From contig DATDSO010000004.1 in assembly GCA_035291225.1 (NCBI GenBank), positions 490,765 to 554,764 of the forward strand: a stretch of 64,000 nt of DNA. The letters are read 5' to 3'. A model generated the notes under the pieces. That model did no database searches. It had not been told where the DNA came from and saw nothing but the letters and a program-made list of their open reading frames with translations. This document shows positions 1 to 64,000 of this stretch, in pieces. Origin of the DNA: an archaeon (GTDB lineage Archaea; Aenigmatarchaeota; Aenigmatarchaeia; Aenigmatarchaeales; JACQIB01). The translations under genes were made by a program, and so were the position numbers. The stretch's first letter is position 1. Every line of letters begins with the position of its first letter.

Positions 1-560
1 CGCCCTCCAAATTTGGCGACGAGCGCATGTAAATTATCATGTAAAGAATTGCAAGAACCGTGTCCGCCGACATGCGCGCCAAAATCACTCGGCCCTTATA
101 GTTAGGATAACTATAAGTGTAATAGGTTGCAGACAAACCGAATATCAAAACAAATATTATGAAAGCTGATCCGAGATTGAGAATAACAGACATTAATGTT
201 AGAAACATTACAAATAGAAGCACGATTATTGTGAGCGAGAAAACTCCTGTCGGAGTCGCAACCATGTAAGCAGATTTTATATCTTCATCTATTTTTTTAT
301 AATCATCTACAGACGGGCGTACATTCAAGAGCTTTCCGGAGAATGCGGTCGCTTTTTCATAAAATCCTACAGGCTTCTGGCGGACATCTTTTAGAAATTC
401 TGTATACTCTTTTGGTCTCACAGTGGCTTTCCCTGCTTTTGGCAAGCCGAACGATGGCCTAGAAGAAATTATTTTTTGCAGCTCAGATCTTCTTTCCTCT
501 GCTGCCTTTTTCTGCGCGTCCGCAAGCTTTTTTTTCTTATCATCGCCAAAAAGACCCATG
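1..560 (-). CDS. Polytopic membrane protein, possibly TadC/FlaJ-like pilus/archaellum platform protein (5' part only; gene continues off the window edge)
   Basis: Open minus-strand frame from ATG (rc of 558-560) with no stop to position 1. Translation MGLFGDDKKKKLADAQKK...SLTIIVLLFVMFLTLMSVILNLGSAFIIFVLIFGLSATYY... has a cytoplasmic basic domain then TM helices. It lies next to the FlaI/TadA-type ATPase gene. Not in the ORF track because it is truncated. Confidence 0.35.
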
Positions 561-617
561 GATAAGATTTGGTTGGCCAATTTAAAAAAGCTTTTTAAAT
601 CCCCCCCATAAATTCTC

Positions 618-1694
618 ATGAGAAAAATGCAAAATCATTTTATTGCTCTATTGCTTTTGGGAATTGTGCTGATTGCGGGGTGCACAAATACACAAATCGA
701 CGCCTTTCTAAAAGCTTATCCAGCAGCAAAAGCTTTTACTGACCAATATCCAAATGCTAAAATCAATACAGTGCTTGTGGACCAAAAAACTACTGTAGCT
801 CAATTAATTGACATTTCAAAAGAGTGCGGCGTCATCCCATTTTCAGATTACTATAAATCTGTAATAGATGATGTGGAAAGCAATACAAAACTCACAGTGT
901 GGATGGACGCAAAAACATACAAAATAGTTTGCGTAGTAAAAGATAGGATTGGCATTAAGACAATTATTGCTGCCGCGCCTACAACAACTTCTACTGTTAC
1001 ATCATCGCCCCCTCTTCAAACAACATCAACTATTCCGGCAGCCACAACAACTGTTCCTCAAACAACATCAACTGTTACAATAACCGGAGCCACAACAACA
1101 ACTGTAACAACTTCTTCCGGAGCCACAACAACTTCTACTATTTCATCAACAACTTCAACTGCCGGCACTGGATTAACGACAGTAACAACAAAACCTTCAA
1201 CAACTACAACAATCCCAGAGGGAAATGGTAGCGGTGAGTGCCGTATTAGCGGCGTTATAAATGTTAGAAAAATATTTTTAGATATTATAAAATATTATCC
1301 ACCAACTGCTAATTATGCTTTGGACACACAGCGCGAGAACGATGCTATTTCAACCATAAAAAAATTCTGCACAGAAGAGATTTTTGCTCAGCTTCAAGCT
1401 GAGTTATGTTCCAAATATTCCGGTGGATATTTTCATAGAAATTTTCTAACATATAAAAGTGACGGCAGTTATTGGATATCAATGTCAGAACCGTCTCGTT
1501 CTTGTAGCAGCGCAACAACTTCAACTGCTACAACACAATCAGGTGTGACAACTTTTACATATCAAACAACCACGACAACAAAACCGGCAGGAACTACAAC
1601 AACTGTTGGCGGCACTGCAACAACTACAACAGCACCAGCTCAAACAACAACCACAATTTCCGGCGGCATAACAACTACATCAACAACGCCGTAG
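618..1694 (+). CDS. Secreted Thr/Ser-rich protein with N-terminal signal/lipobox-like segment (LLLLGIVLIAGCTNTQ)
   Basis: 358 aa ORF. Hydrophobic N-terminus with Cys after the signal. Two long T/S/P-rich low-complexity linkers (likely O-glycosylated stalks) flank a globular Cys-containing domain. Confidence 0.6.
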   Translation: MRKMQNHFIALLLLGIVLIAGCTNTQIDAFLKAYPAAKAFTDQYPNAKINTVLVDQKTTVAQLIDISKECGVIPFSDYYKSVIDDVESNTKLTVWMDAKTYKIVCVVKDRIGIKTIIAAAPTTTSTVTSSPPLQTTSTIPAATTTVPQTTSTVTITGATTTTVTTSSGATTTSTISSTTSTAGTGLTTVTTKPSTTTTIPEGNGSGECRISGVINVRKIFLDIIKYYPPTANYALDTQRENDAISTIKKFCTEEIFAQLQAELCSKYSGGYFHRNFLTYKSDGSYWISMSEPSRSCSSATTSTATTQSGVTTFTYQTTTTTKPAGTTTTVGGTATTTTAPAQTTTTISGGITTTSTTP

Positions 1695-1719
1695 AATTTT
1701 TAAGACATAATTAGTCTGT

Positions 1720-3957
1720 TTACACTTTCGCGATTTTTTTGAACCAATCAGACCATTCGGAATAAACTCTATCAGGCACGACTTCGCCAACTTCTTTCCT
1801 AATTTTCTCAGAAATTAAATTGAACTGCTGGTTCGAGGCCACGATAGTTTCAGCTTCCAGCAGATCTTTTTTTCCGGTCTGGTTTGCGATGTCAACAATC
1901 GTTTTCAGAATTTTCGCGCGCAGATTGATATTATCCCATACGGCATCCCAGCGGCCTGCCCAACCCGGAACTCGGCGCGCAATTTCATTCAGAATTATTG
2001 ATTCGCCATTAAGAAAAACATCTGTTGGTTTCAAGGTGTCTTCTTTGCTGGAATATTCAAGCAAGTTTACAAAACCATGCTCTTCAACAGGATCTTTCTG
2101 CCAGTGCTTGCGCACTTCTGTAACTTCGACTACCCGCCTCATCGAGCGCAGGCCATCAGACGAGCGGATTTTATTTGCTACTACAACCAAATCAGTTGCC
2201 TTGAAACTTGTAGCAGGCACATTCAAGTCATTTACAACTCTGTCGAAAACCCCGTAAGCAGATTCGCCGTGGATAGTTCCTGCGACGATATTTGCAAGCG
2301 CACCAACACGCATTGCTTCGAACAGGGCTTTTGCTTCGGTGCTTCTTATTTCGCCGATGAAAAGACACGAGTCGCCTAAACGCAAAGCTGTCCTTATTGC
2401 ATCCTCTGCTGAAAGCTCGACTTCAACATGTGTTATCACGGAGCGCGATTTCAACCGTTCAATGTTGTAGCCTAAATTTCTCAGAGCTTCAACCGGCAAT
2501 TCGAGTGTATCTTCGCTTGTGATAATTCTGTAGTATGGAATCACTTGCAACATCAAACTTCCGAGAACAGAAGTTTTTCCTGCGCCTCTTGTTCCGGCAA
2601 TCAAAATAGTTCTCCCATAAGAAGTGAAAAACCACATCAGCCCTGCGAAGAGCGGATTGAACATGCCCTCGTTTATGAAAAGTGGAAAAGTCCATGGCCT
2701 GAATCTATGCCTTCTCAAAGCGAAAGCTAAACCTTCTGGGGAAAGCGTGGGACCGATTGCAGCGACTCTTGCAACGCCGCCCGGCACAGAGACCTCTGTG
2801 TCAAGCACAGGATTCGCTTCGTCCAAGGGGCGGCCGCTCAAAAGTTTGAAACGTGTCGCCCACCTATCTCCGTCGATTTTTGTTGGAACAAGATTTGTTT
2901 CACATTCATCAAATTTCTGATGCAAAACAAAAATTGGCTGTTTTCCGAGGGGGCTGTTTATGTTAATGTCTTGGATATTTTCATCTGCAAGCATAAGTTC
3001 AATAACCCCCAGACCAACTGTATATCGAGTGAGAATTTCCGCCATGTTTTCAATTTTTTCCTCGCTAATCTCAATTTTTCGGAGATCTGACAAATCTCTG
3101 AGAAGTTCGACAGAAACAAGTTTTATTATTTCTCTCGCGCGCTGCTGGTCTTTCATTTCAAGTTCGGCGGGTTTTCTCTGCTCGAGCGCGCGGCGGGCAT
3201 CATCAAGCAAAGTATACTCTGCTTCTGAAAGTTTGAACTCCGGCGGAGTCACCATGTAGTATGGCCTAACTTTCCCCGGAACACGAAAAATTTCAATTGT
3301 AGCATCTGCAACATTATATTTGGAAATAATTTCCCCTGAGGGCGGCTTTGTCAAATATTTTGTGTACATAAAATTCGGGCGCACAATCGGATGGAAAAAT
3401 TTTCTGTAAACCGACCGGTCGCCAATATTGTAGCCAGTCATATCGTCTTTTGAGAGAGAAACAAGTTTTGTATTTTCCAGAATTTCCTGTATCTGCTGCA
3501 ATGTCAATAGAAATTTTTTTGCGAAAACTTTTTGGCTTTCAGGAATTTTTCCCATCAGAATATTCAGATGTCTCACTTCTCGGACTAAATTTACGTAAGC
3601 GCCAACAGGATCTCCGCGCAGCTGGAAAGCAATTGTGTTATAAAGCCACGGATACCACTGCGGAAAAAATCTCGTTGCATCAGGTCCACCCACGGAATTA
3701 ACAGAAACAAGCTTGCGCTCGCGCATAATTTCTGTAATCGAATCCGCGATTTCTGCAAGCATTTCTGTCTGGTCAGAATCGTATTCATATTCCCGTGTTT
3801 CAACAAGAATTATTGTGCTGACCTTCCGCTCCGCAAGAATCTTGTCAATTACCTGCGCCATCACGACATCAGAATCTTCAATACTCGCGCCGAAAATCGC
3901 CCCCATCGCATCTATGCGCATTACACCCTCCTTGATTTCTATGACATCGTAGACCAT
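1720..3957 (-). CDS. Type II/IV secretion system ATPase, FlaI/TadA/VirB11 family (archaeal pilus/archaellum assembly ATPase) with long N-terminal extension
   Basis: 745 aa. Walker A GTRGAGKTSVLGSLM, Walker B/Asp and His boxes typical of secretion ATPases, and an N-terminal domain. Confidence 0.85.
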   Translation of the reverse strand: MVYDVIEIKEGVMRIDAMGAIFGASIEDSDVVMAQVIDKILAERKVSTIILVETREYEYDSDQTEMLAEIADSITEIMRERKLVSVNSVGGPDATRFFPQWYPWLYNTIAFQLRGDPVGAYVNLVREVRHLNILMGKIPESQKVFAKKFLLTLQQIQEILENTKLVSLSKDDMTGYNIGDRSVYRKFFHPIVRPNFMYTKYLTKPPSGEIISKYNVADATIEIFRVPGKVRPYYMVTPPEFKLSEAEYTLLDDARRALEQRKPAELEMKDQQRAREIIKLVSVELLRDLSDLRKIEISEEKIENMAEILTRYTVGLGVIELMLADENIQDININSPLGKQPIFVLHQKFDECETNLVPTKIDGDRWATRFKLLSGRPLDEANPVLDTEVSVPGGVARVAAIGPTLSPEGLAFALRRHRFRPWTFPLFINEGMFNPLFAGLMWFFTSYGRTILIAGTRGAGKTSVLGSLMLQVIPYYRIITSEDTLELPVEALRNLGYNIERLKSRSVITHVEVELSAEDAIRTALRLGDSCLFIGEIRSTEAKALFEAMRVGALANIVAGTIHGESAYGVFDRVVNDLNVPATSFKATDLVVVANKIRSSDGLRSMRRVVEVTEVRKHWQKDPVEEHGFVNLLEYSSKEDTLKPTDVFLNGESIILNEIARRVPGWAGRWDAVWDNINLRAKILKTIVDIANQTGKKDLLEAETIVASNQQFNLISEKIRKEVGEVVPDRVYSEWSDWFKKIAKV

Positions 3958-4013
3958 AACTTCCCCATAATTATTACGTCCGCATTTTTAAATAAAAGAA
4001 TTCAAGTGAATTT

Positions 4014-4406
4014 ATGCCCGATGCTGACCTGCAAACAATAATAAATGAAGCTTTCCGGCGGCTGAATGAGGCAGGCAGACGCTTGCGCACCCTAGAAGAA
4101 AGATTCGCTTTGATAGAAACAAACATTTCCAATGATAAGGATGTAATAATAAAAAACCAAACAGAGACGAACGCATCTGTTTCAAAAATTTTCGAACAGC
4201 TTGATGATCTTGGCGAACGCATCCGCTCGGTTGAAAACGAAATGGTTCGAATAAATAAAGTTCTCGAGAAGACCGCCAGAAAGACTGAGGTGGAGGAACT
4301 TCGCGGAACGATTTCTCTTTTCAGCCCATTCAGCTCGAAATTTGTGACAGAAGGCGATGTAAAGAAAATTATGGAAAAAGCTGCTTCTGGCGAAAAAGAG
4401 GAATAA
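4014..4406 (+). CDS. Coiled-coil protein, function unknown
   Basis: 130 aa, heptad-rich, TATA TTTTTAAATAAAAG at 3985-3998 about 25 nt upstream. Confidence 0.5.
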   Translation: MPDADLQTIINEAFRRLNEAGRRLRTLEERFALIETNISNDKDVIIKNQTETNASVSKIFEQLDDLGERIRSVENEMVRINKVLEKTARKTEVEELRGTISLFSPFSSKFVTEGDVKKIMEKAASGEKEE

Positions 4407-4438
4407 ACGTTTTTAAATAGCCTTTTTCAATTTCTGAT

Positions 4439-5212
4439 ATGGCAGAGTACATCCCAACAGATATAGTTCAAAAACTTTCCGCCACAGGAAAATCTGAACA
4501 AGAGATTGCGGCCGAGCTCCGCCTTCGCGGTTTCACTCCATCTCAAATTGATAAAGCTTTGAAAGAAGCAATTAAAATTGAAGTTTCGGGCCCGCAACCT
4601 TTGGGTATGGGGCCGGAGCCTGCACCGCCAGCCCCTTCTTCGAAAAAAGGCTCTCCAGAAATTTCAGCTGGTCAGCAAAGAGCAGAAATTTCAAGACATC
4701 CGGCGCCGCCAGTTCCTCCCGCGCCCAGGCAGCCAATGAGAGCAGTTGAGCAATTACCAATTCAGCCAATGGCGGGCCCTATGGGTGAGCCTCCTGAAAA
4801 AGTTAGAGTGCCAATTGAGCTGAAGCCTGTTGAAATTTCTGAAAATCCGCTTGCAAGGCAATTTGGATCAACACAGCCATCTACAGAAATTTCTCTTGAA
4901 GAATTGGTTGAGGCAATTGTAAATGAGCGCTGGGTTAAATTTGAAGAAAAGCTTTCAATTTTCGATAAAAGAGATTTGAATTTGCAACAACAGATTCAGG
5001 ATATGAAAAAGCAGATTGATGAGCTTGGTCAGCAGCGCGAGAAGGAAGAAAAAATGTTTATGGAAAAATTAGAGGAGTTCGGCGACGGGATTGAAAAAAC
5101 ACAATCAAGGATTGGTTCGATAGAAGGGGCGTTCAAAGAGTTTGTTCCAACTCTTGCTGAAAATGTAAAAAGCCTTGCTGATGTCGTTGACAGATTGAAA
5201 AAATCGAAATAA
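4439..5212 (+). CDS. Pro-rich / coiled-coil protein, function unknown
   Basis: 257 aa. N-terminal small helical domain, Pro-rich linker, C-terminal coiled coil. TATA at 4410-4419. Confidence 0.55.
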   Translation: MAEYIPTDIVQKLSATGKSEQEIAAELRLRGFTPSQIDKALKEAIKIEVSGPQPLGMGPEPAPPAPSSKKGSPEISAGQQRAEISRHPAPPVPPAPRQPMRAVEQLPIQPMAGPMGEPPEKVRVPIELKPVEISENPLARQFGSTQPSTEISLEELVEAIVNERWVKFEEKLSIFDKRDLNLQQQIQDMKKQIDELGQQREKEEKMFMEKLEEFGDGIEKTQSRIGSIEGAFKEFVPTLAENVKSLADVVDRLKKSK

Positions 5213-5222
5213 TTCAAAATTT

Positions 5223-5933
5223 CTAGCTCCTGTCTAAAATTCTTCTCAATGGTTTCGGCGCGGCTTCTCTCATGGAAACAGCACCGTATCCAAATGCAGA
5301 TTGCGCCTGCCTGCCTTCATAACCAAATCCTTCATGGTCTTCTTCTCCGCCTCCGCTATATTCCCCGCCGCTCATTGCACCGCTTGCGTATCCTATCAAA
5401 GTCGGTTTTTCAGAGCTTGGTGTTCCATAGACTCCACTACCTTTTCCTGACTGCGGCTGGCCATAAGTTAAGTTCACGGTCTTCATGATTTCAGAAGGAA
5501 TCTGCGCGAGTTGCCCGACAGAAAGTTGGGAGTCGGCCAGGCACGACCAATTAATTATCGCTTCGCTTATGTTAGCGCGCATCAGATCGCTTTTGCACAA
5601 ATGCGCCCACATCAAATTTGCCTTATGAAAATTTGTATTTTCAAAAATCGCGCCAGTAAAAATTGCCCACTCGAGATTTGATTTTTCAAAATTGGTCTCG
5701 CGTAAAATCGTCCCTTTGAATTGGCATCTTGCCAGATTTGCGGAAGAAAAATCTGCTTCTGAAAGATCAGAGCCGGAGAAATTCGAATTGCTCAAATTAG
5801 AACCGGAAAAATTTATTTTGCTTAAATTCATTCCAGTAAAATCAACATTCTGCAGAACTATATTTGAGAAATTCTTTTCTCCTGAGCGAAGCTTTTCCGA
5901 GAAATCATTCATTGACAGAGATGTTTTTTCCAT
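5223..5933 (-). CDS. Pentapeptide-repeat protein with Gly-rich C-terminal tail
   Basis: Consecutive A(D/N)LxX pentapeptide repeats (NLSKINFSGSNLSNSNFSGSDLSEADFSSANLARCQF...). Confidence 0.8.
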   Translation of the reverse strand: MEKTSLSMNDFSEKLRSGEKNFSNIVLQNVDFTGMNLSKINFSGSNLSNSNFSGSDLSEADFSSANLARCQFKGTILRETNFEKSNLEWAIFTGAIFENTNFHKANLMWAHLCKSDLMRANISEAIINWSCLADSQLSVGQLAQIPSEIMKTVNLTYGQPQSGKGSGVYGTPSSEKPTLIGYASGAMSGGEYSGGGEEDHEGFGYEGRQAQSAFGYGAVSMREAAPKPLRRILDRS

Positions 5934-5955
5934 AACCCGTTTATGGCTTTTAGAT

Positions 5956-6669
5956 TTAAGAAGACTGTCTTTCTAGAAATGGCTTCACACTTTCCATGAA
6001 AGCTGTTCCGGTTCTATATGTTCTAACCAATCCTCTAGAAAACCCGTAAAGCAAATCCAATCTTTGGGCAGCTTTCAAATCACGGCCTTCAAGCTCTTTA
6101 TAAAAACCAATCAAATCTTCTCCCATGTCTAAATATCTGGGGATTATTGAAACTCCTTCTGCTTCCATACCTCGGCCAGCCTGATCGTAAACAAACATGG
6201 CTGCCGCAACGCGGTGCATACAAACTCCCGGAAGAGTTTTAATGCCTTGCTGAAAGAATCCATCTTCGCATGCATGCGCAGGAATTTTTGTAGTTCCGCC
6301 TCTTTTTTTGTAATTTATTTCGCCACCTACATCTCTTATTTCATAAACTTTTCTTCCGATTAGTGCTCTATGGATAGCTTCAACCTCTTCATCTGGAACT
6401 TTTGTCAGCAAAACTCCAACAAAATATTTTTGCCCGTCCCTGCTCGCGGAATCTACATTAACTGTAACAGGCCATTGTTCATCGTCTAACTGCAGAGAAG
6501 GATTCCATCCTATTTTGACTTTCCCGGTTTCACATAAAAGCTGGCCGCGTATCATTCTGTCTATCAAACCATAATCGGTAATCATATCTGGATTCAGCCC
6601 ATGCAGCCGAATTACTTCCCAAATTTGCCTTCTTGTGTTTAGGCTGATTGAATGCGCATTGCGTGGCAT
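5956..6669 (-). CDS. Conserved-looking hypothetical protein
   Basis: 237 aa globular ORF with no low complexity; no motif I can name. Confidence 0.6.
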   Translation of the reverse strand: MPRNAHSISLNTRRQIWEVIRLHGLNPDMITDYGLIDRMIRGQLLCETGKVKIGWNPSLQLDDEQWPVTVNVDSASRDGQKYFVGVLLTKVPDEEVEAIHRALIGRKVYEIRDVGGEINYKKRGGTTKIPAHACEDGFFQQGIKTLPGVCMHRVAAAMFVYDQAGRGMEAEGVSIIPRYLDMGEDLIGFYKELEGRDLKAAQRLDLLYGFSRGLVRTYRTGTAFMESVKPFLERQSS

Positions 6670-6721
6670 TAAAATTCCTTTGGGTTAAGATTTTTAAATG
6701 CATAGATTCATGAAATTAATT

Positions 6722-6829
6722 ATGCCCAACCCAGAAGTTTTCGAGCGCGGCAGGCGCAAGAAAAAAACTTTGCGGCGCAAGCACGGCGCTTGGAGGAAAT
6801 ATGGGGTTTTGAAGGATTCGACAACTTGA
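6722..6829 (+). CDS. Small (35 aa) highly basic protein (MPNPEVFERGRRKKKTLRRKHGAWRKYGVLKDSTT), below the ORF-track threshold
   Basis: ATG preceded by TATA-like GATTTTTAAATGC at 6689-6701 (about -27). Very basic composition, like nucleic-acid-binding or ribosomal-type small proteins. Confidence 0.3.
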   Translation: MPNPEVFERGRRKKKTLRRKHGAWRKYGVLKDSTT

Positions 6830-6955
6830 CAGCTTTTTAAATCTTAAATGTAAATCAAAGATGATTCAAATGTCGCAGAAAACTCTTTCAAGCAAAGTTC
6901 TTTTAAATGGCGGCAATAATAATTTCTAGGCTCAGAATTTTTCTGAGGTGTTTCT

Positions 6956-7234
6956 ATGGATACGCAAACAGTAAAACATATTTCACGGCTCGCCCGCCTG
7001 AACCTAACAGAGGAAGAGGTAGGGAAATTCTCAAAAGAAATTTCTGAAATTTTGAAAAGTTTCGAAATTTTGAACAAAGCAGATGTTTCAAAAGTTGAGC
7101 CATCATTTCATCCAATAGAGATTGAAGGGGCAATGCGCGAGGATAAACCTGAAAAGTGCTTGCCCGCAGAAACCGCGCTCGCAAACGTGCGCACGCGCGA
7201 GAAAAATTTTATCAAAGGTCCGAGGGCGGTTTGA
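6956..7234 (+). CDS. gatC: Asp-tRNA(Asn)/Glu-tRNA(Gln) amidotransferase subunit C
   Basis: 92 aa, typical GatC sequence, immediately upstream of gatA with a 1-nt spacer. Confidence 0.85.
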   Translation: MDTQTVKHISRLARLNLTEEEVGKFSKEISEILKSFEILNKADVSKVEPSFHPIEIEGAMREDKPEKCLPAETALANVRTREKNFIKGPRAV

Positions 7235-8530
7235 ATGATGGAAAAAGTTTTGCAGGAGGCACGCGAGCTGGATAAAAAATTTGGATTTTTTATTTCTATA
7301 AATGAAAGCGCAAGCGAAGGCCAACCAATAGCAGTGAAAGACAACATTTGCACAGCTGGCTTGCGCACAACAGCTGGCTCAAAAATTTTGGAAAATTATG
7401 TGCCGCCGTTTGATGCAACTGTTATCGCTCGCTTGAAAAAATCTGGTTTTTCAGTAATTGGAAAAACCGCGATGGACGAATTCGGTTTTGGGACTTTCTC
7501 TGCAAACTGCGCGTACAAAATTCCAAAAAACCCGTACAATCCGCAGCGCGCATGCGGTGGCTCTTCTGGAGGGAGCGCGGGCTATATCGCTGCTTCAAAA
7601 TTCACGCGCGCCGCGCTCGCGCAATCAACAGGCGGCTCGATTTCCTGTCCTGCAAGCTTTTGTGGAGTTGTGGGGCTAACGCCAACTTACGGCCTTGTCA
7701 GCAGATGTGGTTTAATTGATTATGGAAATTCTCTTGACAAAATTGGAGTTATCGGAAAAAATGTTTCTGATTGCACAGACGTTTTAGCAATTATTGCCGG
7801 TCATGATGAGCGAGATTCCACAACAGTTGAAATAAAAAAACTTCCTGAAGTTGAAGTCCCGAAAAAAATAAAAATTGGCGTTCCGAAAGAATATTTTTCT
7901 GAAGGTGTTGATGGAAAAATTTCAAAGCTTGTCTGGCAAACGATTAAAAAATTTGAAAGCGAGGGCGCGAGCTACGAAGAAATTTCCTTGTCAACAACAA
8001 GATTCGCTCTCGCCTCCTACTACATAATTGCGATGTGCGAGGCTTCCACAAATCTTGCGAAGTTTTGCGGCCTGCGCTATGGACTCCAAGGAGAACCTGA
8101 GAGTAAAGGCTTCAACGAATATTTTTCAGAGATTCGCACGCAAGGATTTGGAGCAGAGGCAAAGCGCAGAATAATTTTAGGAACTTACGCGCGCGCAGCA
8201 GGATATCGCTACCAGTATTACTTGCGCGCGCTAAAAGTGCGCACGCTTGTGATAAATGATTTTAGGAAAGCTTTTAAAAAATTTGACTTACTTGCTGCGC
8301 CAACAATGCCTATTTTTCCCCCGAAATTTTCTGAAATTGAAAAAATGACTCCTGCGCAGATTTACGCAGCAGATGTTCTCACAGTCCCAGCAAACTTGGC
8401 AGGCATTCCACAGATAAGTTTGCCCTGCGGAAAAATAGGAAAATTGCCAGTTGGTTTGCATTTGCTCGGAGATCATTTTTCAGAGAGAAAAATAATTTCA
8501 TTCGCGCAAGGGGCTGAAAAGATTTTGTGA
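7235..8530 (+). CDS. gatA: Asp-tRNA(Asn)/Glu-tRNA(Gln) amidotransferase subunit A (amidase signature family)
   Basis: Amidase signature GGSSGGSAG, Ser-cisSer-Lys context. Overlaps gatB by 4 nt (operon). Confidence 0.9.
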   Translation: MMEKVLQEARELDKKFGFFISINESASEGQPIAVKDNICTAGLRTTAGSKILENYVPPFDATVIARLKKSGFSVIGKTAMDEFGFGTFSANCAYKIPKNPYNPQRACGGSSGGSAGYIAASKFTRAALAQSTGGSISCPASFCGVVGLTPTYGLVSRCGLIDYGNSLDKIGVIGKNVSDCTDVLAIIAGHDERDSTTVEIKKLPEVEVPKKIKIGVPKEYFSEGVDGKISKLVWQTIKKFESEGASYEEISLSTTRFALASYYIIAMCEASTNLAKFCGLRYGLQGEPESKGFNEYFSEIRTQGFGAEAKRRIILGTYARAAGYRYQYYLRALKVRTLVINDFRKAFKKFDLLAAPTMPIFPPKFSEIEKMTPAQIYAADVLTVPANLAGIPQISLPCGKIGKLPVGLHLLGDHFSERKIISFAQGAEKIL

Positions 8531-9948
8531 TAAATATGGAAGGAAAAATAAAAATTGGCTTGGAAACTCATGTACAATTAAACACGCGCACAAAACTTTT
8601 CTGCGGCTGCTCGCTTGAAAAGCTTTCAGAAGCAGAGCCAAATGCGCGCACATGTGAAACCTGCTTGGGAATGCCAGGCTCAAAACCGCGCTTGAACAAA
8701 GGAGCTGTTGAAGTTGGAATAAAAATCGCAACAGCTCTCGGCTGCAAGCTTCCGGCAAAAATGTTTTTTTCGCGAAAAATTTATCTCTATCCTGACATGA
8801 GCAAAAATTTTCAGATAACTCAGTATGAAATTCCGATTGCTTCCGCGGGCGCGGTGGAATCTGTTGATGAAACCGGAAAAAGAAAAATTGTGGAAATTTC
8901 TAGAATGAATTTAGAAGAAGATCCGGCGAAAATTCAGCACGTGGGCGGGAATATTACAACTGCACGCTATACTCTGATAGACTACAACCGCTCCGGAGTT
9001 CCATTGTGCGAAATTGTTACAGCCCCAATTTTCAAAAGCCCGCGTGAGGCGAGAATTTATTTGCAGAGGTTGATGGCAATCCTCCGCTACATTAATGCTT
9101 TTGTTGAAGATGAATTTGCTTTGAAGACAGATGCAAATATTTCTATTGAAGGCGGCGAGCGCGTTGAGGTAAAAAATATTACAGGCTTCCGCGAAGTTGA
9201 AAAAGCGCTTGCCTATGAAATTGTGCGCCAGCGCTCGCTTGTGAGGAAGGGGGAAAAAATCTCGCAGGAAACGCGCACGTGGGATGCGGACGCGAAAGTT
9301 ACGCGTCCCCTTAGGAAAAAAGAAACAGCAGAAGATTATGGATATATTTTTGAGCCAGATTTGCGCATGATTGCTTTGCAAAAAGAATGGATAGAAAAAA
9401 TCAGAAAAAATCTGCCCGAGCTTCCGCACCAGAAAGCTGAGCGTTACCAGAAAAATTTTAAGCTTTCAAAAGAACTCGCTGCTGCGCTCACAAGCGATTT
9501 AGAGGTCGCGCAGTCTTTTGAATCAGCGGCGAAAAAAGAAGATCCGCAATTGTGCGCGCGCTGGGTGGAGCTTTTGCGGAAAACTTTATTTCATAATGAT
9601 ATTTCGCTTGCTGAAACAAAATTAAAACTTGAGCAGTTTCTGGAACTTCTGCATTTGGTAAAGAAAAAATCTCTGGAGCCGCGCGCCGCAGAAATGATTT
9701 TGCGTGAAATAATTTTCACGCCAGATAAGTTTGACTCTCTTGTGAAAAAATATTCAAAATTATCAGAGAAGAATATTTCTGAAATAATTGCGAAGGTTCT
9801 GAGAGATGAAAAATCCGCGGTTGCTGCTTACAAAAGTGGCGACAAAAAAGTTTTGGATTTCTTGATAGGGCAGGTGCAGAAAGCTTCAGACTTGAGGACA
9901 GACGCAAAAGTTGTAAAAACACTGATAAAGAAAAAACTTGCGGGCTAA
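8527..9948 (+). CDS. gatB: Asp-tRNA(Asn)/Glu-tRNA(Gln) amidotransferase subunit B
   Basis: N-terminal KIGLETHVQLNTRTKLFCGC motif characteristic of GatB/GatE, and a C-terminal YqeY-like domain. Confidence 0.9.
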   Translation: MINMEGKIKIGLETHVQLNTRTKLFCGCSLEKLSEAEPNARTCETCLGMPGSKPRLNKGAVEVGIKIATALGCKLPAKMFFSRKIYLYPDMSKNFQITQYEIPIASAGAVESVDETGKRKIVEISRMNLEEDPAKIQHVGGNITTARYTLIDYNRSGVPLCEIVTAPIFKSPREARIYLQRLMAILRYINAFVEDEFALKTDANISIEGGERVEVKNITGFREVEKALAYEIVRQRSLVRKGEKISQETRTWDADAKVTRPLRKKETAEDYGYIFEPDLRMIALQKEWIEKIRKNLPELPHQKAERYQKNFKLSKELAAALTSDLEVAQSFESAAKKEDPQLCARWVELLRKTLFHNDISLAETKLKLEQFLELLHLVKKKSLEPRAAEMILREIIFTPDKFDSLVKKYSKLSEKNISEIIAKVLRDEKSAVAAYKSGDKKVLDFLIGQVQKASDLRTDAKVVKTLIKKKLAG

Positions 9949-9958
9949 GAATCAATAC

Positions 9959-11422
9959 CTACGCACGCTCTGCATATCTCCAAACCTCCCATGGAGAAGG
10001 TCTTATTGCCGCCTGAACATGCTCTTCCATTTTCAATCCCACCCAAGTTCCAATTAAATCTGGGGTGAAAACTTCTCCTCGCAAAAGAAAATCATAATCC
10101 CTTTCCAGTTCTTCCACAGATTCCCGCAGAGAACCTGGAAGTTCTCTTATGCCAAGAGATTCTCTTTCAGGTTTTGTTAGATGATAAATATCTTTATCAA
10201 CAGGATTTCCCGGTTCAATTTTCTTTCTAATCCCATCCAGACCAGCCATAAGCATCGCGGCTTCAGCCAAATAAATATTGCAGCTTGGGTCAGGAGTTCT
10301 GAATTCCACTCGGACAGCAGCGGGGTTTCCTTTTTCATATCTTGGGATTCTGATATTTGCAGATCTATTTCCTCGGCTCCATGCAATAAAAATTGGAGCC
10401 TCATATCCTGGCACAAGCCTGCGGTAAGAGTTGGGCGTCGGATTTGTTATTGCGCAAAGCGCGCGCGAGTGCTCCATCAAGCCGCCGATATAGTATCTGG
10501 CTTCCTGAGAAAGCTCTGCATATTCATCGCTGGGGTCAGACATTACATTAACAGCACTTGAATCTTTCGCATCGGGATCTCCTTTCCACAAGGACTGGTG
10601 GACATGCATACCGCTTCCATTGTCTCCGAAGAATGGCTTTGGCATAAAAGTGGCTGTCATTCCATTTTGCTTTGCGACATGCGTTACAACCATTTTGTAT
10701 GTTGTCACCATGTCGCCCATTCTAACCAAGCTGTCGCGCCTCAAATTTATTTCGCATTGAGCGGATGCAACTTCGTGGTGATGGGCGTCAACGCTTATTC
10801 CTGCATTATCTCTTAGAATTTTGCAAATTTCGGCTCTGATATCAGAAAGCGTATCAGGCGTATCAGGATAATAGCTTCCTTTCCTCGGAGCAGACGAGCC
10901 TCGCTCTCCCTGCCATGGCGCCTCTCTTGACAAAATTCTCGCACCACTGCCTCCCATTGGTAATTCGGGGGCTTGCGGATGCGGCCAGAATTCAACACTA
11001 TCAAAAACAAAAAATTCCAGCTCGGGTCCCCACAGAGTTCTGTATCCTAAACTTTCAGCATGCGCTTCTGCTTTCTGCGCAACATATCTCGGATCGCGCG
11101 AAAATCTTTTTCCTCCGAGGCCCGCGCCGTCATAACAATCTACAATAAATCTTCCTGCGGGATATTTTCCCCAAGGAAGCTTCATAAAAGTTGAAGGGTC
11201 CGGAACCATCACCATGTCAGATTCTTCTATGCCTTTGAAACCTGTGATAGAACTTCCGTCTAATTTCGCAACGCCTCTTTCAAAAGATTTTTCGCTCACC
11301 TCATAAACCGGAACTGCGATGTGCTGCAAGTTTCCAGGCAAATCCAAAAAATGTAATTCTACAAACTCCACACCACTGTCCTTCAGGGCTCTCATTCCCG
11401 CGGCCCCGTCATATGCTGTCAT
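9959..11422 (-). CDS. glnA: Glutamine synthetase, type I
   Basis: 487 aa. Motifs FMPKPFFGDNGSGMHVHQSLW and the N-terminal beta-grasp. Divergent from the lrp gene. Confidence 0.92.
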   Translation of the reverse strand: MTAYDGAAGMRALKDSGVEFVELHFLDLPGNLQHIAVPVYEVSEKSFERGVAKLDGSSITGFKGIEESDMVMVPDPSTFMKLPWGKYPAGRFIVDCYDGAGLGGKRFSRDPRYVAQKAEAHAESLGYRTLWGPELEFFVFDSVEFWPHPQAPELPMGGSGARILSREAPWQGERGSSAPRKGSYYPDTPDTLSDIRAEICKILRDNAGISVDAHHHEVASAQCEINLRRDSLVRMGDMVTTYKMVVTHVAKQNGMTATFMPKPFFGDNGSGMHVHQSLWKGDPDAKDSSAVNVMSDPSDEYAELSQEARYYIGGLMEHSRALCAITNPTPNSYRRLVPGYEAPIFIAWSRGNRSANIRIPRYEKGNPAAVRVEFRTPDPSCNIYLAEAAMLMAGLDGIRKKIEPGNPVDKDIYHLTKPERESLGIRELPGSLRESVEELERDYDFLLRGEVFTPDLIGTWVGLKMEEHVQAAIRPSPWEVWRYAERA

Positions 11423-11550
11423 ACCTCCATTTTATCATACTTCAGGATAAATACTTTTATACAAAGATAATGATACTTTGTAGCTGTAATAAGCTTTAAA
11501 TATATACAAATGTCTATTTTATAATAAAAAAAGATTAAATTTGTGAACAT
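11423..11550. promoter_or_regulatory. Divergent glnA / lrp promoter region
   Basis: AT-rich 128-bp spacer with GCTTTAAATATATAC (plus strand) and TGTATAAAAG (minus strand) TATA-like boxes. Confidence 0.5.
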
Positions 11551-12003
11551 ATGTCAATTGAAATTGATAAGATAGATAGGGAAATACTGCGCGAACTGCT
11601 ATCGGGCGCGCGAAAATCCTACAGGGAAATCGCGCGAAAAGTTGGAGTCACCACAACGACTGTAATAAAGCGCGTTGCGAAGCTGAAAAAAGAAAAGGCC
11701 ATAAAAGGCGATACAGTAATTCTTGATCCGGAAAAGCTTGGCTTCAGCTTTACTGTAATGATTGAGATTATTTTTTCCAAAGGGAGATTGCTTGAAACAG
11801 AAGAAACGATAGCAAAGCACTACAATGTTTTCGCTGTTTATGATTTGACAGGAGAGCGCGATGCGGTGATTCTTGCGCGCTTCAGGGACAGGGCAGAGCT
11901 GAATGCTTTTGTGAAAAATCTTTTAAAAAATCCTTCTGTCGAGCGCACGAACACACATATAGTTTTGAACACAATTAAAGAAGACTGGAGAGTGCCTGTT
12001 TGA
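11551..12003 (+). CDS. lrp: Lrp/AsnC-family transcriptional regulator
   Basis: 150 aa. N-terminal HTH (LRELLSGARKSYREIARKVGVTTTTVIKRV) plus C-terminal RAM domain. Divergent promoter region shared with glnA (11423-11550). Confidence 0.85.
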   Translation: MSIEIDKIDREILRELLSGARKSYREIARKVGVTTTTVIKRVAKLKKEKAIKGDTVILDPEKLGFSFTVMIEIIFSKGRLLETEETIAKHYNVFAVYDLTGERDAVILARFRDRAELNAFVKNLLKNPSVERTNTHIVLNTIKEDWRVPV

Positions 12004-12037
12004 ATTTTTTTAAATAGCCGTGCACAGCTTTATTTCT

Positions 12038-13294
12038 ATGCAAGATTTCATTAGAGTGACAGATGTCTCATCTCATGTAGGCAAGGAAGTTTCCCTCCGC
12101 GGCTGGGTTTATCGCAAGCGCGAGCAGAAAGAAATTGTTTTTCTTGTTCTCAGGGACGCGAGCGGAACTGTTCAAGTTGCCTGCAAAAATATTCCCGAAG
12201 CAGCTGCGGCAACAATTGAGTCAAGCATTGAAATTTTTGGGGAAGTGAAAGAAGACAAGCGCGCCCCCGGAGGCTTTGAAATTTCCGCGAGCAAAATAAA
12301 AATTATCGGGCTCGCTGAAAGATTTCCAATTGGAAAAGATTTAAGCGAGGAATTTTTGCGCGATGTGCGCCATCTTTGGATTCGCTCGCGCAAGCTTACA
12401 GAAATTTTCAAAATCCGCTCTGCGGTTTTTCAGGCTATCAGAGAATTCTACACAAGCAGGGGATTTTACGAAGTGCAGTCTCCAAGCTTTACAGCAAATG
12501 CAGTTGAGGGCGGCTCAACTTTGTTTGAAGTGAAATTTCCCGGAAAGAAAGTTTTTCTCTCGCAGAGCTGGCAGCTTTATGCCGAGGCAATGATTTTTTC
12601 TCTGGAGAAAATTTTTACAATCGCGCCGAGCTTCCGCGCGGAAAAATCCAGAACTATAAGGCATTTGGCAGAATACTGGCATCATGAAATGGAAGCCGCA
12701 TGGATGGGTTTTGATGAGCTTTTGAAATTTGAAGAGGATCTAATTTTGTTTGTTGTGGATTATGTTTTGAAAAATTGCGGAAAAGAATTGAAAGAATTGG
12801 GGCGCGACATAGAGGAATTAAAAAGTTTGAAAGCTCCATTCAGCAGACTGACTTATGAAAAAATGCTGAAAGAAACCGGGAAAAAATGGGGCGATGACAT
12901 TACAGACGCAGAGGAACGCGAGCTTGTGAAAAAACTCGGAGGCGCGCCGATTTTTCTCACGCACTTCCCGCGGGACATGAAAGCTTTTTACATGCGTCCG
13001 GACCCGAAAAATCCAAAAGTTGTTTTAGCAGCTGATTTGCTTTTGCCCGGAGTTGGCGAGACAACCGGAGGCTCTGAGCGCATAGAAACAGTAGAAGATT
13101 TGCTGGACTCTCTGAAAATTTTCAAGCTCAACAAAAAAGATTATGAGTGGTACATTGATTTGCGCAGATACGGCTCTGTTCCGCATTCAGGATTCGGCTT
13201 GGGAATTGAAAGGCTTGTGATGTGGCTTACAGGAACAGGGCACATTTTTGACACAATTCCGTTTCCAAGGACAATGGACAGGGTTTATCCTTAA
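12038..13294 (+). CDS. asnS: Asparaginyl-tRNA synthetase (class IIb)
   Basis: Matches AsnRS-specific blocks (FRAEKSRTIRHLAEYW, KAFYMR, GGSERIE, DYEWYIDLRRYGSVPHSGFGLGIERL, IPFPRT). The track ORF starts at GTG 12020, but ATG 12038 sits 28 nt downstream of TATA TTTTTAAATAG (12006-12016). Confidence 0.9.
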   Translation: MQDFIRVTDVSSHVGKEVSLRGWVYRKREQKEIVFLVLRDASGTVQVACKNIPEAAAATIESSIEIFGEVKEDKRAPGGFEISASKIKIIGLAERFPIGKDLSEEFLRDVRHLWIRSRKLTEIFKIRSAVFQAIREFYTSRGFYEVQSPSFTANAVEGGSTLFEVKFPGKKVFLSQSWQLYAEAMIFSLEKIFTIAPSFRAEKSRTIRHLAEYWHHEMEAAWMGFDELLKFEEDLILFVVDYVLKNCGKELKELGRDIEELKSLKAPFSRLTYEKMLKETGKKWGDDITDAEERELVKKLGGAPIFLTHFPRDMKAFYMRPDPKNPKVVLAADLLLPGVGETTGGSERIETVEDLLDSLKIFKLNKKDYEWYIDLRRYGSVPHSGFGLGIERLVMWLTGTGHIFDTIPFPRTMDRVYP

Positions 13295-13350
13295 GCAGGA
13301 TTCTAAAAACCTTTAAAAACTCTACTAATTAGTGAGATACTTCTGATAAA

Positions 13351-13731
13351 ATGTACAGAGATATAAGAGTTAAACGGAAAGGAACAGATTTGAAAAGATT
13401 CTATCCACAAGATATTTGGATTGATGTGCTTGCGAACGTGGAGAGAGACGAATACAATCAACTTCCATGCAATAGAGTTAACAAATATAATGTTGGAGCC
13501 GGCTGCGAAGGCTGTTTATATCTTAGAGAAAGATTTTCAATTCCAGGAGAGCTTCAGGAAGGCATGTCCGAAGCCAAAAAAGTTTCGGAATCCTGCCTCG
13601 TGTCAGAAGCAGAAGCAAGGCTTAAAAAAAGAGAATCAAAAAGCATTCGGGCAGTTGAAGACAGCAAATTGGGAATATATGCTGAAGAAGACGAAAAACA
13701 CGGCTTTGGTTTTGTTTTTCTTCAAATTTAA
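13351..13731 (+). CDS. Hypothetical small Cys-containing protein
   Basis: 126 aa ORF. An overlapping alternative frame (13421..13771) makes the call uncertain. Confidence 0.35.
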   Translation: MYRDIRVKRKGTDLKRFYPQDIWIDVLANVERDEYNQLPCNRVNKYNVGAGCEGCLYLRERFSIPGELQEGMSEAKKVSESCLVSEAEARLKKRESKSIRAVEDSKLGIYAEEDEKHGFGFVFLQI

Positions 13732-13756
13732 ATCCGTCCATACAAATTCTTTCTGT

Positions 13757-13977
13757 GGGCCCTTAGCATAGCCTGGATTTTTTGGAAAGGCAAATAGTGC
13801 GGCTGGCTTCGGCGCAGGGTGCAAACTTCGTTTACACCCCGCACCCCTATTATGGGATGCGATGAAACCAGCAGATCGGGGGTTCAAATGAAATGTCGCG
13901 AAGCGATAATTTCGGGAGAATAAACCCTTAAGGAGGGCGGAGCCCTTCTTGGGGTGAAATTCCCTCAGGGCTCACCA
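13757..13977 (+). tRNA. tRNA-Arg (anticodon UCG) with three introns: D-loop (13778-13794), anticodon 37/38 (13813-13866), T-loop 60/61 (13890-13961); CCA encoded
   Basis: Exons assemble to GGGCCCT-TA-GCAT-AGCCTGGA..TA-GTGC-G-GCTGG-CTTCGG..A-CCAGC-AGATC-GGGGG-TTCAAAT..CCCTC-AGGGCTC-A-CCA with all stems base-paired. TATA CAAATTTAAATCC at 13723-13735 (about -27). Confidence 0.6.
13813..13866 (+). ncRNA. Conserved about 55-nt element, copy 1 (identical with the 37/38 intron of tRNA-Arg)
   Basis: CGCAGGGTGCAAACTTCGTTTACACCCCGCACCCCTATTATGGGATGCGATGAAA. About 80% identical to copy 2. Internal hairpin GGGTGCAAAC-TTCG-TTTACACCC. Confidence 0.5.
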
Positions 13978-14126
13978 ATCCACCTTCTCTTTCTTTTCTG
14001 TTCTGAACTTGAAAAAGAAAGAGAATGTAGGCTTCAGTAAAAATCTGAAAGATTTTTACGCGCAGAAAAATTCCCTGAAGGAATTATTTCTGTTACCAAG
14101 AGAAAGAAAAAATTTCATAACTTCTT

Positions 14127-14158
14127 CGTGAAACCATTTTATTTTAAAGCCGACAAAA
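14127..14158 (+). promoter_or_regulatory. Promoter with upstream CGTGAAACC element plus TATA (TTTATTTTAAAG) for gene 14171
   Basis: Near-identical motif repeated upstream of gene 14785. TATA centred about -27. Confidence 0.55.
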
Positions 14159-14170
14159 TTAAATTTTAAT

Positions 14171-14671
14171 ATGCCAGAACAAGCAAAACGTTATTTAAAC
14201 GAGTCATCATTAAAGGATATGAGAGAATCCTCAAAGATTGCATTTGATTGGATTGCCGGGTTTACGCCAGAGAAGAAAGTTAAAGTTTTTTCTTCTGACA
14301 GTGTCAAGTTAACTGAAGAATTTATTACTTTTTGTTTATCAAAGGATACAAAACTTGCGAGAGCGATAAAAGCCGCCAAAGAAGGAAAGGCAACTGCAGA
14401 CGAGAAAGAATCTATTGATAACATGATATTATGTTTGGGTGCTTATCTGGGAGAGACTGTAATAAAGAATTTTGGCGGAAAATGGACATTTGATGATAGT
14501 AGAAAAACTTTTTCAGTAACTGAAATCCCTCGGAATGCCGGCGGGCTTATCACAGTATTTCCAATGTCAAAAATCACTAAAAGATTTTTTCTTGGTAAAG
14601 AGGATTCAATAGCGTGGTGGTATCAAGGTACAGAAATTTCTATAAAAGAGAAAGTTTATTATAAAATTTGA
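14171..14671 (+). CDS. Hypothetical protein
   Basis: 166 aa. Promoter motif CGTGAAACC-N-TTTATTTTAAAGCC at 14127-14158, shared with the next gene. Confidence 0.55.
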   Translation: MPEQAKRYLNESSLKDMRESSKIAFDWIAGFTPEKKVKVFSSDSVKLTEEFITFCLSKDTKLARAIKAAKEGKATADEKESIDNMILCLGAYLGETVIKNFGGKWTFDDSRKTFSVTEIPRNAGGLITVFPMSKITKRFFLGKEDSIAWWYQGTEISIKEKVYYKI

Positions 14672-14740
14672 TGATTCGCCAGAGCCAGATTTTTGAGCAG
14701 AAATCTCAACTAAACCGCTTAGCGTTTTTATCCACCTCTC

Positions 14741-14772
14741 CGTGAAACCGCTTTATTTTAAAGCCAGTAAAA
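14741..14772 (+). promoter_or_regulatory. Promoter with upstream CGTGAAACC element plus TATA for gene 14785
   Basis: CGTGAAACCGCTTTATTTTAAAGCCAGTAAAA versus CGTGAAACCATTTTATTTTAAAGCCGACAAAA. Confidence 0.55.
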
Positions 14773-14784
14773 CCAAATTATTTT

Positions 14785-15390
14785 ATGCCCAAGCGCGCAA
14801 AGCATTCTAAATTGAAAAGAAAAGTTTCTCATGCAAAGCATAAAGTTTCCCGTGCGGCGAAGAAAGTCAGAAAAATCGCGCACAAGAAAATTTCTGTAGT
14901 AAAGAAAGAGATTTCTTCTACGACCAAAAAATTCAAATCCTCTGTTACAGAATTTCTGGAAAAGCACAAAATTTCATTTGAAGTCCAGCCGCACAAGAAA
15001 GATGTTTGGTCCGCAGAAGATATTGCGGCCCAGAGAAAAGTTCCGCTCAAGCAGGTTGTGAAATGCCTGGTTTTGACAGACGGTACAAATCATGTTGTCG
15101 CGTGCGTGCCTGGGGACAGAAAAGTAAAAGCAGGATTAGTAAAGCAAACTGCCGGCACAGGAAAATTAGAATTTTTACACGAGAAGCATTTGAAAAAAGT
15201 TACAGGGCATCCTTTGGGAACAACTTCTCCAATAGGGCTCGCGAGCAAAGTTCCTGTTGTAATTGATGAGCGCTTGGCAAAATTAAAACATGTTTCCATT
15301 TCCAGCGGGCACAAAAAATTTGGAATAAAAGTTTCCACAAAAGATTTGCTGAAAGTTTCCGGCGCGCAGGTTGCGAAGATTTCTGAGTGA
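14785..15390 (+). CDS. YbaK/ProX-type aminoacyl-tRNA deacylase domain protein with Lys-rich N-terminal extension
   Basis: C-terminal about 150 aa resembles the YbaK family (VTGHPLGTTSPIGL...VVIDERL). The N-terminal 60 aa is extremely K/R-rich (possible tRNA-binding tail). Confidence 0.7.
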   Translation: MPKRAKHSKLKRKVSHAKHKVSRAAKKVRKIAHKKISVVKKEISSTTKKFKSSVTEFLEKHKISFEVQPHKKDVWSAEDIAAQRKVPLKQVVKCLVLTDGTNHVVACVPGDRKVKAGLVKQTAGTGKLEFLHEKHLKKVTGHPLGTTSPIGLASKVPVVIDERLAKLKHVSISSGHKKFGIKVSTKDLLKVSGAQVAKISE

Positions 15391-15452
15391 TTTCTGTTTT
15401 TCCAGATAGATTTAAATGTTTTTCAATTTAATTATTACAGTGAGTTGATTAA

Positions 15453-16022
15453 ATGACAGATGAAGCTATCGAAGCCTTTCCTGAGCCAGATCCAGAGCTT
15501 GCTGCACTTATTTCATGTATAGCCCCAATGCAATTTGTGCGTTGGGCCAGAGAAGAAACAAATAAAAAAAGAATAGAACTTCGTGAGGCCCCAATTTCAC
15601 CAACCGATATGGAAGATAGCAGCCTTATGTGGATTCACATAACAGGAATGTTAGGCATGACTGCTGTTGGCTTTGGCAGAGGAGCTCATCAATATTTAAT
15701 TCTGAAAATTGATAATGAAAGAGCAAGGCTTTATGATCCGATGAGGGGCAAAAGGCAAGTGGCTGCATCTGAAGTAAGTTATGATAGCGTTAGATTCTCG
15801 AAAAATATTTTTTCTAGAGCCAATAAAGCAAGAGGGGCTGGTGCGGTATTAAAAGACTTTCTATCTGCTGAAGAATATGAGCTTGATGTTAGTTTGGGTA
15901 GAATACAAGAAGACAGGTATAACTGTTGCCCGCTTGCTCTTTATGCCGCATTGCTTGCAAACGCAAAAAGCCCAAGATACGCACGGGAGCTTAATGTTGA
16001 AGAAATAAAGAGAATCGCCTAG
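15453..16022 (+). CDS. Hypothetical protein
   Basis: 189 aa globular ORF. Confidence 0.55.
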   Translation: MTDEAIEAFPEPDPELAALISCIAPMQFVRWAREETNKKRIELREAPISPTDMEDSSLMWIHITGMLGMTAVGFGRGAHQYLILKIDNERARLYDPMRGKRQVAASEVSYDSVRFSKNIFSRANKARGAGAVLKDFLSAEEYELDVSLGRIQEDRYNCCPLALYAALLANAKSPRYARELNVEEIKRIA

Positions 16023-16063
16023 AGAAGAATTATTTAAATCTATGTTTGTTATCTTTTAATTGG

Positions 16064-16234
16064 GCTCCCATCGTCTAGTCCGGTCAAATTTGCCGAGAGG
16101 ATCAGAGCTTCTCAAGCTCTTGACATGGGTGGCGTATTTCAATTTCAGATTTGCGCCCATGAATTCAAACTAAGTGAAGCAAGTTTCACACGCTTTCAAA
16201 AGCTTCGCTTTCAAAAATCCCGTTGGGGGCACCA
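16064..16234 (+). tRNA. tRNA-Glu (anticodon CUC), intron-containing with unresolved non-canonical insertions (D-loop about 11 nt, T-arm about 80 nt); CCA encoded
   Basis: Acceptor GCTCCCA/TGGGGGC-A-CCA. Archaeal tRNA-Glu D-loop signature TAGTCCGGTCAA. Anticodon arm AGAGC-TTCTCAA-GCTCT. T-stem ATGGG/CCCGT separated by an insert. TATA ATTATTTAAATC at 16029-16040 (-28). Confidence 0.45.
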
Positions 16235-16256
16235 GTTTTATCTAATTTCAAAAAAA

Positions 16257-16496
16257 TTATTTCGCGTACTCTGCTGCTTTTGCGACATAATCCCCGGAAG
16301 AAATATCAGTAGGCTCAATTGTGCAATCAAAGCAATGCTGATTAGTTTGCACGCCACAGTACCTTATTTTTGGATCCCAGCCGATCTTTCCTTCTTGCAG
16401 GCACAACTCCTGCAAAGTCAATTCTATGAAATCCTTCTCATTTTCACTTAAATGAGGGTTGTCGGTATGATGCAAAAAACCAACGCGCCTTGCCAT
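16257..16496 (-). CDS. Small hypothetical Cys-containing protein
   Basis: Likely start MARRVGF. Globular sequence ...HTDNPHLSENEKDFIELTLQELCLQEGKIGWDPKIRYCGVQTNQHCFDC... Confidence 0.4.
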   Translation of the reverse strand: MARRVGFLHHTDNPHLSENEKDFIELTLQELCLQEGKIGWDPKIRYCGVQTNQHCFDCTIEPTDISSGDYVAKAAEYAK

Positions 16497-16546
16497 GATT
16501 TTAATTACCAGAAAAACTTTATAAAGTGGTGTGCAGAAAATAAATA

Positions 16547-17380
16547 ATGCGAAAGCGCACAAATTATTTCAAGATTTTCTTTGTGACAGCAGTTTTTGCC
16601 TTGGCTATATATGCGAGCGTTATTAGCGCGCAGACTTATGGCGGTGGGAAAATTTCGATTCAAGGAAAACTTTCTGACGCAGACGGAAAGCCGCTTGATG
16701 GAAATTTTCAGCTGAAATTTGATTTTCTAAGTGCCGCGAATAATGTTTTGATAAAATCTGTTGGGCCTCAGGCTGTTAGTGTTAAAAAAGGATTTTTCAC
16801 TGCTCAGATTGATCCAACAGGTTTGAGCTTTACTATTCCGTATTTAGTTGATGTTTCAGTTGAGGGGCAGAAGCTTTCTCCAAGTTTTATTCTTTCTTAT
16901 GCGCCTTACGCTTTGAGGGCTGTGAATGCTGATTCTGCGGTTAGTGCTGCAAGTGCTGCTGCGCTTTCTGGGAATTTGGATGCCTCAAAAATTTCTGGTC
17001 AAATCACAAACACGCAAATACAAAATTTGGACGCCTCAAAACTTACTGGCAGCTTAAGCGTTGACAGAATTTCTGATGGCTCTGTAACTGGCGCGAAAAT
17101 AAAGGATGGGGATGTTTCTTTGAGCGATGTGGGGTTTGTTGCCGGCGGGAAAAAATCTGGACAAAATAGCTATGGAATTCAATTTGCAATAGATTCTCAA
17201 TATGGAAGGAGAAATGCTTTTTCTCTCGGAACAACTCCTCTTGTAGTTTGCAGCACAGAAACCGCGAAAACATTTTGTGTAGCTGGAGCAATTACTAACA
17301 ACGGCTTCACTGCGATTGTTTATGATAATAATGGAGCTCTGACATCTGCGCCCATAAATTGGATCGCCATTGGCAGCTAA
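16547..17380 (+). CDS. Secreted beta-rich protein with tail-fibre/collar-like short repeats
   Basis: Signal peptide (FFVTAVFALAIYASVISAQT). Repeats LDASKISGQITNTQIQNLDASKLTGSLSVDRISDGSVTGAKIKDGDVS resemble the short collar repeats of phage tail fibres and adhesins (resemblance only; nothing was aligned). Confidence 0.65.
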   Translation: MRKRTNYFKIFFVTAVFALAIYASVISAQTYGGGKISIQGKLSDADGKPLDGNFQLKFDFLSAANNVLIKSVGPQAVSVKKGFFTAQIDPTGLSFTIPYLVDVSVEGQKLSPSFILSYAPYALRAVNADSAVSAASAAALSGNLDASKISGQITNTQIQNLDASKLTGSLSVDRISDGSVTGAKIKDGDVSLSDVGFVAGGKKSGQNSYGIQFAIDSQYGRRNAFSLGTTPLVVCSTETAKTFCVAGAITNNGFTAIVYDNNGALTSAPINWIAIGS

Positions 17381-17430
17381 TTTCTTCAAATTCAATCAAT
17401 TTAAAAAGTTTACTATACAAATAATTTCCT

Positions 17431-20400
17431 ATGAGTAATGCCTCTGTGGAAAGAAACATCGCCCCAGAAATTTTGCATGAAGCAGCCAGAGAAGCTGGAT
17501 ATTCTCTCGAACAGAGAGATGGGAGATATATTTTGAAAGGAGCAGGAAGAGTTGGAAGCGAAGTTTATCAAAGAAAAGTAGAAGAAGTAATGGCAAATGT
17601 TTCTGATGCTCTTGCAGATAAAGGAGTTTGGAATTCTCCTCAGGCTCATGAAACCTTGGAAACTCTTTCGCATTCTTTTCGCGGGTTTGATCCTGATTCT
17701 CCTGATAATGGAAATTATGGAAGCGAAAGCCACGAAACAAAATGGGGTTTTCCGAGTTTAGTTGCCGGCTTGTTTGGGGCGGCCGCAATTACTGGAGTTG
17801 CTTACGGGCTCGCAAAAGAATTTGCTCCGCATCTGCCGGATTTAGGACATTTAAGTTTTACAATGGGGGCGAGCGGAGAGTCAGCAAGAAGCTATCAGTC
17901 GGGAGATATTCATGATTACCCTGATATGGTTTCTAATTTAGAAAAATTTAAAACAGATTCTCAGGCTGCGATCGCAGATGCAAGCTTGGACCAAACAGAT
18001 GTTCAAAATTTGCATTCGGATATTTCTGATGTTAATGCAGGAATGCAAATTGTTTTTTCTCCAATTAACAATTCTGATTTTAATCAGACTGCGAAACAGA
18101 TTAGAGGCGATATGGAGAAGTTGCAAACACCCAACGAAGGAGACCCCATACCGCTTGTGATCGATCCTGAAAAGAACGCAGCATTCCAATCTCTCAAAAC
18201 AAATCTCTTTCCAAAAGTTAACCAAACTTTAATAGACTGGAAAATCACAAACCGTGGAATTGAGCATCTAAATTATCCTGACAACGGAACTGCCGCGGGC
18301 CAGATGATGAGTAGCCTGCTTTCGGAAATTTCTCAGGACTATGGATTTTACAGGCAAGTTGAACAAACTCAAAAAACAATAACAGGAATTTCTGATTTGG
18401 GAAAAGATGACGCGCATACAGATTTGCCGCTGAAAGAATTTCTGAGAAAACTTTACACAGACACGCAGGAAATCCAAACTTGGCTGAATCCTAATGACCA
18501 ATCGCAGAGAGCAAAGAGCAATCAGATAGATAAATACTTCTCCCCATTTGTCGCGCCGTCGCAAGCAAATAAATATGCGCAATTTTTTGAAACAACTGCC
18601 CAAGTCTTGAACAGCGCTTTGAGATTAATAGAAACTCCTGATGAAAATGTTCCGTATCCTGAAATGGATTTGACTCCGCCGCACATTATTTCAATAGAAG
18701 GATTGCTGGAAATCGAAGCAGGGACAGTTTGGAATGGAAGAATTTTTGCAGATGACCCCGGTCCGATAAGAACTGCAGGAGTTGATTATTTCAGTATTTC
18801 TGTTTTAAAACCTGACATCAGAACAGATTCTTTGAATGTCAGCGCAAACGGAATTTTCAATTATACCCCAGATTTGGCTGGAGATTATTTGTTTTCTATT
18901 TTCCCAACAGATAAATCTGGAAACAGAGCTTCAAATAATTTTGATTGGAACTTTTCTGCTTGGAAAGACAAAAAAGCTCCAACAGTTTCGGTGAAAAATG
19001 ATTTCAGAAAAAGTTTGTATGAGAACGAAACCCAGTGGATAAATTTCACAGCTTCAGATGACAGAACTGGGATAAGTGAAATCAAAGTTTTGTTTGGCGG
19101 AAATTATTACAATGCTACACCAACAGGTGGAATTAATTATCAGGCAAAATTCAAAATTGGAGCGCCGGGGAATAAAACTGCGCAGATTTTCGCAAGAGAT
19201 GGAAGGAATAATACAGCAAACGCTTCTATAAATTTTTCTGTTTTGGAAATCCCAGACACAATACCGCCTAAAATTTTCGAACTGCAGGGAGTTTCTGAAG
19301 GGCAAATTCTTGCGCCGGGAAATGTCACAATTACTGCAGGTGCGCGCGATAACATAATAGATAGCCAGAGGGGAAACAAGCCGCTCGACAACGTGGAATT
19401 TATTTTAGATGGAAAGGTTTATGCTGGGGAGCATATGCTTGATGACTGCACATTATCTATCTGCAATGAAGTTTGGATGTTAAGGACAAATCTTGGCGAG
19501 GGAAAACACACCATTTCTGCCCGCGCATATGATTTGGCTGGAAATGTCGGCGTAGATTATCCTACAATTAACTTCACTGCTAAAGAGCCTGTGCCGGATA
19601 ATAAAAATGTCCGTTCTGATGGAAGCCCGAGTCCGTTGCCATTTGTCGCCCTCGGAGCTTTGGGTGCAGTTGGGGGCGGATTATATCTCGGCATGAGAGA
19701 TGGGGTTGGAATAGAAAGAGTAGTTTATGTTCATAATGATGGAAGAATGATAAAAAGAAGGAAATGGGTTGATACTTCTGGAACAGATGAGGAAATAGAA
19801 ATGGGAATGATTAGCGCCGTGGGCACATTTATCAGAGATGCTTACGGCGGCGCAACAAGAAAGCATCAAATAAGCATACCTCTAAAAGATGGTCGGCTAC
19901 ACAACACAAATCTGCTTTTTGCGCGCGGAAGAGATTCTACATTAGTTGCAAGTGTTTCTGGAAGTGATGGCGAAAATGTTGTCAGAAGAATGGAAAAGGC
20001 AATCTATCCTTTGGAAGAAAATTTCAAGCCCGCTGAATGGGATGGAGATATAAATCCTGGCAGAACAGCGATGGTTGATCCATTTTTAGAGGGGATAAAA
20101 TCTCCTACAGTTCCTGATAGATTCTCAGTACTTTGGGATAGAATTTCTGGAAGGAATAGTTATAGAGCAGGAAAGCCAAGAGGAACAGTTGTCCTGACGC
20201 CAGCGAGAAGAGGACCATCCCAGAGGGAAATTGAATTGGCGCAACAGCTTGCGGCAATGCAGCAACAACTCGCAGCAGCAGAACAATCTGCTGGCGAGGC
20301 AATGATATTGAGAAGCCAGCTTGCGCAGAAAGAAGAGCAGTTGAGATGGTTTGAAAGCGAAGTTTTCAGATTAAATTCGGTTGCGCAGGATATAAGCAGG

Positions 20401-20529
20401 CCGCAGGAAGAGAGAGATGATGCAGGAGCTAGCGCAGCAAGACTTGGAGAGGAACTTAGAAGGACACGCAGCCTTATGGAGAAATTGGCGCAATCAGATG
20501 TGGGGGCAACCGAGACGGAGCAGAAATAA
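17431..20529 (+). CDS. Large (1032 aa) membrane-associated protein with Ig-like repeat region and C-terminal coiled coil
   Basis: Two predicted TM helices (around aa 110 and 740), a beta-rich middle (possible CARDB/Ig-like folds), a C-terminal Q/E-rich coiled coil. Confidence 0.7.
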   Translation: MSNASVERNIAPEILHEAAREAGYSLEQRDGRYILKGAGRVGSEVYQRKVEEVMANVSDALADKGVWNSPQAHETLETLSHSFRGFDPDSPDNGNYGSESHETKWGFPSLVAGLFGAAAITGVAYGLAKEFAPHLPDLGHLSFTMGASGESARSYQSGDIHDYPDMVSNLEKFKTDSQAAIADASLDQTDVQNLHSDISDVNAGMQIVFSPINNSDFNQTAKQIRGDMEKLQTPNEGDPIPLVIDPEKNAAFQSLKTNLFPKVNQTLIDWKITNRGIEHLNYPDNGTAAGQMMSSLLSEISQDYGFYRQVEQTQKTITGISDLGKDDAHTDLPLKEFLRKLYTDTQEIQTWLNPNDQSQRAKSNQIDKYFSPFVAPSQANKYAQFFETTAQVLNSALRLIETPDENVPYPEMDLTPPHIISIEGLLEIEAGTVWNGRIFADDPGPIRTAGVDYFSISVLKPDIRTDSLNVSANGIFNYTPDLAGDYLFSIFPTDKSGNRASNNFDWNFSAWKDKKAPTVSVKNDFRKSLYENETQWINFTASDDRTGISEIKVLFGGNYYNATPTGGINYQAKFKIGAPGNKTAQIFARDGRNNTANASINFSVLEIPDTIPPKIFELQGVSEGQILAPGNVTITAGARDNIIDSQRGNKPLDNVEFILDGKVYAGEHMLDDCTLSICNEVWMLRTNLGEGKHTISARAYDLAGNVGVDYPTINFTAKEPVPDNKNVRSDGSPSPLPFVALGALGAVGGGLYLGMRDGVGIERVVYVHNDGRMIKRRKWVDTSGTDEEIEMGMISAVGTFIRDAYGGATRKHQISIPLKDGRLHNTNLLFARGRDSTLVASVSGSDGENVVRRMEKAIYPLEENFKPAEWDGDINPGRTAMVDPFLEGIKSPTVPDRFSVLWDRISGRNSYRAGKPRGTVVLTPARRGPSQREIELAQQLAAMQQQLAAAEQSAGEAMILRSQLAQKEEQLRWFESEVFRLNSVAQDISRPQEERDDAGASAARLGEELRRTRSLMEKLAQSDVGATETEQK

Positions 20530-20562
20530 AAACTTTTTAAATTGCCGCATGGAAACTGATTC

Positions 20563-21774
20563 ATGAAACAGAATGAAAACAGCAGGCTTTCTGCAAAAAA
20601 ATTTCCGATTCCGCTAATTTCTTTTCTGGCGGGAATTCTTTTCATCGCGATTTCATCTGCAGGATTTTCATCTTATCAGTCTCCGAATTATAGCGGAGAG
20701 TTTTCTTCGGGATATTTTGATTCTCCAAAGAATTCAAATTATAGCTTGCAAATAAGGACAGGAGATTCTTTAACCGGAGTTGCGGCAAATTCAAATTACA
20801 CCCTAAGTCTGGGAAGCATTTATTCTTTTTCTGAGGATTTGGCTCCACAGTTTTCTAATATTTCTCAAAGCTCAAGCACGCCAAAAGAGGGTGGACAAGT
20901 TATTTTGTCAGCATATTTTTCAGATGATAAGGGCCTAGCCGGAGCAATAATTTCTACTAATGAGAGCGGCACATTTGTTAATGAAAGTATTCAAATTTCC
21001 GGATTAGAAAAGCAGACTGATTACGTTTGGAATAAGCAAACTAAAGCCGGCACAACTGTGACATGGAAATTTTTTGTTTCTGATAGTGCGGGAAATTACA
21101 ACGCCACCCCAGAAATCTCTTTTTTCGTGGGAGCAACTGATTTGAATCCTCCTCAAATATTGTCCACAGAAATTTATCCCACCCAACCTTCTGCAGGAGA
21201 ACAGGCAGGATTTATGGCAGATGTTTCAGATGATTTCGGTCTGGCTTCTGCTGTGCTGGAATTAAATGGAAAAAATGTGAGCACTGTTAATTTAGCCGGA
21301 AAAAAGTTGATTGCTGAATTTAGAGTTATTCCGGAGGGTTCTGCCGGCGACAAGTTATCATGGAAAATATTTATCCGCGACTCAACGGGAAAAGAAGTAG
21401 TTTCTGAAGCGAAAACTTTTACACTCTTAACCGCACCACCCAAAACATCGGGATCTGGAGAATGCAAAGAATCGGAAAAGCCAAAACCGCTGCCGATAGA
21501 GTGCACCGGCGGCATGAGAAAGGCTTTCGATGTTTCGTGTGATGCCATTACAGGAAAATGGGTTGTTACGGGCAGAAATGTAATTTGTACACCAGAGGAA
21601 GAGCAAAAGCAGAAAAGCGCAAATTATGTTTTGATAATTGTTGTGATTATTATTTTGGCGGTTATCGGCGGGGCAGGATATCATATTTACATCAAAAACA
21701 AAAAAGTAGAAAAAGATAAAAAAGAAGAAAAAAGTGAAAATGCCGAAAGTGAAGAAATTGAGTCTGGGGCTTAA
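20563..21774 (+). CDS. Surface protein: N-terminal signal, two Ig-like modules, C-terminal TM anchor plus K/E-rich cytoplasmic tail
   Basis: 403 aa. A module starting DLAPQFSNISQSS...SGLEKQ...TWKFFVSDSAGNYNATP is paralogous to modules in the next gene. Confidence 0.7.
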   Translation: MKQNENSRLSAKKFPIPLISFLAGILFIAISSAGFSSYQSPNYSGEFSSGYFDSPKNSNYSLQIRTGDSLTGVAANSNYTLSLGSIYSFSEDLAPQFSNISQSSSTPKEGGQVILSAYFSDDKGLAGAIISTNESGTFVNESIQISGLEKQTDYVWNKQTKAGTTVTWKFFVSDSAGNYNATPEISFFVGATDLNPPQILSTEIYPTQPSAGEQAGFMADVSDDFGLASAVLELNGKNVSTVNLAGKKLIAEFRVIPEGSAGDKLSWKIFIRDSTGKEVVSEAKTFTLLTAPPKTSGSGECKESEKPKPLPIECTGGMRKAFDVSCDAITGKWVVTGRNVICTPEEEQKQKSANYVLIIVVIIILAVIGGAGYHIYIKNKKVEKDKKEEKSENAESEEIESGA

Positions 21775-21805
21775 TCTTTTTAAAATCAGAAAGTTAGTTC
21801 TTCTA

Positions 21806-23137
21806 ATGAAAATTTTTGGATTGGTACTTTTTGTTTTCTTGGCAATGGCAATTACAGCAACCGCGCAGGCGGATTCTAGCCAGTCTCCCGCAGCGCTGAA
21901 CTACACACCCGCAGAAAATACTTTTTGGGATATGGACTCTGTTCTAGAATTTTCAGCATGCTGGAATAAACCCATAGACAAGGCGGAGTTTTGGACAAAT
22001 AATTCCGGTGCGCTGCAAAAAAATATTTCAGCAAGAATTTCTGGAAATTGCAGTTATGCGACATATAGAACGCCGAACACGACAACTTCAATACAATGGT
22101 TCCTGAATGCCAGCGATGCATTCGATCTGACAGGAAAAACAGATACCGCACTATTATTCGTAAAAGATTTGCCGCCACAGTTTTCAGAAATTTCCCAGAA
22201 TGCTACAGAGGCTAAAGTCGGCGGCGGGGTTATGGTTTCAGCCAGAATAAAAGACAAAACAGGCCTGTCATCGGTGATTTTGTCTGTAAATGATACAGGA
22301 GAATTCAGGAATGTTTCGCAGAAAAAAATCAGCGGGTTGGAATATATTGCGAGTTTTGCATATTCACTCTCCGCAGATTTAGAGCCTGAAAACACTGTTG
22401 TGTGGAAACTTTTCTCAAATGATACAAAAAATAATTTCAATACAACCAATCTTGGTTATTTCTATATTTCGGCGTGCCCTGAAACTTGCGAAGGTCAGCC
22501 TGTTGGTTCCTGCACAGAATATAGCGACTGCTCTAGTGGAAACCAGAACAAAGTTTGCTTTGCCTGCGATAAATCCACAGGATATTCATGCGAACGCAAA
22601 ATAGAAACGAAATCTTGCGAGATTACAGAAGGAAAGGATGATGCACAAAATGAAATAGCATCTGCTGAGGATCAAATAATTTCTGTAAAATCCAGTGAGC
22701 CACCCCGCAATACAAGTGCTGCGGAAGAATTTTTAAGCGAGGCAAAAAAAGCTTTCAGCGCAGGAAACTATCAGAAAGCTCTTGAGAGGACAGCTGCTGC
22801 AAAAAACGCTGCAATTTCTGCGCCGATAATTACAACAAAGGAAGAGGGCTCGGACCAGACAGGGCTTATTGTTGCTGCTGTTGTTTTAATTTTGATTATA
22901 GGCATGGCGTTTCTTTTCAGAGAGAAAATATCAGCCTCTCTGCAAAAATTCAAACCATCAGCAAAGGAAGAAAAGAAAAAAATTGAGGCCCCGCCAACTT
23001 GTGAGATATGTGGCAATCTTTCAGAAAAACTTTATGAATGCGAGGAATGTGGAAAAAAGGTTTGCTTTGACCATGCGCGCAGCTTTAAGGGGCATTCATT
23101 TTGCTCAGATTGTTTGAAGAAAAGAGGGTTAATGTAA
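21806..23137 (+). CDS. Surface protein paralogue with Cys-rich stalk, C-terminal TM anchor and cytoplasmic C4 zinc-ribbon tail
   Basis: Signal peptide MKIFGLVLFVFLAMAITATAQA. A DLPPQFSEISQNA... module paralogous to the previous gene. TM (LIVAAVVLILIIGMAFLF), then CEICGNLSEKLYECEECGKKVCFDHARSFKGHSFCSDCLKK. The track ORF starts at 21734 and overlaps the upstream gene. Confidence 0.7.
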   Translation: MKIFGLVLFVFLAMAITATAQADSSQSPAALNYTPAENTFWDMDSVLEFSACWNKPIDKAEFWTNNSGALQKNISARISGNCSYATYRTPNTTTSIQWFLNASDAFDLTGKTDTALLFVKDLPPQFSEISQNATEAKVGGGVMVSARIKDKTGLSSVILSVNDTGEFRNVSQKKISGLEYIASFAYSLSADLEPENTVVWKLFSNDTKNNFNTTNLGYFYISACPETCEGQPVGSCTEYSDCSSGNQNKVCFACDKSTGYSCERKIETKSCEITEGKDDAQNEIASAEDQIISVKSSEPPRNTSAAEEFLSEAKKAFSAGNYQKALERTAAAKNAAISAPIITTKEEGSDQTGLIVAAVVLILIIGMAFLFREKISASLQKFKPSAKEEKKKIEAPPTCEICGNLSEKLYECEECGKKVCFDHARSFKGHSFCSDCLKKRGLM

Positions 23138-23168
23138 ACATATTTAAAATACAAAAAATAGATAGTTT

Positions 23169-23696
23169 TTGATTGGTATGGCTGGATACAGAAGAGAAAC
23201 CATGACATTTGCTGTTTCGAGCATGGAAAAATTTGTGAAGACAGGAAGTATTGCCGTTTCTTCCTACGCGGGCGGCGGAGGCAAAAATTCTTACAGAAAT
23301 GTCGAAGAAGCTTCTTCTGCCATAAAAGAAGCATTGAAATCGGGAACTAATGTTGACATTGTTGCTCCAAAGGGGTCCAGCGGGGAATTATTCAGAGACA
23401 TAATAAGAAAAGATTTTCCTCAGGCAAGAATCCGCGAGGACGCTTCAATGACAGAAATTTATATAAGCGGCGTCCCAAAACCAAAAATAGTACGTGAATT
23501 TGTTTCTTCTCCCACAAGTTCACATTATAAAGCTCCTATAGTTGTTCGAGAACTTTCTTCAGAAGAACCTTCTAGAGGGCACAGAGCTCCTGTAATTGTT
23601 TCTGCAGAAGAACCCGGTGTTTTAGATTCTATAGCAAAAACTTTCAGAGATTTGGACGCAGCTTACAGAAAAGGAAGAGCCCCCGCAAGAGCTTAA
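23169..23696 (+). CDS. Hypothetical protein
   Basis: 175 aa. Confidence 0.5.
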   Translation: MIGMAGYRRETMTFAVSSMEKFVKTGSIAVSSYAGGGGKNSYRNVEEASSAIKEALKSGTNVDIVAPKGSSGELFRDIIRKDFPQARIREDASMTEIYISGVPKPKIVREFVSSPTSSHYKAPIVVRELSSEEPSRGHRAPVIVSAEEPGVLDSIAKTFRDLDAAYRKGRAPARA

Positions 23697-23727
23697 CAAA
23701 TATAAACAGACTCTGAGAAATAATCTT

Positions 23728-24996
23728 ATGCCACTTGAAGAAATTATTGTTGGGCGCGAGCCTTCTGATGTTGATAAATACGGAAAGGCCGGATGCGTTT
23801 TTCTCGGAAAGCATGTTGTTGGCACGGGCTTTGACACGCATATGGCGAATCCAGTTTTGCTTGATGTTGTTCGGCCGCATATTTATCTGATTGTTGGAAA
23901 AAGAGGGAGTGGAAAATCTTATTCGGGAGCGATAATTTCTGAGGAGATTATGAAACTACCGGATGAAGTGAAGCAAAATCTTTCTGTGCTTATGGTTGAT
24001 ATAATGGGTATTTTTTGGAGCATGAAAAATTCGAATGAAAGAGATTTGCTCTTGCTGAAAAGCTGGGGGCTTGATCCCAGAGGGTTTTCGATAGAAAGCG
24101 TTGTGCCAATCGGTTTGGAGGATTTATACAAAACTTCTGGCGTGCCTTACGATTCAACATTTTCAGTCAGGCCGTCTGAACTTTCTATTGGCGACTGGCT
24201 CACCACATTTGATCTTAACCTTTTTAGCCCGCTGGGAATTTTGCTTGACAGAATAATAAAAAAATTTTCAGATACAAATTTTTCCATAGAAAATATTGTT
24301 GATATGATAGGGAGAGATGAGCGCGCAGAAGAAAAGGAGAAGCTAGCTCTTCAGAACAGATTTTTGTCTGCGAAAGAATGGGGGATTTTTTCTGACAAAG
24401 CAACGCCTATAGAAAATTTTCTTAAGCCGGGGATTACAGTTGTTTTAGATGTGAGTCTGATGGAATGGTCTGTCAGAAATCTTGCTCTAGGAATTCTGGC
24501 AAGAAAAATTTACGCATCGAGGACTGCAGCACGCCGCGAGGAGGAGGCTTCCATAATTGCAGGCGAGGAAACAAAAAAAGTTCCCATGAGCTGGATAATA
24601 ATCGATGAAGCGCATAACTTTATCCCTTCTGACGGAAAAACTTCTGCAACCGAGCCAATGCTGACTTTAATCAGGCAGGGGAGACAGCCGGGAATTTCTC
24701 TTGTGCTAATTACGCAACGTCCGAACAAACTGCATGAAGATGCGATTTCCCAGAGTGATCTGATACTTGCTCACAGGCTAACTGCAAAGCCAGATTTGGA
24801 TGCACTTTCTTCTGTAATGCAAACCTACCTTCTGGAGGACATAAAGAAAAGCATCGCGGATATGCCGAAAACCAAAGGGGCTGCGGTTGTGCTTGATGAT
24901 AATTCTGAAAGGCTATTTTCAATACAAGTCAGGCCAAGGCAGAGCTGGCACGCCGGCGGCTCTCCGATTGCGCTAAAAGAGAAAAAGCAGTTCTGA
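23728..24996 (+). CDS. HerA/FtsK-superfamily P-loop ATPase (DUF87-like)
   Basis: Walker A GKRGSGKSYS, Walker B IIIDEAHNF, arginine-finger region LIRQGRQPGISLVLITQRP. Confidence 0.8.
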   Translation: MPLEEIIVGREPSDVDKYGKAGCVFLGKHVVGTGFDTHMANPVLLDVVRPHIYLIVGKRGSGKSYSGAIISEEIMKLPDEVKQNLSVLMVDIMGIFWSMKNSNERDLLLLKSWGLDPRGFSIESVVPIGLEDLYKTSGVPYDSTFSVRPSELSIGDWLTTFDLNLFSPLGILLDRIIKKFSDTNFSIENIVDMIGRDERAEEKEKLALQNRFLSAKEWGIFSDKATPIENFLKPGITVVLDVSLMEWSVRNLALGILARKIYASRTAARREEEASIIAGEETKKVPMSWIIIDEAHNFIPSDGKTSATEPMLTLIRQGRQPGISLVLITQRPNKLHEDAISQSDLILAHRLTAKPDLDALSSVMQTYLLEDIKKSIADMPKTKGAAVVLDDNSERLFSIQVRPRQSWHAGGSPIALKEKKQF

Positions 24997-25020
24997 TTAT
25001 TTTTATATCGAATATAAATT

Positions 25021-28000
25021 TCATTCTGAGTTTGTGTGAGGCACTCTCCAAGGGCGCGGACTAACCGAAGAAATTATTTGCCTGCGATAGGTGAGAATTA
25101 AAATCAATACAACCACACCACCGATTATTAAAACAAGAGTTCCAAAATCAATCGGGGGAGATTCTTTCCCGCTTTCTTGTGTTATTTTCCCGCTTTCTAC
25201 TCTAGGAACAATCTTTCTGATATTAGATGTTGTAATTTTTGGGGCTGTCGGGGGAGTTGCGCCCGTTGGTGCTTCCTTTAGGCTGACGGTAAAACTTTTT
25301 GTTTCTGTTTTCACTTCATTTCCATTCGAATCCTTCACAACCAAGTACCACCCAATATTCCCTTCAATAAGATTTTCATTTTTCCATTCGAATGCTGTTG
25401 AAGCTTCTAGACCATTAAGATTTTGAGATGCATAGAATTTGAAATCAGCATCAACAGGTTCTTTTATGTAGATGGTCGCTGATTCGAGTTCTATATCATC
25501 GCGCCCTTTGAATCTCAAAAAGTTAGACCAGCTTTTGTAAATTTCATCTGCCGACTGTCCCAACTCGAGAATTTCTGGCGCTGCGATGTCTTCCCCTACT
25601 CCTATTTCAGGATCTGATTCACCCACATTTCCAAATACATCTTCAACTTTCATCTGCCAAGTTATATTTTTTTCAGATATCTTCGGCATTTTTTGCTCGA
25701 AGTTCACCCAGCCTTCTGTGATGGGTTTTTCAAAAACAAATGTCTGAACTTTATGCAGTCCCGAACCAAAATCCATCCAAAATTCTGCTTTTTTCAATGG
25801 GCTGTCATCTTTCCAGTATTTTGAGAAAACAATATTCTGATTTGGTTTTGCTTTTTGTGGCGAGCGGTTTTCTGTCCATTGAGGAGGATTCATCACACGA
25901 ACTTTCTGATTTTTCAATGCCCGATTTCCAGCAGAATCGACTGCCGTGAACGTGAAAAGCAGTTCGGAATTTTCTTTCAGGTTAGAATCAGTAACATATT
26001 CAACTATATCACAATCTTCGGTGCCGCTGCTTGTTGTAAGGTTTATGTCTTTTGAGAAGAGTCTGCTGCCGCCGACAAGAGCTTCAATTTTAGAAGTCGC
26101 TGAAGCGCGATTCCAATCACTTACGCAAATTTTAATTTTAAGCGCCTGTGAGGATGAAACCTTTTCAGGCAGGCCTTCAAATCTTATTATAGGAGATTCG
26201 GAATCTTTTACTTTAAAATACTTTTCATCCGTCTCGATGGAATTTCCAGACGCATCCCATGCTTTTATTTTCCATGAAACAATATCGCCTGGCATAAGGT
26301 TTTCTTCGGCCGAGGGTTTTGGTAAAGTTATTTCAAAATCCGCTGCTTCAAGTGAACCCGATGGAGTGGTCCCAGACAGAAGTTTCAGGGTTCCATCAGA
26401 AGTTGTTGCATTAAGTTTTAACATGGCTGCTACAAGAGCGCCGCAATCTGAATTCGGTTCTGTATAATTGTTTTTGAAACTCGCTGAAAAAGAGATTTTA
26501 TCGCCCGGATTATATTCTGCTGCATTCGTTGAAGTTAGGTCCAGATAACTTATAGATTTCCTTTCTGCACAGGACGGCTTTACATTAAATGTTCCTGAGT
26601 AATCGGTCTGTATTGTGTTTCCTTCTTTATCAGAAAGATATAATTTCCATTCGAATTCTGTCTGTCCGGAAAGCTTTTGCGAGTACCATGAAGCCGGAAT
26701 TTCCAAAGGAAAATTCCAAACTTTTTTTCTTATGAGATTAAAAGATTGGACATCTTCAAAGTTTCCCCCGATTTTTCTTGCCTGAATTTTCACTAATCCC
26801 AATTCAACATTGTCCGATGCTGTGAGAAAGACAGAAAAGTTCGCTCCATCAAAAATTATTTTTCTTACACTGTCTATTTTTTCAACGCGCGGCGGTTCAA
26901 AATCTTTCACAATTATCGAACCGTAGATAGGAACGTTTGCGAAATTTCCATCATTATCTTCTGCAGAAATATACCAAATTACTTTGGAATTGCTTTTTGC
27001 ATCAGCTGGAATCTGGACTGCGAATTCGATTACCTGCTGCGGGTTGTTGTTTTGCAATGAAAATGGAGTTCCGTCGCTTTCTTTTTCAGTTCCATCTTGT
27101 TTTACATAATCAGCATAAAATCTGATTTTTTTCAGTGACAGGTTGTCAAAGCATTTTGTGTGAACAATGACCTTCTCTCCGCGCCCCGCCTTTACAGGAG
27201 CGCTATTTATATCGCCTTCGGTGTTGTAGTAGATGGAGCAGGTTGGCGGCTGCACATCTTTGACTCTAAATTCAGTTTCAAACTTCTCGAAATGTCCAGC
27301 AAAGTCTTTAACAAAAACTTTATATGTGAAATTTTGTTCCTGTTGGTCACCTCCGAAAACTTTTTGCCTGCAATCTCTTCCGCAGGAAAATTCCCCATCA
27401 AAGATATTTGTACCAATAGGTTTTTGACTTCCGATTTTTGATATGGATTCTTCCAAGCTTCCAGAAACAACAAAGACTTCAATAGAGCCCAACTGACCTA
27501 TCAAATCTCCCTCTGTTTTATAATCATCTTCACAGGAAATGCGGAGTGTGGCTGGATCGTTTGGGGTAACGCTGTTTGATTCACCGCGGCCAACTGAAAG
27601 GACGCAACGTGGTGGTTTTGTATCTGTGTCTGCAGGTTTGCCTACGATTGAAACATTAGTTTCATAAGAGTTTTTTTTGCCTGCGGTATTTGAAGCAGAA
27701 ATTTTGAATTTGAGATCTTTGCCTACATCGGAGCTCCTTGTTTTGCAGTTCTTGAATTCAACATTGTAGAGTGAAGGTTGTTTCGCTACAATCTGTGTCG
27801 AGCCGCATCTTTGTTCAAGATTTGCTGTTGCAACGATGGTGTCAGAATTTAGTTTTCCCACATCTTCCCGAATTGAAAATTTAACAGAAAAATCTGTATC
27901 ATACCATGCTGTTGCCGGCGCGCTTAACAAAATAATTTCAGGCGGGGTTTTATCGGCAACTGCAGGAACTGTTTCCTCAACTCTTTCCTCTTTTTTGCTT

Positions 28001-28806
28001 AGGCTTGCCGGCGCGCACAGACCACGGCCAGTTGGATTATTCCATACACATTCATCTCCGTAATTCTGACAAAATCTTCCGCGGCCACATGGAATATTTC
28101 CCATCTCGCTGATTGAAGAAAGGTTTATTTGCGATGCATCTTCGAAGTCCACTATAGTTATTGGAACTTTTATCTGGGTAAATTTGGGCCCCAGAGAGCT
28201 AGGTAAAAGCTCTGAGTCAATGAAATCTTCTCGCGGTCCGCATCCCGCCGTTACACAATAAGCCCCCGATTCTGCAGGTAAAATAAAATTACCGGCTTCT
28301 GCATCAAGGCCTTCTTTTCCCGAGCTTGTGTCGGTGTCTTTACAATCCTTCCACCCAGCAATGTTGCATCCATCGCCCATAAATTGTTTCATAACAAGAG
28401 CATTCATGCCAAAATCCCCACCCTCACTCGGACAAAAGCCCTTTACAATTGAAATTCCTGCACGCATTTCTTTTTGAGAACCTTTATTGCAGTTTAGATT
28501 GAATGCATTTATCTTGACATTTTCGCCAGCATCGAATATTTTGAGGTCACCTGTTGGGTTGAACTGGCGCTTTGAAGGCGGAATTATTTCAATTCTATGC
28601 CTGTCGGTCGCAAATGTAAAAAAGCCCGCCGACTCAGAGAAACTTTCTTTAGCCGGTGCAGGAGCGTTGAGATGATTTTTTCCAAAGCTGGCGAAGTCTT
28701 CAGAATTTCCGAAAATAAATGCGGCCGCAGCAAAAATTGCAATAACAATTGTTGCAATAGCAACCGGATTGTGTTTTTCAGGTACTCCACTGCTCATAGA
28801 CATCAT
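25021..28806 (-). CDS. Giant (1261 aa) cell-surface protein: N-terminal signal/TM, Cys-rich head, many Ig/fibronectin-like beta modules, C-terminal TM anchor
   Basis: N-terminal hydrophobic IATIVIAIFAAAAFIF. C-terminal LVLIIGGVVVLILILTYRRQ with a short tail. Long beta-rich repeats. Confidence 0.8.
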   Translation of the reverse strand: MMSMSSGVPEKHNPVAIATIVIAIFAAAAFIFGNSEDFASFGKNHLNAPAPAKESFSESAGFFTFATDRHRIEIIPPSKRQFNPTGDLKIFDAGENVKINAFNLNCNKGSQKEMRAGISIVKGFCPSEGGDFGMNALVMKQFMGDGCNIAGWKDCKDTDTSSGKEGLDAEAGNFILPAESGAYCVTAGCGPREDFIDSELLPSSLGPKFTQIKVPITIVDFEDASQINLSSISEMGNIPCGRGRFCQNYGDECVWNNPTGRGLCAPASLSKKEERVEETVPAVADKTPPEIILLSAPATAWYDTDFSVKFSIREDVGKLNSDTIVATANLEQRCGSTQIVAKQPSLYNVEFKNCKTRSSDVGKDLKFKISASNTAGKKNSYETNVSIVGKPADTDTKPPRCVLSVGRGESNSVTPNDPATLRISCEDDYKTEGDLIGQLGSIEVFVVSGSLEESISKIGSQKPIGTNIFDGEFSCGRDCRQKVFGGDQQEQNFTYKVFVKDFAGHFEKFETEFRVKDVQPPTCSIYYNTEGDINSAPVKAGRGEKVIVHTKCFDNLSLKKIRFYADYVKQDGTEKESDGTPFSLQNNNPQQVIEFAVQIPADAKSNSKVIWYISAEDNDGNFANVPIYGSIIVKDFEPPRVEKIDSVRKIIFDGANFSVFLTASDNVELGLVKIQARKIGGNFEDVQSFNLIRKKVWNFPLEIPASWYSQKLSGQTEFEWKLYLSDKEGNTIQTDYSGTFNVKPSCAERKSISYLDLTSTNAAEYNPGDKISFSASFKNNYTEPNSDCGALVAAMLKLNATTSDGTLKLLSGTTPSGSLEAADFEITLPKPSAEENLMPGDIVSWKIKAWDASGNSIETDEKYFKVKDSESPIIRFEGLPEKVSSSQALKIKICVSDWNRASATSKIEALVGGSRLFSKDINLTTSSGTEDCDIVEYVTDSNLKENSELLFTFTAVDSAGNRALKNQKVRVMNPPQWTENRSPQKAKPNQNIVFSKYWKDDSPLKKAEFWMDFGSGLHKVQTFVFEKPITEGWVNFEQKMPKISEKNITWQMKVEDVFGNVGESDPEIGVGEDIAAPEILELGQSADEIYKSWSNFLRFKGRDDIELESATIYIKEPVDADFKFYASQNLNGLEASTAFEWKNENLIEGNIGWYLVVKDSNGNEVKTETKSFTVSLKEAPTGATPPTAPKITTSNIRKIVPRVESGKITQESGKESPPIDFGTLVLIIGGVVVLILILTYRRQIISSVSPRPWRVPHTNSE

Positions 28807-28880
28807 AAACAGATTTAATCGGCGCGTTTATAAAGATTTGGAGATTTCTTGGAAGTTTTATCAGAAGATTTACTACATAT

Positions 28881-30239
28881 TTAAAAATCTCGATTGCCTA
28901 TATGTGAAACTTTTCCAACCAAGTGTTTGTTCTCAACTCCGGAAATTTTCGCATCCACAAACTCCCCCAACAAATTCTTTTCGATTTCAATCAGCACAGG
29001 CCTGTAAGCAAAATTCCTTCCGATGAATTGCCCTGCTGATTTCCCTTTTTCTGAAACCAAAATTTCTCCCGACCATCTAATCCAAGCCTTATTTTTTTCC
29101 GCAGAAATTCTGTCGCATAATTCTGTGGCCGCGCGCGTCCTGTCCTTCACAATTTCTGTTGGAACTTTTTTCATTTTTGCCGCTGCTGTTCCACCCCTAT
29201 GACCATAGGCGGAAATATTAACATAATCAAATTTTATTTTTTCCAGAACTTTTAGAGTATCTTCGAATTGCTTTTCTGTTTCTTCTGGAAAGCCCACGAT
29301 TATATCTGTCCATATTGTAATCTGCGGAAACTCTTTTCTGAAAGCGGAAACTATTTTCTGGAATTGTGAAACAGTATAATGGCGGTTCATTCTTGCCAGA
29401 ACTCTGTCATTTCCAGATTGAATTGGCAGATGCAAAAATTTGTAAATTTTTTCGCTCTTGTAAGCTTTTATAAGTTGCGGAAGAATTTTCAGAATTCCGT
29501 CGGGGTTTGCCATTCCATTTCGTACGCGAAAGTTTCCTTGTATCGAGCAAACATTTTTTAAAAGCTCTGGTAGGCTGAATGCACTTCTATCAGAACCATA
29601 AACGGCATTATCCTGTGAAGTGAGCCAGACTTCCCTGCAACCCTGTTTCAGCGAATTTTTTACGTCTTTAACAATCGCACCCTGAGAAAAACTTTTTGTA
29701 TTTCCTTTCGCAAGCTTTGTTGCGCAAAAGGTGCAGCGGCTGTTGCAGCCATCCAAAATCTGAACAATATTGACAATTGGATTGAAGCGGATTTTTGGAA
29801 GCAAAGGCTTTTCTAATTCTGATTTTTCTAAAAATTCCACGCGGCCGCCGGAAAAAGTTTTTTGCGCAATTTCAACAACTTTATCAATATTATGCGTGCT
29901 CAACAAACTTGCATTCGGAGAGGCTTTTAAAATTTTTTCTTTTCCAGGTTGAGCCATGCAGCCGGCAACAATAATCTTTTTGCTTCCATTGAGCTTGCGC
30001 AGGCGGTGCAAAATTTTCTGCTCGGTCACATGCTTTACATAGCAAGTATTAAGCAAAATTGTATCAGCTTCATTTTCATTTTTCACGATTTGAAAATTTT
30101 CTTTTGCAAGCAGGCCAGCCATTGCCTCGCTCTCAGCTTGGTTTGCAGAGCAGCCATAAGTTTCCAGAAAAATCTTTTGAGGGTTTTTCTGCCTCGCAGA
30201 ATCTTTCAGATTCTGCCGATCCAGAAGAATTTTTTTCAT
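28881..30239 (-). CDS. Radical-SAM methylthiotransferase, MiaB/RimO/MtaB family (likely tRNA t6A37 methylthiotransferase)
   Basis: N-terminal MTTase domain (ETYGCSANQAESE), radical SAM CNSRCTFC, C-terminal TRAM. Confidence 0.88.
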   Translation of the reverse strand: MKKILLDRQNLKDSARQKNPQKIFLETYGCSANQAESEAMAGLLAKENFQIVKNENEADTILLNTCYVKHVTEQKILHRLRKLNGSKKIIVAGCMAQPGKEKILKASPNASLLSTHNIDKVVEIAQKTFSGGRVEFLEKSELEKPLLPKIRFNPIVNIVQILDGCNSRCTFCATKLAKGNTKSFSQGAIVKDVKNSLKQGCREVWLTSQDNAVYGSDRSAFSLPELLKNVCSIQGNFRVRNGMANPDGILKILPQLIKAYKSEKIYKFLHLPIQSGNDRVLARMNRHYTVSQFQKIVSAFRKEFPQITIWTDIIVGFPEETEKQFEDTLKVLEKIKFDYVNISAYGHRGGTAAAKMKKVPTEIVKDRTRAATELCDRISAEKNKAWIRWSGEILVSEKGKSAGQFIGRNFAYRPVLIEIEKNLLGEFVDAKISGVENKHLVGKVSHIGNRDF

Positions 30240-30245
30240 AGCAAT

Positions 30246-30812
30246 CTATTTTTCTTTCTGCTCTTTCGCGGGCTTTGAAATGCGGCCTTTTTCATAAGTG
30301 TGTATGAGCTTCTCAAGTTCAAGCGCGATTTTTCTCGGGTTTTTAATACCAAGCATTTGAATTGCTTCCGAGCCTGATGTTGGACCGATGGCAATGGTAC
30401 CGTAATTCAAAAACCGCGCGAAGTATCCCTGCTTTACATTCACATCTGAAATGCTGCTGAGGAAAACGCTGTCACGTTTTTTTTGTATTATGCCATGCTC
30501 AATTACAACTTGGCTCGGCGTGATTTTGTATGAGTGGCTGAAGCGGAAAACTTCGACATAAACTATAAAAAATGCGATTACACCGAAAATCGCGTATGCA
30601 GTAAGTGCATGCATTGCAAAGCCAAGAGCCGGCAGGAAAAAATATAGAGCTGCGAAAACCGCTGCTATCAAATAATCTTTAAGAAAAAATATTCGGCTGG
30701 GTTTTATGCTGTAGATTGGAACTTCAATTGGCATGGGAATTTTTGATTTTCTGAAAATATAAATACATGAAAGTGGATGAGTTTCTATGCAATCTGCGAA
30801 AATCGCAATCAT
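30246..30812 (-). CDS. Membrane protein with bacterial-type PH (YdbS/DUF304-like) domain
   Basis: Two TM helices then a PH-like beta domain. Confidence 0.6.
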   Translation of the reverse strand: MIAIFADCIETHPLSCIYIFRKSKIPMPIEVPIYSIKPSRIFFLKDYLIAAVFAALYFFLPALGFAMHALTAYAIFGVIAFFIVYVEVFRFSHSYKITPSQVVIEHGIIQKKRDSVFLSSISDVNVKQGYFARFLNYGTIAIGPTSGSEAIQMLGIKNPRKIALELEKLIHTYEKGRISKPAKEQKEK

Positions 30813-31602
30813 CGGCGGCTCTGGAGTTTACGCTATTGAGGATTTGAAAAATGTTGAAGAGGTTTCTGTTGAAACTCCATTTGGCCCGCCATCGGACAAA
30901 ATTATTCTCGGAGATATTGGGAGCAGGCGAGTTGCTTTTCTGAGCAGGCACGGGCGCGGGCATATTTTCCCGCCGCATTTGGTGAATTACCGCGCAAATA
31001 TTTATGCGCTGAAAAAACTTGGAGTGGAAAGGATTTTTGCTGTAAATGCGTGCGGCTCTCTAAGGGAAGATTTTGTTCCGGGAGAAATTGTAATACTTGA
31101 CCAATTTATTGACTGTACGAAATCGCGTGTGTCAACTTTTTTTGAGGGAAAAAATAAAGAAGGCGAGTTCAATGGAGCATGCCATATTTCTGTCGCAGAT
31201 CCATTTTGTCCGGGCTTGAGGAAAAAATTAATTTCAGCGGCGGAAAAATTAAATATTTCGCACAAGCCTGCCGGCACTTACATTTGCATTGAGGGCCCGC
31301 GTTTTTCAACGCGCGCGGAAAGTAAAGCTTTCCAAAAAATGGGCGCGGATATTATTGGAATGACTCTTGTGCCGGAAGCTGTTTTGGCAAGAGAAATGGA
31401 AATATGCTATGTTTCGCTCGCGCTCAATACAGACTATGATTGCTGGAAAACTGACCGCGAGCCTGTTTCGCACCATGAAGTTTTGGAAATGGTTAAGGGA
31501 AATGTTTCAAAAGCAAAAAAACTTTTATTTTATGTTATTCCAGAGCTGCCGGAAGAGCGCGCGTGCGGCTGTGGGAAAGCGCGTGAGAATGCGATGATGT
31601 GA
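30787..31602 (+). CDS. mtnP: 5'-methylthioadenosine/purine nucleoside phosphorylase
   Basis: PNP/MTAP family motifs (IAIIGGSGVY, NACGSL, IGMT). C-terminal Cys cluster as in archaeal MTAP. Confidence 0.88.
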   Translation: MQSAKIAIIGGSGVYAIEDLKNVEEVSVETPFGPPSDKIILGDIGSRRVAFLSRHGRGHIFPPHLVNYRANIYALKKLGVERIFAVNACGSLREDFVPGEIVILDQFIDCTKSRVSTFFEGKNKEGEFNGACHISVADPFCPGLRKKLISAAEKLNISHKPAGTYICIEGPRFSTRAESKAFQKMGADIIGMTLVPEAVLAREMEICYVSLALNTDYDCWKTDREPVSHHEVLEMVKGNVSKAKKLLFYVIPELPEERACGCGKARENAMM

Positions 31603-31705
31603 TCTGTAGAAAGCTTCTTAAAGATTTTCTTTCTCGGCAGCTGACGTTGCAGTGTCAGATAGGTTTAAATAGAATCAAATCAATTACTATATTGAGGTAA
31701 TAAGT

Positions 31706-32572
31706 ATGTCACGCCAGATGATTGAAAACGCCACCTTTTACCTGACTCCTGAGCTTACCAAAGTGAGGGAGAAGGTAATTCACAGCAGCGGCGAAGAGAA
31801 GTTTGCGGCAGAAGACATTTTGAGAAGATATGAAGAGCTTACCCAATCAGAGGAAAGAATAAATAAGGATATCTTATATCGCTTGGCGCAAGATGTAGTC
31901 GGCTTTGATGCGCAGGATTGCAGATTCGAAAGAAGTGAGGAATATAGAAGAGTTAAAGATGATTTATACGAGCAAAGAGGAATGCAGGAGAAAAAAATAG
32001 AAGAAAATAAAAAACGGGCGCTGGATGATTTGACTGCCGAGAAAACAATGTGGGACAAATTCAGCCCGTGGGCAACGAGAGGAATAGCGGCGCTTGTCGG
32101 TTACTTCGGTACAAAACTTGCTGTGGCGGGCGGAGGTAAAGTAGTTTCTGACATTGAAGACCTGCCAGTCATGACAGCTCTTGCTGCGGTTGGAGCAATT
32201 GAGGGAGGTCTGCGAATTTCCAGAAATCGCGCTCAAAGGAGAATAACGAATAATTATTATAAGCAGATGCAGGAGCTTGAAAAAGAATTTTCAGAAGGAA
32301 CATCAAATATTGATTCTTGGCTTTCTGAACAAAAAAGAAAAATATATTTACGCTCAGATGAAAAGCTTAGAAAAGTTTATGAAATATGTTATGGTCTCGA
32401 GGCGGCGAAAAATTTACCACCACAGAGCGCGGTTGAATTTGATGAAGCAGCGCTCCATAAGCATCGTGTGGAGGATGAAGCTCCGGAAGCTGCAGCTTTG
32501 AAAAAAGTTAGGCCGGAAGACATTTCAGCAAGAGCCAGGGCTATAAGGGAAGATTTAAAAAGAGGGAAATGA
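31706..32572 (+). CDS. Hypothetical coiled-coil protein with central hydrophobic segment
   Basis: 288 aa. Confidence 0.55.
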   Translation: MSRQMIENATFYLTPELTKVREKVIHSSGEEKFAAEDILRRYEELTQSEERINKDILYRLAQDVVGFDAQDCRFERSEEYRRVKDDLYEQRGMQEKKIEENKKRALDDLTAEKTMWDKFSPWATRGIAALVGYFGTKLAVAGGGKVVSDIEDLPVMTALAAVGAIEGGLRISRNRAQRRITNNYYKQMQELEKEFSEGTSNIDSWLSEQKRKIYLRSDEKLRKVYEICYGLEAAKNLPPQSAVEFDEAALHKHRVEDEAPEAAALKKVRPEDISARARAIREDLKRGK

Positions 32573-32583
32573 AGTGATTAATT

Positions 32584-32955
32584 ATGGGGCTTTACTTAAT
32601 TGGTTTCTCAGATTCGCCAAAAAGGTCGTCAGAAGTTGTGGGTGAAACAGTTAAAGCCATACGAGAGGCTCAGCAGGCGTTGCGAGAAAGATTAAGACCT
32701 TACGAAGTTGTCGGACAACCGGGAGTTTATGCAAATGGCGCACATAAAGAAACCGTCGCAGCTGGCGGAACCGCCCCTTACTTGAGGCCGGCGCAGGCAG
32801 ATCCTCAAGCAGAAGCATGCTCCACAGAACTTATGAGGCAGATAAGAGATTTGAGGAAATATTGCGAAAGAGAGCAGATACCGATTCCTACTGAACTTGC
32901 AGATGCTGAACTCACTCAAAGAAGAATGTGCGGCCTGCTCGCAGATGGATTGTAA
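32584..32955 (+). CDS. Hypothetical protein
   Basis: 123 aa. Confidence 0.45.
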   Translation: MGLYLIGFSDSPKRSSEVVGETVKAIREAQQALRERLRPYEVVGQPGVYANGAHKETVAAGGTAPYLRPAQADPQAEACSTELMRQIRDLRKYCEREQIPIPTELADAELTQRRMCGLLADGL

Positions 32956-32958
32956 TTT

Positions 32959-33645
32959 TTATTTCTCCACCAATCTCGCGTCCGCAACCAAATATCCAGA
33001 AGAAGTTTTTCTGTCCCAAATTTTTTCTTTTGCTTCAAAGGAAATTTTTTTATTGTAAAGCGGGCAGTCCAGAACAAGAGATTCAAATTCCCCGCCCTCG
33101 CCCACCGGGCTTATTCCGGTTTTTTTATTTAGCTCTAAAAGTTCCTCAACTGCTTTTGAGTCAAGTTCGCGGCCGAGCCATTTTTCTCCAAGACCGTCAG
33201 CGGAAACGCTTACGAAAATAATTTTAAATCCCTCGGACAAAAGCCCGAGCAAATGCTCTTTCGGGTTAATTCCCCAGAGCGGTGCTATCATTTTCAATCC
33301 AAGCTCATTGCAAATTTTTTCAATTCTGCTTCCTTGGTATTTTGAAGAAAGCCCGCCGCAAATAATTCCCTCAACATTAAATTTTTTCTTTGCGTTGGAA
33401 ATTAAATTTTTCAAATCCTCAAGCTCTTCCTCTTTTTTTCCCGCGCTCTCGGCTGTCAAGTGCGGCATGCCCATTGCTTCTGCCGCGAGCCTGCTGAGCT
33501 CAATGTTGCGCGTGTGAAACATGTAGCTGTCTTCGTTCCTGCTGAAAATTGTAAGGCAGGCGCAAACCTCATGCCCCATTTTTTTCGCAAGATAAATCGC
33601 GCGGACGCTGTCTTTCCCGCCGGACAAAAGAGCTGCGCATTTCAT
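32959..33645 (-). CDS. dph6: Diphthine-ammonia ligase (diphthamide synthase), PP-loop ATP pyrophosphatase
   Basis: N-terminal SGGKDS PP-loop, MJ0570-like sequence. Confidence 0.8.
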   Translation of the reverse strand: MKCAALLSGGKDSVRAIYLAKKMGHEVCACLTIFSRNEDSYMFHTRNIELSRLAAEAMGMPHLTAESAGKKEEELEDLKNLISNAKKKFNVEGIICGGLSSKYQGSRIEKICNELGLKMIAPLWGINPKEHLLGLLSEGFKIIFVSVSADGLGEKWLGRELDSKAVEELLELNKKTGISPVGEGGEFESLVLDCPLYNKKISFEAKEKIWDRKTSSGYLVADARLVEK

Positions 33646-33699
33646 AGAAAATTTTATTGGAGAAGAAAGTTATAAAGATTTTAATTTCTCCTGCCGCGT

Positions 33700-33732
33700 G
33701 AAAACAAGCTTTATAAATCCCCTTTATAAACC
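33700..33732 (+). promoter_or_regulatory. tbp promoter: CGTGAAAAC element followed by two tandem TATA boxes (GCTTTATAAATCC, CCTTTATAAACC)
   Basis: Located 30-55 nt upstream of ATG 33761. Confidence 0.5.
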
Positions 33733-33760
33733 TTTATTGCGCAGTAAAATCGGTGTTCTC

Positions 33761-34309
33761 ATGAGTTATCATATAAAAATTGAAAACGTTGTTGCTTCTG
33801 CAATTCTCCACTGCACAATAAAGCTGGAGAAAGTTGTTTCCATGATGGAGGGAATTGAATACGAGCCTGAGCAGTTTCCGGGGGTTGTCTACAGAATGAA
33901 AAATCCGAAAGCGGCTGCGCTGATTTTCGGCTCGGGAAAACTTGTCTGCACAGGAACAACAAGCCCCGGAATGGCAAAGGAAGTTGTCGCGCGAGTTGTG
34001 CGCGACCTGCGAAAAATCGGTACAAAAGTTCCGCATAAATATGATGTGCGCATGGAAAATATTGTCGCGTCCGCAAAAATTGAGCAGGAAGTAAATCTGG
34101 ATGAGATCGCTTTCACTTTGGAAAATACTGAATATGAACCCGAGCAGTTCCCAGGATTGGTTTTCAGAATGACTGAGCCGAAAGTTACTTTCCTTCTTTT
34201 CACTTCCGGAAAAGTTATCTGCACGGGGGCGCGCTCTGTTGCTGATGTCGGGCGCGCTGTTGAAAAATTGGATAAGAGACTAAGGCTGATGAAGAGGACT
34301 GGGAAGTAG
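33761..34309 (+). CDS. tbp: TATA-box binding protein
   Basis: Two direct TBP repeats (VENVVASA... / MENIVASA...). Tandem TATA boxes at 33708-33732. The track ORF begins upstream at 33698, but 33761 fits TBP length and the promoter. Confidence 0.9.
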   Translation: MSYHIKIENVVASAILHCTIKLEKVVSMMEGIEYEPEQFPGVVYRMKNPKAAALIFGSGKLVCTGTTSPGMAKEVVARVVRDLRKIGTKVPHKYDVRMENIVASAKIEQEVNLDEIAFTLENTEYEPEQFPGLVFRMTEPKVTFLLFTSGKVICTGARSVADVGRAVEKLDKRLRLMKRTGK

Positions 34310-34404
34310 AATTTCTATTAACCACTCTTCCGCCTCAACTTCTTATGGAAAGAAAACTTAAATACTTTGAGCCCGCAATAATTTCTGTTTGAATGAAGCT
34401 CGCA

Positions 34405-34460
34405 CGCAGGGTGCTCACTTCGTTCACACCCCGCACCCCTATCATATGCGTGTTCGCAAA
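34405..34460 (+). ncRNA. Conserved about 55-nt element, copy 2 (free-standing in the tbp-mcm spacer, own TATA about 40 nt upstream)
   Basis: CGCAGGGTGCTCACTTCGTTCACACCCCGCACCCCTATCATATGCGTGTTCGCAAA. TATA AACTTAAATAC at 34356-34366. No tRNA exons around it. Confidence 0.45.
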
Positions 34461-34493
34461 CTGATGTGTAAAAAATATTAAAAAAAGATTTCT

Positions 34494-36524
34494 ATGCCAG
34501 CTATAGCAAAAGTTTCCGAGGGTGGCGAAGTTTTGCAGTTTGAAGAATTTTTCCGGCAGTTTTACGAAAAAGAATTTCTGGAAGCCGCGCGCGAAGGAAG
34601 AAAAGCAGTTTCAATTGATTTTTCCCTTCTGGATAAATTTGACCCAAACCTTGCGGACAAACTTTTGAATGACCCGAAAAATATTTTGGAAGCTGCAGGG
34701 CTTGCTGTGCAGGGATTGGACTTTCCAGAGGAAAATGTAAAAATTATTCCGCGATTCAAAAATTTTCCAGAAGCTGCTCAAGTGCGCATAAGGGATTTGC
34801 GCGCCCAGCATATTGGAAAATTTATTCAGGTTGATGGAATTGTCAGGCGCGCGAGCGAGGTTCTGCCGGAAGTTTCTGTTGCAATTTTTTCCTGCCCAGA
34901 CTGCGGAAATAAAATTTCCGTTGAGCAGAATGAAAAATTTATAAAACCGCCAGCCTACTGCGACAATGATTCCTGCGGATACAAAGGGAAATTTGAGCTT
35001 GCTGCGCAAAAATTAATTGACTCGCGCAGAATTGTTTTGGAAGAGCCTTATGAAACAACAACAGGCTCGCGCTCCGGAGAAGTTACAATTTATCTTATCG
35101 GCGACATGACAACTCCAGAAATGCAAAGGAAAACTGATCCGGGAAACAGATTGAAAATTACAGGAATAGTAACAGAATTGAGAAAAATTATCAAGGGCTC
35201 AATGAAGCGCCAGTTGGATATTTTTATAGAGGCAAACCATGCAGAGTCTGCTGATATTGAATGGGATGAGGTTACGATTTCAGACGAGGACAAGAAAAGA
35301 ATTTTAGATCTTGCACAAAGGCCAGATGTTTATGACAAACTTGTTGGCTCGCTTGCCCCTTCAATTTTCGGACTGAAAGAAGTCAAGGAGGCAATTCTTC
35401 TGCAGATGTTCGGAGGCGTCCAGCACATTCTTCCCGACAGCACGCGCATCCGCGGGGACATTCACATTTTGCTTTTAGGAGATCCATCAGTAGCAAAATC
35501 TCAATTATTAAAATTAGCAAGCTCAACAATCCCACGCGGAAAATATGCAAGCGGCGGCGGAGTTACAGGGACCGGATTGACCGCGACTGTTTTCAAAGAT
35601 GAGGAGCTTGGGGATTGGGTTTTGGAGGCCGGTGCCTTAGTTCTAGCAAATAAAAGTTTAATGGCGATTGACGAGTTTGATAAAATTGATAGAGAAGATT
35701 TATCCCGTTTGCACGAGGCTCTTGAGCAGCAAACGATTTCAATTGCAAAAGCTTCCATTGTCGCAACACTGCCTGCGCAGGTTTCTGTTCTTGCCGGCGC
35801 GAATCCAACATTCGGAAGGTTTGATCCGCTGAAGCCTATGGCAGAGCAAACAAAAATTCCAGAAACTTTGCTTTCGCGTTTTGATGTGAAATTTGCTTTG
35901 CGCGATGTGCCGGACCGCGAGCGCGACGAGCGCTTGGCATCGCACATTTTGGAAACGCGCATGCACCCGGAAAAAATTGAGCCGGAAATTTCCACTGATT
36001 TGTTGAGAAAATATATTGCTTACGCGCGAAAATTCTGCCATCCTAAAATGACGCGCGATGCAATTGAAATGCTGAAAAAATTTTACTTGGATATGCGCGG
36101 AATGTCTGGAGGCTCTGGAACAATTGCAATTACTCTCAGGCAAAATGAAGCTCTCATGAGATTGTCCGAGGCTTCTGCAAAAATTCGGCTGGGAGAGAAT
36201 GTCGAAGTGGCTGATGCAGAGCGCGCGATTTACATCATGAAAGAAAGTTTGCGCCAGCTCGCGCTTGATACAGAAACAGGAAAAATTGACATTGATAGGG
36301 TTGAGGGAATTACTCCTGGCTCCCAGCGCCAAAAGATTCACAATGTTATTGACATTATTGAGCGTTTGAGCAAGAGCATGGGAAAGCAAGTGCCGCGCGA
36401 AGAAATTTTGGCTGTTGCGCAGGATGAGGGAATTAAAGAAGAGGATGCGGATGAATTATTGAACAGGCTAAAGAGAGAAGGAATTATTTTCGAGCCAAAG
36501 CAGGGATTTGTGCAGAAGATTTAG
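34494..36524 (+). CDS. mcm: MCM replicative helicase
   Basis: N-terminal C4 zinc finger (CPDCGN...CDNDSCGY), AAA+ Walker A GDPSVAKSQLLK, Walker B IDEFDK, arginine finger, C-terminal winged helix. Confidence 0.93.
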   Translation: MPAIAKVSEGGEVLQFEEFFRQFYEKEFLEAAREGRKAVSIDFSLLDKFDPNLADKLLNDPKNILEAAGLAVQGLDFPEENVKIIPRFKNFPEAAQVRIRDLRAQHIGKFIQVDGIVRRASEVLPEVSVAIFSCPDCGNKISVEQNEKFIKPPAYCDNDSCGYKGKFELAAQKLIDSRRIVLEEPYETTTGSRSGEVTIYLIGDMTTPEMQRKTDPGNRLKITGIVTELRKIIKGSMKRQLDIFIEANHAESADIEWDEVTISDEDKKRILDLAQRPDVYDKLVGSLAPSIFGLKEVKEAILLQMFGGVQHILPDSTRIRGDIHILLLGDPSVAKSQLLKLASSTIPRGKYASGGGVTGTGLTATVFKDEELGDWVLEAGALVLANKSLMAIDEFDKIDREDLSRLHEALEQQTISIAKASIVATLPAQVSVLAGANPTFGRFDPLKPMAEQTKIPETLLSRFDVKFALRDVPDRERDERLASHILETRMHPEKIEPEISTDLLRKYIAYARKFCHPKMTRDAIEMLKKFYLDMRGMSGGSGTIAITLRQNEALMRLSEASAKIRLGENVEVADAERAIYIMKESLRQLALDTETGKIDIDRVEGITPGSQRQKIHNVIDIIERLSKSMGKQVPREEILAVAQDEGIKEEDADELLNRLKREGIIFEPKQGFVQKI

Positions 36525-36533
36525 TTTAAATAT
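36524..36533 (+). promoter_or_regulatory. TATA box (GTTTAAATAT) for the OB-fold gene
   Basis: About -29 from ATG 36554. The (G/C)TTTAAATA consensus recurs upstream of many genes (37304, 45612, 51816, 53563, 58954, 41509). Confidence 0.5.
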
Positions 36534-36553
36534 TTTAAAATTATGTTGATGTT

Positions 36554-37309
36554 ATGGAAAACCGCCGCCTAACCGCAAAAAAAGTTTCTATTGCAGAATT
36601 AATGAGCGGACGCTTTGTGAAAAAAACCGGATTTGACAGCAGCTATGTTCTCACAAATCTTGGAAGAAGGCTGAGCCGTGTGCGCTTGCTCGGGCTGATA
36701 GTTGACAAGTTCAAGCCCGCAGAAGGAACTTGGGCTGCGATAACTTTGGACGATGGCAACGACACGACCCGCGCAAAGGCTTTCCAGAATGTAAAAGTTT
36801 TTGACAAAGTTCTGCCTGGGGATTTGGTTGATGTTATAGGGAAAACCCGCGAGTTCAATGGGGAAATTTATATCGCTCCGGAAATTGTCAGAAAAGTTGA
36901 AGCGAATTTTGAAACTCTCAGGCTTTTGGAATTAAAAAAAATTCAGGAGGTTCAGAAGGAAAAAGTTAAAAAAATCAGCGAGCTGAAAAAGCAGACTGCA
37001 GATGGAGCTGAGCTGAAAACTTTGGCGAAGAAATTTAATTTGTCTGCCGAGGATGTTGACGGAATTTTGGAGGTTGGAGAAATTGCCGAGTCCGCAGAAA
37101 CTGTTGTGGAAAAAAAGGATGAGGCTGCTGAAATAAAAAAGAAAGTCCTTGAGCTTATTTCCACATTAGATAAAGGCGAGGGCGCGGACTACGCGGAAAT
37201 TTCAAAAACTGCTGGAGCGGATGAATCTGTTGTTGATAACGCAATTCAAACTTTGCTTGAAGAGGGAATTTTAATTGAGCCGAAAGCTGGGAGATTGAAG
37301 AAGCTTTAA
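36554..37309 (+). CDS. OB-fold nucleic-acid-binding protein with C-terminal winged helix (RPA32/SSB-like)
   Basis: OB-fold-like region (RVRLLGLIVDKF...ITLDDGNDTTRAKAF...DLVDVIGKTREFNGEIYI), acidic linker, C-terminal wH. Sits immediately downstream of mcm. Confidence 0.55.
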   Translation: MENRRLTAKKVSIAELMSGRFVKKTGFDSSYVLTNLGRRLSRVRLLGLIVDKFKPAEGTWAAITLDDGNDTTRAKAFQNVKVFDKVLPGDLVDVIGKTREFNGEIYIAPEIVRKVEANFETLRLLELKKIQEVQKEKVKKISELKKQTADGAELKTLAKKFNLSAEDVDGILEVGEIAESAETVVEKKDEAAEIKKKVLELISTLDKGEGADYAEISKTAGADESVVDNAIQTLLEEGILIEPKAGRLKKL

Positions 37310-37334
37310 ATAAACTGAATTTAATTCTCATTCC

Positions 37335-37742
37335 ATGCAAACCTACGAAGAGCTTTTAGCAAGGGCAATGGAAAAAGTCCCGAAAGGCGCAGGCACAGGA
37401 GAGCGTTTTGAAATGCCTGCTGCAGATATTGCTTTGCAGGGCAACCAAACGATTTTCAAAAACTTTTCTGTTGTTGCGGAAAAGCTCAGGCGCGAACCAA
37501 AGCACTTGCTAAAATTTCTTTCAAAAGAGCTTGCGATCCCGGGAGCAATTGATGGGGGGCGCGCTTTGTTTGATACAAAACTGCAGGCCGCAGCTGTGCA
37601 GAAAAAGCTCGAGTCCTATGTGAAAGAATTTATAATCTGCAAAAGCTGCGGTAGGCCTGACACAAAATTGGTGACTGAAAACAGAATTGCAATGGCAAAG
37701 TGCGAGGCATGCGGGGCGAGGAATTCTGTGAGGGAGATTTGA
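37335..37742 (+). CDS. Translation initiation factor 2 beta subunit
   Basis: eIF2B/eIF5-type domain plus C4 zinc ribbon CKSCGRPDT...CEACGARN. Confidence 0.88.
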   Translation: MQTYEELLARAMEKVPKGAGTGERFEMPAADIALQGNQTIFKNFSVVAEKLRREPKHLLKFLSKELAIPGAIDGGRALFDTKLQAAAVQKKLESYVKEFIICKSCGRPDTKLVTENRIAMAKCEACGARNSVREI

Positions 37743-37831
37743 TTTTGCCGATTGCATGAAGAGCTTTCCATAAATTATGTGTTGCAAAAATATTGCCAAA
37801 AAAAGTTTTAGTAAACTAATTTTCTTTTCCC

Positions 37832-37875
37832 ACATTAGTTAGCGAGGCTCATGGGTTTACCCTGAGCCGAGCTTC
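37832..37875. ncRNA. Conserved hairpin element, copy A (at the rfc stop codon)
   Basis: ACATTAGTTAGCGAGGCTCATGGGTTTACCCTGAGCCGAGCTTC. Stem GGCTCA-T-GGG / CCC-TGAGCC with TTTA loop. Confidence 0.45.
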
Positions 37876-38893
37876 ATTTAATTAAATTTAAAATCCTCTC
37901 CTCTCCCGCAAACTTCCTAACCGAGCAATGATTCTCCCTCGCTGCTGACAAAATTTCCTCAACAGCTTTAGCGGCCCAAAATCTTGCAGGCGGCTTGAAA
38001 GCGACATAAGTTGTAGATTTTTTTATTGTTGAAATCGAAAGCAAAACCTCCATAAAGTTTTTGCTTTTTCTTCTCAAAATATCCGCGCGGCTTATAATTT
38101 CAAAAGCCTCTGCTCGTGCGGCCGGAGTTGTGAAAACCGCAGAAGCATTTTCTCGCACCCAAGCAAAAATCTCATCCGAATCAGAAGAGCAGTTTTCTAT
38201 TGCTTCGCGCGCCTGCTCTCTTGGGCCGAAAAATATTTTCCTTAAAGTGTCATAAATATTTTTTTCTCTTTCTCTTAAACCAGAAAGATTTTTTGTCAGA
38301 GAAAAAGTTTCCAAATCTATTAGCGCGGCACGACAGTCTCCCTCTTCTGAGAAAATTTCAGCCTCGCCCGCTAGGGAAATTTTCTCCAGCTCTGCAATTT
38401 TTTTCACAAGCTTTTCCAAAGGTAGAGCAGGAATTTTTTTCATGTTTATAATTTCGCACGCCTGCTTTAGCGTTTTTAGTTTTGGCTCGTAAATATCGTT
38501 TGCTGTTAGGATTACAGGGAAGCTGCTGGTTTGAATAATTTTCAAAATGGCAGGCGCGCCCCCGCGGTCGCCAGCTGAAAGTCCATCCACTTCGTCAATC
38601 AAAACAATTTTTCCGCGCCTGAAAAGGCTTTGCTGGCGAACAGCCTGGCCAATTGTTTTTTCTATTTCATCCGCGGAGCGCTCATCAGAAGCATTTAGCT
38701 CAATCAAATCCCAGCCTTTTTCCAAAGCAAGCGCGCGGCAGAGCGAGCTTTTTCCAACTCCGGGCGGGCCGTGCAGAAATAATCCTTTGCCTTTTTTCCA
38801 GTGCTCGAGCCAGAAAAGAATTTTCACAATTGCTTCCTCTTGGCCGATTAAATCAGAAACTTTTTTCGGGGAGTATTTGTTAAGGAGGCGCAT
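37874..38893 (-). CDS. rfc: Replication factor C subunit (GPPGVGKS P-loop resembles RFC large subunits, but only 339 aa)
   Basis: AAA+ clamp-loader motifs: GPPGVGKSSL, RFC box ELNASDERS, DEVD Walker B, SRC-like sensor. Confidence 0.85.
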   Translation of the reverse strand: MRLLNKYSPKKVSDLIGQEEAIVKILFWLEHWKKGKGLFLHGPPGVGKSSLCRALALEKGWDLIELNASDERSADEIEKTIGQAVRQQSLFRRGKIVLIDEVDGLSAGDRGGAPAILKIIQTSSFPVILTANDIYEPKLKTLKQACEIINMKKIPALPLEKLVKKIAELEKISLAGEAEIFSEEGDCRAALIDLETFSLTKNLSGLREREKNIYDTLRKIFFGPREQAREAIENCSSDSDEIFAWVRENASAVFTTPAARAEAFEIISRADILRRKSKNFMEVLLSISTIKKSTTYVAFKPPARFWAAKAVEEILSAARENHCSVRKFAGEERILNLIK

Positions 38894-38924
38894 GGTTTTG
38901 TATGGGAGTTAAAGAATAAATAGA

Positions 38925-39482
38925 TTATGCGCCTAAAGGAATTCCTGCGTCAACGCGCTGCGGGCGGAATCTTTCAAACAAAATTCTTTTTGCTTCTTCG
39001 AAATCTTTTTCATCATCGCCTTTTAATTCAATAACATCATAGCCAGCATTTATTTCTGGTTCTTCCCAAACTCTTATCCAATCATCTAATGTGTAAGGGC
39101 TGTTGACATCATAACCACTTTGCTTCCATCTTTCTCTTAAAACTTCTTTGTCAGCTCTAACTACAATCAAAGTTTTTTTGGAAGGATTTTCTCCAAAAAA
39201 TAAATCTCTATAACGTTTATTCCAATTTGTGGAATCAACTACAACATCTTCTTCACAATCTATTGTAGCCCAATTTGCAAGATGTTTCATTGCATAAAAA
39301 AGTCTATCATCGCTTTTTGCGGCATAGCTTGTGGGCCACTCCGGTCCGTAAACGCTTTCGCGGATATCGTCGCTTCCAACTCTGTAGAAGCCAAATTCTT
39401 CTCTCAGAAATCTGGCTATCCGCGTTTTGCCTGCCCTTGGCAGTGAGCTCATTACAGCGAGATTAACTGGTTGCCCTTCCAT
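38925..39482 (-). CDS. P-loop kinase-like protein (AAA_33/zeta-toxin-like fold)
   Basis: Walker A SSLPRAGKT. Size and motif spacing resemble small nucleotide/polynucleotide kinases. Confidence 0.6.
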   Translation of the reverse strand: MEGQPVNLAVMSSLPRAGKTRIARFLREEFGFYRVGSDDIRESVYGPEWPTSYAAKSDDRLFYAMKHLANWATIDCEEDVVVDSTNWNKRYRDLFFGENPSKKTLIVVRADKEVLRERWKQSGYDVNSPYTLDDWIRVWEEPEINAGYDVIELKGDDEKDFEEAKRILFERFRPQRVDAGIPLGA

Positions 39483-39636
39483 GATAATTATTTGAGCAGA
39501 AGTTCTATATAAAGCTTTGCCACTTATTAATAGTTAAGATATTTCTCAGGGTTTCAATTCCACGCAAAGTATAATAGCTCGCGCTCAGGCTAAAGCCGTG
39601 AGCGCTCGCAGTCATCATGTAAGAATATTTTTGTTC

Positions 39637-39681
39637 CATATTAGTTTGCAAGGCGCATAGGTTTACCTCGCGCCGAGCTTC
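39637..39681. ncRNA. Conserved hairpin element, copy B (upstream of the kinase-rfc operon, next to the hjc TATA)
   Basis: CATATTAGTTTGCAAGGCGCATAGGTTTACCTCGCGCCGAGCTTC. Stem GGCGC/GCGCC + AGG/CCT with the same TTTA loop. Base-pair covariation relative to copy A. Confidence 0.45.
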
Positions 39682-39713
39682 TGTTTTATAAATTCCCCTG
39701 CAAAAATTTCTTT

Positions 39714-40040
39714 ATGGCGCAAAGTGTGAAAGGCTCTCGTCGCGAGCGGGAACTTCTTAGAATTTTGCAGGAGCAAGGATTTATTGTTCACCGCGTGGCA
39801 GGCTCTGGAGTCGGGGAAAAAGCAATCTGCGATTTGGTTGCTGTGAAAGAAGGAAAAGCTTTTTTCTATGAATGCAAGAGCAGGAAAAAATATTATTATC
39901 CGCGGGAGGACAGCGAGCAATTGCGCGCGCTGATTGATTCTGCGAAAAAAGCCGGTGCAGCTGCCGTGCTTGCTGTGAAAATAAATCACAAGGATTGGAA
40001 GTTCTTGGAATTGGGGGAGGAAGTTCCGGAGAAGATTTAA
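39714..40040 (+). CDS. hjc: Holliday junction resolvase Hjc
   Basis: Archaeal Hjc catalytic motifs (RERE, AGSG, CDLVA, YECKS). Confidence 0.85.
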   Translation: MAQSVKGSRRERELLRILQEQGFIVHRVAGSGVGEKAICDLVAVKEGKAFFYECKSRKKYYYPREDSEQLRALIDSAKKAGAAAVLAVKINHKDWKFLELGEEVPEKI

Positions 40041-40070
40041 ATACATTCTTCAGTAAATTTTTACGATTTT

Positions 40071-40604
40071 ATGGAAGAAGATGTTGCCACACCAGTCAGC
40101 GAACAGGTTTACGAGAGGCCGGGTGATTTCTCCTTCGGAGGCTCTTATGAAGTTTTAGATGCTGGAGACGGAATAACTCATGTAAAACCGGAAGCAGAAC
40201 TTTCTGATGGAAGGCAGGATTATGATATTGTAGATCAAAACGGCAACAGGCTTTTCTGGTTTTTTGTTGAGGAAGTTATACCAAAGACCATCGTAAGAGG
40301 TCCGACTTCGCTGCAAATCCATGAAAGAAATTTTAATGAATATATTTTTAGTATGCTCAAAGGGTATACTTATTGCGAAAAGCCTGCGAGGAGAATTACC
40401 AAGAAATACAGATTTGACAGCAAGGAGATTGATGATGCTTTGAGAGTGGGGGCGTGTTGCATGGATCTGCATATTGAAATAGATGGGGCTGAACAAGAAA
40501 GATTGGAACGGGGAATTGAAGTGCAAGTTGTGAAAGATTTGAACGGAAATGAACTTGTTAGATTCGTGGGAAATCCTGCGCCTTACAAGCATGAAACTAA
40601 ATAA
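40071..40604 (+). CDS. Hypothetical protein
   Basis: 177 aa. Confidence 0.5.
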   Translation: MEEDVATPVSEQVYERPGDFSFGGSYEVLDAGDGITHVKPEAELSDGRQDYDIVDQNGNRLFWFFVEEVIPKTIVRGPTSLQIHERNFNEYIFSMLKGYTYCEKPARRITKKYRFDSKEIDDALRVGACCMDLHIEIDGAEQERLERGIEVQVVKDLNGNELVRFVGNPAPYKHETK

Positions 40605-40712
40605 GTTATTTGAGAGCGCAGGAAAGGCAGGCTAAAAAAATCCTAAAAGGTTGTGGAAAAAATTGGCTCAGAAATCTTAAGTATTTAAAATCTTCTTCCT
40701 AACTGCAATCAC

Positions 40713-40861
40713 AGCGGGATGGGGCAGCCTGGAGTGCCCGTCGGGCTCATAACCCGAAGGTCCTCAGTTCAAATCCCAAGCCTTTTTCTCGAAAAAGGCT
40801 AGGGCTTATCCAAAAAGGAAAATTGCAATATTAGGATAAAAAAATCTGAGTCCCGCTACCA
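40713..40861 (+). tRNA. Initiator-type tRNA-Met (CAU) with a 71-nt intron between T-loop and 3' T-stem (40775-40845); CCA encoded
   Basis: AGCGGGA-TG-GGGC-AGCCTGGAGT-GCCC-G-TCGGG-CTCATAA-CCCGA-AGGTC-CTCAG-TTCAAAT-[intron]-CTGAG-TCCCGCT-A-CCA. A1-U72 pair and three G-C pairs in the anticodon stem (initiator hallmarks). TATA TATTTAAAATC at 40682-40692. Confidence 0.8.
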
Positions 40862-40899
40862 AATTAAATCTTTTTATCCTCCCGAAACATATATTTTCT

Positions 40900-41487
40900 A
40901 TGCCAATTGTTTCTGAAGAGCACGGCAATTATCTTTTGAGAGTCAGCCGCGTTGCGATTCAAAATTATATTCAGCACAACAGAAAAATCGCAAAGCCTGT
41001 AAATACACCTCCTGAATTAGAATTGTCAGCGGGAATTTTTTTGAATCTTTACAAAAAAGTTCCAATTGCGGAATCTGGCGAATTAAGGGGGAGCGCTGGG
41101 ATTCCTTTTGCGCAAAAAGATTTGATAGAAGCTGTGATAGAATCTTCTGTCGATGCGGCCGCGCATTCGAAATTTTCTCCAGTAACAATGCAGGAAATGC
41201 CTGTGGTAAAAATTGAGCTGCATATTCTGAACGAGCCGCAGCTTCTCCAATACAAAAATGATGTTGACTTTTTTGGAAAAATAAAAATTGGTACACATGG
41301 ATTTCTTTTGAATAAGGCTGGAAAAACCGGAATAATGCTTCCCTCAGTTCCGCTAAAGAAAAAATGGAGCGCGCGCGAGGCTTTGGATAATTTGTGCGTT
41401 GACTATGGGTTAAAGCCCGAAAGTTGGAAGGATCCGTCCGCGCGCGTTTGGATTTTTTCCACGCAGGTTTTCAGGGATAAGAATTAA
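40900..41487 (+). CDS. AMMECR1-domain protein
   Basis: About 195 aa with an LRGSAG variant of the LRGCIG motif. Confidence 0.65.
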   Translation: MPIVSEEHGNYLLRVSRVAIQNYIQHNRKIAKPVNTPPELELSAGIFLNLYKKVPIAESGELRGSAGIPFAQKDLIEAVIESSVDAAAHSKFSPVTMQEMPVVKIELHILNEPQLLQYKNDVDFFGKIKIGTHGFLLNKAGKTGIMLPSVPLKKKWSAREALDNLCVDYGLKPESWKDPSARVWIFSTQVFRDKN

Positions 41488-41546
41488 AAAATCTTAGTTT
41501 TTCAAAAGCTTTAAATACTAGAAGGTAGTATTAATTTTAGATAAAT

Positions 41547-41945
41547 ATGCCACGAATTTTGATTGTTGAAGACGATGATACTTTTCAACGCGTCTATAAA
41601 GAAATGTTAGGCCCACTCGTTGGAGGAAAAGGTAATGTGGATATCGCGGGCGATTATGAAACTGCAATTTCTATGCTTGATAGAAATGTTTATGATGCTC
41701 ATGTTCTTGATGGAAATTTTCCTCGAAACTCTCAGAGCGGGGCGCAACGATTAGGAATTGAAATGGCAAATGAAATTAAAGGAAGAACAGGAACATATGA
41801 GAGGATAGTCATGTGCACTGGCGATTCTCGGATGGTGAGTGAAGCAGAGCGTTTGGGCATTAAGGCAGTCGATAAAGGTAGAGCTGAAAAACTGCCGCAA
41901 GTTGTAGAATCAATTTTACAAATTCAAGCTAAAGATGGCGCTTAA
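41547..41945 (+). CDS. Stand-alone response-regulator receiver (CheY-like) domain protein
   Basis: ILIVEDDD...D...K pattern. 132 aa, no output domain. Confidence 0.75.
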   Translation: MPRILIVEDDDTFQRVYKEMLGPLVGGKGNVDIAGDYETAISMLDRNVYDAHVLDGNFPRNSQSGAQRLGIEMANEIKGRTGTYERIVMCTGDSRMVSEAERLGIKAVDKGRAEKLPQVVESILQIQAKDGA

Positions 41946-41954
41946 TTTTTAAAA

Positions 41955-42422
41955 TTGATACGCGCCAAAATTTCTAAAATTTATAACACCGCAATTTTCT
42001 GGCATAAGCTTTATAAATGGGTAATTCTAAGAGAAATTATGCCAGCAAAAGGTCCAAATCAATGGGTACAAATCAGTGGCTACCTGTTCATACTGGGAGT
42101 CTTAGTCTCAGTTGTCGCAGGTGTCATGCCTGGTGTGATCCCGAGCGCCGATGTAATCCTAGTCATACTAGGAGCTGTCGTTGGTCTGCTCGGAGCACTT
42201 GGAACTGGCTCAATAGATAGAGGAGAGGCAGAAAGCTTCCTGCTTGCAGCAGTAGGTCTTATTGCTGTCGGAGCATCAGGAGCTGCGTTATCAAACTTCC
42301 CTGGAATCGGTGAAACATACTTGAAGCCGATTGTCCAGAACATCGCAGTCTTCGTCGCACCTGCAGTAGTCTTAGTTGCCTTGGAAACTATCTGGAGAGC
42401 AGGCTCAGTAAGACTGAGCTAA
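41955..42422 (+). CDS. Small membrane protein (3-4 TM)
   Basis: 155 aa, hydrophobic, Gly/Ala-rich helices. Confidence 0.5.
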   Translation: MIRAKISKIYNTAIFWHKLYKWVILREIMPAKGPNQWVQISGYLFILGVLVSVVAGVMPGVIPSADVILVILGAVVGLLGALGTGSIDRGEAESFLLAAVGLIAVGASGAALSNFPGIGETYLKPIVQNIAVFVAPAVVLVALETIWRAGSVRLS

Positions 42423-42487
42423 TTTGAATTTTAATTTTTCTTATTTTTTTGTTGCCTAGGCTTGCCAATATTTTTCTTTTTTAATTC

Positions 42488-43345
42488 ATGCGCAAATATC
42501 ATTTTATGTCGTTCAAAGAAAAATTGTCATTGGAATTGAAAGGGAGAATGGATGAAAAAGAACTAAAGCTTCTGCCAGCCGGCTGCCGCTTTATAGGTAG
42601 TGTTATTATTCTAAAGCTGCCGCCCGCACTTTTGAAAAGGAAAAAAATCATCTGCTCTGAAGTTTTAAAATTTTTTCCTTATATGAAAACTGCCTGCATA
42701 GAGGAAAAAATTTTTGGCTCAAGAAGACAACCGAAAATAGAAGTTATTGCTGGCGCGCGCAAAACTGAAACAATTTTAACCGAGCATGGCTGCCGCTTGA
42801 TTATGGATCCTGCGAAAGTCATGTTTTCTGTTGGAAACAAATTTGAGAAAGAGCGCCTGCTAAAAATCTGCAAACCAAATGAAACAGTAGTGGATATGTT
42901 TGCAGGAATTGGCTATTGGACAGTTCCGATTGCAGAATTCTGCCGGCCAAAGAAAATTTTTGCGATAGACAAAAATAAAATTGCTGTGGAATATTTGGAA
43001 AAAAACTGCAAGCTGAATAAAGTTTCTGGGAAAGTTGAAATTTTGCAGGGTGATTGCAGGAAATTTTCACATATTCTAGAGTCAAAAGCTGATAGAATAA
43101 TAATGGGCTGGATTTTTGAAACGGAAAAGTTCCTTCCTTTTGCTTTGAGAATAGCAAAAAAGAAATGTACGATACATTTTCACAGGATTTTGCACCCTAG
43201 CGATTTGCCGGCTTTGAAGAAAAGGATTTTGCTTATAGCAAAAAAACAAAAATGCAAAATTAAATTTTCTGCTGTGCGGCAGGTTAAAACTTATTCGCCG
43301 AGGCAGAGGCATTTTGTTTTGGATATTATAGCTTTAAAATCCTAA
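42488..43345 (+). CDS. Class I SAM-dependent tRNA methyltransferase, Trm5/Taw2(TYW2) family
   Basis: Met-10+ fold motifs VVDMFAGIGYWTVPIA, DKN. Confidence 0.8.
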   Translation: MRKYHFMSFKEKLSLELKGRMDEKELKLLPAGCRFIGSVIILKLPPALLKRKKIICSEVLKFFPYMKTACIEEKIFGSRRQPKIEVIAGARKTETILTEHGCRLIMDPAKVMFSVGNKFEKERLLKICKPNETVVDMFAGIGYWTVPIAEFCRPKKIFAIDKNKIAVEYLEKNCKLNKVSGKVEILQGDCRKFSHILESKADRIIMGWIFETEKFLPFALRIAKKKCTIHFHRILHPSDLPALKKRILLIAKKQKCKIKFSAVRQVKTYSPRQRHFVLDIIALKS

Positions 43346-44141
43346 AATCAATCCTAACTTTCTGCAGCCGCGGCGCATAAGGCAGAACTTTCTGCCGGCC
43401 AATAAATTTTATTTTTGTTTTATGGCTGGCGCAGATTTTCTTTATTTTTGCTTCGACATCAGCAAACAAATTTTTCTGTTCAGAAATCGCATAGACTTGA
43501 ATAGTTGCTCTCTCTTTTGTTCCACGCTTCGCCCATGCGAGCGCTTCGGGCAGAAATTCTAGGCTGCTTTCAGGAAGTGGCATAATAATTCTGTCAAATT
43601 TATAAACCTGTTTAGAAAGACACTCTCCATCGCTAACATCTCCATAAATATTTTCCGCGTTGCTAATTTTATTTAGTTTCAAATTTTCATCAGCATACTT
43701 TACAGCAATTTTGTTAAGTTCAATTCCAACAACTTCACACGATGGGCGGGCTTTTCCAATATACACCAACAAAGGCCCGATGCCGGAAAACATTACAAGA
43801 ACTCTTTCTTTCGGCTTTACTAAAGCAGCAATACGCGCCCGCTCCTCTGATTCTCGTGGGGAAAAATAAACTTTTCGCGGATCCAGCTTGAAAAGAAATC
43901 CATGCTCCTTATGCAAAACTTCTGTATTCTTAGAGCCAGCCAGAAGTTTTAATTTATAAATCCTGAATGCGCCAGCGCGGCCGGAAGTTTTTCCCAAAAC
44001 TGTTTTCACGTGCGCGTGGCGGCGTAAAATTTCACGCGCAATTTCTTTTGTGTTTTTCTTTTTGTAAATGTCTACAACAGCAACAGCTCTGCCGGCTGAG
44101 CCGATTAAATCGTATGCAATTCTGGTAGCGGGGTTTCGCAT
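43326..44141 (-). CDS. Second Trm5/Taw2(TYW2)-family methyltransferase paralogue (convergent with the first)
   Basis: Motifs VLVMFSGIGPLLVYIG, ELNK. Paralogous to 42488..43345. Confidence 0.78.
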   Translation of the reverse strand: MRNPATRIAYDLIGSAGRAVAVVDIYKKKNTKEIAREILRRHAHVKTVLGKTSGRAGAFRIYKLKLLAGSKNTEVLHKEHGFLFKLDPRKVYFSPRESEERARIAALVKPKERVLVMFSGIGPLLVYIGKARPSCEVVGIELNKIAVKYADENLKLNKISNAENIYGDVSDGECLSKQVYKFDRIIMPLPESSLEFLPEALAWAKRGTKERATIQVYAISEQKNLFADVEAKIKKICASHKTKIKFIGRQKVLPYAPRLQKVRIDFRILKL

Positions 44142-44848
44142 GAACGAACTTGAGGCGCAGTGTTAAAAGCTTTTTGCTTTCTACATGGAACATCAATTCC
44201 CAAGAATGATTCTGGTGAAATAACATTTAGAGGGTTAGTTTCTCCTCTAGAATTGTATTGTAAAGACATATTATCACCATCGACCTTTATTTCAAGCCTG
44301 CGTCTAACTATACCTAGAAATGCCGGATCATATGTCATTATAGTAACATCTCCGCATGCCCTCGCAATAAAAGCATGAATATCATCTTCTACTCTTTCCA
44401 TGAATTCGCGCCCCACATCAGTTTCATATAATTTTTCAAAAAGTTTTCTTGCCATAAGATTTTTCTTTCCTAATTTCATTTTCTTATAACCATCCAGACC
44501 GCCTATGCACAAATCAAAATATTCTTGCAGAGAGGCGCAGGGTCCATCACGTCTTTTCTGTGCTTTTGACACGATGGAACTATAAGTTTGTTCCGCGCAT
44601 AATTCAGAAATAAATATTGTTCTTTTTTCTTCAACTAGCCTGTCAAATGCTCTGGCAACATTTTCGTAATTTTTTGCATGCTCGCAGCTTTCCATTTTCA
44701 GAAGAGTTAGCAATACAGAAGCGTCTACATAGACAGATTTTACTTCCCCTCTCGGTAAATACGATATATCCATCTTTTTGCATGGGCGCGTTTCTTCAGT
44801 AATGTTTGGCAGAACAACTGCCCGATAAAAATCTGTCCCAAAAGGCAT
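44105..44848 (-). CDS. PIN-domain protein (putative ribonuclease) with C-terminal extension
   Basis: Acidic residues in PIN order: VYVDASVLL, ISELCAE, EDDIHAFIA, TYDPAF. The true start is probably internal (MDISY...). Confidence 0.6.
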   Translation of the reverse strand: MPFGTDFYRAVVLPNITEETRPCKKMDISYLPRGEVKSVYVDASVLLTLLKMESCEHAKNYENVARAFDRLVEEKRTIFISELCAEQTYSSIVSKAQKRRDGPCASLQEYFDLCIGGLDGYKKMKLGKKNLMARKLFEKLYETDVGREFMERVEDDIHAFIARACGDVTIMTYDPAFLGIVRRRLEIKVDGDNMSLQYNSRGETNPLNVISPESFLGIDVPCRKQKAFNTAPQVRSCETPLPELHTI

Positions 44849-44890
44849 TGAATGCGTTTAATTTAAAACCTTAAAAATCCATTTTTCTCT

Positions 44891-45616
44891 ATGCTTTACC
44901 TAATAGGTCTTGGTATTGGGAATGAGAAAGATTTGACTCTGCGGGAAATAGAAATCGCGCGCACGTGCGAGTGCTTTGCAGAGCTCTACACAAGCAAGTG
45001 GGTAGGCTCGCTTGCAGAGCTTGAGAGAATGATAGGGAAAAAAATAAATCTATTGAAAAGAAATGAAGTTGAAATAAAAGTTTCTGATATTCTAGATATG
45101 GCAGAAAAAAAAGATGTTGCTGTATTTTTTCCCGGCGATCCGCTTGCTGCAACAACTCATACGGAATTTTTAATTTCTGCCAGAGAAAGAAAAATCCCTG
45201 TAAAGGTTTTGCACAACAGCTCGATTTTTTCCGCTGTTGCTGAAACAGGCTTGCAGCTTTACAAATTCGGAAAAACTGCTACAATTCCTTTTTCAGGAAA
45301 GCTTGAGAATATGAAAAATATTTTGAAAGAAAATAAAAAAGTTGGGGCGCATACGCTCCTGCTTTTGGATTTGGATGCAGAGGCAGGCTTGTATATGAGC
45401 GCAGCGGATGCCGTAAAAATTCTTTTGAAAGAAAAAATTCTGAAACCTTCTGACAAAATCGTTGCAGCGGGCGCGCTCGGGACAGAAAATTCTGAAATTG
45501 TTTTTGCGCCGGCAAAAACTTTACTGGAGAAAGAAATTTCAACGCCTGCTGTGCTAGTTGTTTCCGGGAAACTTCATTTCAGGGAGAAAGATTTTTTGGA
45601 AACGATTAAGGTTTAA
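44891..45616 (+). CDS. dph5: Diphthine synthase
   Basis: Tetrapyrrole-methylase fold, N-terminal MLYLIGLGIGNEKDLT. Confidence 0.88.
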   Translation: MLYLIGLGIGNEKDLTLREIEIARTCECFAELYTSKWVGSLAELERMIGKKINLLKRNEVEIKVSDILDMAEKKDVAVFFPGDPLAATTHTEFLISARERKIPVKVLHNSSIFSAVAETGLQLYKFGKTATIPFSGKLENMKNILKENKKVGAHTLLLLDLDAEAGLYMSAADAVKILLKEKILKPSDKIVAAGALGTENSEIVFAPAKTLLEKEISTPAVLVVSGKLHFREKDFLETIKV

Positions 45617-45648
45617 ATACCTATAATTAGAAATCAGGATGTGAAATT

Positions 45649-45885
45649 ATGTCAACGAGAGCATTGCACCCTGTTCCTATGAATTTAACTCCAGAAGAAA
45701 TTACAGCAAGAATGAATATTCTTGGAGGAGGACGTATGGTGAGGCGGGTTTATTTGGAAGCCGCGCCTCCATCTTACGAAAGAGACGGCGTGCCTATGCA
45801 AAATGTTATTGTTGTTGAATACCATGACAAGCCAAAAGATTTCAGACCTCAACCTCGAATAGATGGCATAGATTATGTGAGGTAA
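45649..45885 (+). CDS. Hypothetical small protein
   Basis: 78 aa, first gene of a co-directional block. TATA at 45612-45619. Confidence 0.4.
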   Translation: MSTRALHPVPMNLTPEEITARMNILGGGRMVRRVYLEAAPPSYERDGVPMQNVIVVEYHDKPKDFRPQPRIDGIDYVR

Positions 45886-45917
45886 TTTTTCTGTCAAATA
45901 TTGTAAAGCCTGAAGAT

Positions 45918-46148
45918 GTGACAAAATGGCTTGAAAGAATTGAGAATGTTTTGGAAAATATTTCTTCGCTTTCAGAAAAAGGTGAGGAAGTAATTGAAAA
46001 TGCGCGCGCTTATGTTTCTGACTGCAGGCATTTTTTTGAAAAGGAAAATTTAGTTCTGGCTTTCGAATGCATGGTGCATGCCTGGGCAATTTTGGAAACC
46101 GCGCGCGAGCTTGGGGCAGTTGATTTCGAAAACAACAAAACTTTATGA
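45918..46148 (+). CDS. Hypothetical small helical protein
   Basis: 76 aa. Confidence 0.45.
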   Translation: MTKWLERIENVLENISSLSEKGEEVIENARAYVSDCRHFFEKENLVLAFECMVHAWAILETARELGAVDFENNKTL

Positions 46149-46294
46149 ATTCTTTCACTCCCAATTGGTGCCGAAAGCTTTAAATACTACCTCTGTACAT
46201 ATATTTGATAGAGTTTTGTTATCCTTTCAGGATGATAAAACTTCAGCGGCTTTAGGTTTAAATCCTTTGCCACTGAACGAAATTAAAACAAAAT

Positions 46295-47065
46295 GTGATT
46301 AAAATGCCACAAAATCAATCGGTCAATATTGCAATGCCGGCTGGAATGGTCGAAGCTTTACTGGAAAGAATAGATGCTCTAGGGCAGCCAAAGAAAGTTG
46401 AAGACTTCAGAGATGTAGAAGTTTTGGATAAAATCGGAAATGTAGAAAAACATATTATTAATCCTTTAATAGGAAGAGACAGGCCGGGGTTAGATTATGG
46501 CGACTGGATAAATGCATTAAGGCCAGCTGCTTATTTTGATCCTAGGAGTGGCGCTAGACTTCCTGGTTGGAAAGGAACTGAATCTTTTGAGGAATGGGGA
46601 ACACGTTTGGGTGCTTCAAGTCTTGTAGCAATCCCTGTTTTGGGAGCGGCTGCGGTAGTTTACGGTTTCGAGACTGGAGGCAAACCTTCGAAGGCAGAAC
46701 AGGTGATAAGTAAATTGAAATACGAGCTTGATGAAAATGGAAAACCTGTTGCTGACAAGCTTTCTCCAGAATATATTTCAGGAAAAGTAAAATCAAATGC
46801 AACATTCATGGCGATTTATGGAAATGAAGAGGAAAGAGAAAACAGTCTTTCAATTCTTGCCGAACTTAAAGCATATGAAGGTGATTTGAAAGCTGTTCTT
46901 GAAGGTGGTGGAGCAAGCGCTGCTTACAGTGTTGGGCAGGAAGATGAAGAAGGCGGTTCAGCTACTTACGGAACAACTTCAGGAGAACTCCCGTTGACTT
47001 ACGGGAATGTTGATTTAATGCCTGCGATGAAACATATTTTGGAATGGCAGGCAAACTTAGAATAA
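46295..47065 (+). CDS. Hypothetical protein with one TM segment
   Basis: 256 aa. GTG start in the track; ATG at 46304 is also possible. Confidence 0.55.
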   Translation: MIKMPQNQSVNIAMPAGMVEALLERIDALGQPKKVEDFRDVEVLDKIGNVEKHIINPLIGRDRPGLDYGDWINALRPAAYFDPRSGARLPGWKGTESFEEWGTRLGASSLVAIPVLGAAAVVYGFETGGKPSKAEQVISKLKYELDENGKPVADKLSPEYISGKVKSNATFMAIYGNEEERENSLSILAELKAYEGDLKAVLEGGGASAAYSVGQEDEEGGSATYGTTSGELPLTYGNVDLMPAMKHILEWQANLE

Positions 47066-47093
47066 TAAATTTTTAAAAAAGGAGGTAATAAAA

Positions 47094-48764
47094 ATGCAAA
47101 ATCAAAACCAAGGTCAAAGAAATCAGGTGGATCCTGTTTTATGGAGAGATGCCCTAGCTCAGGTGAACGCGAGAGAGATCTATTTTTCTAGGAGACATGG
47201 ACAGGGTGCGGAAACTTATGTTACACAACACTCTCAGGAAATAAAAGCAGAGATAGAGAGGGCGGCAAAAAAAGATTTTGAAGATTATCAACGAATGCAT
47301 CCGGGTGCCAAACCGGGAGAAAAGGCAAACCGCCTTAGAGCAATGGTTGGGGACGCTGTTGAAACAGTTGTTCCAAAATATTTGAGAACCGGCTTGGGTG
47401 TTTCAGATCCGTGGATGGAAAGATTTGCAAAAAGTTATTTCAATGAGCTTGAATGGATTGATGTTGGAATCGAAGAAAATGGGCAAGCTGAATTTACGAC
47501 CGGAACTTTGCTCAAACCTGGTGCAAAACCTGTTGGTGAATTGTATGATGAAGAATATTCAGCATACATTACCCAGGCTGTTGCCGGAGTCTATCAAAAT
47601 TTGTTCCAGCAAAGACAAGCAGTTCAAGCACAGGCTGCGGCAGCCGCGCCTCGCAGAGGCCGCGGACGCAGAGAACGTTCTGCTGCTGATACATACAGAG
47701 CTGAATTAAGAGAAGATCTTGGAGTTGGAACTCAGAATGGAAGAGCTTCCTACAAATCAGATGAGCAGGTTTTCAGATATCTTTTGAAGCTGATAAACAG
47801 CGATGTGGATGGAGTTGAGGTAACTCGCGCAGATGGTGTTGCTCACGAAACAGCAGATTTCCTTAACACAGTTGCAAAAGCAAAAATCGAGCCTATAACA
47901 GGAAGAAAAGGAAAGCATTATCTGCTTAAACTTTATGACGACGAGAGAAAATTGGTTGGAGTCGGCTATAAAGTTGGAAACGAAGTTAAATTCAGAAAGT
48001 ACAGCACACCAGTTGAACGGGATGAGGAATTTTTACACATAAGATACGACGGTTCAAGCGGAGTGAAAGTTAAAACAAAGCAGCTTGAAGCCCGCGGAGC
48101 AAGGAGAGATAAAGACTTTGTGGTTTTGGAAGAGGGTGGAATATTCAAAGCTCCTTTGATAATTCCTTTGACAGACAAAGGATACAGGATGGCAGAAAAA
48201 GTTTACGATAGAAACAAAAGAAATAAGAAAGCCTTTAAATGGGGATACGGAGTTGGCAGCGGTACTGGCCTTGGTTTACTTGGAGCAACAGTAGCAGCAG
48301 GCGTAACAGGTGGAACACTGGCATTTCTGATTCCGCTTTATGCGGCAGTTGGTTCAGCAGCCGGTGCTGTGGCTCGTGGAGAAAGTCTGATAAACGACCG
48401 CGAAAACAGAACATTAATTCGTGTAGCGCAATCTCTCGGTACCACCTTCAATCCTCGACAGCAAAGTGAAGAGGACGGAGGCAACGAAGCTCCTGCACCT
48501 CAAGCACCTATAGTTCAACCGCCAACGCAAGAGCCTCCAACACCACCGGCGCCTCCAGCACGCAGACCAAGAACTTTGATAGATAGAAATGGCGAAACTG
48601 AAAACCAGCCTGGAGAAACAGACCCGAGAGAAGCAGCTATGGAAGCCTTAAGAAGTGTAGATGGCCTAGTTAACGAAACAGCACCAAAAGCTCTGGTAAG
48701 AAGAATTAGAAGAGAAGTTCGTAGACCAATTGCTGAAGATGTGGAAGCTGCGGCAGCTCAATAA
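47094..48764 (+). CDS. Hypothetical protein (556 aa) with Gly/Ala-rich hydrophobic segment and Pro-rich C-terminal region
   Basis: SD-like GGAGG upstream. Locally elevated GC. Confidence 0.6.
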   Translation: MQNQNQGQRNQVDPVLWRDALAQVNAREIYFSRRHGQGAETYVTQHSQEIKAEIERAAKKDFEDYQRMHPGAKPGEKANRLRAMVGDAVETVVPKYLRTGLGVSDPWMERFAKSYFNELEWIDVGIEENGQAEFTTGTLLKPGAKPVGELYDEEYSAYITQAVAGVYQNLFQQRQAVQAQAAAAAPRRGRGRRERSAADTYRAELREDLGVGTQNGRASYKSDEQVFRYLLKLINSDVDGVEVTRADGVAHETADFLNTVAKAKIEPITGRKGKHYLLKLYDDERKLVGVGYKVGNEVKFRKYSTPVERDEEFLHIRYDGSSGVKVKTKQLEARGARRDKDFVVLEEGGIFKAPLIIPLTDKGYRMAEKVYDRNKRNKKAFKWGYGVGSGTGLGLLGATVAAGVTGGTLAFLIPLYAAVGSAAGAVARGESLINDRENRTLIRVAQSLGTTFNPRQQSEEDGGNEAPAPQAPIVQPPTQEPPTPPAPPARRPRTLIDRNGETENQPGETDPREAAMEALRSVDGLVNETAPKALVRRIRREVRRPIAEDVEAAAAQ

Positions 48765-48803
48765 TAAATTTTTATTTTTTAAATTTTTTTACCTAAAAAA
48801 TAA

Positions 48804-50852
48804 TTGGTGTTTTTCATGGCCGAACAAAAATTAGTTTCACAAAAAGCAGCAGGCGTTATGTCCAGGCTTAGAGGCAATTCTTTTTACAATCTTCAAGATC
48901 CAACGGCGGATAGAAGATTTCTTTCTGAAGCGACTGCATATGTTGAAGATGGGCTCGGCAGAAATATTCCGTCAGGGCAAATCGCAGACGGGCTTGTCGG
49001 ATTAAGAAATGCGCATTATGGTTCTCAAAGGGCCACAGCAGTTTATGTTGTGAATGCTAGACAAGCGAAACCTTTGGCGGATTCTATAAAAAATGTAAAA
49101 GGCGAGAAGCCAACTGAAGTTTACAACTTTCATTTCAAGGAGCTTCCGGATGGAAAATTCAGAGTGAGCGTTGAAGCTTCTCTTGATGGCGCGATTCAAA
49201 TTAAAAATAGATTTCAATCTCAGTTAATCGACGCAGGTTTTGCCGATCTTGGAAAAAAGAAAGCGGAATTTTCTAAGGTTCAGCAAGGATTGGCTGAGCA
49301 CCAGGAAAAACTTTCTAAAAGGGAAAAAGCCCTTGCTCAGAAAGAAAAAGAAGTTAAAGATGCTGAAGCGCTTGTTGTTGAAAAGGGAAAATTTATTGAA
49401 GATGAAAAAACCGCCAAAGACGAGATACAATTTCCTTCTTACATAAGAAAGAGGCTGGATGCGGAGGCAAAAGATAAAAAATTCAAAACAAAACTAGACT
49501 ACTTAATGAGCGAAGATGGAAAGAAAAGAGTTGAGCAGATAGGCGAGGCTCTAAAAGCACTTGACGAATACGAGCCAATAATTCGCAAAAATTTAAATGG
49601 AGAATATAGCAGAAGTGGTGCTTATGATGAAATTTTGTCAGATGCTCCAAAAGCTGCTGAAAGACTAAATCAGTTCGGCCCGCTTGCTAAGAAAATGAGC
49701 AGAATGACAAAAGGCCAGAAAGGGGTTTTGAGGCAGAGATTGAAAGTTGATACTGAAGAAATTTTTAATGCTGATCCCAGCAAAGCTCTGGATGAAGCGA
49801 AAAAAATCAGAGGGGCAAAACTAACAAGCCTGAAAAGTTTTGGCGGGTGGAATGTCGAAGCGGTTGATTATTTGCTCAGCATGTTAGGAGACCAGAAGAA
49901 TAACGCTAATGCTGATGAATATAAAATTTATTTAGAAGCTTCTCTTAAACGCGGAGTTTTCGGAAGATATAATTTTAGAGAAGATGTTCCTGTTGGAATT
50001 GCGGAATGGTTTAGAAGTGAATATCAAGAAGCTAAAGATTATTTGAAAGCTGGCGGGACTGAGCCTGTTGTACAGACTGTTGCCAAAACACCTGCTCCAG
50101 CTGTTCAACCGCAGAAAATGAGAAAAGCTTTGAAAGGAACTTGGGCGAAGACTCATCCTGCAGAGAAACCGGTTTACAGAGTTGATGTTGATTTGGGCCC
50201 TTTGAAAGCTTACATAAAGCGCAAAAATACATTCCCAGATGATGTGAAAGTTGTTACTGAAAAAGATGGTTCAAATTATGTTACTGGAGATAAACAGAAA
50301 GTTGATGCTTTTGTAAAAGAATTGAACAAACCTCAGCAACCCAATCAAGAAGCGGAAACTAAAAAAGGAAAGAGAACATTTACAATGAAACAAGAAGATG
50401 CTGAAAAAATAAAAAGGCGCGACAAAACTTTTGGCCAATATGTTGTCGGCATTAAAGATGGAAGAGTCAGACTTGCTGTTCCAGAAGGAGAATATGAACA
50501 ATTCGTAGGAAGATATAATCTGCGTTCGGTAAAACCTGCGGCAACTAAAAAGAGAGAACCTGCAGCTGTAAAAAAAGAGGTGCGAAAACCAATTATAGCG
50601 TATGTTCCAAAAATTAAAGTTCTTGAAGCGGCAAAAAGAGATGATGGAATATTTTCTCATTTCAAAGGACCTATTGATAAAAAAGGAAGAATTCCGTTAG
50701 AGATAGAAGCTGGCGGATTGGAAGCTTTTGAAAAAAGATATGGCATCCAATTTGGAACAGCTCAAAGAAAAGTCAAAGAAGTTTCTGATGCAGATGCCCA
50801 AAAACTTTTAGAGCGAGCAGGAAAAGCTGCATTAGCAGATAAAGGAAAGTGA
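48804..50852 (+). CDS. Hypothetical K/E-rich coiled-coil protein (682 aa) carrying an RDKTFGQYV module
   Basis: C-terminal KIKRRDKTFGQYVVGIKDGRVRLAVPEGEYEQFVGRYNL is paralogous to the C-terminus of the next gene. Confidence 0.6.
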   Translation: MVFFMAEQKLVSQKAAGVMSRLRGNSFYNLQDPTADRRFLSEATAYVEDGLGRNIPSGQIADGLVGLRNAHYGSQRATAVYVVNARQAKPLADSIKNVKGEKPTEVYNFHFKELPDGKFRVSVEASLDGAIQIKNRFQSQLIDAGFADLGKKKAEFSKVQQGLAEHQEKLSKREKALAQKEKEVKDAEALVVEKGKFIEDEKTAKDEIQFPSYIRKRLDAEAKDKKFKTKLDYLMSEDGKKRVEQIGEALKALDEYEPIIRKNLNGEYSRSGAYDEILSDAPKAAERLNQFGPLAKKMSRMTKGQKGVLRQRLKVDTEEIFNADPSKALDEAKKIRGAKLTSLKSFGGWNVEAVDYLLSMLGDQKNNANADEYKIYLEASLKRGVFGRYNFREDVPVGIAEWFRSEYQEAKDYLKAGGTEPVVQTVAKTPAPAVQPQKMRKALKGTWAKTHPAEKPVYRVDVDLGPLKAYIKRKNTFPDDVKVVTEKDGSNYVTGDKQKVDAFVKELNKPQQPNQEAETKKGKRTFTMKQEDAEKIKRRDKTFGQYVVGIKDGRVRLAVPEGEYEQFVGRYNLRSVKPAATKKREPAAVKKEVRKPIIAYVPKIKVLEAAKRDDGIFSHFKGPIDKKGRIPLEIEAGGLEAFEKRYGIQFGTAQRKVKEVSDADAQKLLERAGKAALADKGK

Positions 50853-50859
50853 TTATTCT

Positions 50860-51768
50860 ATGAAACGAGCAGAACTCGCTCGTCAGATGCTTGATGTTTT
50901 TCTTAAAGAACAGCCGCATTTGAAATGTTTGTTTGATTACGTACCTAGGGGAGATATTGAAACTTACGTAGCTGAAGAATTAAAAAAGAAAGTCCCGGTT
51001 GAAAATATTTATTCTGGATTGAAAGAAAAATTGGATAAAGCGCGAGCAGAGCAAAGCGTTGAGCTTCCTCCTTACCAGGCGAGTTTAGACGAGATCAGAA
51101 TGCAATTGGAAAGTGAAGGTATAAATGACATTTTTCTTAGGCAAGATGATGAAGGCAAAGTTATTGCACGCGTTTCGAGAAGTTACGCAAAAGCAGGAAA
51201 GTTGGCTTTGGAAAATATGGAGCTTCAAAGAAAAGTTGACCTCCTTGCTTCTGAAACTGAAGATCGGAAACTTCGGTTAGTGGAAGCTAAAGATGAAACA
51301 AAAAAAATGAAAGAGTACTCTGAAAGATTTCTCACAAGTGTTTATGCTAATTTCTTTAGAAGAGGAAAAAATTTTGTTGTAGATGGTTTGCGCAGACTTT
51401 ACAAAGTTAAAGAGAGAGAAGCAGAAGCGGGCGAAGCAGCTAAAAAAGCGACAGCGGAGAAAGAAAGATTGGAAGCGGAAGGAAGCAGATTAGAAGCAGA
51501 AAAAAAGCAGTTAAATGCTTTAAGCCAACAACTTGGTGAAAGAGAGTCTGCGGTCTCTGCTGCTGAAAAAAAACTGCCGAAAGAAGGAAAAATAATTTTT
51601 AGAATGGAACAGAATGTTGCAAGAGGCATTGCCCAGCGCGACAAAACTTTTGGCCAATATGTTGCCAGCACCAAAGATGGGCTCGCTGAAATTAGAGTCA
51701 ATCCCAGCGAATTAAGTTCATTTATGGAAAAATACAGACTGCAGTTGGCAGAGCAGGCGGCCGCTTAA
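50860..51768 (+). CDS. Hypothetical coiled-coil protein with the RDKTFGQYV module
   Basis: IAQRDKTFGQYVASTKDGLAEIRVNPSELSSFMEKYRL. Confidence 0.6.
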   Translation: MKRAELARQMLDVFLKEQPHLKCLFDYVPRGDIETYVAEELKKKVPVENIYSGLKEKLDKARAEQSVELPPYQASLDEIRMQLESEGINDIFLRQDDEGKVIARVSRSYAKAGKLALENMELQRKVDLLASETEDRKLRLVEAKDETKKMKEYSERFLTSVYANFFRRGKNFVVDGLRRLYKVKEREAEAGEAAKKATAEKERLEAEGSRLEAEKKQLNALSQQLGERESAVSAAEKKLPKEGKIIFRMEQNVARGIAQRDKTFGQYVASTKDGLAEIRVNPSELSSFMEKYRLQLAEQAAA

Positions 51769-51845
51769 GAAATAAAATTCTTTTGAATTTTAACAGAATT
51801 TCGTGGTACAATAAGGTTTAAATCCTTTTCGTTCCTATTAATTCT

Positions 51846-52700
51846 ATGCCACCACGAGGTAGTTTAGGGTTTTCAAATGAGACCGCAAGGAATATTTTTC
51901 AGTCAGCGGCGCGCGGAGATTCGAAAAGGAATTATTCTTACGGTATTGGAAGAATCCCAGAAGCAGTTGGAACAAAGTTTGTTTTTTATTATTTGAGAAA
52001 TCATGGAGAAAATCCAAATGAAATCGTGGATTTTCTCCGCAATCGTGCGCTTCACGGGCAGGGAGAAAGAATTGTTTATCCAACTGAACTTAGAGAACAT
52101 CTGGAAGCCGCGCTGAAATTTTATAAAATTCCTGTTGGAGTTGAAGATGAGCATGCGGGCATTTCCATTATTTCTGTTCCAAAAGGCTCTGTTCACATTG
52201 CGCGTGAAATCGGCGGGTATCTGATGATTGACAGTTTGAAAAAAAGAGGGCAGGATATTCCGAAGAATGTAGAAACAGAAATCGCGGCAGAACTGCTTTT
52301 TGTCCTGCAGGAAAGGAAGGAAGCCGATGATATTTCTAAAGTTTTAAAAGAAGCTTTAGGCTTACAAAAAAAACAAGGAGGAGATGATATGGTAACAAGA
52401 CAAGAGGCTGAGGCAATCGCATCAGCTTTCAAGGAAAGGGCTAGACGAGTGTATCGTGGACAAGAGGAAGTGAAAAAAGGAAGAGAAGGTTTGGATGCAT
52501 ACGAGAAGCAAATGGCAGTTGATTTGGGTCAGGCGCTTGGCGCTGTTCCCGGAGTTCCGCCAGTTGCTGATGGAGAAACAGTAAGAACTTATGCAGCCAG
52601 AGCTATTCCGGCCGCGGTACAAGAGCTCGATGCAGTTGCAAAAGCACTAAAAGATGCAGCAGAATTCGATCCGAGCCAAGAACCACCTAAAGAAAAATAA
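51846..52700 (+). CDS. Hypothetical protein
   Basis: 284 aa. TATA GTTTAAATCC at 51816-51825. Confidence 0.55.
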   Translation: MPPRGSLGFSNETARNIFQSAARGDSKRNYSYGIGRIPEAVGTKFVFYYLRNHGENPNEIVDFLRNRALHGQGERIVYPTELREHLEAALKFYKIPVGVEDEHAGISIISVPKGSVHIAREIGGYLMIDSLKKRGQDIPKNVETEIAAELLFVLQERKEADDISKVLKEALGLQKKQGGDDMVTRQEAEAIASAFKERARRVYRGQEEVKKGREGLDAYEKQMAVDLGQALGAVPGVPPVADGETVRTYAARAIPAAVQELDAVAKALKDAAEFDPSQEPPKEK

Positions 52701-52718
52701 TAATAAAATTGATTTAAA

Positions 52719-53549
52719 ATGGCAGCAGAGGGAAGCTCGCTCTTAGAAAGAGCTAGGGAAGCTGCGCGCAGCTTTGTAGAAGGGCGGCGCGCGCTTTATC
52801 AAACTGAACAAGATTTGGCTAGACGCGAGGCTGATTTAGAACGACGCGCAAGAGTTTTGTCAGAAGGAACTGCTGCCATTGTTAATGAATTAGAAGGATT
52901 AGGAATTTCTCCGGGAGGAGAAACATTTCCAAATTATCTGAAAAGGGGTTTTGAAGAGATTAGAGCAAGATTAGAATCTCTTCCGTACAGCGGACCTGCA
53001 GAAAAAAGATATCCAGAACCGCCACCCTTTTCACCACCTACTACATCTCCGGCGCCCGGATTCGAAGTTGATTCGTCACCTGCAGCAGTGGATGAAGTCG
53101 CGCATGGCGCTGCAGGCAGCGCGAAAAAAGAAGAAATGCCCGAAGGTTTTGTTATGGGTGGGGTCGATACTGGAATGGTTTATGGGCCAACAGGAATTGA
53201 CGAAACTGCAGTTTATGAAGATTTGATAAGCAGAATGCATTCAGCTCTAACTGGCGTTGAAGGTGCTCCTCCTAAAAAAGATGGAGAGCCGAAAGAGAAA
53301 TATTTTGCAAGGCTTTCGCAATTTTTGATTTCACACGCTCCAGAAATCGAAAAAACCTTCAGTGACGAGATATCTCTTCTTGAAATATCTCGCGAAGATT
53401 TAAAAAGTATTTCTAAAGAACATCCTGAGGTATCCAACTTCAAAAGCGTAAAAAAATTAGATAAAAGTCGGTCTGTACAACTTTTTGTGCCATCAGCATT
53501 AGAAAGGCTTTACAAAAATAGATTTGGATTTGGAGACGACTCCAGTTAG
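52719..53549 (+). CDS. Hypothetical protein with Pro-rich linker
   Basis: 276 aa. Confidence 0.55.
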   Translation: MAAEGSSLLERAREAARSFVEGRRALYQTEQDLARREADLERRARVLSEGTAAIVNELEGLGISPGGETFPNYLKRGFEEIRARLESLPYSGPAEKRYPEPPPFSPPTTSPAPGFEVDSSPAAVDEVAHGAAGSAKKEEMPEGFVMGGVDTGMVYGPTGIDETAVYEDLISRMHSALTGVEGAPPKKDGEPKEKYFARLSQFLISHAPEIEKTFSDEISLLEISREDLKSISKEHPEVSNFKSVKKLDKSRSVQLFVPSALERLYKNRFGFGDDSS

Positions 53550-53591
53550 CATCGTTCTAAAGCTTTTAAATAATATCCGCAGGATATTTTC

Positions 53592-54203
53592 ATGGCAGAT
53601 GTTGTAAATATCTCAAGCTTGATTTTTCAGATTCTGAAAATTTCCCCGCAGCTGATAAGCAAGTATCCGAATTTTCAGGACCAGCTTTTGAATTTGGTTT
53701 TCATTCCACATATAATTCTTATACTTTTTCTGATGGCTTTTTCCGGAATGCTGATTTCAAGAATTTTGAAAACCCCTCACATGGGAATGAAAATTTTAAT
53801 TGGCATCGCCGCCTACTTATACATAGTGTGGGCGGGTTGGTATGGAACATGGTTGCTGCCTTTGGTCAATGCCTATTTCCAAATTGCGCTGATAGCCGCA
53901 ATAATATTTTTCGGAATAAGCATTTTCTGGCATCCAGCTTCGCATGAAGCAACTTTGAAACTTTTGCAGGCAGGAGCAGAGGAGGTCGGCAAGAGAACAA
54001 TTGGAAAATCAAAGGACAGGGAAAGGCTGGAAAAAGAATTGAGGTCTGTAAGAGAATCAATAAAGACTGCTGAAACTAAGCTAGAAAATTTAGAGGCTCA
54101 GGGAATGGGCGGCTCTTATCAGGCTGCTGCACTGCAGCAGAGAATTGAAGAGTATGAAGAAATGGCGCGAAAATTGAAAAGAGCAATAGAGGAGAATGAA
54201 TGA
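53592..54203 (+). CDS. Membrane protein (4 TM) with C-terminal coiled coil
   Basis: TATA at 53563-53573. Confidence 0.55.
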   Translation: MADVVNISSLIFQILKISPQLISKYPNFQDQLLNLVFIPHIILILFLMAFSGMLISRILKTPHMGMKILIGIAAYLYIVWAGWYGTWLLPLVNAYFQIALIAAIIFFGISIFWHPASHEATLKLLQAGAEEVGKRTIGKSKDRERLEKELRSVRESIKTAETKLENLEAQGMGGSYQAAALQQRIEEYEEMARKLKRAIEENE

Positions 54204-54684
54204 AATGGCCGCATTCGCATTTGATTTTTCAAACCAGCAGTTCCTGATTACTTTTCTTTTTACGCTCGCGGTGATTTTCGGGGTTCTTGAATTGGGCGGG
54301 CCGTTCAAAAAAAATCGCGCAGTAAATGCTGTGATTGCATTTGCGATTGCTGTTTTTGGCGCAAGCTATGGGCCGTTCCAGACCGCTTTGTGGGGCGTGC
54401 TTCCAAACATAACTTGGTTTTTTATTGTAATGTTTTTCATCGCTTTCACCCTTGAACTTTTTGGCGCAAGAAAAGCCGGAGGCGGCGGACTGGAAGGGAT
54501 GATTACAACAGCTGGGGTGTTGATAGTTTTGATGGCTTTGGGCTGGACAATTTTACGGCAGTTTCCGGTTCAGCTTCCTTTTATCGGCGGCGGAGAGAAC
54601 TTGCTTTTCCTGATAGGATTCCTTTTCGTTATTTCGCTTTTTTGGGCAGCAATGAAAATGGGCGGCGGGAAGGGCGGAGAATGA
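54196..54684 (+). CDS. Small polytopic membrane protein, member of a tandem paralogue array
   Basis: 162 aa, 4 TM, Gly-rich C-terminus. Confidence 0.55.
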   Translation: MNEMAAFAFDFSNQQFLITFLFTLAVIFGVLELGGPFKKNRAVNAVIAFAIAVFGASYGPFQTALWGVLPNITWFFIVMFFIAFTLELFGARKAGGGGLEGMITTAGVLIVLMALGWTILRQFPVQLPFIGGGENLLFLIGFLFVISLFWAAMKMGGGKGGE

Positions 54685-54714
54685 AAGAATTTAAACACAG
54701 AGAATAATTAATTT

Positions 54715-55239
54715 GTGATAAAAATGGCAGGCATTGTTGAATTTGTTGAAACTTTAAGGAGCGCGGGCTTTGGGCTGGTTTTCCTTTGGCTGCTTACGCT
54801 TTCAATTGTTTACGGGATACTTTCGCATATCGGAGGAGGACTGCCGCGCTCAGTCAGTGCGCGAGGAATAATTTCAATTTCAATTTCATTTTTGGTTTTG
54901 CTTGCAGCAAGCGGGCCCGCAACTGCTGCTTTTCTTTCCAATTTAACAAGCTCGCTTGTTATAATCGCTTTTGGAATTTTGATCACAATGATTTTCCTTG
55001 AGATGGCTGGGGTAAAAGTTGGAGAGAAAGGGTTGCATATTTTCCACCAGCATGGAACCATATTCGGAATTGCGCTGATTGTACTTATTGTTTTAATTTT
55101 CATCGGCGCGGGCGGATTGAAGTTGGTTGGGCTCCCGACAATAAACATAACCGGAGAAATCGCCGCGCTGGCGCTTTTCATAATAGTTATGGTAGCTGCG
55201 ATTTATCTTTTATATACTGAAACAACAAAAAATAAGTGA
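54715..55239 (+). CDS. Small polytopic membrane protein, paralogue 2
   Basis: Shares LWLLT-x-SIVYGILSH...R-x-IISI block with the next two genes. Confidence 0.6.
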   Translation: MIKMAGIVEFVETLRSAGFGLVFLWLLTLSIVYGILSHIGGGLPRSVSARGIISISISFLVLLAASGPATAAFLSNLTSSLVIIAFGILITMIFLEMAGVKVGEKGLHIFHQHGTIFGIALIVLIVLIFIGAGGLKLVGLPTINITGEIAALALFIIVMVAAIYLLYTETTKNK

Positions 55240-55817
55240 ATATTATGGCATTAGAAACTTTAACTCAACTTGAGAGATTGGGATTTCCGGATTTGCTTTT
55301 GTGGTTGTTGACTTTTGCGATTGTTTATGGAGTCTTGAGCCAAATCAAGATGCCAAAATCTGCGGCCTCGCGCGCAATTATCGGAATTGTTTCTGGGCTT
55401 TTTGTTTTGATGTTCGCGCCCGCAACTCTGATTTCTATTATTTCGAAAATGTCTACAAATTTGATTTTGCTGGTTTTAGGGTTGCTTGTTGTGATTATTT
55501 TCTTGGAAGCGAGCGGGGTTAAAGTTGCTCATGGGGAAATCGTTGCGTCACAGGGCGGTAAACCTGTCTACGTGAAAAATAAGAAAGTTAGCAGAGGCGC
55601 AGAATCTGTTTTCAGAAAACACTCAGTTGAATTTGGGATTTTAATTCTGATTTTGGTGGCTTTGGTATTTATTGGATCTGGCGGATTAAGTATCCTAGGA
55701 ATACAAAATATAAATTTCAGTGAAGGCAATATATTACCTATAGGAGTAATTGTTCTGGTTCTGTTAGCAGTATTATTCTTATACTCTGAAAAATCTGGAG
55801 ACGAGGGTGAGGAGTGA
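55236..55817 (+). CDS. Small polytopic membrane protein, paralogue 3
   Basis: LWLLTFAIVYGVLSQIKMPKSAASRAIIGIV... Confidence 0.6.
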   Translation: MNIMALETLTQLERLGFPDLLLWLLTFAIVYGVLSQIKMPKSAASRAIIGIVSGLFVLMFAPATLISIISKMSTNLILLVLGLLVVIIFLEASGVKVAHGEIVASQGGKPVYVKNKKVSRGAESVFRKHSVEFGILILILVALVFIGSGGLSILGIQNINFSEGNILPIGVIVLVLLAVLFLYSEKSGDEGEE

Positions 55818-56361
55818 TTTTATGGCTATAGATTTATCAACTTTGCAAAGTTTAGGTCTGCCGGAAATAACTTTATGGCTACTCAGCTTTGCGATTCTTT
55901 ACGGATTAATGAGTCAGGTAAAGATTCCGGAATCTCAGGCAGCGCGCGCAATAATTTCGATTGTGATTGCATTTTTTGTAATTCTTTCCGCGCCCCTTGC
56001 TTTAACAAATGTCCTTTCCAAAATGACATCGAGTCTAGTCATCGTGTTGATAGGAATAATTGTACTGCTTATTTTTGTAGAAGTGGCGGGAATAAAATCA
56101 TATAAAACAGTTCCCGTTATTGATGAAAAGGGAAAAGAAACAGGAAAACTGGAGCATGTAAAAGTCCCCATTTTTGAAGCGTATGGATATCTTTTTGTTG
56201 CGGCATTTCTTGCAATAGCTGCTCTTATTTTTGTAAATTCTGGCGGCCTCCAACTTTTAGGTTGGAATTTTAACTTAAGCCCAGTAGCTAGCACAACAAC
56301 AATATTTTTAATTATTATAATCATCGCAATTGTATGGATGGTAGGCGAGCGCAAGAAATAA
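55807..56361 (+). CDS. Small polytopic membrane protein, paralogue 4
   Basis: LWLLSFAILYGLMSQVKIPESQAARAIISIV... Confidence 0.6.
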   Translation: MRSDFMAIDLSTLQSLGLPEITLWLLSFAILYGLMSQVKIPESQAARAIISIVIAFFVILSAPLALTNVLSKMTSSLVIVLIGIIVLLIFVEVAGIKSYKTVPVIDEKGKETGKLEHVKVPIFEAYGYLFVAAFLAIAALIFVNSGGLQLLGWNFNLSPVASTTTIFLIIIIIAIVWMVGERKK

Positions 56362-56398
56362 AAGCTTCTTTTATAAACCGCCGTGCAAATAACTTTCC

Positions 56399-57511
56399 AT
56401 GCACCCAGAAGCGGTTGAATCTCTCAAAGAAATTTCTGAAGATTTGCTGAAAGAATTTCCCGGAGCTATAAAAGCAATCTGGGTTTATGGCTCGGCTGCG
56501 CGCGGAACAGCAAAGCCGACTTCTGATATTGACATGATGGTTTTGCTTGATGATGTGCAGAAAGAAATTTCTTCCGGAATAATTGAAATGATTGACGGGC
56601 GTCTGCTTGAACTTACGAAGAAAATGCAAAAAGAGAAAAAGGTAAACTTTCACGCGCAGGCACCGAAAAAATTGAGCGACTGGTGGGATCTGCTCAGAAG
56701 CGGCGAGCCGTGGGTTTTCACTTCAATGAGAGATGCGATCCCAATTTACGACCCTTCTGGATATATTGAACCAATTCAACGCCTGCTTTCCGCAGGAAGA
56801 ATGCACGGAACTTGGGAGCGCAGCCACATGCTTATTGAGCGCGCGCCCTTCCGCTTGCAAAGCGCGAGAAAAATCTTTATTGAGGAAATTACAGCAGATT
56901 TGCTTTCCGCAATGGTTGATTCATCGCATGCAGTTTTAATGTACGCCGGCACTGCGCCGCCATCTGCTCCACAGATAGGGGCTGAGATGAGAAGGCAGTT
57001 CTGCGAAAAGAATTTATTGGAGCCCGGCTTTCCTGAATTATATGAAGACTTTTTCGAAACTGTGAAGAAGATAGAGCATGGTGAGATGACTAAAGTTTCT
57101 GGGAAAGAATTGGACAAATGGATTGGCCGTACAAAAGCTTTTATTATTCGCATGGAAGGTTTGTTCGCTGTGCTCGAAACGGAGAAGAAAAAGGAATTAA
57201 TAGAGGAAGCTTACAAGGAAAGCACAGAAGCCTGCAGTTCTGCTTTGGGAAAGCTCGGAGTCTCTGTTGAGGAGGAAAAAGAAATTTTAAAATTCGTGGA
57301 GAGCCATCTGATAAAGCCGGGGCATGTTTCAAAAGCTTACATGGAAATTCTGAAAAAGATTTTCTCAATGAAGGATGCGCTCGAGTCTGGAAAACTTTCT
57401 GAACTGAGCGAAAAGGATATATACAGCTCGCATATGTACGCGAAAAATCTGCACTCTGCATTAGACGAAATAAAAATAAAACCGAGGGATAAACATGGAA
57501 AGCAAAGATAA
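56399..57511 (+). CDS. Pol-beta-superfamily nucleotidyltransferase with C-terminal helical (HEPN/KNTase_C-like) domain
   Basis: GS-x9-DID motif (YGSAARGTAKPTSDIDMMVLLDD). Confidence 0.7.
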   Translation: MHPEAVESLKEISEDLLKEFPGAIKAIWVYGSAARGTAKPTSDIDMMVLLDDVQKEISSGIIEMIDGRLLELTKKMQKEKKVNFHAQAPKKLSDWWDLLRSGEPWVFTSMRDAIPIYDPSGYIEPIQRLLSAGRMHGTWERSHMLIERAPFRLQSARKIFIEEITADLLSAMVDSSHAVLMYAGTAPPSAPQIGAEMRRQFCEKNLLEPGFPELYEDFFETVKKIEHGEMTKVSGKELDKWIGRTKAFIIRMEGLFAVLETEKKKELIEEAYKESTEACSSALGKLGVSVEEEKEILKFVESHLIKPGHVSKAYMEILKKIFSMKDALESGKLSELSEKDIYSSHMYAKNLHSALDEIKIKPRDKHGKQR

Positions 57512-58265
57512 AAAAATATCTATTATAAAAGATTTTTCAACAAGAATTCATAGAAACTACTCCAGACTGATAAAGGCTATCTGGTTTGTTCCTAATGGAG
57601 TCCAGAGCGTGATGTTTCTTATAGACGACACAAAGCCTTTGGACCTTACTTCTGTTGAGAGAATGAAAATTGATGCGAATTCCATTGAAAAAGAATTTGA
57701 AGAAAAAAAAGGCATGAAAATTGAAACTATATTTTATAATCTTACGGACTACTGGGAACTTGTACGGCACGGCTCGCCTGTGACTTTTACTGAAATTAGA
57801 GATGGGATTCCATTATTTGACCCGACAGGATTTTTTGTTCCAATAAAAAAACTTTTGCTGCAGGGAAGAATTCCTGGGACAAAGGAAGCAATGAAAAGTT
57901 TATTGGAGGAAGCCCCTCTGAGACTTTTAAGGATAGAGCGCTCGCACATGAACAGAATTGTGAATGAGCTTGCTGCAGCTGTTGTTGATGCTGGGCAGGC
58001 ACCTTTGCTTTTAGTTGGAGTTGCGCCGCCGACTGCGCGTGAGCTTGGAGAAAAATTAAAAATTCATTTAGTTGACAAAGGATTTCTTGAAGCCGAATAT
58101 GTGCGCTACTATGAGGAAGTTTTTGGATATATGAAAGCTGTTGAGCACGGAGAGGTTCAGCACATTTCTCCGGAAGAGCTTGAAAAGTTTTTGGACAAAA
58201 CAGAAAAATTTGTTGAGAGAATGGAAAAGCTGATGGGGGAGTTAGGGAAGAAAGGTAATTTATAA
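57495..58265 (+). CDS. Nucleotidyltransferase-like paralogue with degenerate catalytic motif
   Basis: Paralogous C-terminal region to the upstream gene. The GS/DxD motif is replaced (VPNGVQSVMFLIDD). Confidence 0.6.
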   Translation: MESKDKKISIIKDFSTRIHRNYSRLIKAIWFVPNGVQSVMFLIDDTKPLDLTSVERMKIDANSIEKEFEEKKGMKIETIFYNLTDYWELVRHGSPVTFTEIRDGIPLFDPTGFFVPIKKLLLQGRIPGTKEAMKSLLEEAPLRLLRIERSHMNRIVNELAAAVVDAGQAPLLLVGVAPPTARELGEKLKIHLVDKGFLEAEYVRYYEEVFGYMKAVEHGEVQHISPEELEKFLDKTEKFVERMEKLMGELGKKGNL

Positions 58266-58287
58266 ATTATAAAATGTTATACTTTTT

Positions 58288-58677
58288 ATGGCAAATAAAA
58301 TTTATTTAATTCCAAAACCAGAAACATTAAGAGCCGAGTTGAAAAAAGGAAAACTGACCGACAAGCAAGCTTATTCTATAGTTTCCAGTTTTGGGCGCGC
58401 AGCAAAAAATAATGTAGGCCTCGCTCAGCAAAGATCTGATGAGTATAGAGAATCTCTTAAAGACGAAGAGCTTGAAACTCTTGTTAAGAAAGCATCTGGT
58501 TATGCGAAACAAAATAATGAAAATCGGGGCGTAATAGGAGATGCAATTGTTTTATTGGGAATTAAAGGAGATGCACAGGCGTATGGCTGGCATGCTGACC
58601 TTAGAGAAGGCATTCCTGTGATTACAATATCTGCTCTAAAAAATATAGCGAAAAATGGAAGAGGTGAAGAAGCGTAA
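58288..58677 (+). CDS. Hypothetical protein
   Basis: 129 aa. Confidence 0.45.
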   Translation: MANKIYLIPKPETLRAELKKGKLTDKQAYSIVSSFGRAAKNNVGLAQQRSDEYRESLKDEELETLVKKASGYAKQNNENRGVIGDAIVLLGIKGDAQAYGWHADLREGIPVITISALKNIAKNGRGEEA

Positions 58678-58683
58678 AGAGCT

Positions 58684-58923
58684 GTGCAGCAATTAATTGA
58701 TGTGGTTGAAAAAAACAAACCCGGAAGACAAAAATTAGTTGATGATATCTATGAACACATTTCTCCAGAAGAAAGAGGAAAACTTGTAGACGAAGTTGTG
58801 AGTTTCGCAGCAGAGCAAAAAATCGAAGGTTCAAAAGAATTTGCTAGAGATACAATACAACTTTTAGAAGCTGCAGGGCACAAAGGTAAAAAAGTTACAT
58901 ATAATTACGCTAATCAAAAATAG
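58684..58923 (+). CDS. Hypothetical small protein
   Basis: 79 aa. Confidence 0.4.
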   Translation: MQQLIDVVEKNKPGRQKLVDDIYEHISPEERGKLVDEVVSFAAEQKIEGSKEFARDTIQLLEAAGHKGKKVTYNYANQK

Positions 58924-58983
58924 AAAATTTCAAAATCTCCGCAGAATTTAAAGCTTTAAATATAATGAATATCTAAAAATTTT

Positions 58984-59592
58984 ATGCCAAAAGCAGAAAG
59001 TGGTATTTTAAATCCGAAAAAGGTTTTAGAAAAATTAAAATCACTTCCTGGGAAGTATGAAAGCACAGACCAGTACAAAGAAGCGATTGAGTTTGGCTAT
59101 AATGTTGTTTCTGAAATTATGAAGCTTTGCCGCGAGGGCAGCGGACAGAAAGCAAAAAAAACAGTTAATAAATTCTACAGAACTCTGGGGGCCGAAGAAA
59201 GGCATAGTTTAGTTACATTAGCCGAAACTTACGCTCAGCATAACAGGGGGACAGAAAAAGACATTGAAGGCGCGCAAGATGTTTTGGCAATTGATCGCAA
59301 AGTGGAGTTGATCAGATCAACCCCGGATGTCATGAGAGCGCAAGGATTTGATGAAAAGTATGTAAAGAAATCTTCTTACAGTGCAGTTGAAACTCTTGTA
59401 ACAGCAGCAACTCGCTACCCAGCTGTTGCTGGATTAGTTTCCTCTTTGGCAAGAAAAGAACCTGCTTCTGATCGAGCCAGCCTATTGGCTGAAGCGCAAG
59501 CTTATGTCAGAGAAGAACATCCGACTGGCGGTGAAAAAGTTCTTTCCCAAGCAGGTTTCCTAACAGCAGAAAATAAAAAGAAAAAATCTTAA
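58984..59592 (+). CDS. Hypothetical helical protein
   Basis: 202 aa. TATA CTTTAAATAT at 58954-58963. Confidence 0.5.
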   Translation: MPKAESGILNPKKVLEKLKSLPGKYESTDQYKEAIEFGYNVVSEIMKLCREGSGQKAKKTVNKFYRTLGAEERHSLVTLAETYAQHNRGTEKDIEGAQDVLAIDRKVELIRSTPDVMRAQGFDEKYVKKSSYSAVETLVTAATRYPAVAGLVSSLARKEPASDRASLLAEAQAYVREEHPTGGEKVLSQAGFLTAENKKKKS

Positions 59593-60236
59593 AATTTTAA
59601 AATCTCCGCGCCTGCTAAAGCTTTCCTTTCCAGCTCTTCCAAACTCTTCACTCCCTCCTCCAAACCTTTTACATAATTCAAATTCGCGTTTGTCTCAGGA
59701 TATTCTCCAACCAAAAAATTGCAGCAGTCTGGATAAGGCTTTATAGAAATTTCATAAGTCCCGAATTCTTTCGCGAGTTTTGTGATTTCTTCTTTGTCAA
59801 ATCCTACCAACGGTCTAAAAACTTTTTTTCCTGCAGCAGCCTCGTTTATCACAAACATATTCTGCAAAGTCTGCGAGGCAACTTGAGCTAAGCAATCTCC
59901 TGTGAGAAAACCTTTTGCTTTTTCTTTTTTTAGAATTTCTCCGGCAATTCTGAACATTGAGCGGCGGTACAAAATCATTCTAACATTGCTCGGCACAAGC
60001 TTTACAATTTCCATCTGCAGCTCGCGAAAGGGGATTAAATAAATTTTTTCGCATGGGATTTTTTTCGCAAGCTCAATAACTTTTTCCCGCACGCCCTCGC
60101 GCGCGCTTGTGTAATTGAAAAAATGCGCGCCAATAATTTTCCAGCCAAGATTTTTCATCATGGCCGAGGCGACTGGAGAGTCTATGCCGCCGGAGAGAAG
60201 AGAAATGAGTTTGCCTTTAGGTTTCATAAAAATCAT
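59589..60236 (-). CDS. ThiI-like PP-loop ATP pyrophosphatase (tRNA thiolation; lacks THUMP domain)
   Basis: SGGIDS PP-loop at the N-terminus, 215 aa. Confidence 0.75.
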   Translation of the reverse strand: MIFMKPKGKLISLLSGGIDSPVASAMMKNLGWKIIGAHFFNYTSAREGVREKVIELAKKIPCEKIYLIPFRELQMEIVKLVPSNVRMILYRRSMFRIAGEILKKEKAKGFLTGDCLAQVASQTLQNMFVINEAAAGKKVFRPLVGFDKEEITKLAKEFGTYEISIKPYPDCCNFLVGEYPETNANLNYVKGLEEGVKSLEELERKALAGAEILKF

Positions 60237-60240
60237 TTGG

Positions 60241-60516
60241 CGCCCAGGACAGGAATTTCTTTTCCTGATTTTGAATGCAGTCCACCTTTAATTTTTTCCC
60301 TTTTCCAATAAAAAAGAAAAGGTGGAAACCTGCGACCTGCTGGTGTCTTTTGCGCTCGCTTCGGTAAACCGAAGCTCGCAATAAATCATGTGACAAAATT
60401 ATTCGCCACGAAATTTATGGCAACTTATTTTCACATAATGACAGCGAGCGTGAAAAAATTATTTTTCACGCGAGCTCAATAACAGCCAGCCGCTCTTCCG
60501 GCTGAGCTACCTGGGC
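60241..60516 (-). tRNA. tRNA-Asn (GUU) with about 135-nt canonical 37/38 intron and a second about 80-nt insertion in the T-arm (boundaries unresolved)
   Basis: Minus strand: GCCCAGG-TA-GCTC-AGCCGGAA-GAGC-G-GCTGG-CTGTTA[intron]A-CCAGC-AGGTC-GCAGG...[insert]...CCTGT-CCTGGGC-G. TATA CTTTATAAATTT about 30 nt upstream on the minus strand. Confidence 0.55.
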
Positions 60517-60675
60517 ATAGACAAAATTCGGTGGGGGTAAATTTATAAAGAAAGTTTTACAGAAAACTTTTTTTGTAGGTTTAAGTCCTGGTATCAGCGT
60601 CAAAATTCTTCACTTCCCATAGGTAACGAAAGCTTTATATACTAGTTATGCGCATATATTTGTAGGTGAAAACAT

Positions 60676-61287
60676 ATGCCAGAATATCATTTCCAAAGTC
60701 CCGTGCCCGATGGTGTTATGAGATCTGTGGCGCGAAGAGCTGGGCGACAACGTCTCCTAATAGATACAACTAAGAATAAATATCCATTTTCAGATAAGAA
60801 GGAAAATCCATTTCTAGATAAATATCCATTTTCAGATAAGGAGAAAGGTCTATCTCCAGGTGAGAAGAAATATCCATTTCAAGATAAGAATAAAGATCCA
60901 TTTCTAGATAAGAAGAAATATCCATTTCAAGATAAGAATAAAGATCCATTTCAAGATGAGAATAAAGATCCACCTAAATATTTTTTAACTAAAGAGCCTC
61001 CTAAAGAAAGATTTGTCGTAGTCGATGGCAGGCAAGTTCTTGTTCTTGATGACGGGTGCGGAACACTTACAGTAAAAGGATATGTTGAAAGAATAGTAGA
61101 AACGCCGAAAGGAGCTGTTGGAGATGTTGAGCCTGTGAGTATGTCTAATAGAAGAGTAGTGGAATATGCTATTTTATTTGATTCAACACCATACATACCA
61201 TCAAATTTTGTGAAGGGAATTACTAGAGAACCTACAAGAGTTAGGTTTGATGAACCGACAGATGAATTTTTTTTGAGATTTAGATAA
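60676..61287 (+). CDS. Protein with tandem KYPF(S/Q)DK-x-K-x-PFLDK oligopeptide repeats and a C-terminal globular domain
   Basis: 203 aa. Repeats encoded by tandem DNA repeats at about 60772-60957. Confidence 0.6.
   Translation: MPEYHFQSPVPDGVMRSVARRAGRQRLLIDTTKNKYPFSDKKENPFLDKYPFSDKEKGLSPGEKKYPFQDKNKDPFLDKKKYPFQDKNKDPFQDENKDPPKYFLTKEPPKERFVVVDGRQVLVLDDGCGTLTVKGYVERIVETPKGAVGDVEPVSMSNRRVVEYAILFDSTPYIPSNFVKGITREPTRVRFDEPTDEFFLRFR
60772..60957 (+). repeat. In-frame tandem DNA repeat (about 30-60 nt units) encoding the K/D/F-rich peptide repeats
   Basis: Recurring AAATATCCATTT(T/C)(C/A)AGATAAG...GATCCATTTCTAGATAAG units. Confidence 0.6.
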
Positions 61288-61816
61288 AGCATAAAAATTA
61301 AATCTTTTTTCCGAAAATTTCGGAAGTTTCGAAATTTTTCTCATTTTCTCCGCGCAAACCTAAATCCAAAAACATATTTTCCACAATAGAAATGCTTTAA
61401 ATACCCTATCAAGAAATTAAATTATTGAATTGGCTTTGATTTGCGCGATTGGCGTCGTTCAAATCGCGGTTTCATTTCCTTGGCGGGAAATAAAACCAAA
61501 CATTGGCTTTTGTCCGTTGGATTCTTACAAACAGTGTTAAGTATCTTTCTCAAAAAACCTTGGCGGGTCTTTTAAAAAACAATTTCTCAACGCAGATAAG
61601 TAGCATTCATGCTTTAAAAGCATTTCGCTTTTTGAAAATATACATTTTTGCGCGGAATGTCGGAGAAGAATTTGGAAATTGCTCCGAGATTTTTGCGCTG
61701 CGTGCTTGCACGCTTTGCTTTTGCTCAAAAAAATTTTAAACGCGCGGGAAACCGTGTTCCGCTTACAGAAAAATTTTGCGGGAGAAACTTTCGCAAAAAT
61801 AATTTGGTGGTAAAAT

Positions 61817-62977
61817 ATGGTACAAACAGGAATACAATCCGCTTTTGAAAGAGCATTCGGCTCTGGCGGGCAATCACCAGCGCGCAACAACGCGCCGGGC
61901 GTGCAGGGAAGAATTGAGGACGCAGAGAAAGTCGATTGGGAAAAAAGAGTAGAGGAAGAATTCGACTTGCAAATGCACAAAGCGAAAATCATGGTTGTGG
62001 GCTGCGGTGGCGCAGGATGCAATACAGTGACTCGCTTAACAGAAATGGGCGCAACAGGCGCTGACATTTTAGCAATCAACACAGACGCAAAACATTTGGC
62101 AATCACAAAAGCGCACAAGAAAATTTTGATTGGAAAGGACACTACAAGAGGATTGGGCGCTGGAGGATATCCAGAAGTTGGAAGAAAAGCTGCAGAGGAA
62201 AACCGAACGCAGTTGAAGCAGGCTCTGGAAGGAGCTGACTTGGTTTTCATCACAGCAGGAATGGGCGGCGGAACCGGAACAGGCTCGGCCTCAGTTGTTT
62301 CGGAAATCGCAAAGTCAATGGGAGCAATTGTAATCGGAGCTGTCACAATGCCGTTCAAAATGGAAGGAACAAGAATCAACAAAGCAGAAGACGGGCTTTC
62401 CAAATTGCGCACTGTTTCAGACACAGTAGTTGTAATAGAAAACCAAAAACTTTTAGAATACGCGGGAAGCATGCCGCTGGCGCAGGCGTTTGCATTAGCA
62501 GACGAATTGATCTCAATGATGATCAAGGGAATAACTGAGACAATAACTGTCCCATCGCTTGTAAACTTGGACTTTGCGGATGTGAAAGCAATAATGAAGT
62601 GCGGCGGAGTTTCAGCAATCTGCGTTGGCGAATCAGACTCGCAGACTCGCGTGAAAGACGCTGTGCTAAAAGCAATCAACCACCCGCTTTTGGAAGTAGA
62701 TTACCAGGGAGCTCTCGGCGCGCTGGTTCACGTAGTATGCGGCCCAGACTGCACACTTGCTGAGATAAACGAGGCAGGCGAGCTAATCTCAAAGAGATTG
62801 AGCCCAGAAGCTCAAGTAATTTGGGGAGCGCGCGTTTTGCCAGAATACACAGGCAAAGTGCAAGTAATAGCAATCGTAACTGGAGTAAAAAGCCCGTACC
62901 TGCTCGGACCAATGGAAAGAACAGAAGCAGCAAGAGCAGCAGAGAATGAGCTTGGAATCCCTGTGCTTCTCAGATAA
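61817..62977 (+). CDS. ftsZ: Cell division GTPase FtsZ
   Basis: Tubulin signature GGGTGTG, GCGGAGCN T1 loop, 386 aa. Confidence 0.92.
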   Translation: MVQTGIQSAFERAFGSGGQSPARNNAPGVQGRIEDAEKVDWEKRVEEEFDLQMHKAKIMVVGCGGAGCNTVTRLTEMGATGADILAINTDAKHLAITKAHKKILIGKDTTRGLGAGGYPEVGRKAAEENRTQLKQALEGADLVFITAGMGGGTGTGSASVVSEIAKSMGAIVIGAVTMPFKMEGTRINKAEDGLSKLRTVSDTVVVIENQKLLEYAGSMPLAQAFALADELISMMIKGITETITVPSLVNLDFADVKAIMKCGGVSAICVGESDSQTRVKDAVLKAINHPLLEVDYQGALGALVHVVCGPDCTLAEINEAGELISKRLSPEAQVIWGARVLPEYTGKVQVIAIVTGVKSPYLLGPMERTEAARAAENELGIPVLLR

Positions 62978-63484
62978 AATCTGAGAAGTTGGGAACTCAA
63001 AACACAAAATCAAAAATCACACTCGCAAGAGCACACATGACTTTATGTGGTGTGTGAATATTAGCAAAACTGATATTGACACGCCTTATAAAGTCAGAAA
63101 ATAATAGATGACGCGAAATAAAGTACCGTCCCTATTATTTTCATAAAAAATATTTGGCGGGCGGCCGACTGCGCAATTTTTTTCAAACTTTGCACGGCCC
63201 CCGCTTTCTATATTTTTACTCAGAGGCAAATGAAAACAAATGATGATAAAAATGACTGATAGAAAATTTTTGCTTGAGTGTTTTGAGAAATATTTCCCCG
63301 GTGATACAAATGCCGTCGGAAATCCAGAAGTCGCAGGAAGAGCAGCCTGAGGATCCGCCATTCTTTTTAGTGCTTGGTGGAGAAAGGCACAATTAATCTC
63401 ATTTGAGCGAGCAAGCAGCTTTCTTACGCTGCAAGCAATGAGCTCTCATTTTTGTTTTTTAAATTAGATAAACAAAATTTTTAT

Positions 63485-63889
63485 ATGCATTCAAAAGGTC
63501 AAACATCATTTGAGTACATGGCTATTGTTGCGATTGTTCTTGTTCTGCTTGTTCCGATTTCGACTTATGTCTACCAGCAGTCAGAAACTTCAAATCGCGC
63601 GAAACAGGCAGAAATTGCAGTGAATTCAATTGCAGCAGCCGCTGATGCTTTATACTCTCAGGGAGAGAGCGCGAAAACAACTCTGAATGTAAATCTCCCC
63701 GCAGGCTATTTGCCGAAAGAAAGCTATATTAAAAATAGCATTATTTTAATTGCTTACACAACGCCGCTGGGAAAGCAGTCTGCTGTTTCGCACTCAAGAG
63801 CAAATATTACTGGCGGTTTCTCAGCGGGATTTGGTTTCAAAGCATTTACATTGAAAGTCATATCTGGTCAGGTAAACATAAGCGGGTGA
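63485..63889 (+). CDS. Archaeal type IV pilin-like protein with class III signal peptide
   Basis: MHSKG|QTSFEY with Glu at +5, then a hydrophobic helix MAIVAIVLVLLVPI. TATA TTTTTTAAATTAG at 63455-63467. The track ORF starts further upstream at 63452. Confidence 0.7.
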   Translation: MHSKGQTSFEYMAIVAIVLVLLVPISTYVYQQSETSNRAKQAEIAVNSIAAAADALYSQGESAKTTLNVNLPAGYLPKESYIKNSIILIAYTTPLGKQSAVSHSRANITGGFSAGFGFKAFTLKVISGQVNISG

Positions 63890-63952
63890 AATTATGATGT
63901 TTAAAATCTATGATTTTAAACAGCTTGTTGAAAACCATAGGAGGTTTTTAAC

Positions 63953-64000
63953 ATGAAAGCCCAGGCTTCGTTTGAATTTCTGTCTTCTGTAATCGTTGTA
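63953..64000 (+). CDS. Second type IV pilin-like gene (5' end only)
   Basis: MKA|QASFEFLSSVIVV, Glu at +5. SD-like GGAGG at 63940-63944. Confidence 0.5.
   Translation, partial: MKAQASFEFLSSVIVV

Follow-up and report, generated by a model that had tools for sequence, protein, structure and literature searches.

The segment at positions 13757-13977 of the analysed DNA (the window, a stretch of 64,000 nucleotides) is very probably a functional tRNA-Arg(UCG) gene, likely present in a single copy, with protein-spliced BHB introns at positions 19/20, 37/38 and 59/60 of the tRNA. This reading rests on the sequence of the gene and of its relatives. The host is an uncultured DPANN archaeon, with Candidatus Aenigmatarchaeota as the closest named relatives. 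Multi-intron archaeal tRNAs with BHB motifs are already known, and the lineage context, namely the intron density, a probable four-intron gene in a sister genome and intron turnover at the species level, is more notable than the gene itself.

A tRNA-Arg(UCG) gene in four exons

The exon strings listed in the original prediction are present in the sequence, and the canonical cloverleaf that it claimed is obtained by splicing in silico. When the three inserts are removed, the exons join to the 78-nt GGGCCCTTAGCATAGCCTGGATAGTGCGGCTGGCTTCGGACCAGCAGATCGGGGGTTCAAATCCCTCAGGGCTCACCA, which ARAGORN calls as a full-length tRNA-Arg(tcg) with every stem paired. The acceptor, D, anticodon and T stems (7/4/5/5 bp) contain 21 pairs, all of them formed, with wobble pairs at G2.U71, U13.G22 and G50.U64. 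The conserved bases U8, A14, G18G19, A21, U33, G53, U54 U55 C56, A58 and C61 can all be read. Stems and conserved nucleotides are both as in an elongator tRNA-Arg(UCG).

The four exons are collinear on one strand, the plus strand, and lie within 221 nt. Exon 1 (13757-13776) comprises the acceptor 5' strand, U8 A9, the D-stem 5' strand and the D-loop from A14 to G19, and is identical in the orthologs from the genomes L003 and L083. Exon 2 (13794-13812) continues with A20 U20a A21, the D-stem 3' strand, G26, the anticodon stem 5' strand and the loop from C32 to G37, and contains the anticodon UCG at 13809-13811. Exon 3 (13867-13888) provides A38, the anticodon stem 3' strand, the variable loop, the T-stem 5' strand and the T-loop from U54 to A59. 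Exon 4 (13961-13977) provides U60, the T-stem 3' strand, the acceptor 3' strand and the discriminator A73, and ends with a genomically encoded CCA (13975-13977). The TATA box that had been predicted upstream is found on the plus strand as a TATA-like element, TTTAAAT, at 13727-13733 (-30 to -24 of the tRNA 5' end), and may act as the promoter. Downstream, a T-rich trailer on the same strand, CTCTTTCTTTTCTGTTCTG (13985-14003), is likely to be an archaeal oligo-T termination region. The codons CGA and CGG account for 46 of the 486 arginine codons in 17 genes of the window, which points to a need for tRNA-Arg(UCG).

The unspliced locus escapes standard detection. ARAGORN makes no call for it, with the intron mode on or off, and calls the spliced 78-mer as tRNA-Arg(tcg). 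Rfam gives no match for the unspliced locus at the gathering threshold or at E<=5. As intronless orthologs are detected by the Rfam RF00005 model at 64-69 bits, the failure to detect the window gene can be attributed to the inserts.

The three introns claimed for the D-loop, the 37/38 site and the T-loop are supported by in-silico splicing, by orthology and covariation, and by the BHB geometry of each junction, which has A-rich bulges and follows the canonical archaeal register. The boundaries of introns 1 and 3 are ambiguous by sliding and were resolved by this geometry. The register was fixed by the canonical 37/38 introns of the orthologs in L003, L007, L008, L012 and L035, in which nucleotides 32-35 (CUUC) pair with GAAG, GGAG or GAGG located just before the last two intron bases. 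One bulge is then formed by nucleotides 36 and 37 and the first intron base, and the other by the last two intron bases and nucleotide 38. The arrangement of a 4-bp helix and 3-nt bulges recurs, in the same register, at all 13 junctions that five orthologs have.

Intron 1 (17 nt, 13777-13793, plus strand) interrupts the D-loop between G19 and A20 (19/20) and has a complete hBHBh' motif. Its central helix GCCU (13771-74)/AGGC (13788-91) is formed by 4/4 bp and flanked by the bulges GG|A and AA|A, with an outer helix of 2 bp and an inner helix of 3-4 bp. The original prediction had placed this intron at 13778-13794; an intron is present and the mature sequence is the same, but the BHB geometry favours a position one base to the left. 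Intron 2 (54 nt, 13813-13866, plus strand) is located at the canonical 37/38 site, exactly as predicted and with unambiguous boundaries. Its central helix CUUC (32-35)/GAUG has 3/4 bp, due to a U.U mismatch, and its bulges are GG|C and AA|A; the anticodon stem serves as the outer helix and GCA/UGC as the inner helix. Intron 3 (72 nt, 13889-13960, plus strand) lies in the T-loop at 59/60 and not, as had been thought, at 60/61 (13890-13961). It is of the relaxed hBH form, with a central helix UUCA (54-57)/UGAA (13955-58) of 4/4 bp, the bulges AA|U and AU|U, and the T stem as the outer helix. An inner helix is missing and the intron body folds into hairpins. The 3' end of this intron, UGAAAU|U, is also the end of a 13-nt intron in L087. 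The expectation of relaxed splice motifs thus holds for introns 2 and 3, but not for the complete motif of intron 1.

The other sliding registers (13778-94 and 13779-95 for intron 1, 13890-13961 for intron 3) were rejected, since no more than 1-2 of the 4 bp of the central helix form in them; in the L003 ortholog, the T-loop intron is unambiguously at 59/60. When the introns are shuffled, a BHB motif of equal quality arises in 0.26% (intron 1), 0.5% (intron 2) and 2.7% (intron 3) of cases. Intron 1 is absent from the L003 ortholog, which has an identical mature D-loop, and its excision from the window gene restores exactly this loop. After removal of all three introns, the window sequence equals the mature sequences of L003 and L083, except for compensatory pairs in the anticodon stem.

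In the proposed maturation pathway, a 221-nt precursor would be transcribed from the TATA box at about -27. At each junction, exon bases would pair with a tetramer of the intron located just ahead of its two final bases, to form a 4-bp helix with two 3-nt bulges; this pairing is apparent from the sequence geometry. If the established archaeal pathway applies, EndA would cut between the second and third bulge nucleotide, at six sites in total, and an RtcB-type ligase would join the four exons. The product would be a 75-nt tRNA plus the encoded CCA that reads CGA and probably CGG. Forced into the three BHB motifs, the precursor has a predicted folding energy of -71.5 kcal/mol, vs -89.7 kcal/mol for the unconstrained fold, so that the three-BHB fold, 18 kcal/mol above the minimum, is predicted to be stable but not favoured.

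Other identities of the inserts were considered and rejected. Self-splicing group I or group II introns require a core of more than 200 nt, which the inserts of 17, 54 and 72 nt do not accommodate, and no such intron was hit in Rfam at E<=5. A C/D box sRNA, such as the one encoded in the tRNA-Trp intron of Haloferax, is not indicated either, since the three introns contain no CUGA and give no C/D hit in Rfam. Intron 2 has the only element resembling a C box (C box RUGAUGA; D box CUGA), namely GCGAUGA at its 3' end.

Orthologs and intron sets in related genomes

The window gene is the syntenic ortholog, downstream of the AsnRS gene, of tRNA-Arg(UCG) genes in Aenigmatarchaeota-like DPANN genomes, and in at least 16 other genomes the syntenic ortholog has identical or nearly identical exons. 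Orthologs without introns are found in L005, L013, L016, L019, L034, L021 and L026, those with a single 37/38 intron in L007, L008 and L012, and those with a single 30/31 intron in L006, L014 and L028. An initial spliced aligner with a low intron penalty scattered the exons of distant loci, and only hits checked by eye were kept. A scan of metagenomes with exon 1 as the pattern gave no contig beyond those already compared.

When 17 orthologs, spliced or intronless, are aligned, all 354 cells (100%) pair on the cloverleaf, and compensatory changes are seen in 10 of the 21 pairs. Covariation scores 0.50, vs 0.22 in shuffles, and slid registers drop to 25-55% paired. Both orthology and covariation thus tie the window gene to recognised tRNA-Arg(UCG) genes. 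The 30/31 anticodon-stem intron of the distant relatives (L006 6797-6886, L014 5550-5643, L028 3020-3116) always ends in CGAA|G, an ending that it has in common with the 30/31 intron of the L003 tRNA-Ser.

The close clade comprises five genomes including the window, with 90-94% amino-acid and 82-87% nucleotide identity of AsnRS and a nearly star-like tree. The mature tRNA is the same in all five, but each genome has an intron set of its own. The window has three introns (19/20, 17 nt; 37/38, 54 nt; 59/60, 72 nt), L003 has two (37/38, 115 nt; 59/60, 70 nt), and L083/L085 has a single one (20a/21, 11 nt). Three introns are found in L087 (GCA_053529595.1; 20a/21, 12 nt; 53/54, 23 nt; 59/60, 13 nt) and four BHB introns in L088 (GCA_053536755.1, contig JAIYGR010000049.1, 5261-5402; 20a/21, 12 nt; 37/38, 16 nt; 53/54, 23 nt; 59/60, 13 nt). 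ARAGORN recognises all five spliced products as 78-nt tRNA-Arg and none of the five unspliced versions. The published maximum for archaeal tRNA genes is three introns (tRNAscan-SE 2.0, PMC8450103; Fujishima and Kanai 2014, PMC4033280), and a four-intron archaeal tRNA gene was not reported in the literature that we searched. Judged by its splice motifs, the L088 gene probably exceeds this limit.

The splice motifs covary between the clade genomes. The anticodon stem occurs in the variants GCUGG/CCAGC, AUUGG/CCAAU and CUCGG/CCGAG, with compensatory changes across the 37/38 intron. The BHB helix of the D-loop intron is CUGG/CCAG in L083 vs UAGG/CCUA in L087 and L088, which is direct evidence for selection on the splice motif. 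The D-loop intron of the window is located two bases upstream of the site used in L083, L087 and L088 and has a different helix, and is thus a separate gain or a replacement. Introns at the same site are mostly unrelated in sequence between the clade genomes. The exceptions are the D-loop and 53/54 introns of L087 and L088, which are identical, and their 59/60 introns, which are nearly so; elsewhere, only short 3' ends are conserved. By our count, the intron history needs at least six presence/absence events and several sequence replacements. The 53/54 motif of L087 and L088 uses the T-stem bases G49-G51, so that the 59/60 outer helix cannot form at the same time, which implies ordered splicing.

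The interval between AsnRS and tRNA-Arg differs as well. In the window, it contains an ORF of 126 aa without a family match (13351-13731, plus strand), and in L083 (4260-5106), L087 and L088 it contains instead a nucleotidyltransferase gene (NTP_transf_2/Polbeta) and a 115-aa partner on the opposite strand. This difference in gene content is a local rearrangement that adjoins the tRNA gene.

Interrupted neighbours and intron mobility

A structure-based scan of the 64-kb window found three further tRNA genes, all of them missed by ARAGORN and Rfam. A tRNA-Glu(CUC) gene (16064-16234, plus strand) has introns in the D-loop (16087-97), at 53/54 (16130-63) and at 59/60 (16170-217). An initiator-type tRNA-Met(CAU) gene with an A1:U72 pair (40713-40861, plus strand) has a single 71-nt intron at 59/60 (40774-40844). 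A tRNA-Asn(GUU) gene (60238-60516, minus strand) has introns at 37/38 (60345-60479, 135 nt), 54/55 (60275-60327, 53 nt) and 59/60 (60255-60269, 15 nt). Every tRNA gene that was found in the window, whether for Arg, Glu, initiator Met or Asn, is thus interrupted, and the four genes have 10 introns in total. All four encode CCA and are preceded by TTTAAAT or TATAAAT at about -33 to -24. The original prediction called three introns in one tRNA rare, which is correct for archaea in general but not for this genome, where three of the four window tRNA genes have three introns each.

The splice motifs of these genes range from strict to very relaxed. The 54/55 intron of tRNA-Asn has a strict BHB motif with a 9-bp inner helix. 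The 59/60 motifs of the initiator tRNA-Met and of tRNA-Glu have a central helix of only 2/4 bp, which indicates a very tolerant enzyme. The spliced tRNA-Glu is a 78-mer that ARAGORN calls as a full-length tRNA-Glu. In a restricted enumeration of intron combinations, ARAGORN accepted many D-loop variants and cannot set the register alone; orthologs and helix quality were therefore used instead. For tRNA-Glu, the sole D-loop excision with a 4/4 helix gives the exact D-arm of intronless orthologs.

Two adjacent, convergent genes for methyltransferases of the Trm5/TYW2 family (m1G37/wyosine pathway) are located at 42488-44141, 2-3 kb from the initiator tRNA-Met gene. Among the genes with a 37/38 intron that were seen, the tRNA-Arg(UCG) genes have G37 directly 5' of the splice site.

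In L003, a tRNA-Ser(CGA) gene (7706-7942, minus strand) has a D-arm insert of about 56 nt, a 19-nt 30/31 intron that ends in CGAA, and a 59/60 intron of the CCCAAGCC family. A tRNA-Glu(CUC) gene of the same genome (7510-7670, minus strand) has inserts in the D-loop and at 59/60. Together with tRNA-Arg, these genes amount to 7 introns in 3 tRNA genes within 9 kb. The published density record is 71 introns in 46 tRNA genes, in Pyrobaculum calidifontis (PMC8450103).

The CCCAAGCC family occupies the 59/60 site in the initiator tRNA-Met of the window and in the tRNA-Arg, tRNA-Ser and tRNA-Glu of L003, with 90-98% identity. The 59/60 intron of the window tRNA is 96-98% identical over 51-52 nt to those of the L003 tRNA-Arg and tRNA-Ser(CGA), and 90% identical over 29 nt to that of the L003 tRNA-Glu. 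In Thermoproteales, an intron family common to different tRNA genes has been read as transposition (PMC4033280). The three introns of the window tRNA-Arg have no copy in another tRNA among the sequences compared. The central helices may explain how such introns can spread. The D-loop and T-loop helices would use universal bases (the G18G19 region and U54 U55 C56 R57, respectively), and an intron with a complementary tetramer could work in any tRNA. At 59/60, where the helix is built on U54 U55 C56 R57, an intron that ends in (U/A)GAA plus two bases would be portable. Such portability fits both the presence of one 59/60 family in different tRNAs and the speed at which sister species gain, lose and replace introns.

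A partial copy of intron 2 exists outside of tRNA genes. The 5' part of this intron recurs with 35 of 38 nt (92%) at 34405-34442 (plus strand), in the intergenic spacer between the TBP and MCM genes (34310-34493). A TATA-like CTTAAATA is present nearby at 34357, and GTTTG (34387-91) and CAAAC (34457-61) lie on either side of the copy. The copy is not tRNA-like and was not matched in Rfam, and BHB boundaries around it are not convincing, their frequency being about that of chance. It may represent a small RNA gene, a mini mobile element or a source from which intron sequence was donated.

Alternative explanations and biological context

The window locus might be a tRNA-Arg pseudogene that was disrupted by insertions and is not processed, with a working copy elsewhere in the genome. 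Its invisibility to the standard detectors and the fact that the BHB fold of the precursor is not the thermodynamic optimum would be compatible with this idea. However, excision of each insert in its BHB register yields precisely the ortholog sequence, the exons are free of defects, and stem changes between sister genomes are compensatory. Moreover, it is at this syntenic position, which is conserved, that the relatives have their sole tRNA-Arg(UCG), and the three other tRNA genes of the window, which include the initiator, are similarly interrupted and cannot all be dead. A pseudogene is therefore very unlikely.

It is highly improbable that only the 37/38 and T-loop inserts are introns and that the 17-nt D-loop insert is kept as an expanded D-loop. 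ARAGORN still calls a tRNA-Arg when only introns 2 and 3 are removed, but with a different and poorly supported 5' half, and the resulting 27-nt D-loop would part G18G19 from A20 and A21. The insert has a complete hBHBh' motif of a quality found in 0.26% of shuffles, and its cuts restore the exact D-loop AGCCUGGAUA of L003 and L083. The D-loop introns of L083, L087, L088 and tRNA-Glu follow the same rule, with a helix that covaries. Three arbitrary deletions offer many degrees of freedom and ARAGORN is lenient on loop content, so that the cloverleaf could in principle be a product of chance or of faulty assembly, brought out by freely chosen deletions. This explanation can hardly be maintained in view of the exon matches to at least 16 other genomes, the BHB registers that are significant against shuffles, and the complete identity of the 221 nt of the locus in two independent assemblies from different samples (ENA metagenome contigs).

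Taken as a functional three-intron gene, the locus can be compared with several known systems. Multi-intron tRNA genes have been described in the Thermoproteales Pyrobaculum, Thermofilum and Caldivirga (Sugahara et al. 2008, Fujishima et al. 2010, reviewed in PMC4033280 and PMC8450103). There as here, a single tRNA gene can have as many as three BHB introns. Besides canonical positions, non-canonical ones are occupied, among them sites in the D- and T-arms; some of the motifs are relaxed, introns of related sequence are found in different tRNA genes, and standard finders miss genes. In contrast to these hyperthermophilic crenarchaea, the organism studied here is a low-GC DPANN archaeon of an unrelated lineage. 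Moreover, the local density of 10 introns in 4 genes is above the record of 71 in 46, a sister genome has a gene with four introns, and the intron content differs at 90-94% AsnRS identity. [quoted passage not shown]

Disrupted tRNA genes are also known from DPANN archaea with a broad-specificity EndA, which is either of the epsilon2 type of ARMAN-2/Micrarchaeum or of the alpha4 type with an L3 loop (PMC3239211, PMC5829648, PMC12397907). These organisms belong to the same superphylum and have introns with non-canonical BHB, BHL or hBH motifs. The DPANN papers covered Micrarchaeota, Woesearchaeota, Pacearchaeota, Nanohaloarchaea and Nanoarchaeum, whereas the clade described here is Aenigmatarchaeota-like. 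More tRNA gene disruption has been noted in DPANN, and undetected disrupted genes have been suspected (Kaneta et al. 2018, PMC5829648). [quoted passage not shown] However, the latter is a eukaryotic nuclear gene served by a different endonuclease, and the window gene is known from its sequence. The split and permuted tRNA genes of Nanoarchaeum equitans and Caldivirga maquilingensis (PMC3218864) are also fragmented archaeal tRNAs that depend on BHB processing. In contrast to these genes, the exons of the window gene are collinear and require neither trans-splicing nor permutation.

The original prediction expected an archaeon of the DPANN or Thermoproteales kind, and the neighbouring genes turned out to be of DPANN affiliation. 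They are archaeal housekeeping genes (GatCAB, glutamine synthetase, Lrp/AsnC, AsnRS, TBP, MCM, Hjc, aIF2-beta, Trm5/TYW2). The AsnRS encoded just upstream of tRNA-Arg is 93% identical to that of a GTDB archaeon and about 70% identical to those of several Candidatus Aenigmatarchaeota MAGs, so that the organism is a DPANN archaeon. At the phylum level, its placement as Aenigmatarchaeota-like is provisional. The GC content of the lineage is about 41%. Genes for EndA or RtcB were not found among the annotated genes of the 64-kb window. A 177-aa ORF that adjoins the initiator tRNA-Met gene is not EndA, and neither Pfam nor PDB gave a match for it. Strict motifs occur alongside very relaxed ones, and in sister genomes the 53/54 and 59/60 motifs exclude each other, from which an endonuclease of broad specificity and an obligatory splicing order are predicted.

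As all four tRNA genes of the window are invisible to ARAGORN and Rfam, claims of missing tRNAs or reduced translation that are based on MAGs of such DPANN archaea are likely to be artefacts. On balance, we favour the view that this clade has the densest known tRNA introns (about 2.3-2.5 per gene in the regions sampled, vs 1.54), four-intron genes, and ongoing gain, loss, replacement and transposition of introns at the species level. If this is true, the clade would be a natural system to learn how protein-spliced tRNA introns move. The presence/absence series, the 59/60 family that crosses tRNA identities, and the helices built on universal bases together provide a testable model of site hotspots and of the spread of BHB introns.

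Follow-up and report, generated by a model that had tools for sequence, protein, structure and literature searches.

Why do a tRNA intron and a spacer between two protein-coding genes share the same short hairpin? The question is raised by a 64,000-nt stretch of an Aenigmarchaeota (DPANN) MAG, hereafter the window, in which the original prediction described one RNA module both as the 37/38 intron of tRNA-Arg and as a copy between tbp and mcm, and read it either as a mobile or duplicated intron or as a small RNA released from both contexts. We found that the shared module of about 41 bases, named module A, is genuine and forms the conserved hairpin core shared by a small family of archaeal tRNA introns of the endonuclease-spliced (BHB) type.

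Two copies of module A

The CGCAGGGTGCnnACTTCGTTnACACCCCGCACCCCTAT pattern matched the window exactly twice, at 13813-13850 and 34405-34442, both on the + strand, and had no match in any of 100 dinucleotide shuffles. Within the 41-nt core, 37 of 41 positions are identical between 13813-13853 and 34405-34445, and over the longer spans originally proposed identity is 46/60 aligned columns (76.7%). The layout of the module is CGCAGGGTGC-apical stem-ACACCCCGCACCCCTATnAT-TGCG, and the predicted central hairpin can be folded in both copies.

From the unspliced window, neither ARAGORN (with or without -i) nor Rfam detected the tRNA gene of copy 1. After three introns were removed in silico from 13757-13977 (+), ARAGORN called a tRNA-Arg(TCG) with encoded CCA. 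Intron 1, in the D-loop (13777-13793, +; about 17 nt, borders approximate), has a splice accepted by ARAGORN and a BHB-like motif, gcatagcct[GG|A]tttttt...tggaaaggc[AA|A]tagtgc. Intron 2 (13813-13866, +) is module A copy 1 at position 37/38, scoring 64.6 bits with covariance model (CM) R1; the expected positions carry a relaxed BHB, gctggcttc[GG|C]gcaggg...gatgcgatg[AA|A]ccagca, whose central helix is 3/4, outer helix 5 bp and inner helix 3 bp, and the anticodon loop is the pairing partner of the segment 3' of the module A core. Intron 3 follows the T-loop (13890-13961, +; about 72 nt, borders approximate); it is unrelated to module A, and its removal was needed for the ARAGORN call. Judging from the relaxed BHB and the in silico splicing, copy 1 is a real 37/38 intron.

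Copy 2 lies in the 184-nt spacer between tbp (33698-34309) and mcm (34494-36524). Its core (34405-34445, +) was found by the pattern match and by CM R1 (68.8 bits over 34404-34448). As predicted, no tRNA exons were seen in this spacer, and Rfam gave no match to it even at E<=10. The TATA-like box proposed upstream is also real: CTTAAATA at 34357-34364 (+) is conserved in relatives (alignment A1) as the mcm TATA box. At the usual 22-nt TATA spacing of this lineage, taken from tRNA-Arg promoters and one leaderless gene in L004, mcm transcription would start near G34387.

Between this box and the mcm ATG, alignment with relatives revealed a lineage-specific insertion of about 99 nt (34391-34489, +). 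The block is missing in L004, L005 and L006, whose MCM proteins are 87-94% identical, and there the flanks align and the mcm promoter is nearly unchanged. Every contig read with this exact MCM protein (24 contigs) contains the insertion.

The B palindromic repeat family

The module A in the spacer, first described as a free-standing copy, is more than the intron sequence alone: it sits within one element of a family of palindromic intergenic repeats, B, that had been overlooked. The B consensus runs GCTCGC - covarying hairpin GCGCAGAG-TAAA-CTCgTGCGC - GCTCGC - AAyTAATrTGTG - A-rich tail; its hairpin is 98.3% paired, with compensatory changes in 8 of 12 pairs. B arms often form inverted pairs of about 100-120 nt and are spread over unrelated intergenic regions in both orientations, five of them in the window besides copy 2, with 22 matches in about 93 kb of relatives.

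One inverted pair makes a palindromic element of about 100 nt in a divergent intergenic region (39573-39682; arms 39573-39632, +, and 39624-39682, -; CM R2 62.3 and 41.1 bits), which folds into a three-way junction at -41.4 kcal/mol (z = -3.2). A single arm between an eIF-5-domain gene (PF01873) and an AAA gene (37818-37876, -; CM R2 48.8 bits) recurs at the corresponding place in L004 (14582-14641) and L005 (5676-5737). Another inverted pair lies inside the long 37/38 intron, estimated at about 137 nt, of a tRNA-Asn(GTT) gene (60238-60516, -) that was identified by in silico splicing and then ARAGORN and has further intron(s) in the T arm; the CM R2 matches are 60421-60479 (-, 62.2 bits) and 60350-60403 (+, 34.3 bits). 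In relatives, the leader upstream of 23S rRNA is a B arm site where population variants have alternative hairpins in the same B frame, namely module A in L137, an A/T hairpin in L136 and L146, and a GAGTAAACTC hairpin in L139.

By its sequence, the mcm insertion is a single unpaired B arm with a module A hairpin. A B-repeat regex matched 34398-34475, and CM R2 matched 34418-34481 (21.3 bits, E 0.016). The 5' GCTCGC box is at 34398-34403 (+), as given by the alignment A7 consensus and the regex, and the 3' part (34453-34486, +), consisting of a TTCGC box, the CTGATGTGT motif and an A-rich tail, is homologous to L098, L137, L136 and the tRNA-Asn intron. The non-tRNA copies (copy 2, L098 and L070/L137) have the common flanks GCTCGC...CTCGC...ATGTG-A-rich, which scored 33.3 bits (L137), 30.2 bits (L098) and 21.3 bits (copy 2) against the B model; the 3' flank of L070 agrees at 24 of 25 positions with a stretch of the tRNA-Asn intron in the window. 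We read module A as a putative expanded version of the B hairpin, from short common strings (GCGCAG.. / ..TGCGC) and the shared frame rather than from a statistical test. The pair ATTTCTGT / ATTTCTAT at copy 2 hints, but no more, at a target-site duplication. Neither the scanned window ORFs nor the Pfam domains listed for the L001 locus include a transposase or recombinase.

A TATA-like box precedes each of copy 2 and L137 by 25-40 nt, and for this reason both are probably transcribed.

Intron turnover and comparison with known systems

A search for further copies yielded four more in other genomes and other contexts, six in all with CM R1 scores of 64-72 bits, a census that is thin because it used exact-match patterns only. 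We compared the tRNA-Arg orthologues, located downstream of AsnRS, in three close relatives (L108, L112 and L113) whose AsnRS is 90-94% identical to that of the window. None of the three contains module A: the genes of L108 and L112 have no 37/38 intron, and that of L113 has a different intron of 16 nt at this site. In the L108 genome, module A is the 59/60 T-loop intron of a tRNA-Leu(TAG) 4 kb away, and in L007 that of a tRNA-Gln(CTG). L112 and L113 contain a segment of about 165 nt with a B arm that L108 lacks. On this comparison of genes, module A introns switch host tRNA and position among close Aenigmarchaeota relatives. Their absence from three tRNA-Arg genes, their presence at 59/60 elsewhere and the lineage-specific tbp-mcm copy agree with a mobile or duplicated intron, the first half of the original interpretation.

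The second half, release of a small RNA from both contexts, is not supported. Like the C/D-box sRNA of tRNA-Trp introns, module A is structured, lies in a tRNA intron and has related sequence outside tRNA genes. Unlike it, module A has no RUGAUGA/CUGA boxes at the 12-nt guide spacing, no C'/D' boxes and no Rfam C/D match; an ATGAAGC...CTGA pair around copy 2 is 62 nt apart, and L070 has no D-box-like CUGA/GUGA motif. H/ACA boxes at the required spacing were likewise absent from module A, Rfam gave no match to it even at E<=10, and no convincing BHB able to release copy 2 was found around it. Without C/D boxes or an Rfam match, module A is not of any known RNA kind.

REP/REPIN elements and MITEs are short (50-120 nt) prokaryotic intergenic repeats with a conserved hairpin and flanking boxes, frequently in inverted pairs that form a long hairpin, occurring in both orientations and differing in presence between close relatives. 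The B family resembles them in hairpin, flanking boxes, inverted pairs, both orientations and presence/absence differences. It differs in that neither a cognate transposase (RAYT/IS200-like or DDE) nor a clear target-site duplication was found, in having members inside tRNA genes as predicted spliceable introns, and in one hairpin variant, module A, being far more conserved than the rest. Eukaryotic Introners are MITE-like non-autonomous repeats that create spliceosomal introns; by analogy only, a repeated element would here too make introns, its insertion supplying or completing the splice signal, but with a protein endonuclease and BHB in place of the spliceosome and with a different domain of life, size and copy number. 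The cbf5 pre-mRNA introns of Crenarchaeota are BHB introns removed by the splicing endonuclease and, like pre-rRNA processing stems, are endonuclease substrates outside tRNA, which is relevant to the mcm- and 23S-leader copies; unlike the cbf5 introns, however, these copies lie outside the coding region and copy 2 has no convincing BHB.

In Thermoproteales, near-identical, endonuclease-spliced introns in different tRNAs and positions were described as 'intron transposition', as two later reports summarise the work of Fujishima et al. 2010 (PMC4090602, PMC4033280). The module A introns are similar in occupying different tRNA identities at canonical as well as non-canonical sites and in turning over rapidly between related genomes without an intron-encoded protein. 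The host lineage differs, here DPANN/Aenigmarchaeota, and, in contrast to the Thermoproteales introns as known from later summaries, the module A core is not confined to tRNA genes but turns up in an intergenic palindromic repeat, in the 23S leader and in front of mcm. Disrupted tRNA genes and BHB motifs of the relaxed type have been associated with the endonucleases of DPANN archaea (PMC5829648).

A candidate route from repeat to intron

On balance, we lean towards a non-autonomous repeat with a hairpin that tRNA loops can accommodate, since it forms a relaxed BHB and is spliced out. The B/A elements would spread or recombine at the DNA level. A hairpin landing in a tRNA loop just 3' of TTC(R)(R), as at the known sites CTTCGG| in the tRNA-Arg(TCG) anticodon loop and GTTCAAA| in T-loops, would create a relaxed bulge-helix-bulge, built by its basal helix (GCA/TGC) and the following GAA/GAT(G) pairing with the exon TTC. 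The splicing endonuclease and ligase would then excise the hairpin, and therefore the insertion would be tolerated and persist as an intron. Outside tRNA genes the element would stay as intergenic or leader DNA. The tbp-mcm copy, an unpaired B arm with an A hairpin inserted in this lineage only, at about the predicted mcm transcription start, most likely became a 5' leader of about 107 nt. This insertion is presumably tolerated rather than useful, although an element fixed at an essential gene's start in 24 or more assemblies might be useful.

Other explanations bear on module A as a whole. Chance similarity or a simple recent segmental duplication without wider significance would fit the presence of only two copies in the window, with differing flanks, but has next to no probability and is refuted by the shuffles, which put the chance expectation at zero matches, by the four copies in other genomes and contexts, and by the CM R1 scores. 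A host-beneficial small RNA or protein-binding RNA hairpin, with the repeat context as vehicle only and production through intron excision (possibly as a circle) and promoter-proximal leader transcripts, is a more serious contender, if still an unlikely one. Only 1 of 29 core columns is variable, against 10 of 13 in the apical loop (p = 2e-6), and compensatory changes preserve pairing in the apical stem and basal helix; the core conservation exceeds the expectation for junk and may reflect a function as an RNA or in protein binding. The window genome has both a tRNA-intron copy and one outside tRNA genes, and in metagenome Ga0209541 two such copies have identical apical loops. The TATA-like boxes just upstream of copy 2 and L137 also fit, as do basal-helix G.U pairs in L098, L137 and L007, which on our reading favour the sense strand. 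Weighing against this RNA are the missing Rfam family and C/D or H/ACA boxes, the lack of a complementary target within the window and of an evident processing signal around copy 2, the unconserved genomic position of the module, and its absence at both loci from the closest relatives.

Two further proposals concern copy 2 alone. That it is itself a BHB intron, an element of about 105 nt cut from the mcm transcript to restore a short leader, we regard as improbable. The best BHB-like motif of the region does fall exactly on the borders of the insertion, caataattt[CT|G]tttgaa...aaaaaagat[TT|C]tatgcc (central helix 4/4, outer and inner helices of 3 bp each), and of 5000 composition-preserving shuffles no more than 16 produced a motif as good at 5 nt or less from the two borders; the insertion and the tRNA-Asn intron have homologous 5' ends (TTGA-GCTCGCG), and the spliced product, ...ATTTCT|CTATG, would be near the relatives' ...ATTTTCTATG. 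All ten pairs of the motif are nevertheless A-U or G.U, it is not in the minimum-free-energy fold, and the relaxed scanner yields 27 BHB-like motifs in 181 nt. A start at about 34387, as expected from the TATA box and the 22-nt spacing, would moreover leave its 5' half outside the RNA. L070 has no equivalent motif; in L098, where the contig ends within the 5' flank, the only BHB-like match lies elsewhere. Equally doubtful is a cis-regulatory role for copy 2, as a 5' leader that was copied from that of 23S rRNA and is retained for its modulation of mcm expression, for example by coupling mcm to rRNA transcription or by structure-dependent translation. It would account for the resemblance of the copy 2 flank (A)ATGAAG...GCTCGC to the part of the 23S leader locus near the promoter, for a leader fold more stable than shuffled sequences (z = -2.5) and for the insertion in all 24 contigs, but relatives with 87-94% identical MCM manage without it, only one arm of the palindromic element is present, its position is not conserved in any other genome, and B arms occur in both orientations across unrelated intergenic regions.

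Under the favoured reading of a non-autonomous repeat tolerated through splicing, module A and the B family offer a rare snapshot of a process by which archaeal tRNA introns may be gained.

A hairpin core in introns of different tRNAs

We searched the window with a 38-nt pattern built from the core of the original prediction and obtained exactly two matches, at 13813-13850 and 34405-34442, both on the + strand; the pattern was absent from 100/100 dinucleotide shuffles. The two ~41-nt hairpin cores, hereafter module A (copy 1, 13813-13853; copy 2, 34405-34445), are identical at 37/41 positions, and 46 of 60 aligned columns (76.7%) agree over the full spans first proposed, bearing out the predicted similarity.

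ARAGORN, run by default and with -i, called 0 genes across the 64-kb window, an Rfam gathering scan gave 0 matches, and Rfam at E<=10 returned only noise at both module loci. When three introns were removed from 13757-13977 by hand in silico, ARAGORN called tRNA-Arg(TCG) with cloverleaf exons, indicating that 13813-13866 is a genuine 37/38 intron, as had been proposed. A simple scanner placed a relaxed bulge-helix-bulge (BHB) motif, gctggcttc[GG|C]gcaggg...gatgcgatg[AA|A]ccagca, exactly on the splice sites, with a central helix CTTC/GATG carrying one U.U mismatch, bulges GG|C and AA|A, an outer helix of 5 bp and an inner helix of 3 bp. Copy 1 is a predicted endonuclease-spliced BHB tRNA intron of relaxed form.

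By its MCM and AsnRS homologues, the window belongs to a MAG of the Aenigmarchaeota (DPANN), and its MCM also occurs on a 479,737-bp ENA contig and at least 24 other contigs. The close relatives are GCA_053529595.1, GCA_053529815.1, GCA_053536755.1 and a population in JGI metagenome 3300025317 (Ga0209541), whose MCM is 87-94% and AsnRS 90-94% identical to those of the window. We compared the orthologous tRNA-Arg(TCG) downstream of AsnRS at three relatives' loci: L108 and L112 lack any 37/38 intron, and L113 has a different one of 16 nt, so module A is missing from all three. One exact-pattern scan each of GTDB species genomes and JGI metagenomes yielded, amid many chance matches, four more true copies. 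One is a 59/60 T-loop intron of a multi-intron tRNA-Gln(CTG) (L007), and another is the 59/60 intron of tRNA-Leu(TAG) (L035/L108), 4 kb from that genome's intron-less tRNA-Arg; the remaining two (L070, also L137, and L098) lie outside tRNA genes. R1, a covariance model built from the six copies, scores those six at 64-72 bits and found no more diverged copies in the window, the relatives' loci or the viral matches.

One intron core is thus found in three tRNAs and at two positions (Arg(TCG) 37/38, Leu(TAG) 59/60 and Gln(CTG) 59/60). Differing tRNA identity and position, together with presence or absence at orthologous genes, are the marks of a transposed intron, and the original description of a mobile or duplicated intron was right. 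The 3' parts of the three intron copies are homologous (..TGCGATGAA, ..TGCGAAAAAA and ..TGTGAATT), and past the basal helix each has GAA/GAU(G) opposite an exon TTC (C32-U-U-C35 or U54-U-C56). In our reading, this makes the anticodon loop of tRNA-Arg(TCG) and the T-loops alike usable as sites.

Two pairings of module A are possible because CGCA is present twice: a basal helix CGCA/TGCG with GGGTG/CACCC and an apical stem, or tandem hairpins GGGUGC..ACACCC and CGCAC..GUGCG. Covariation is confined to the apical stem and the basal helix, in each case as a change from A-U to G-C (for the basal helix, copy 2 versus L098); since the core stems are invariant, it does not favor either pairing.

The insertion before mcm and its repeat family

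A 184-nt spacer separates tbp (33698-34309) from mcm (34494-36524), and copy 2 lies in it, 3' of a CTTAAATA box (34357-34364). We saw no tRNA exons in this spacer and Rfam finds nothing there, in agreement with the original account of an exon-free spacer with a TATA-like box. In alignment A1 with three relatives' tbp-mcm loci (L004, L005, L006), the ~85 nt 5' of mcm, in which the TATA box lies, hardly vary. The relatives have 29 nt from TATA box to mcm ATG, and the window has ~99 nt extra (34391-34489) with the module inside. On this alignment, copy 2 is an insertion before mcm. Its flanks are the conserved mcm promoter, on which grounds we rejected a split tRNA or hidden exons. In this lineage tRNA-Arg and a leaderless gene both begin 22-23 nt past their TATA box, a spacing that predicts an mcm start at ~G34387, at the 5' border of the insertion. 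We rejected a second promoter in the A-rich tail of copy 2: at such a spacing transcription would begin 4-12 nt within the mcm ORF, and the tail is too near the ATG. Also set aside was a 9-bp pairing between the 5' flank of copy 2 (UGAAUGAAG) and its apical loop, which is unconserved in L098 and L070. The insertion is flanked by ATTTCTGT and ATTTCTAT and the relatives have one ATTTTCTAT; reading this as a target-site duplication needs a 6-bp difference from the relatives.

The spacer has further features. The ~85-nt stretch before mcm (AATTTCTATTcACCACTCtcCCGCCTCAAyTTC..., 34311-34350) is almost invariant in relatives with 87-94% MCM identity; this exceeds the needs of a TATA box alone, and the stretch may be a regulator-binding or origin-associated element. 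The spacer is also an insertion hot spot (L004 8163-10000, L005 713-1867), with three additional genes in L004 (141 aa, 69 aa and PIN) and a ParB_N-like gene in L005. In L004, GAATTTCTATT occurs directly after the tbp stop and again before the mcm promoter, flanking the inserted genes in the manner expected of a duplicated target or attachment site. Many Aenigmarchaeota MCM homologues are ~1040-1180 aa long with intein/LAGLIDADG domains (P0040, P0041, P0054, P0065, P0092 and others); the MCM of the window has 676 aa and is intein-free.

The copies outside tRNA genes (copy 2, L098 and L070) have flanks in common that are not found in the intron copies, namely a 5' (T)GAAG..GCTCGCr and a 3' yTCGC-n-(C)TGAT(A)TGTGA that leads into an A-rich tail. 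Family B, the repeat family that they define, was detected by regex and then by R2, a covariance model of one B arm made from an alignment of ten copies (A7). Its layout is GCTCGC, a hairpin (typically GCGCAGAG-TAAA-CTCgTGCGC), GCTCGC, AAyTAATrTGTG and an A-rich tail. R2 has 6 matches in the window including copy 2, and another 22 across ~93 kb from the relatives, many of which form inverted pairs that overlap. The other window arms are at 39573-39632 (+), paired with 39624-39682 (-); at 37818-37876 (-); and, inside a tRNA-Asn intron, at 60350-60403 (+), paired with 60421-60479 (-). Overlapping +/- pairs thus span 39573-39682 and 60350-60479 in the window, 15700-15812 and 2706-2814 in L004, and 5625-5737 in L005.

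The match of copy 2 to R2 is marginal (21.3 bits, E 0.016), with the sister copies L137 and L098 at 33.3 and 30.2 bits. Copy 2 has the family B parts in order, GCTCGC, hairpin, (G/T)(C/T)TCGC, ATrTGTG and A-rich tail, and the regex matches 34398-34475. The 'free-standing copy' of the original prediction is present between tbp and mcm, but it is not bare. The B hairpin is 98.3% paired with compensatory changes in 8/12 pairs and one G.U pair only, and its covariation signal collapses once the partners are slid. The predicted fold of a complete inverted pair is a three-way junction at -41.4 kcal/mol (z = -3.2). A ~165-nt B-containing segment past tRNA-Arg is present in L112 and L113 and not in L108. 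With dispersed copies, conserved ends and a hairpin, and inverted pairs, family B is REPIN/MITE-like. Pfam showed no transposase among 40 window ORFs, nor did the listing for the locus with the window's exact MCM (L001), which covers the central part of the window. IMG/VR scans of viral collections gave no true copy of A or B, and a viral origin was rejected on that basis.

Searching the larger unannotated window gaps by eye for further disrupted tRNA genes, we found two. A tRNA-Asn(GTT) at 60238-60516 (-) has a 37/38 intron of an estimated ~137 nt, largely an inverted B pair, part of which is identical at 24/25 positions to the 3' flank of L070; this gene has further T-arm intron(s) with approximate borders. 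A tRNA-Met(CAT) at 40713-40861 (+), with an initiator-like A1-U72 acceptor, carries a ~70-nt intron just past the T-loop, unrelated to A or B, and is missed by ARAGORN and Rfam unless spliced in silico. At least three window tRNA genes (Arg, Met, Asn) escape both programs entirely, implying that the tRNA sets of such MAGs are under-called. Elsewhere, ~46295-58680 (+) holds ~15 same-strand ORFs, nearly all without a Pfam match apart from one nucleotidyltransferase (56399-57511). GC skew is raised over this run and AT skew peaks at 48-52 kb; the run may represent an integrated element or an island of lineage-specific surface proteins.

Hairpin variants at the 23S rRNA leader site

The L070 locus, identified by a 173-aa gene upstream, has the order phosphoglycerate mutase, 173-aa gene, ~0.9-1.0 kb of conserved non-coding DNA and 23S rRNA. 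A B frame lies here directly 3' of an A/T-rich TATA-like box, and its hairpin differs by population (module A, an AT-hairpin or GAGTAAACTC). L137 has module A and L136 has AAAAATTATTTTTT with additional sequence; between these two, the 173-aa gene and ~215 nt preceding the element are identical. L139 and L142 have TTGAGTAAACTCAGA, and L146 has TGAAAAAATAATTTTTCA, near-identical to the hairpin of the window tRNA-Asn intron. A basal helix GCGCA/TGCGC is common to module A and the canonical B hairpin. Module A reads as an expanded B hairpin, in which GAG/CTC became GGG/CCC, the loop grew into an apical stem and the bulged G became CGCACCCCTATnATa; this derivation is our reading of the sequences, not a statistical result.

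The non-coding stretch between the 173-aa gene and the 23S 5' end (L139 6523-7555, L138 6523-7444, L142 2973-3948, L146 ~975-1560, L145 ~4250-4880) contains long conserved blocks, e.g. TTGTCATGCCAACGAAAGTTGGTTGACTCGCCCAAACCGTACGGGCGAAAAT, and matches no Rfam family at a threshold as loose as E<=1; it may represent a structured leader of unusual length or an RNA not described before. Upstream of the TATA-like box is an invariant block, GCTGAATAGCTCTGCTAGATGATGCTTCTTCGCGGTTCATTCC...CCGTGATTTTCTTCC (L136 ~935-1020, L139 ~6610-6690), with a C-box-like AGATGATGC and a D-box-like GTGA ~45 nt apart, which may be a C/D-box sRNA gene. In L136 at ~1040-1250, the B element is enclosed by long inverted repeats, AAATGAAGAACTT / AAGTTCTTCATTT and AATATGTGTTGAA / TTCAACACATATT, and L098 has a comparable CATAATTTAG...CTCTTCATTTTC end; a B arm may thus belong to a larger composite palindrome of ~200-250 nt. 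Downstream of the 23S gene start, ORFs with faint LAGLIDADG_3 Pfam matches (L139 8132-8656, L146 2282-3187) suggest homing-endonuclease-bearing rRNA introns, and a B arm (L139 8879-8938) comes just after one of them.

Readings of module A and intron gain

We lean, at slightly better than even confidence, toward a hopping BHB-intron hairpin as a member of a palindromic repeat family. How it moves, and any function of module A at the RNA level, are inferred. That module A is instead a functional RNA of another kind seems unlikely to us, though the constraint on its core speaks for it: in the six-copy alignment a single core column out of 29 is variable (28 invariant), compared with 10 of 13 apical columns (Fisher p = 2e-6). 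This constraint is the main unexplained point and may stem from selection on the element itself, as a recognition site of the mover, or from a host function. The C/D-box-like free-standing sRNA once suggested fails for both copies: in copy 2, 62 nt separate ATGAAGC from CTGA and D'/C' boxes are absent, L070 has no D box, inspection by eye found neither C nor D boxes in copy 1, and Rfam has no match at either copy. As for H/ACA, we saw by eye no tandem G.A motif and no 3'-terminal ACA, with no Rfam match; K-turn motifs were likewise not seen by eye. Antisense transcription of the non-tRNA copies is disfavored by the G.U pairs on the sense strand.

It is also conceivable, if quite improbable, that copy 2 is a BHB intron of the mcm mRNA leader. 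Strikingly in its favor, a BHB-like motif sits exactly on the insertion borders and is equaled in only 16/5000 shuffles; however, its pairs are all A-U or G.U, it is missing from the MFE fold, and its 5' half lies upstream of the predicted mcm start. Around module A within the B frame (L070, L098 and copy 2), the search for a canonical BHB gave weak, unconserved motifs only. A broader proposal, which we hold as doubtful yet worth stating, is an archaeal counterpart of 'introners', in which REPIN/MITE-like family B would be the direct source of new endonuclease-spliced introns. It would have seeded the Arg 37/38, Leu and Gln 59/60 and Asn 37/38 tRNA loops, the rRNA leader and the mcm mRNA leader, where the border BHB-like motif would serve to splice the element out.

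The behavior of module A, as in the favored reading of a hopping intron hairpin, matches the 'intron transposition' described for Thermoproteales (PMC4090602, PMC4033280). DPANN endonucleases have been associated with relaxed BHB motifs and with tRNA genes that are disrupted (PMC5829648), and a transposon origin of introns has been claimed in general terms (PMC11782384; bioRxiv 10.1101/2023.02.21.529479). In the literature we found no account that connects an intron core of this sort with a dispersed, REPIN/MITE-like intergenic repeat that also occurs in an rRNA leader and where an essential mRNA begins. The loci bear on how archaeal tRNA introns are gained, as they provide snapshots: one core in three tRNAs and two positions, empty orthologous sites at 90-94% AsnRS identity, and homology between core and repeat. 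If true, this would tie BHB-intron gain to a concrete repeat class, with the TTC-adjacent insertion sites and the mcm-leader copy as testable substrates.

Follow-up and report, generated by a model that had tools for sequence, protein, structure and literature searches.

Adhesin-like surface protein genes beside a compact HerA-fold ATPase gene in an Aenigmatarchaeota-type archaeon

DPANN archaea must be in physical contact with host cells, and few of the molecules that mediate this contact are known. The described systems that most closely resemble the locus presented here are of two kinds. The first are ATPases, including HerA, the translocase of HerA-NurA DNA end resection, and the HerA-like motors of anti-phage systems (Sir2-HerA, DUF4297-HerA and MADS); the FtsK-HerA superfamily also includes the membrane-docked translocases VirB4, CedB and EssC. 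The second are fibre and surface proteins: phage tail fibres and receptor-binding proteins, in which an N-terminal beta-sandwich leads into fibrous repeats that vary in length and then into a small beta domain, of the H-type lectin kind, at the C-terminus; the mosaic adhesive trimer (MAT) fibres of Bdellovibrio; and the repeat adhesins of bacteria and archaea that are built of Ig-like domains (Big_7 type), together with the giant surface proteins of symbionts among DPANN and CPR. Like the anchored proteins of the locus, these carry Ig-like modules in tandem, with an export signal at the N-terminus and a TM anchor at the C-terminus, have many glycosylation sequons, diverge fast and vary in module number.

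The locus encodes proteins that resemble both kinds. It lies within a window of 64 kb (the whole stretch of DNA that was analysed) and comprises seven ORFs, all present at the positions given in an earlier note on this DNA, with these genes also called on three public contigs of the same sequence. The features are as follows.

16547..17380, + strand: gene for a fibre-like protein, 277 aa
17431..20529, + strand: gene for a two-pass membrane protein, 1032 aa
20563..21774, + strand: gene for a type-I anchored surface protein, 403 aa
21734..23137, + strand: paralogue of the 403-aa gene, 467 aa (465 aa with the start used by public gene callers, 6 nt downstream)
23169..23696, + strand: gene for a soluble ORFan, 175 aa from TTG or 172 aa from ATG
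23699..23706, + strand: TATA-like element AATATAAA, the predicted independent promoter of the ATPase gene
23728..24996, + strand: gene for a compact HerA-fold P-loop ATPase, 422 aa
25021..28806, - strand: gene for a giant anchored surface protein, convergent, 1261 aa

The five envelope proteins are a genuine cluster of fast-evolving families, and adhesion is a plausible role for them in this small-genome DPANN archaeon of the Aenigmatarchaeota type. The envelope cluster proposed in the earlier note is thus upheld, with Ig-like modules and a lectin-like fibre tip as its adhesin-like features. All of the large anchored surface proteins in the window are encoded in the locus, except for one at 618-1694. 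The reading that we favour, with a probability of roughly 55%, is that a fast-evolving adhesin island sits beside a separately transcribed housekeeping HerA-fold ATPase gene, and that their adjacency reflects inherited synteny in one Aenigmatarchaeota clade and not an operon or a machine.

The surface proteins

The 277-aa protein is secreted or N-anchored and shares its layout with phage tail fibres and receptor-binding proteins: an N-terminal hydrophobic segment (hydropathy) is followed by a beta-sandwich domain, an Ala-rich segment, ~11-aa repeats of the 'KISGxI' type and an H-type-lectin-like C-terminal beta domain that ends in NWIAIGS. The N- and C-terminal domains are confident in the AlphaFold (AF2) model, and the Foldseek matches, at E 4e-5 to 1e-3, are phage proteins of the H-type-lectin, tail-fibre and minor-tail kinds (those annotated 'H-type lectin domain' at E 2e-4). 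PDB matches to the R1 pyocin fibre and to Helix pomatia agglutinin (the latter E 0.03) are weak and not significant. The NCBIfam Bdello_MAT_N match is also weak (E 0.0016), and the Bdellovibrio MAT family NF053851 scores 18.2 bits against a cut-off of 60. Only 8 homologues were found among 5.8 billion proteins, with differing numbers of the ~11-aa repeat. These variable repeats and the Foldseek matches give moderate support to the label 'tail-fibre-like' in the earlier note, although unlike phage fibres the protein is cellular and archaeal, has a predicted Sec signal and gives no match to Pfam H_lectin at E<=0.1.

The 1032-aa product had been described as a membrane protein with a coiled-coil tail. 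By eye the tail does resemble a coiled coil, but the protein has two hydrophobic segments by hydropathy (110-128 and ~736-754) and is better described as two-pass, with the tail in the cytosol. N-glycosylation sequons lie predominantly between these segments (16 of 18), with none past residue 714; the two segments and this distribution together indicate a predicted N-in/C-in topology with an ectodomain of ~600 aa and a cytosolic tail of ~270 aa. The order would then be a cytosolic N-terminus (1-109), TM1, an ectodomain with Ig-like domains that is glycosylated as judged from the sequons, TM2, a cytosolic alpha/beta region and the coiled-coil-like tail. Pfam Big_7 is matched at residues 517-582 (26.1 bits, gathering cut-off 24.1), and there is no sequence match in the PDB. 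A 954-aa homologue in locus L009, a divergent relative, is collinear and 38% identical.

The remaining three surface proteins, of 403, 467 and 1261 aa, each have an N-terminal hydrophobic segment and a C-terminal TM anchor by hydropathy, as had been proposed for the tandem 403- and 467-aa pair; these two are indeed paralogues, with 39% identity over 107 aa (E 3e-18). All three contain a ~90-aa module, present in two copies each in the 403- and 467-aa proteins and at least five in the 1261-aa protein, which differs from that of Big_7-type adhesins in matching no Pfam or NCBIfam family. The 403-aa protein is of type I, with two Ig-like modules, a Cys-containing stalk and an acidic/basic cytosolic tail beyond the anchor. 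In the 467-aa protein the two modules are followed by a Cys-rich stalk, the anchor and a cytosolic Cys/His zinc-ribbon-like tail, with a weak Pfam match to zf-HIT (residues 421-444, E 0.02). The 1261-aa protein has a Cys-rich N-terminal region ahead of its modules and a short basic tail after the anchor, and has no match in Pfam, NCBIfam or the PDB. The zinc-ribbon and coiled-coil tails in the cytosol are unusual in comparison with simple adhesins.

DPANN cells have S-layers, and it could be argued that these are ordinary S-layer or cell-coat components and not adhesins, with an ATPase that is irrelevant to them. The proteins look abundant, are rich in sequons, membrane-anchored and built of Ig-like modules, and the independence of the ATPase would be the same as in our favoured reading. 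We nevertheless regard this as improbable: no locus protein matches an S-layer family such as S_layer_C in Pfam or NCBIfam, the distribution is very narrow (as in the 8 fibre homologues) and divergence is fast, the numbers of repeats and modules vary, and the fibre tip resembles phage receptor-binding and H-type-lectin domains. Narrow distribution, fast divergence, variable repeats and a lectin-like tip are more in keeping with variable adhesins than with an S-layer protein that forms a lattice. Outside the locus, the annotation of the relative L007 includes an S_layer_C protein.

In the favoured reading, the five-gene island would decorate the surface of the cell with a lectin-tipped fibre, a two-pass Ig-like protein with a cytosolic coiled-coil tail, and three anchored proteins built of ~90-aa modules. 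The general Sec pathway would export these proteins, which would be N-glycosylated and kept in place by TM anchors. Their most likely role would be to attach the cell to a host or partner cell or to a surface, as suggested by the types of domain and by the episymbiotic way of life of DPANN archaea. The locus thus offers concrete candidates for contact: the fibre, the module-built anchored family, and the two-pass protein, which might relay signals across the membrane.

The ATPase and its relatives

The Walker A (GKRGSGKS) and Walker B (IIIDEAHNF) motifs noted earlier are present at residues 57-64 and 290-298 of the ATPase, and Pfam DUF87 is matched over residues 42-260 (29.3 bits, gathering cut-off 23.2). 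A short beta domain opens the protein; the RecA-like core that follows contains a helical insert, a RPRQSWHAGGSP motif is conserved at the C-terminus, and hydropathy identifies no TM segment. The AF2 model has a pLDDT of 76, with beta strands predicted in residues 6-56, and its top PDB matches in Foldseek are the HerA proteins of Sulfolobus, Thermococcus and Deinococcus (E 1e-14 to 1e-11). HerA (4d2i, 9x1m, 7wrx) is the best structural match at TM ~0.58, and the match to 4d2i (E 1e-14 over 432 alignment columns), with the beta strands of residues 6-56, fits the HerA fold of an N-terminal barrel and a RecA-like core. The P-loop core, both Walker motifs, the beta domain and the helical insert are common to the two, and in many genomes the ATPase gene lies near DNA-repair genes. 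The ATPase differs from HerA in being ~80-150 aa shorter and only ~15% identical, and it scores well under the NCBIfam HerA equivalog cut-offs (NF040819, 40 bits against 970; NF040937, 37.8 against 800). NurA, Mre11 and Rad50 were found neither among the locus proteins (Pfam, NCBIfam) nor among annotated neighbours in the related loci examined, where XPF/ERCC4 and DUF460 are candidate nuclease partners instead. The proposal of a HerA-clade P-loop ATPase with no adjacent NurA is thus upheld. The alternative raised with it, grouping with housekeeping HerA and its NurA, is right in one part, as the protein looks like a housekeeping, DNA-repair-linked paralogue, but not in the other, as it is not a canonical HerA and no NurA partner was found.

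More than 2668 homologues of the ATPase were found, and the best 120 of these are all ~420 aa long, 63-73% identical and derived from Aenigmat-, Nano- and Micrarchaeia. The 74 ATPase loci in GTDB span the DPANN phyla, with identities of 40-71% across Aenigmatarchaeota, Woese-, Pace- and Nanoarchaeota, Nanohaloarchaea and Micrarchaeota. Orthologues contain inteins at residues 63/64, in the P-loop, and at ~295, in Walker B; inteins at such sites are typical of conserved core enzymes. We found no earlier description of this compact HerA-fold family, conserved across DPANN and targeted by inteins, in the searchable literature.

VirB4, CedB/CedD and the T7SS ATPases EccC/EssC belong to the same superfamily, and translocases of this type were the earlier note's model for an ATPase beside envelope proteins. 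The ATPase scores only 12-26 bits against their cut-offs of 346-700 (NCBIfam CedD, 26 against 600; CedB, 12.4 against 700; VirB4_plasma, 15.6 against 590), and 13.9 bits against the cut-off of 24 for Pfam FtsK_SpoIIIE. It also differs from them in its lack of a TM segment, in the lack of a CedA-like channel in the locus, and in a linkage to envelope genes that is not conserved beyond one clade.

The anti-phage relatives raise a different reading, in which the locus is a mobile element, a provirus or a defence island with a HerA-like motor (HerA-Sir2, HerA-DUF4297, MADS-like or a packaging ATPase). The best PDB sequence match of the ATPase is the anti-phage HerA 8xau (E 5e-9, C-terminal half only), and PADLOC matches it to HerA models and, near full length, to the similarly compact MADS mad8 (E 9e-20); its matches in PHROG are terminase-like and Zot-like ATPases. 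The fibre is similar to phage tail proteins, and the upstream edge of the locus has a structured, tRNA-like element. This reading is nonetheless very improbable indeed. Pfam, NCBIfam, PADLOC and PHROG identify no defence effector, integrase, capsid or other mad gene in the locus, the other six locus proteins have no match in PADLOC, no relatives were found on viral contigs, and GC content is even over the locus and its surroundings, with no compositional anomaly. Unlike a sporadic island gene, the ATPase family is a core one, intein-bearing and conserved across DPANN at a syntenic housekeeping position.

The most widely kept neighbours of the ATPase gene are those for a Hef-type helicase and an XPF/ERCC4 nuclease (34 loci), a small M50-like membrane protein (23 loci) and DUF460 (20 loci), the last a predicted RNase-H-like (RuvC/YqgF-like), resolvase-related nuclease (PMC3985635). 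This neighbourhood extends to Nanohaloarchaea, and in L088, from a distant archaeon, the ATPase lies between DUF460 and a fused Hef, with the gene order changed. RFC and, weakly, Hjc are further neighbours related to repair and replication. Hef, XPF/ERCC4 and DUF460 are the most deeply kept neighbours, which suggests a role in stalled-fork or recombination repair, although this gene order may be historical too, as small genomes can keep order. By analogy with HerA, the ATPase is probably a housekeeping translocase acting on DNA. The fold and the neighbourhood are observed; on the same analogy the soluble protein would probably form a hexameric ring, with DNA as its putative substrate and the neighbouring repair proteins as putative partners.

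A membrane or protein-directed role is possible, as indicated by the M50-like neighbours (M48 in Woesearchaeota) and by distant family members fused to Peptidase_S8 or Peptidase_C1. The ATPase might accordingly be an unfoldase or translocase that works with S2P-type, M50-like membrane proteases in the quality control or processing of membrane proteins, possibly including the neighbouring surface proteins. The M50-like gene lies immediately upstream of the ATPase gene on the same strand in 23 loci (Aenigmatarchaeota and Nanohaloarchaea), and in Woesearchaeota the M48 gene is divergently adjacent. We assign this a low probability. The fold and best matches are those of DNA-translocating HerA proteins, and the repair and replication neighbours are conserved at least equally. 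The M50 label has weak or faint Pfam support and depends on visible HExxH and LDG motifs, and there is no M50-like gene within the window. The fusions to proteases are found in distant members, which also have wHTH domains and could be part of conflict systems. The association with Hef, XPF, DUF460 and M50-like genes makes the role of the ATPase testable, as DNA repair or as a membrane-linked translocase.

Transcription and synteny at the surface gene-ATPase junction

Every gene in the locus other than the 467-aa gene is preceded by its own TATA-like box: TTTATA at -29 of the 277-aa gene, TTTAAA at -31 of the 1032-aa gene and at -27 of the 403-aa gene, TTTATA at -28 of the 1261-aa gene, and, for the ATPase gene, AATATAAA 29 nt before the start codon and directly behind the stop codon of the 175-aa gene. 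Over the window, TATA-like hexamers peak sharply at -34 to -23 of start codons, with 42 in the two 6-nt bins of this interval whereas every other bin has 0-8, although they are AT-rich and at any single gene could have arisen by chance. The ATPase is predicted from sequence to be separately transcribed from its own promoter, -29 being the modal promoter distance in this genome. Orthologous ATPase genes have a TATA box at the same distance, and the gene upstream of them is either that of a surface protein or a membrane-protein gene on the opposite strand. The 467-aa gene begins within the 3' end of the 403-aa gene and lacks an upstream TATA-like hexamer, so that the two are probably co-transcribed.

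The counter-case of the earlier note, surface proteins with no conserved linkage to the ATPase, applies in part: linkage of the surface genes to the ATPase gene holds within one clade of Aenigmatarchaeota and not beyond it. In 17 loci of this clade, with ATPase identities of at least 56%, module-bearing surface genes lie no more than six genes from the ATPase, whereas elsewhere among the ATPase loci there is a single occurrence of the module, at a distance of 11 genes. Surface-like genes are enriched near the ATPase, making up 53 of the 395 genes within three positions on either side and 41 of the 702 beyond (Fisher p 3e-5), counts that are phylogenetically non-independent. Linkage includes the rearranged L009, in which the flanks are wholly different from those of the window and three genes are inverted, and yet homologues of the 277-, 1032-, 403- and 467-aa proteins still surround the ATPase; the surface proteins have diverged far more quickly than the ATPase, with 38-44% identity between the two loci against 71%. 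The L009 homologue of the 467-aa protein (480 aa, 42% identity) is encoded immediately upstream of the ATPase. In L024 the fibre gene is also immediately upstream of it, and homologues of the 403-aa gene adjoin the ATPase gene in both L009 and L024. L015 and L024 have surface genes on both sides of an ATPase-Hef-XPF block, those downstream including module-rich giants of 932-1607 aa homologous to the 1261-aa protein.

This recurrent adjacency, kept through inversion and full turnover of the flanks, speaks for the idea that the locus is one functional unit of a host-dependent archaeon. The HerA-like hexamer would then bind to the anchored proteins through their cytosolic tails (the coiled coil of the 1032-aa and the zinc ribbon of the 467-aa protein), or to small membrane partners, and would power DNA or protein translocation across the membrane where adhesins hold cells in contact, in a Ced- or conjugation-like or T7SS-EssC-like manner. 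The two tails are sizeable and could dock a soluble ATPase, the same-strand intergenic gaps are short (31-50 nt), small multi-TM and M50-like proteins recur beside the ATPase gene across several phyla, and CedD and CedB are among its weak NCBIfam matches. We nevertheless consider a single unit rather unlikely. The ATPase is equally conserved in many lineages in which it has no surface neighbours, and most of its loci across DPANN have no surface genes nearby; its scores for CedB, CedD, VirB4 and EccC are far under their cut-offs, and its predicted promoter is its own and conserved. Fibre and module genes, including homologues of the 403-aa gene, also cluster on contigs with no ATPase, in L084, where the contig covers ~10 kb on the upstream side of the fibre gene and 5 kb on the downstream side, and in the 7.5-kb L085. 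The surface genes of L015 and L024 are interleaved with DNA-repair genes and form no clean operon. No polytopic channel protein of the CedA type lies beside the ATPase, the locus proteins having at most two hydrophobic segments each by hydropathy, and a conserved adaptor gene is absent.

The earlier inclusion of the ATPase in an envelope cluster or apparatus is not supported by this distribution, by its TATA-like box, by the non-conservation of the intervening gene or by its Hef, ERCC4, DUF460 and M50-like neighbours, nor by the fibre-module clusters of L084 and L085. The occurrence of such an ATPase beside giant adhesins is insufficient evidence for an apparatus, a point of relevance to screens of small symbiont genomes. 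A bolder version, which we regard as speculative and quite unlikely, is that the compact ATPase is the cytoplasmic motor of an undescribed membrane translocation system, docked by the multi-TM or the M50-like proteins and in this clade by the adhesin tails, which would move DNA or protein between symbiont and host at adhesin contacts, with Hef, XPF and DUF460 processing the DNA that enters or leaves.

The 175-aa protein, encoded between the surface cassette and the ATPase gene, is soluble with no TM segment by hydropathy, and has no family or structure match in Pfam, NCBIfam or the PDB. No homologue is present in any of the ~80 related loci, including the closest divergent one. Its position is vacant in some of the other loci and in others is filled by different genes, with products of 80, 134, 136 or 99 aa.

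The surface-protein locus

The window is a segment of an archaeal chromosome, with annotated genes that include TBP, MCM, an Lrp-type regulator and Asp-tRNA synthetase. MAG GCA_036788595.1 contains this sequence too, as do groundwater-type assemblies from JGI and ENA, and relatives of its ATPase carry the database label Aenigmatarchaeota. The GC content is ~41% with no compositional break at the locus, and because there is no such shift a recent horizontally acquired island is rejected. All seven open reading frames of the earlier note are present, and public contigs call them identically.

Genes of the locus, with the position of the TATA-like box relative to the start codon
16547-17380 (+), 277-aa fibre protein; box at -29
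17431-20529 (+), 1032-aa protein; box at -31
20563-21774 (+), 403-aa protein; box at -27
21734-23137 (+), 467-aa protein; the only locus gene without a box, overlapping its paralogue, the 403-aa gene
23169-23696 (+), 175-aa protein; box at -26
23728-24996 (+), 422-aa ATPase; box at -29
25021-28806 (-), 1261-aa protein; box at -28

By hydropathy, the 277-, 403-, 467- and 1261-aa proteins each have a hydrophobic stretch at the N terminus, and all but the first carry a C-terminal transmembrane anchor. The 403-aa protein and its 467-aa neighbour are paralogous (39% identity over 107 aa, E 3e-18), and an HMM built from the ~90-aa module common to them finds two copies in each and five in the 1261-aa protein; a Cys/His zinc-ribbon-like motif closes the 467-aa protein on its cytosolic side. 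In the 1032-aa protein two segments are hydrophobic (110-128 and about 736-754), with 16 of its 18 N-glycosylation sequons lying between them and none in the last 318 residues, and its predicted topology is therefore N-in/C-in. Its ectodomain contains Ig-like domains (Big_7 above the Pfam cut-off), and the cytosolic tail of ~270 aa finishes in a heptad-like, Gln/Ala/Glu-rich end. Sequence searches of the PDB with the 1032-, 1261- and 175-aa proteins give no significant match.

The fibre protein belongs to a family with just eight members among 5.8 billion proteins searched, which vary in how many ~11-aa repeats they carry and have in common a C-terminal domain that ends NWIAIGS. In its AF2 model the N- and C-terminal beta domains are confident and the fibrous middle linking them is of low confidence. 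The model matches phage tail, tail-fibre and 'H-type lectin domain' proteins (Foldseek, E 4e-5 to 1e-3) and, among solved structures, weakly resembles the R1 pyocin fibre (2.5e-3) and Helix pomatia agglutinin (0.03).

All but one of the large anchored surface proteins within the 64 kb sit in this locus. Given the anchors, the paralogy, the repeated module and the Ig-like and fibre features, the envelope cluster described in the earlier note is real, and consists of related, adhesin-like proteins. A reading of these anchored proteins as an S-layer is unlikely; no locus protein matches an S-layer family in Pfam or NCBIfam.

The ATPase family and its neighbours

Walker A occupies residues 57-64 of the ATPase and Walker B residues 290-298. 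The protein has no transmembrane segment by hydropathy and a score above the Pfam DUF87 cut-off; it falls far below every cut-off of the equivalog models for HerA, anti-phage HerA, CedB/CedD, VirB4 and EccC. The AF2 model (pLDDT 76, pTM 0.79) combines a RecA-like core with a short beta domain at the N terminus, and its best structural matches are the HerA proteins of Sulfolobus, Thermococcus and Deinococcus (E 1e-14 to 1e-11, TM about 0.58). The compact mad8 ATPase of MADS matches it over its full length (PADLOC, E 9e-20), and the fibre protein has phage-like structural matches; nonetheless, a mobile-element or defence role for the locus is unlikely, as PADLOC models match none of the other locus proteins and no relatives of either the ATPase or the fibre were found in the viral contigs scanned.

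A word-indexed search returns more than 2668 ATPase homologues, the best 120 of which are all about 420 aa long, 63-73% identical, and from Aenigmatarchaeota, Nanoarchaeota and Micrarchaeia; mean column identity in an alignment of 27 sequences is 77%. The 74 loci recovered in a scan of GTDB have identities of 48-71% in Aenigmatarchaeota, 40-45% in Woese-, Pace- and Nanoarchaeota, 41-44% in Nanohaloarchaea and 45% in Micrarchaeota. An exhaustive profile search yields 330 family clusters at E<=1e-30, and members among the matches listed include a euryarchaeal MAG, Candidatus Poribacteria, and fusions with DUF835, wHTH, Peptidase_S8 or Peptidase_C1. Literature searches turned up no specific account of this family in DPANN; as far as the searched literature shows it appears to be uncharacterised, and it is the most interesting by-product of the analysis.

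The fused architectures among distant members (P0240, P0207, P0213, P0214, P0170, P0128) are Peptidase_S8-ATPase-wHTH, Peptidase_C1-ATPase, ATPase-DUF835, ATPase with an ArsR-type HTH, and a tandem double ATPase. The Candidatus Poribacteria member (L089, 402 aa) is the last of five same-strand genes, the others encoding unknown proteins, one of 1319 aa, and a Nanoarchaeota-labelled MAG (L014) has a second, 790-aa protein clustering with the ATPases (9953 onward, +), five genes downstream of the regular one.

Many orthologues carry an insertion of ~436-438 aa exactly after GK|S of the P-loop (residues 63/64), and intein and Hint domains are annotated in two database members of the family. In about a dozen of the 74 GTDB loci the match starts only at residue 63 or 64, which is consistent with the insertion at the P-loop. 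Inteins at catalytic motifs are characteristic of conserved core enzymes.

Intein-like insertions in ATPase orthologues
L025, 8492-11074
L030, 7502-10084
L062, 8498-11128
L075, 8495-12403; 1302 aa, with insertions at both the P-loop and Walker B (~residue 295)

Open reading frames were called on about 80 loci and clustered to count neighbours. The most frequent are a ~500-aa DEAD/ResIII helicase and a ~211-aa ERCC4 nuclease, which follow the ATPase on its own strand in 34 loci and together constitute a split Hef. DUF460, an archaea-only predicted RNase-H-like nuclease akin to Holliday-junction resolvases (PMC3985635), is nearby in 20. In 23 loci, from Aenigmatarchaeota as well as Nanohaloarchaea, the gene directly upstream encodes a multi-TM protein of ~190-200 aa (~194 aa in the neighbour clusters) with HExxH and NxxPxxxLDG-type motifs, which is site-2-protease/M50-like with weak or faint Pfam support.

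M50-like genes directly upstream of the ATPase, same strand
L004, 1434-2006
L006, 3309-3881
L007, 8929-9501
L061, 9338-9949
19 further loci

The Nanohaloarchaea have the order weak-Hjc-like, M50-like, ATPase, 175-aa TM protein, fused Hef and DUF460, and the Woesearchaeota RFC, divergent M48 peptidase, ATPase and Trm5; in a distant archaeon (L088) DUF460 is four genes upstream of the ATPase and a fused Hef five genes downstream. These neighbourhoods therefore tie the ATPase most deeply to genes of fork and recombination repair, and to a small membrane protease, rather than to adhesins. The recurrent M50-like neighbour raises the question of a protease-linked role for the ATPase, which we regard as very doubtful. 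M50, Hef, XPF and DUF460 are all lacking from the 64 kb of the window.

Linkage of the ATPase to the surface genes

A positional scan for TATA-like hexamers before start codons reveals a sharp peak 23-34 nt upstream (42 in two 6-nt bins vs 0-8 per other bin), with 32 of 69 window genes having one at -36 to -24; a peak at such a distance is what archaeal mRNAs with short leaders or none should show. The ATPase box is kept at the same distance in its orthologues, with a surface-protein gene or an opposite-strand membrane-protein gene upstream alike. In many Aenigmatarchaeota it lies at about -30, with the motif AAATTCTTTTC / ...ACTAAATTCTTTTC directly before the ATG, whichever gene is upstream; the leader in the window has diverged (…AATATAAACAGACTCTGAGAAATAATCTT-ATG). 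With its box at -29 and this conservation at orthologous loci, the ATPase gene is predicted to form a separate transcription unit.

Conserved ATPase promoter/leader examples
L012, 1644-1673
L021, 4100-4129
L004, 9971-10000

Same-strand upstream cassettes of large anchored proteins occur in a single Aenigmatarchaeota clade of a neighbour-joining tree of the ATPases, and in 17 loci of that clade module-bearing proteins lie within six genes of the ATPase; in the remaining ATPase loci the module HMM has one match, 11 genes away. Neighbourhood conservation, one of the checks proposed in the earlier note, is seen within this one clade of the loci compared. Surface-like genes are enriched within three genes on either side (53/395 vs 41/702, Fisher p 3e-5), although these counts are phylogenetically dependent. 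The most telling case is L009 (ATPase 71% identical), where homologues of the 277-, 1032-, 403- and 467-aa genes (38-44%) all surround the ATPase, three of the four inverted downstream, and no other genes are in common with the window. Elsewhere, the fibre gene is directly upstream of the ATPase (L024), module-rich giants follow ATPase-Hef-XPF interleaved with repair genes (L015 and L024), and the fibre and a 403-like gene are found on contigs with no ATPase (L084, which extends about 10 kb upstream of the fibre gene and 5 kb beyond it, and the 7.5-kb L085). Genes directly upstream of the ATPase (175 aa in the window) are unrelated between loci, and a conserved small adaptor at that position is rejected for this reason.

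The evidence best supports a reading as two adjacent units. One would be a rapidly diversifying adhesin or surface-coat island, a function suggested by domain types and DPANN biology; the other would be an ATPase of HerA fold with a housekeeping role, conserved across DPANN, that probably works with Hef, XPF and DUF460 in translocating DNA. Their adjacency would be synteny inherited in one clade. Of the attachment or translocation apparatus proposed earlier, the surface cluster stands and the inclusion of the ATPase is not supported, given its own predicted promoter, its repair-gene neighbours and linkage confined to one clade. A real coupling of ATPase and surface proteins in this clade is rather unlikely, even with a linkage that outlasts rearrangement, cytosolic tails on two anchored proteins, and membrane proteins among the conserved ATPase neighbours.

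Features flanking the locus

ARAGORN detects no tRNA in the whole 64-kb window, and Rfam gives no match for the locus (13000-31000 searched). At the upstream edge of the island, a ~180-nt intergenic element (16058-16240, +) has a tRNA-like 5' end GGGCTCCCATCGTCTAGTCCGGTC, the 3' end ...GGGGGCACCA, and an anticodon-arm-like hairpin AGAGC-TTCTCAA-GCTCT that would give anticodon CUC. Its predicted fold includes a closing stem (MFE -57.6 kcal/mol, z -3.8). The element may be a tRNA, either degenerate or rich in introns, or a structured RNA of another kind; an overlapping 108-aa ORF (16125-16451) is probably spurious. A 79-aa opposite-strand gene upstream of the fibre was compared with the 84/85-aa genes bounding the cassettes of L015 and L024, and homology was rejected. 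Just upstream of the island, 15453-16022 (+) encodes a 189-aa protein where the two close relatives L083 and L087 have a 307-319-aa transglutaminase-core protein, of which it may be a shortened or diverged form.

A 745-aa T2SSE/PilB-type (type IV filament) ATPase gene (1720-3957, -; annotated on the syntenic relative L083) adjoins a gene for a 358-aa protein whose N-terminal segment is hydrophobic (618-1694, +), and the two are a candidate surface-filament locus of their own, some 13 kb upstream of the island. Five consecutive small genes (53592-56361, +; 162-203 aa), with two predicted TM segments in the first and 5-6 in each of the others, may be tandem paralogues.

Follow-up and report, generated by a model that had tools for sequence, protein, structure and literature searches.

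An archaeal initiator tRNA-Met gene with a probable 71-nt T-loop intron of a genus-restricted family and a degraded splice motif

Is a tRNA gene whose T-loop is broken by 71 additional nucleotides the initiator tRNA-Met gene of its organism, and where and by which enzymes would the insert be removed? The question is raised by positions 40713-40861 of the window, the whole stretch of 64,000 nt analysed here, which comes from a small groundwater archaeon. Read directly, the sequence contains every element of an initiator tRNA-Met gene, whose T-loop is interrupted by 71 nt. The acceptor stem is formed by AGCGGGA (40713-40719) and TCCCGCT (40851-40857), the D stem by GGGC and GCCC, and the anticodon arm by the 7-nt loop CTCATAA with the anticodon CAU, enclosed by the 5-bp stem TCGGG/CCCGA; the T stem pairs CTCAG (40763-40767) with CTGAG (40846-40850) around the T-loop TTCAAAT, and the 3' end consists of A73 and an encoded CCA (40858-40861). 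Archaeal and eukaryotic initiators carry A1 paired with U72 and, in the lower part of the anticodon stem, three G:C pairs in a row, and both marks are present, with A 40713 opposite T 40857 and GGG/CCC in the anticodon stem. When the insert was deleted in silico, ARAGORN called a tRNA-Met(cat) of 78 bases, which folds as a cloverleaf (-32.9 kcal/mol) with all four stems perfectly paired; at minimum energy, the 149-nt precursor also folds as a cloverleaf, and its T-loop then holds two hairpins. The sequence-only reading of an initiator tRNA-Met gene with a 71-nt T-arm insert is thus confirmed in identity and in insert length. On the + strand, the gene is flanked by the frames 40071-40604 and 40900-41487, which are 295 nt apart; the latter, 3' of the gene, encodes an AMMECR1-family protein. 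Its features, with a slash marking a cut, are as follows:

40682..40690, + strand: TATA-like box TATTTAAAA, a putative archaeal promoter that precedes the tRNA 5' end by 23-31 nt
40713..40773, + strand: exon 1, tRNAi-Met positions 1-59 (acceptor 5' strand, D arm, anticodon arm, variable loop, T-stem 5' strand and TTCAAA)
40774..40844, + strand: 71-nt T-loop intron, a member of a repeated family, with borders placed by the 59/60 rule
40775..40804, + strand: hairpin P1, CCC-A-AGCCTTTTT, loop CTCG, AAAAAGGCT-A-GGG, the helix after the 5' splice bulge in the minimum-energy fold
40806..40839, + strand: intron region 2 with predicted hairpin P2, TTATCC and GGATAA enclosing AAAAGG in the minimum-energy fold
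40839..40845, + strand: degenerate 3' splice box, AAAA followed by AA/T, where the other 32 copies have NGAA (or CGGA)
40845..40861, + strand: exon 2 (T60, CTGAG, TCCCGCT, A73 and the encoded CCA)

Standard tools pass over this gene: ARAGORN in default mode found no tRNA in the unspliced window and Rfam at gathering scores no family, and a relaxed threshold gave a tRNA model match of 21 bits (E 0.15) to 40713-40787, that is, to the 5' part and the start of the insert. The empty results are a limit of the tools and not evidence against the initiator gene. Even with its intron option, ARAGORN reported no more than 15 tRNA genes for the entire assembly (885 kb, 92.8% complete). A scan of CCA-ending genes for a paired acceptor stem and T stem led to 39 plausible tRNA genes, of which 22 carry an insert in the T-loop, among them the tRNA-Arg at 13757-13977, and the other 17 have a plain T-loop of 7 nt; repeated use of the site by this organism, already proposed from the sequence, is therefore borne out. 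ARAGORN called 18 of 22 spliced genes, some of them as 'Stop' or 'SeC', and its isotypes for the other multi-intron genes were unreliable and not used. As an uninterrupted tRNAi-Met elsewhere would have spoken against the sequence-only reading, pattern searches of the assembly were run on the anticodon arm and on both ends of the gene, and no second initiator turned up in its 885 kb; one might lie in the missing part of the 92.8%-complete assembly.

Homologues were collected by BLAST over 41 genomes, the organism's own and 40 from relatives that share its genus, family or order. The exon part was matched in 33 of the 41, own genome included, and the insert only in the own genome and in G001, a genome of the same genus, with no match at E 0.001 or better in the 39 others. 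A full initiator gene could be extracted from 23 of 30 loci, including that of the window, and all 22 genes from relatives show A1:U72 and GGG/CCC. Four of these 22 are uninterrupted, with an identical T-loop TTCAAAT and compensatory stem changes; 16 are interrupted at other places, which by eye are the D-loop, anticodon loop or variable region; and in two (L051 and L053) the T-loop holds a short insert whose motif is perfect: TTCA pairs with TGAA, 3-nt bulges (AA/N and AT/T) lie on each side and an inner hairpin follows. The G001 orthologue (L058:231-439) has a similar upstream flank, TATAAAAT followed by a similar spacer, and contains three inserts compared to one in the window gene: in the D-loop, near 32/33 and in the T-loop, the last being homologous to the window's intron and at the same site. 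Since the exons match the initiator genes of relatives and the own genome holds 17 further copies of the insert, a chance origin is ruled out. Among the relatives, the initiator gene of G030, a genome of the same order (L040:254-615), has an anticodon-loop insert of about 284 nt with an 89-aa open frame (L040:304-570), which matched no Pfam family and may be an intron-encoded protein.

Alignment of the T-loop inserts of the genome showed that 16 of the 22, including that of the initiator, align over their full length of about 70 nt. A profile built from these 16 detected 18 strong copies in the genome (nhmmer, E 7e-13 or better), with the initiator intron matching at E 5.4e-17; in BLAST, the latter is 98% identical over query 54-114 to another copy of the same genome. 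Seventeen of the 18 strong copies are located at 59/60 and one in a D-loop, so that the family is not confined to 59/60; one strong copy bears a further insertion. The tRNA with the D-loop copy (G000:C4:169583-169735, nhmmer E 3.1e-13) has an uninterrupted T-loop. Near-identical introns across tRNA identities, more than one position, and presence or absence between close relatives point to the initiator intron as a member of a copied ('transposed') family. A consensus fold of 28 copies (RNAalifold) gave 12 predicted pairs for P1, five of them with compensatory changes, and the hairpin of AGCCTTTTT and AAAAAGGCT that had been read from the single sequence can be regarded as real; P2 is unsupported by the same consensus. 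The motif AAAAGG in the second intron half (window 40810-40818) is invariant in the 28 aligned copies, although the prediction leaves it single-stranded; being a repeat of the P1 3' strand, it could alternatively pair with the P1 5' strand. No C/D-box motifs could be seen by eye in the initiator intron, and a relaxed Rfam scan of it gave chance-level matches only.

Comparison of the two genomes of the genus points to a quick turnover of the family. Twelve family introns were extracted from G001, nine of which have counterparts in the window genome with an identical 12-base 3' end: four of these counterparts carry a family intron, two an unrelated T-loop intron and three no T-loop intron. In the two with unrelated introns (tRNA-Arg at 13757-13977 and G000:C4:605562-605722), the G001 counterparts have family introns, and one intron seems to have replaced the other at a single site. 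In all six orthologous pairs the intron is closer to a paralogue of its own genome than to its orthologue, and the initiator intron is 85% identical to its paralogue C10:122405 compared to 61% for the G001 orthologue. Such a similarity of paralogues over orthologues fits copying or conversion between intron copies, and copying of introns is proposed for Thermoproteales in the available text of PMC4090602.

Regarding the enzymes, the genome encodes two EndA paralogues, 1.2 kb apart and each with the N-terminal and catalytic Pfam domains (PF02778 and PF01974), and an RtcB ligase (E 5e-172), which together support protein splicing. The alpha-like EndA (G000:C4:22505-23050; L060:1264-1806) can be aligned to EndA of M. 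jannaschii and to the alpha subunit of N. equitans; both the Tyr and the His are conserved, and the 7-residue lysine-rich insert between them matches that of N. equitans alpha (PDB 3IEY). The second paralogue is without the His, as expected for a structural beta subunit, which it would represent. In addition, the alpha-like EndA has an Ala at the first K of the 'RKK' of M. jannaschii EndA, which we take to be the catalytic Lys156. Among 80 related loci (L096-L175), 77 match the motif; none of the 77 has this Lys, and 74 have a 13-16-residue lysine-rich loop (KPLKRGPK-like) between Tyr and His, a lysine of which may have taken over the role of the missing one. Of the relatives of the alpha subunit in public genomes, 45 of 80 are labelled Candidatus Aenigmatarchaeota and most others 'uncultured archaeon'. 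As far as the available texts go, endonucleases of the alpha-beta and epsilon types cut relaxed motifs and the 'L3' loop is common in DPANN (PMC5829648), and the ARMAN-2 endonuclease cleaves a relaxed 59/60 intron in vitro (PMC3239211); by analogy, EndA of the window organism would be of broad specificity.

Splice motifs were compared among 33 T-loop introns of the two genomes. Because MAFFT shifted the T-stem end registers, the splice-box pairs were counted by script from anchored ends, with the T stem as the outer helix and positions 54-57 facing bases -7 to -4, followed by the 3-nt bulge. Five introns can form four pairs, 27 form three, and one, that of the initiator, only two. The pairs T54-A, T55-A and C56-G beside the 3-nt bulges are kept in 32 of the 33, and the initiator intron alone has no G (-6) to pair with C56, so that TTCA faces AAAA. 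The predicted probability of the three-pair helix is at least 0.35 in 27 of the 33 copies and 0.00 in the initiator, and five other copies are also low. Most of the 33 are predicted to adopt a shape like a bulge-helix-bulge. For the folding into such a motif that the sequence-only reading named as a check, a distinction must be made: the strict hBHBh' form, with two 3-nt bulges and a 4-bp helix between them, is absent from the initiator copy, which can form two of the four central pairs, and the relaxed form is present, with AA/T before P1, AA/T before CTGAG and both flanking helices intact. The strand opposite the 5' bulge bears about 35 extra nt, even in the family consensus, and the motif is therefore relaxed (a three-way junction) and not strict. 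Each predicted cut falls in an unpaired stretch one nt 5' of a helix, either the T stem or P1. In this modelling, the initiator motif is the weakest of the 33 compared. Both its degraded state and the membership of the insert in a repeated family had escaped the sequence-only reading. Contigs of two metagenome runs from different studies reproduced 40733-40804 and 40797-40980 without differences; an error of this one assembly thus does not account for the odd box. The metagenome contigs showed no DNA form of the gene without the intron, and among 20 sequencing runs listed for the sequence none was of RNA. Many loose contig ends at 40762-40778 represent initiator tRNAs of other organisms in the metagenomes, and a contig (X5; depth 4.66, side 30) joining 40775 to 40948 was left out of account, as it probably stems from another organism or was joined by the assembler across the repeated intron.

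We consider it probable that 40713-40861 is the functional initiator gene of this uncultured DPANN archaeon, the 71-nt intron of a genus-restricted family being excised at 59/60 by EndA and the exons being joined by RtcB. Transcription, cleavage and ligation of this copy, with its degraded central helix, are what we infer from its sequence and fold: the gene would be transcribed as a precursor of about 149 nt, the splicing endonuclease would cut one nt 5' of P1 (AA/T) and one nt 5' of the T-stem 3' strand (AA/T), and RtcB would join the exons to the 78-nt tRNA with the T-loop TTCAAAT. The intron family of about 70 nt, restricted to the genus, would have spread among T-loops with quick turnover.

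The missing G might also be explained by a recent disabling of the gene, its loss blocking excision and a working gene being located in the unassembled part of the genome. The lone absence of a C56 partner among 33 introns, the central-helix probability of 0.00 and the room that a 92.8%-complete assembly leaves for another initiator gene all speak for this explanation, which we nevertheless regard as improbable, as the exon stems are all intact, the promoter-like flank is conserved with the same-genus orthologue, and nothing else in 885 kb resembles the 5' end, anticodon arm or 3' end of an initiator. Moreover, the T stem and P1, the helices that position both cuts, are intact, a low helix probability is also found in five other family or neighbour copies, and enzymes of this class cut relaxed motifs, as described in the accessible portions of PMC3239211 and PMC5829648.

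For the functional gene, the exact cut site is the next point, since five deletion registers (56/57 to 60/61) led to the same 78-nt product, namely deletions of 40771-40841, 40772-40842, 40773-40843, 40774-40844 and 40775-40845. This ambiguity is due to AAAT, which is repeated at both borders of the insert, and with one mature tRNA from all five registers the initiator gene alone cannot decide between them by sequence. The orthologues can: for three tRNAs of G001 that carry a family intron and have intron-less orthologues in the window genome, only a cut at 59/60 reproduces the T-loop of the orthologue (three of three), and cuts at 58/59 and 60/61 predict a wrong T-loop in the same three pairs. 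By homology the initiator intron is therefore 40774-40844, and a 3-4-3 geometry in which the T stem is taken for the outer helix likewise places both cuts at 59/60. The sequence-only reading had thus located the insert correctly in the T-loop and erred by one position in placing it at 60/61; a true cut there (intron 40775-40845) or in another of the equivalent registers appears very improbable, and in the initiator gene the product would be the same. That the insert is retained, giving a mature tRNA with an expanded T-loop and two extra hairpins, can practically be dismissed, as the T-loop must contact the D-loop, three sister-genome tRNAs with the family insert have plain 7-nt T-loops here, which shows the insert to be dispensable for the tRNA, and splicing enzymes are encoded in the genome.

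Beyond excision at 59/60 by EndA, a more specific version can be envisaged, which we offer as speculation and think rather unlikely to hold in full: a currently mobile, structured T-loop intron restricted to one Aenigmatarchaeota genus might be excised without a central helix, the alpha EndA, with no usual active-site lysine and with a lysine-rich loop, being positioned by the T stem and the conserved fold of the intron.

T-loop introns at 59/60, multi-intron tRNA genes and copied intron families are already in print, and we found no paper on tRNA introns in Aenigmatarchaeota in a literature search that was incomplete for subscription journals and supplements. The closest case, judged from the available text of PMC3239211, is the 59/60 intron of ARMAN-2, also a DPANN archaeon, with a relaxed motif (hBH or bulge-helix-loop) in the T-loop that is missed by standard finders; its motif is cleaved in vitro by a broad-specificity endonuclease. 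As far as that text describes it, the ARMAN-2 intron has 13 nt compared to 71 nt with two hairpins here, and its enzyme is a three-unit epsilon2 type in contrast to separate alpha- and beta-like paralogues; the window gene furthermore encodes an initiator tRNA and has a weaker central helix. Very similar introns across tRNA identities in one genome are also described for Thermoproteales, at canonical and non-canonical sites and interpreted there as gain by copying (PMC4090602; bioRxiv 10.64898/2026.10.13.758758; both as far as available). The present family differs in that it occurs in DPANN and not TACK, with 17 of 18 copies at one site and in one genus of the 41 genomes searched. Finally, the initiator tRNA-Met gene of Thermofilum pendens shares a disruption of the T arm that needs the splicing endonuclease, but according to its description (Chan et al. 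2011, as cited in the available text of PMC4090602) it is circularly permuted with termini in the T arm, unlike the collinear window gene with its simple intron. The points of interest of the window gene are modest: it is the sole initiator in the assembly and the only family copy without a C56 partner.

For annotation, a standard procedure would list this organism as being without an initiator tRNA, and once the T-loop intron family is recognised, the initiator and some twenty further tRNA genes are regained, so that estimates of the tRNA complement of DPANN archaea and of the completeness of their genomes are corrected. The quick turnover of the family between two species of one genus provides a natural data set on gain and loss of protein-spliced introns. 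The initiator copy with its degraded splice box represents a simple natural test of how little bulge-helix-bulge a DPANN endonuclease needs; if excision without the helix were true, an essential initiator gene with a lost helix would be its natural proof.
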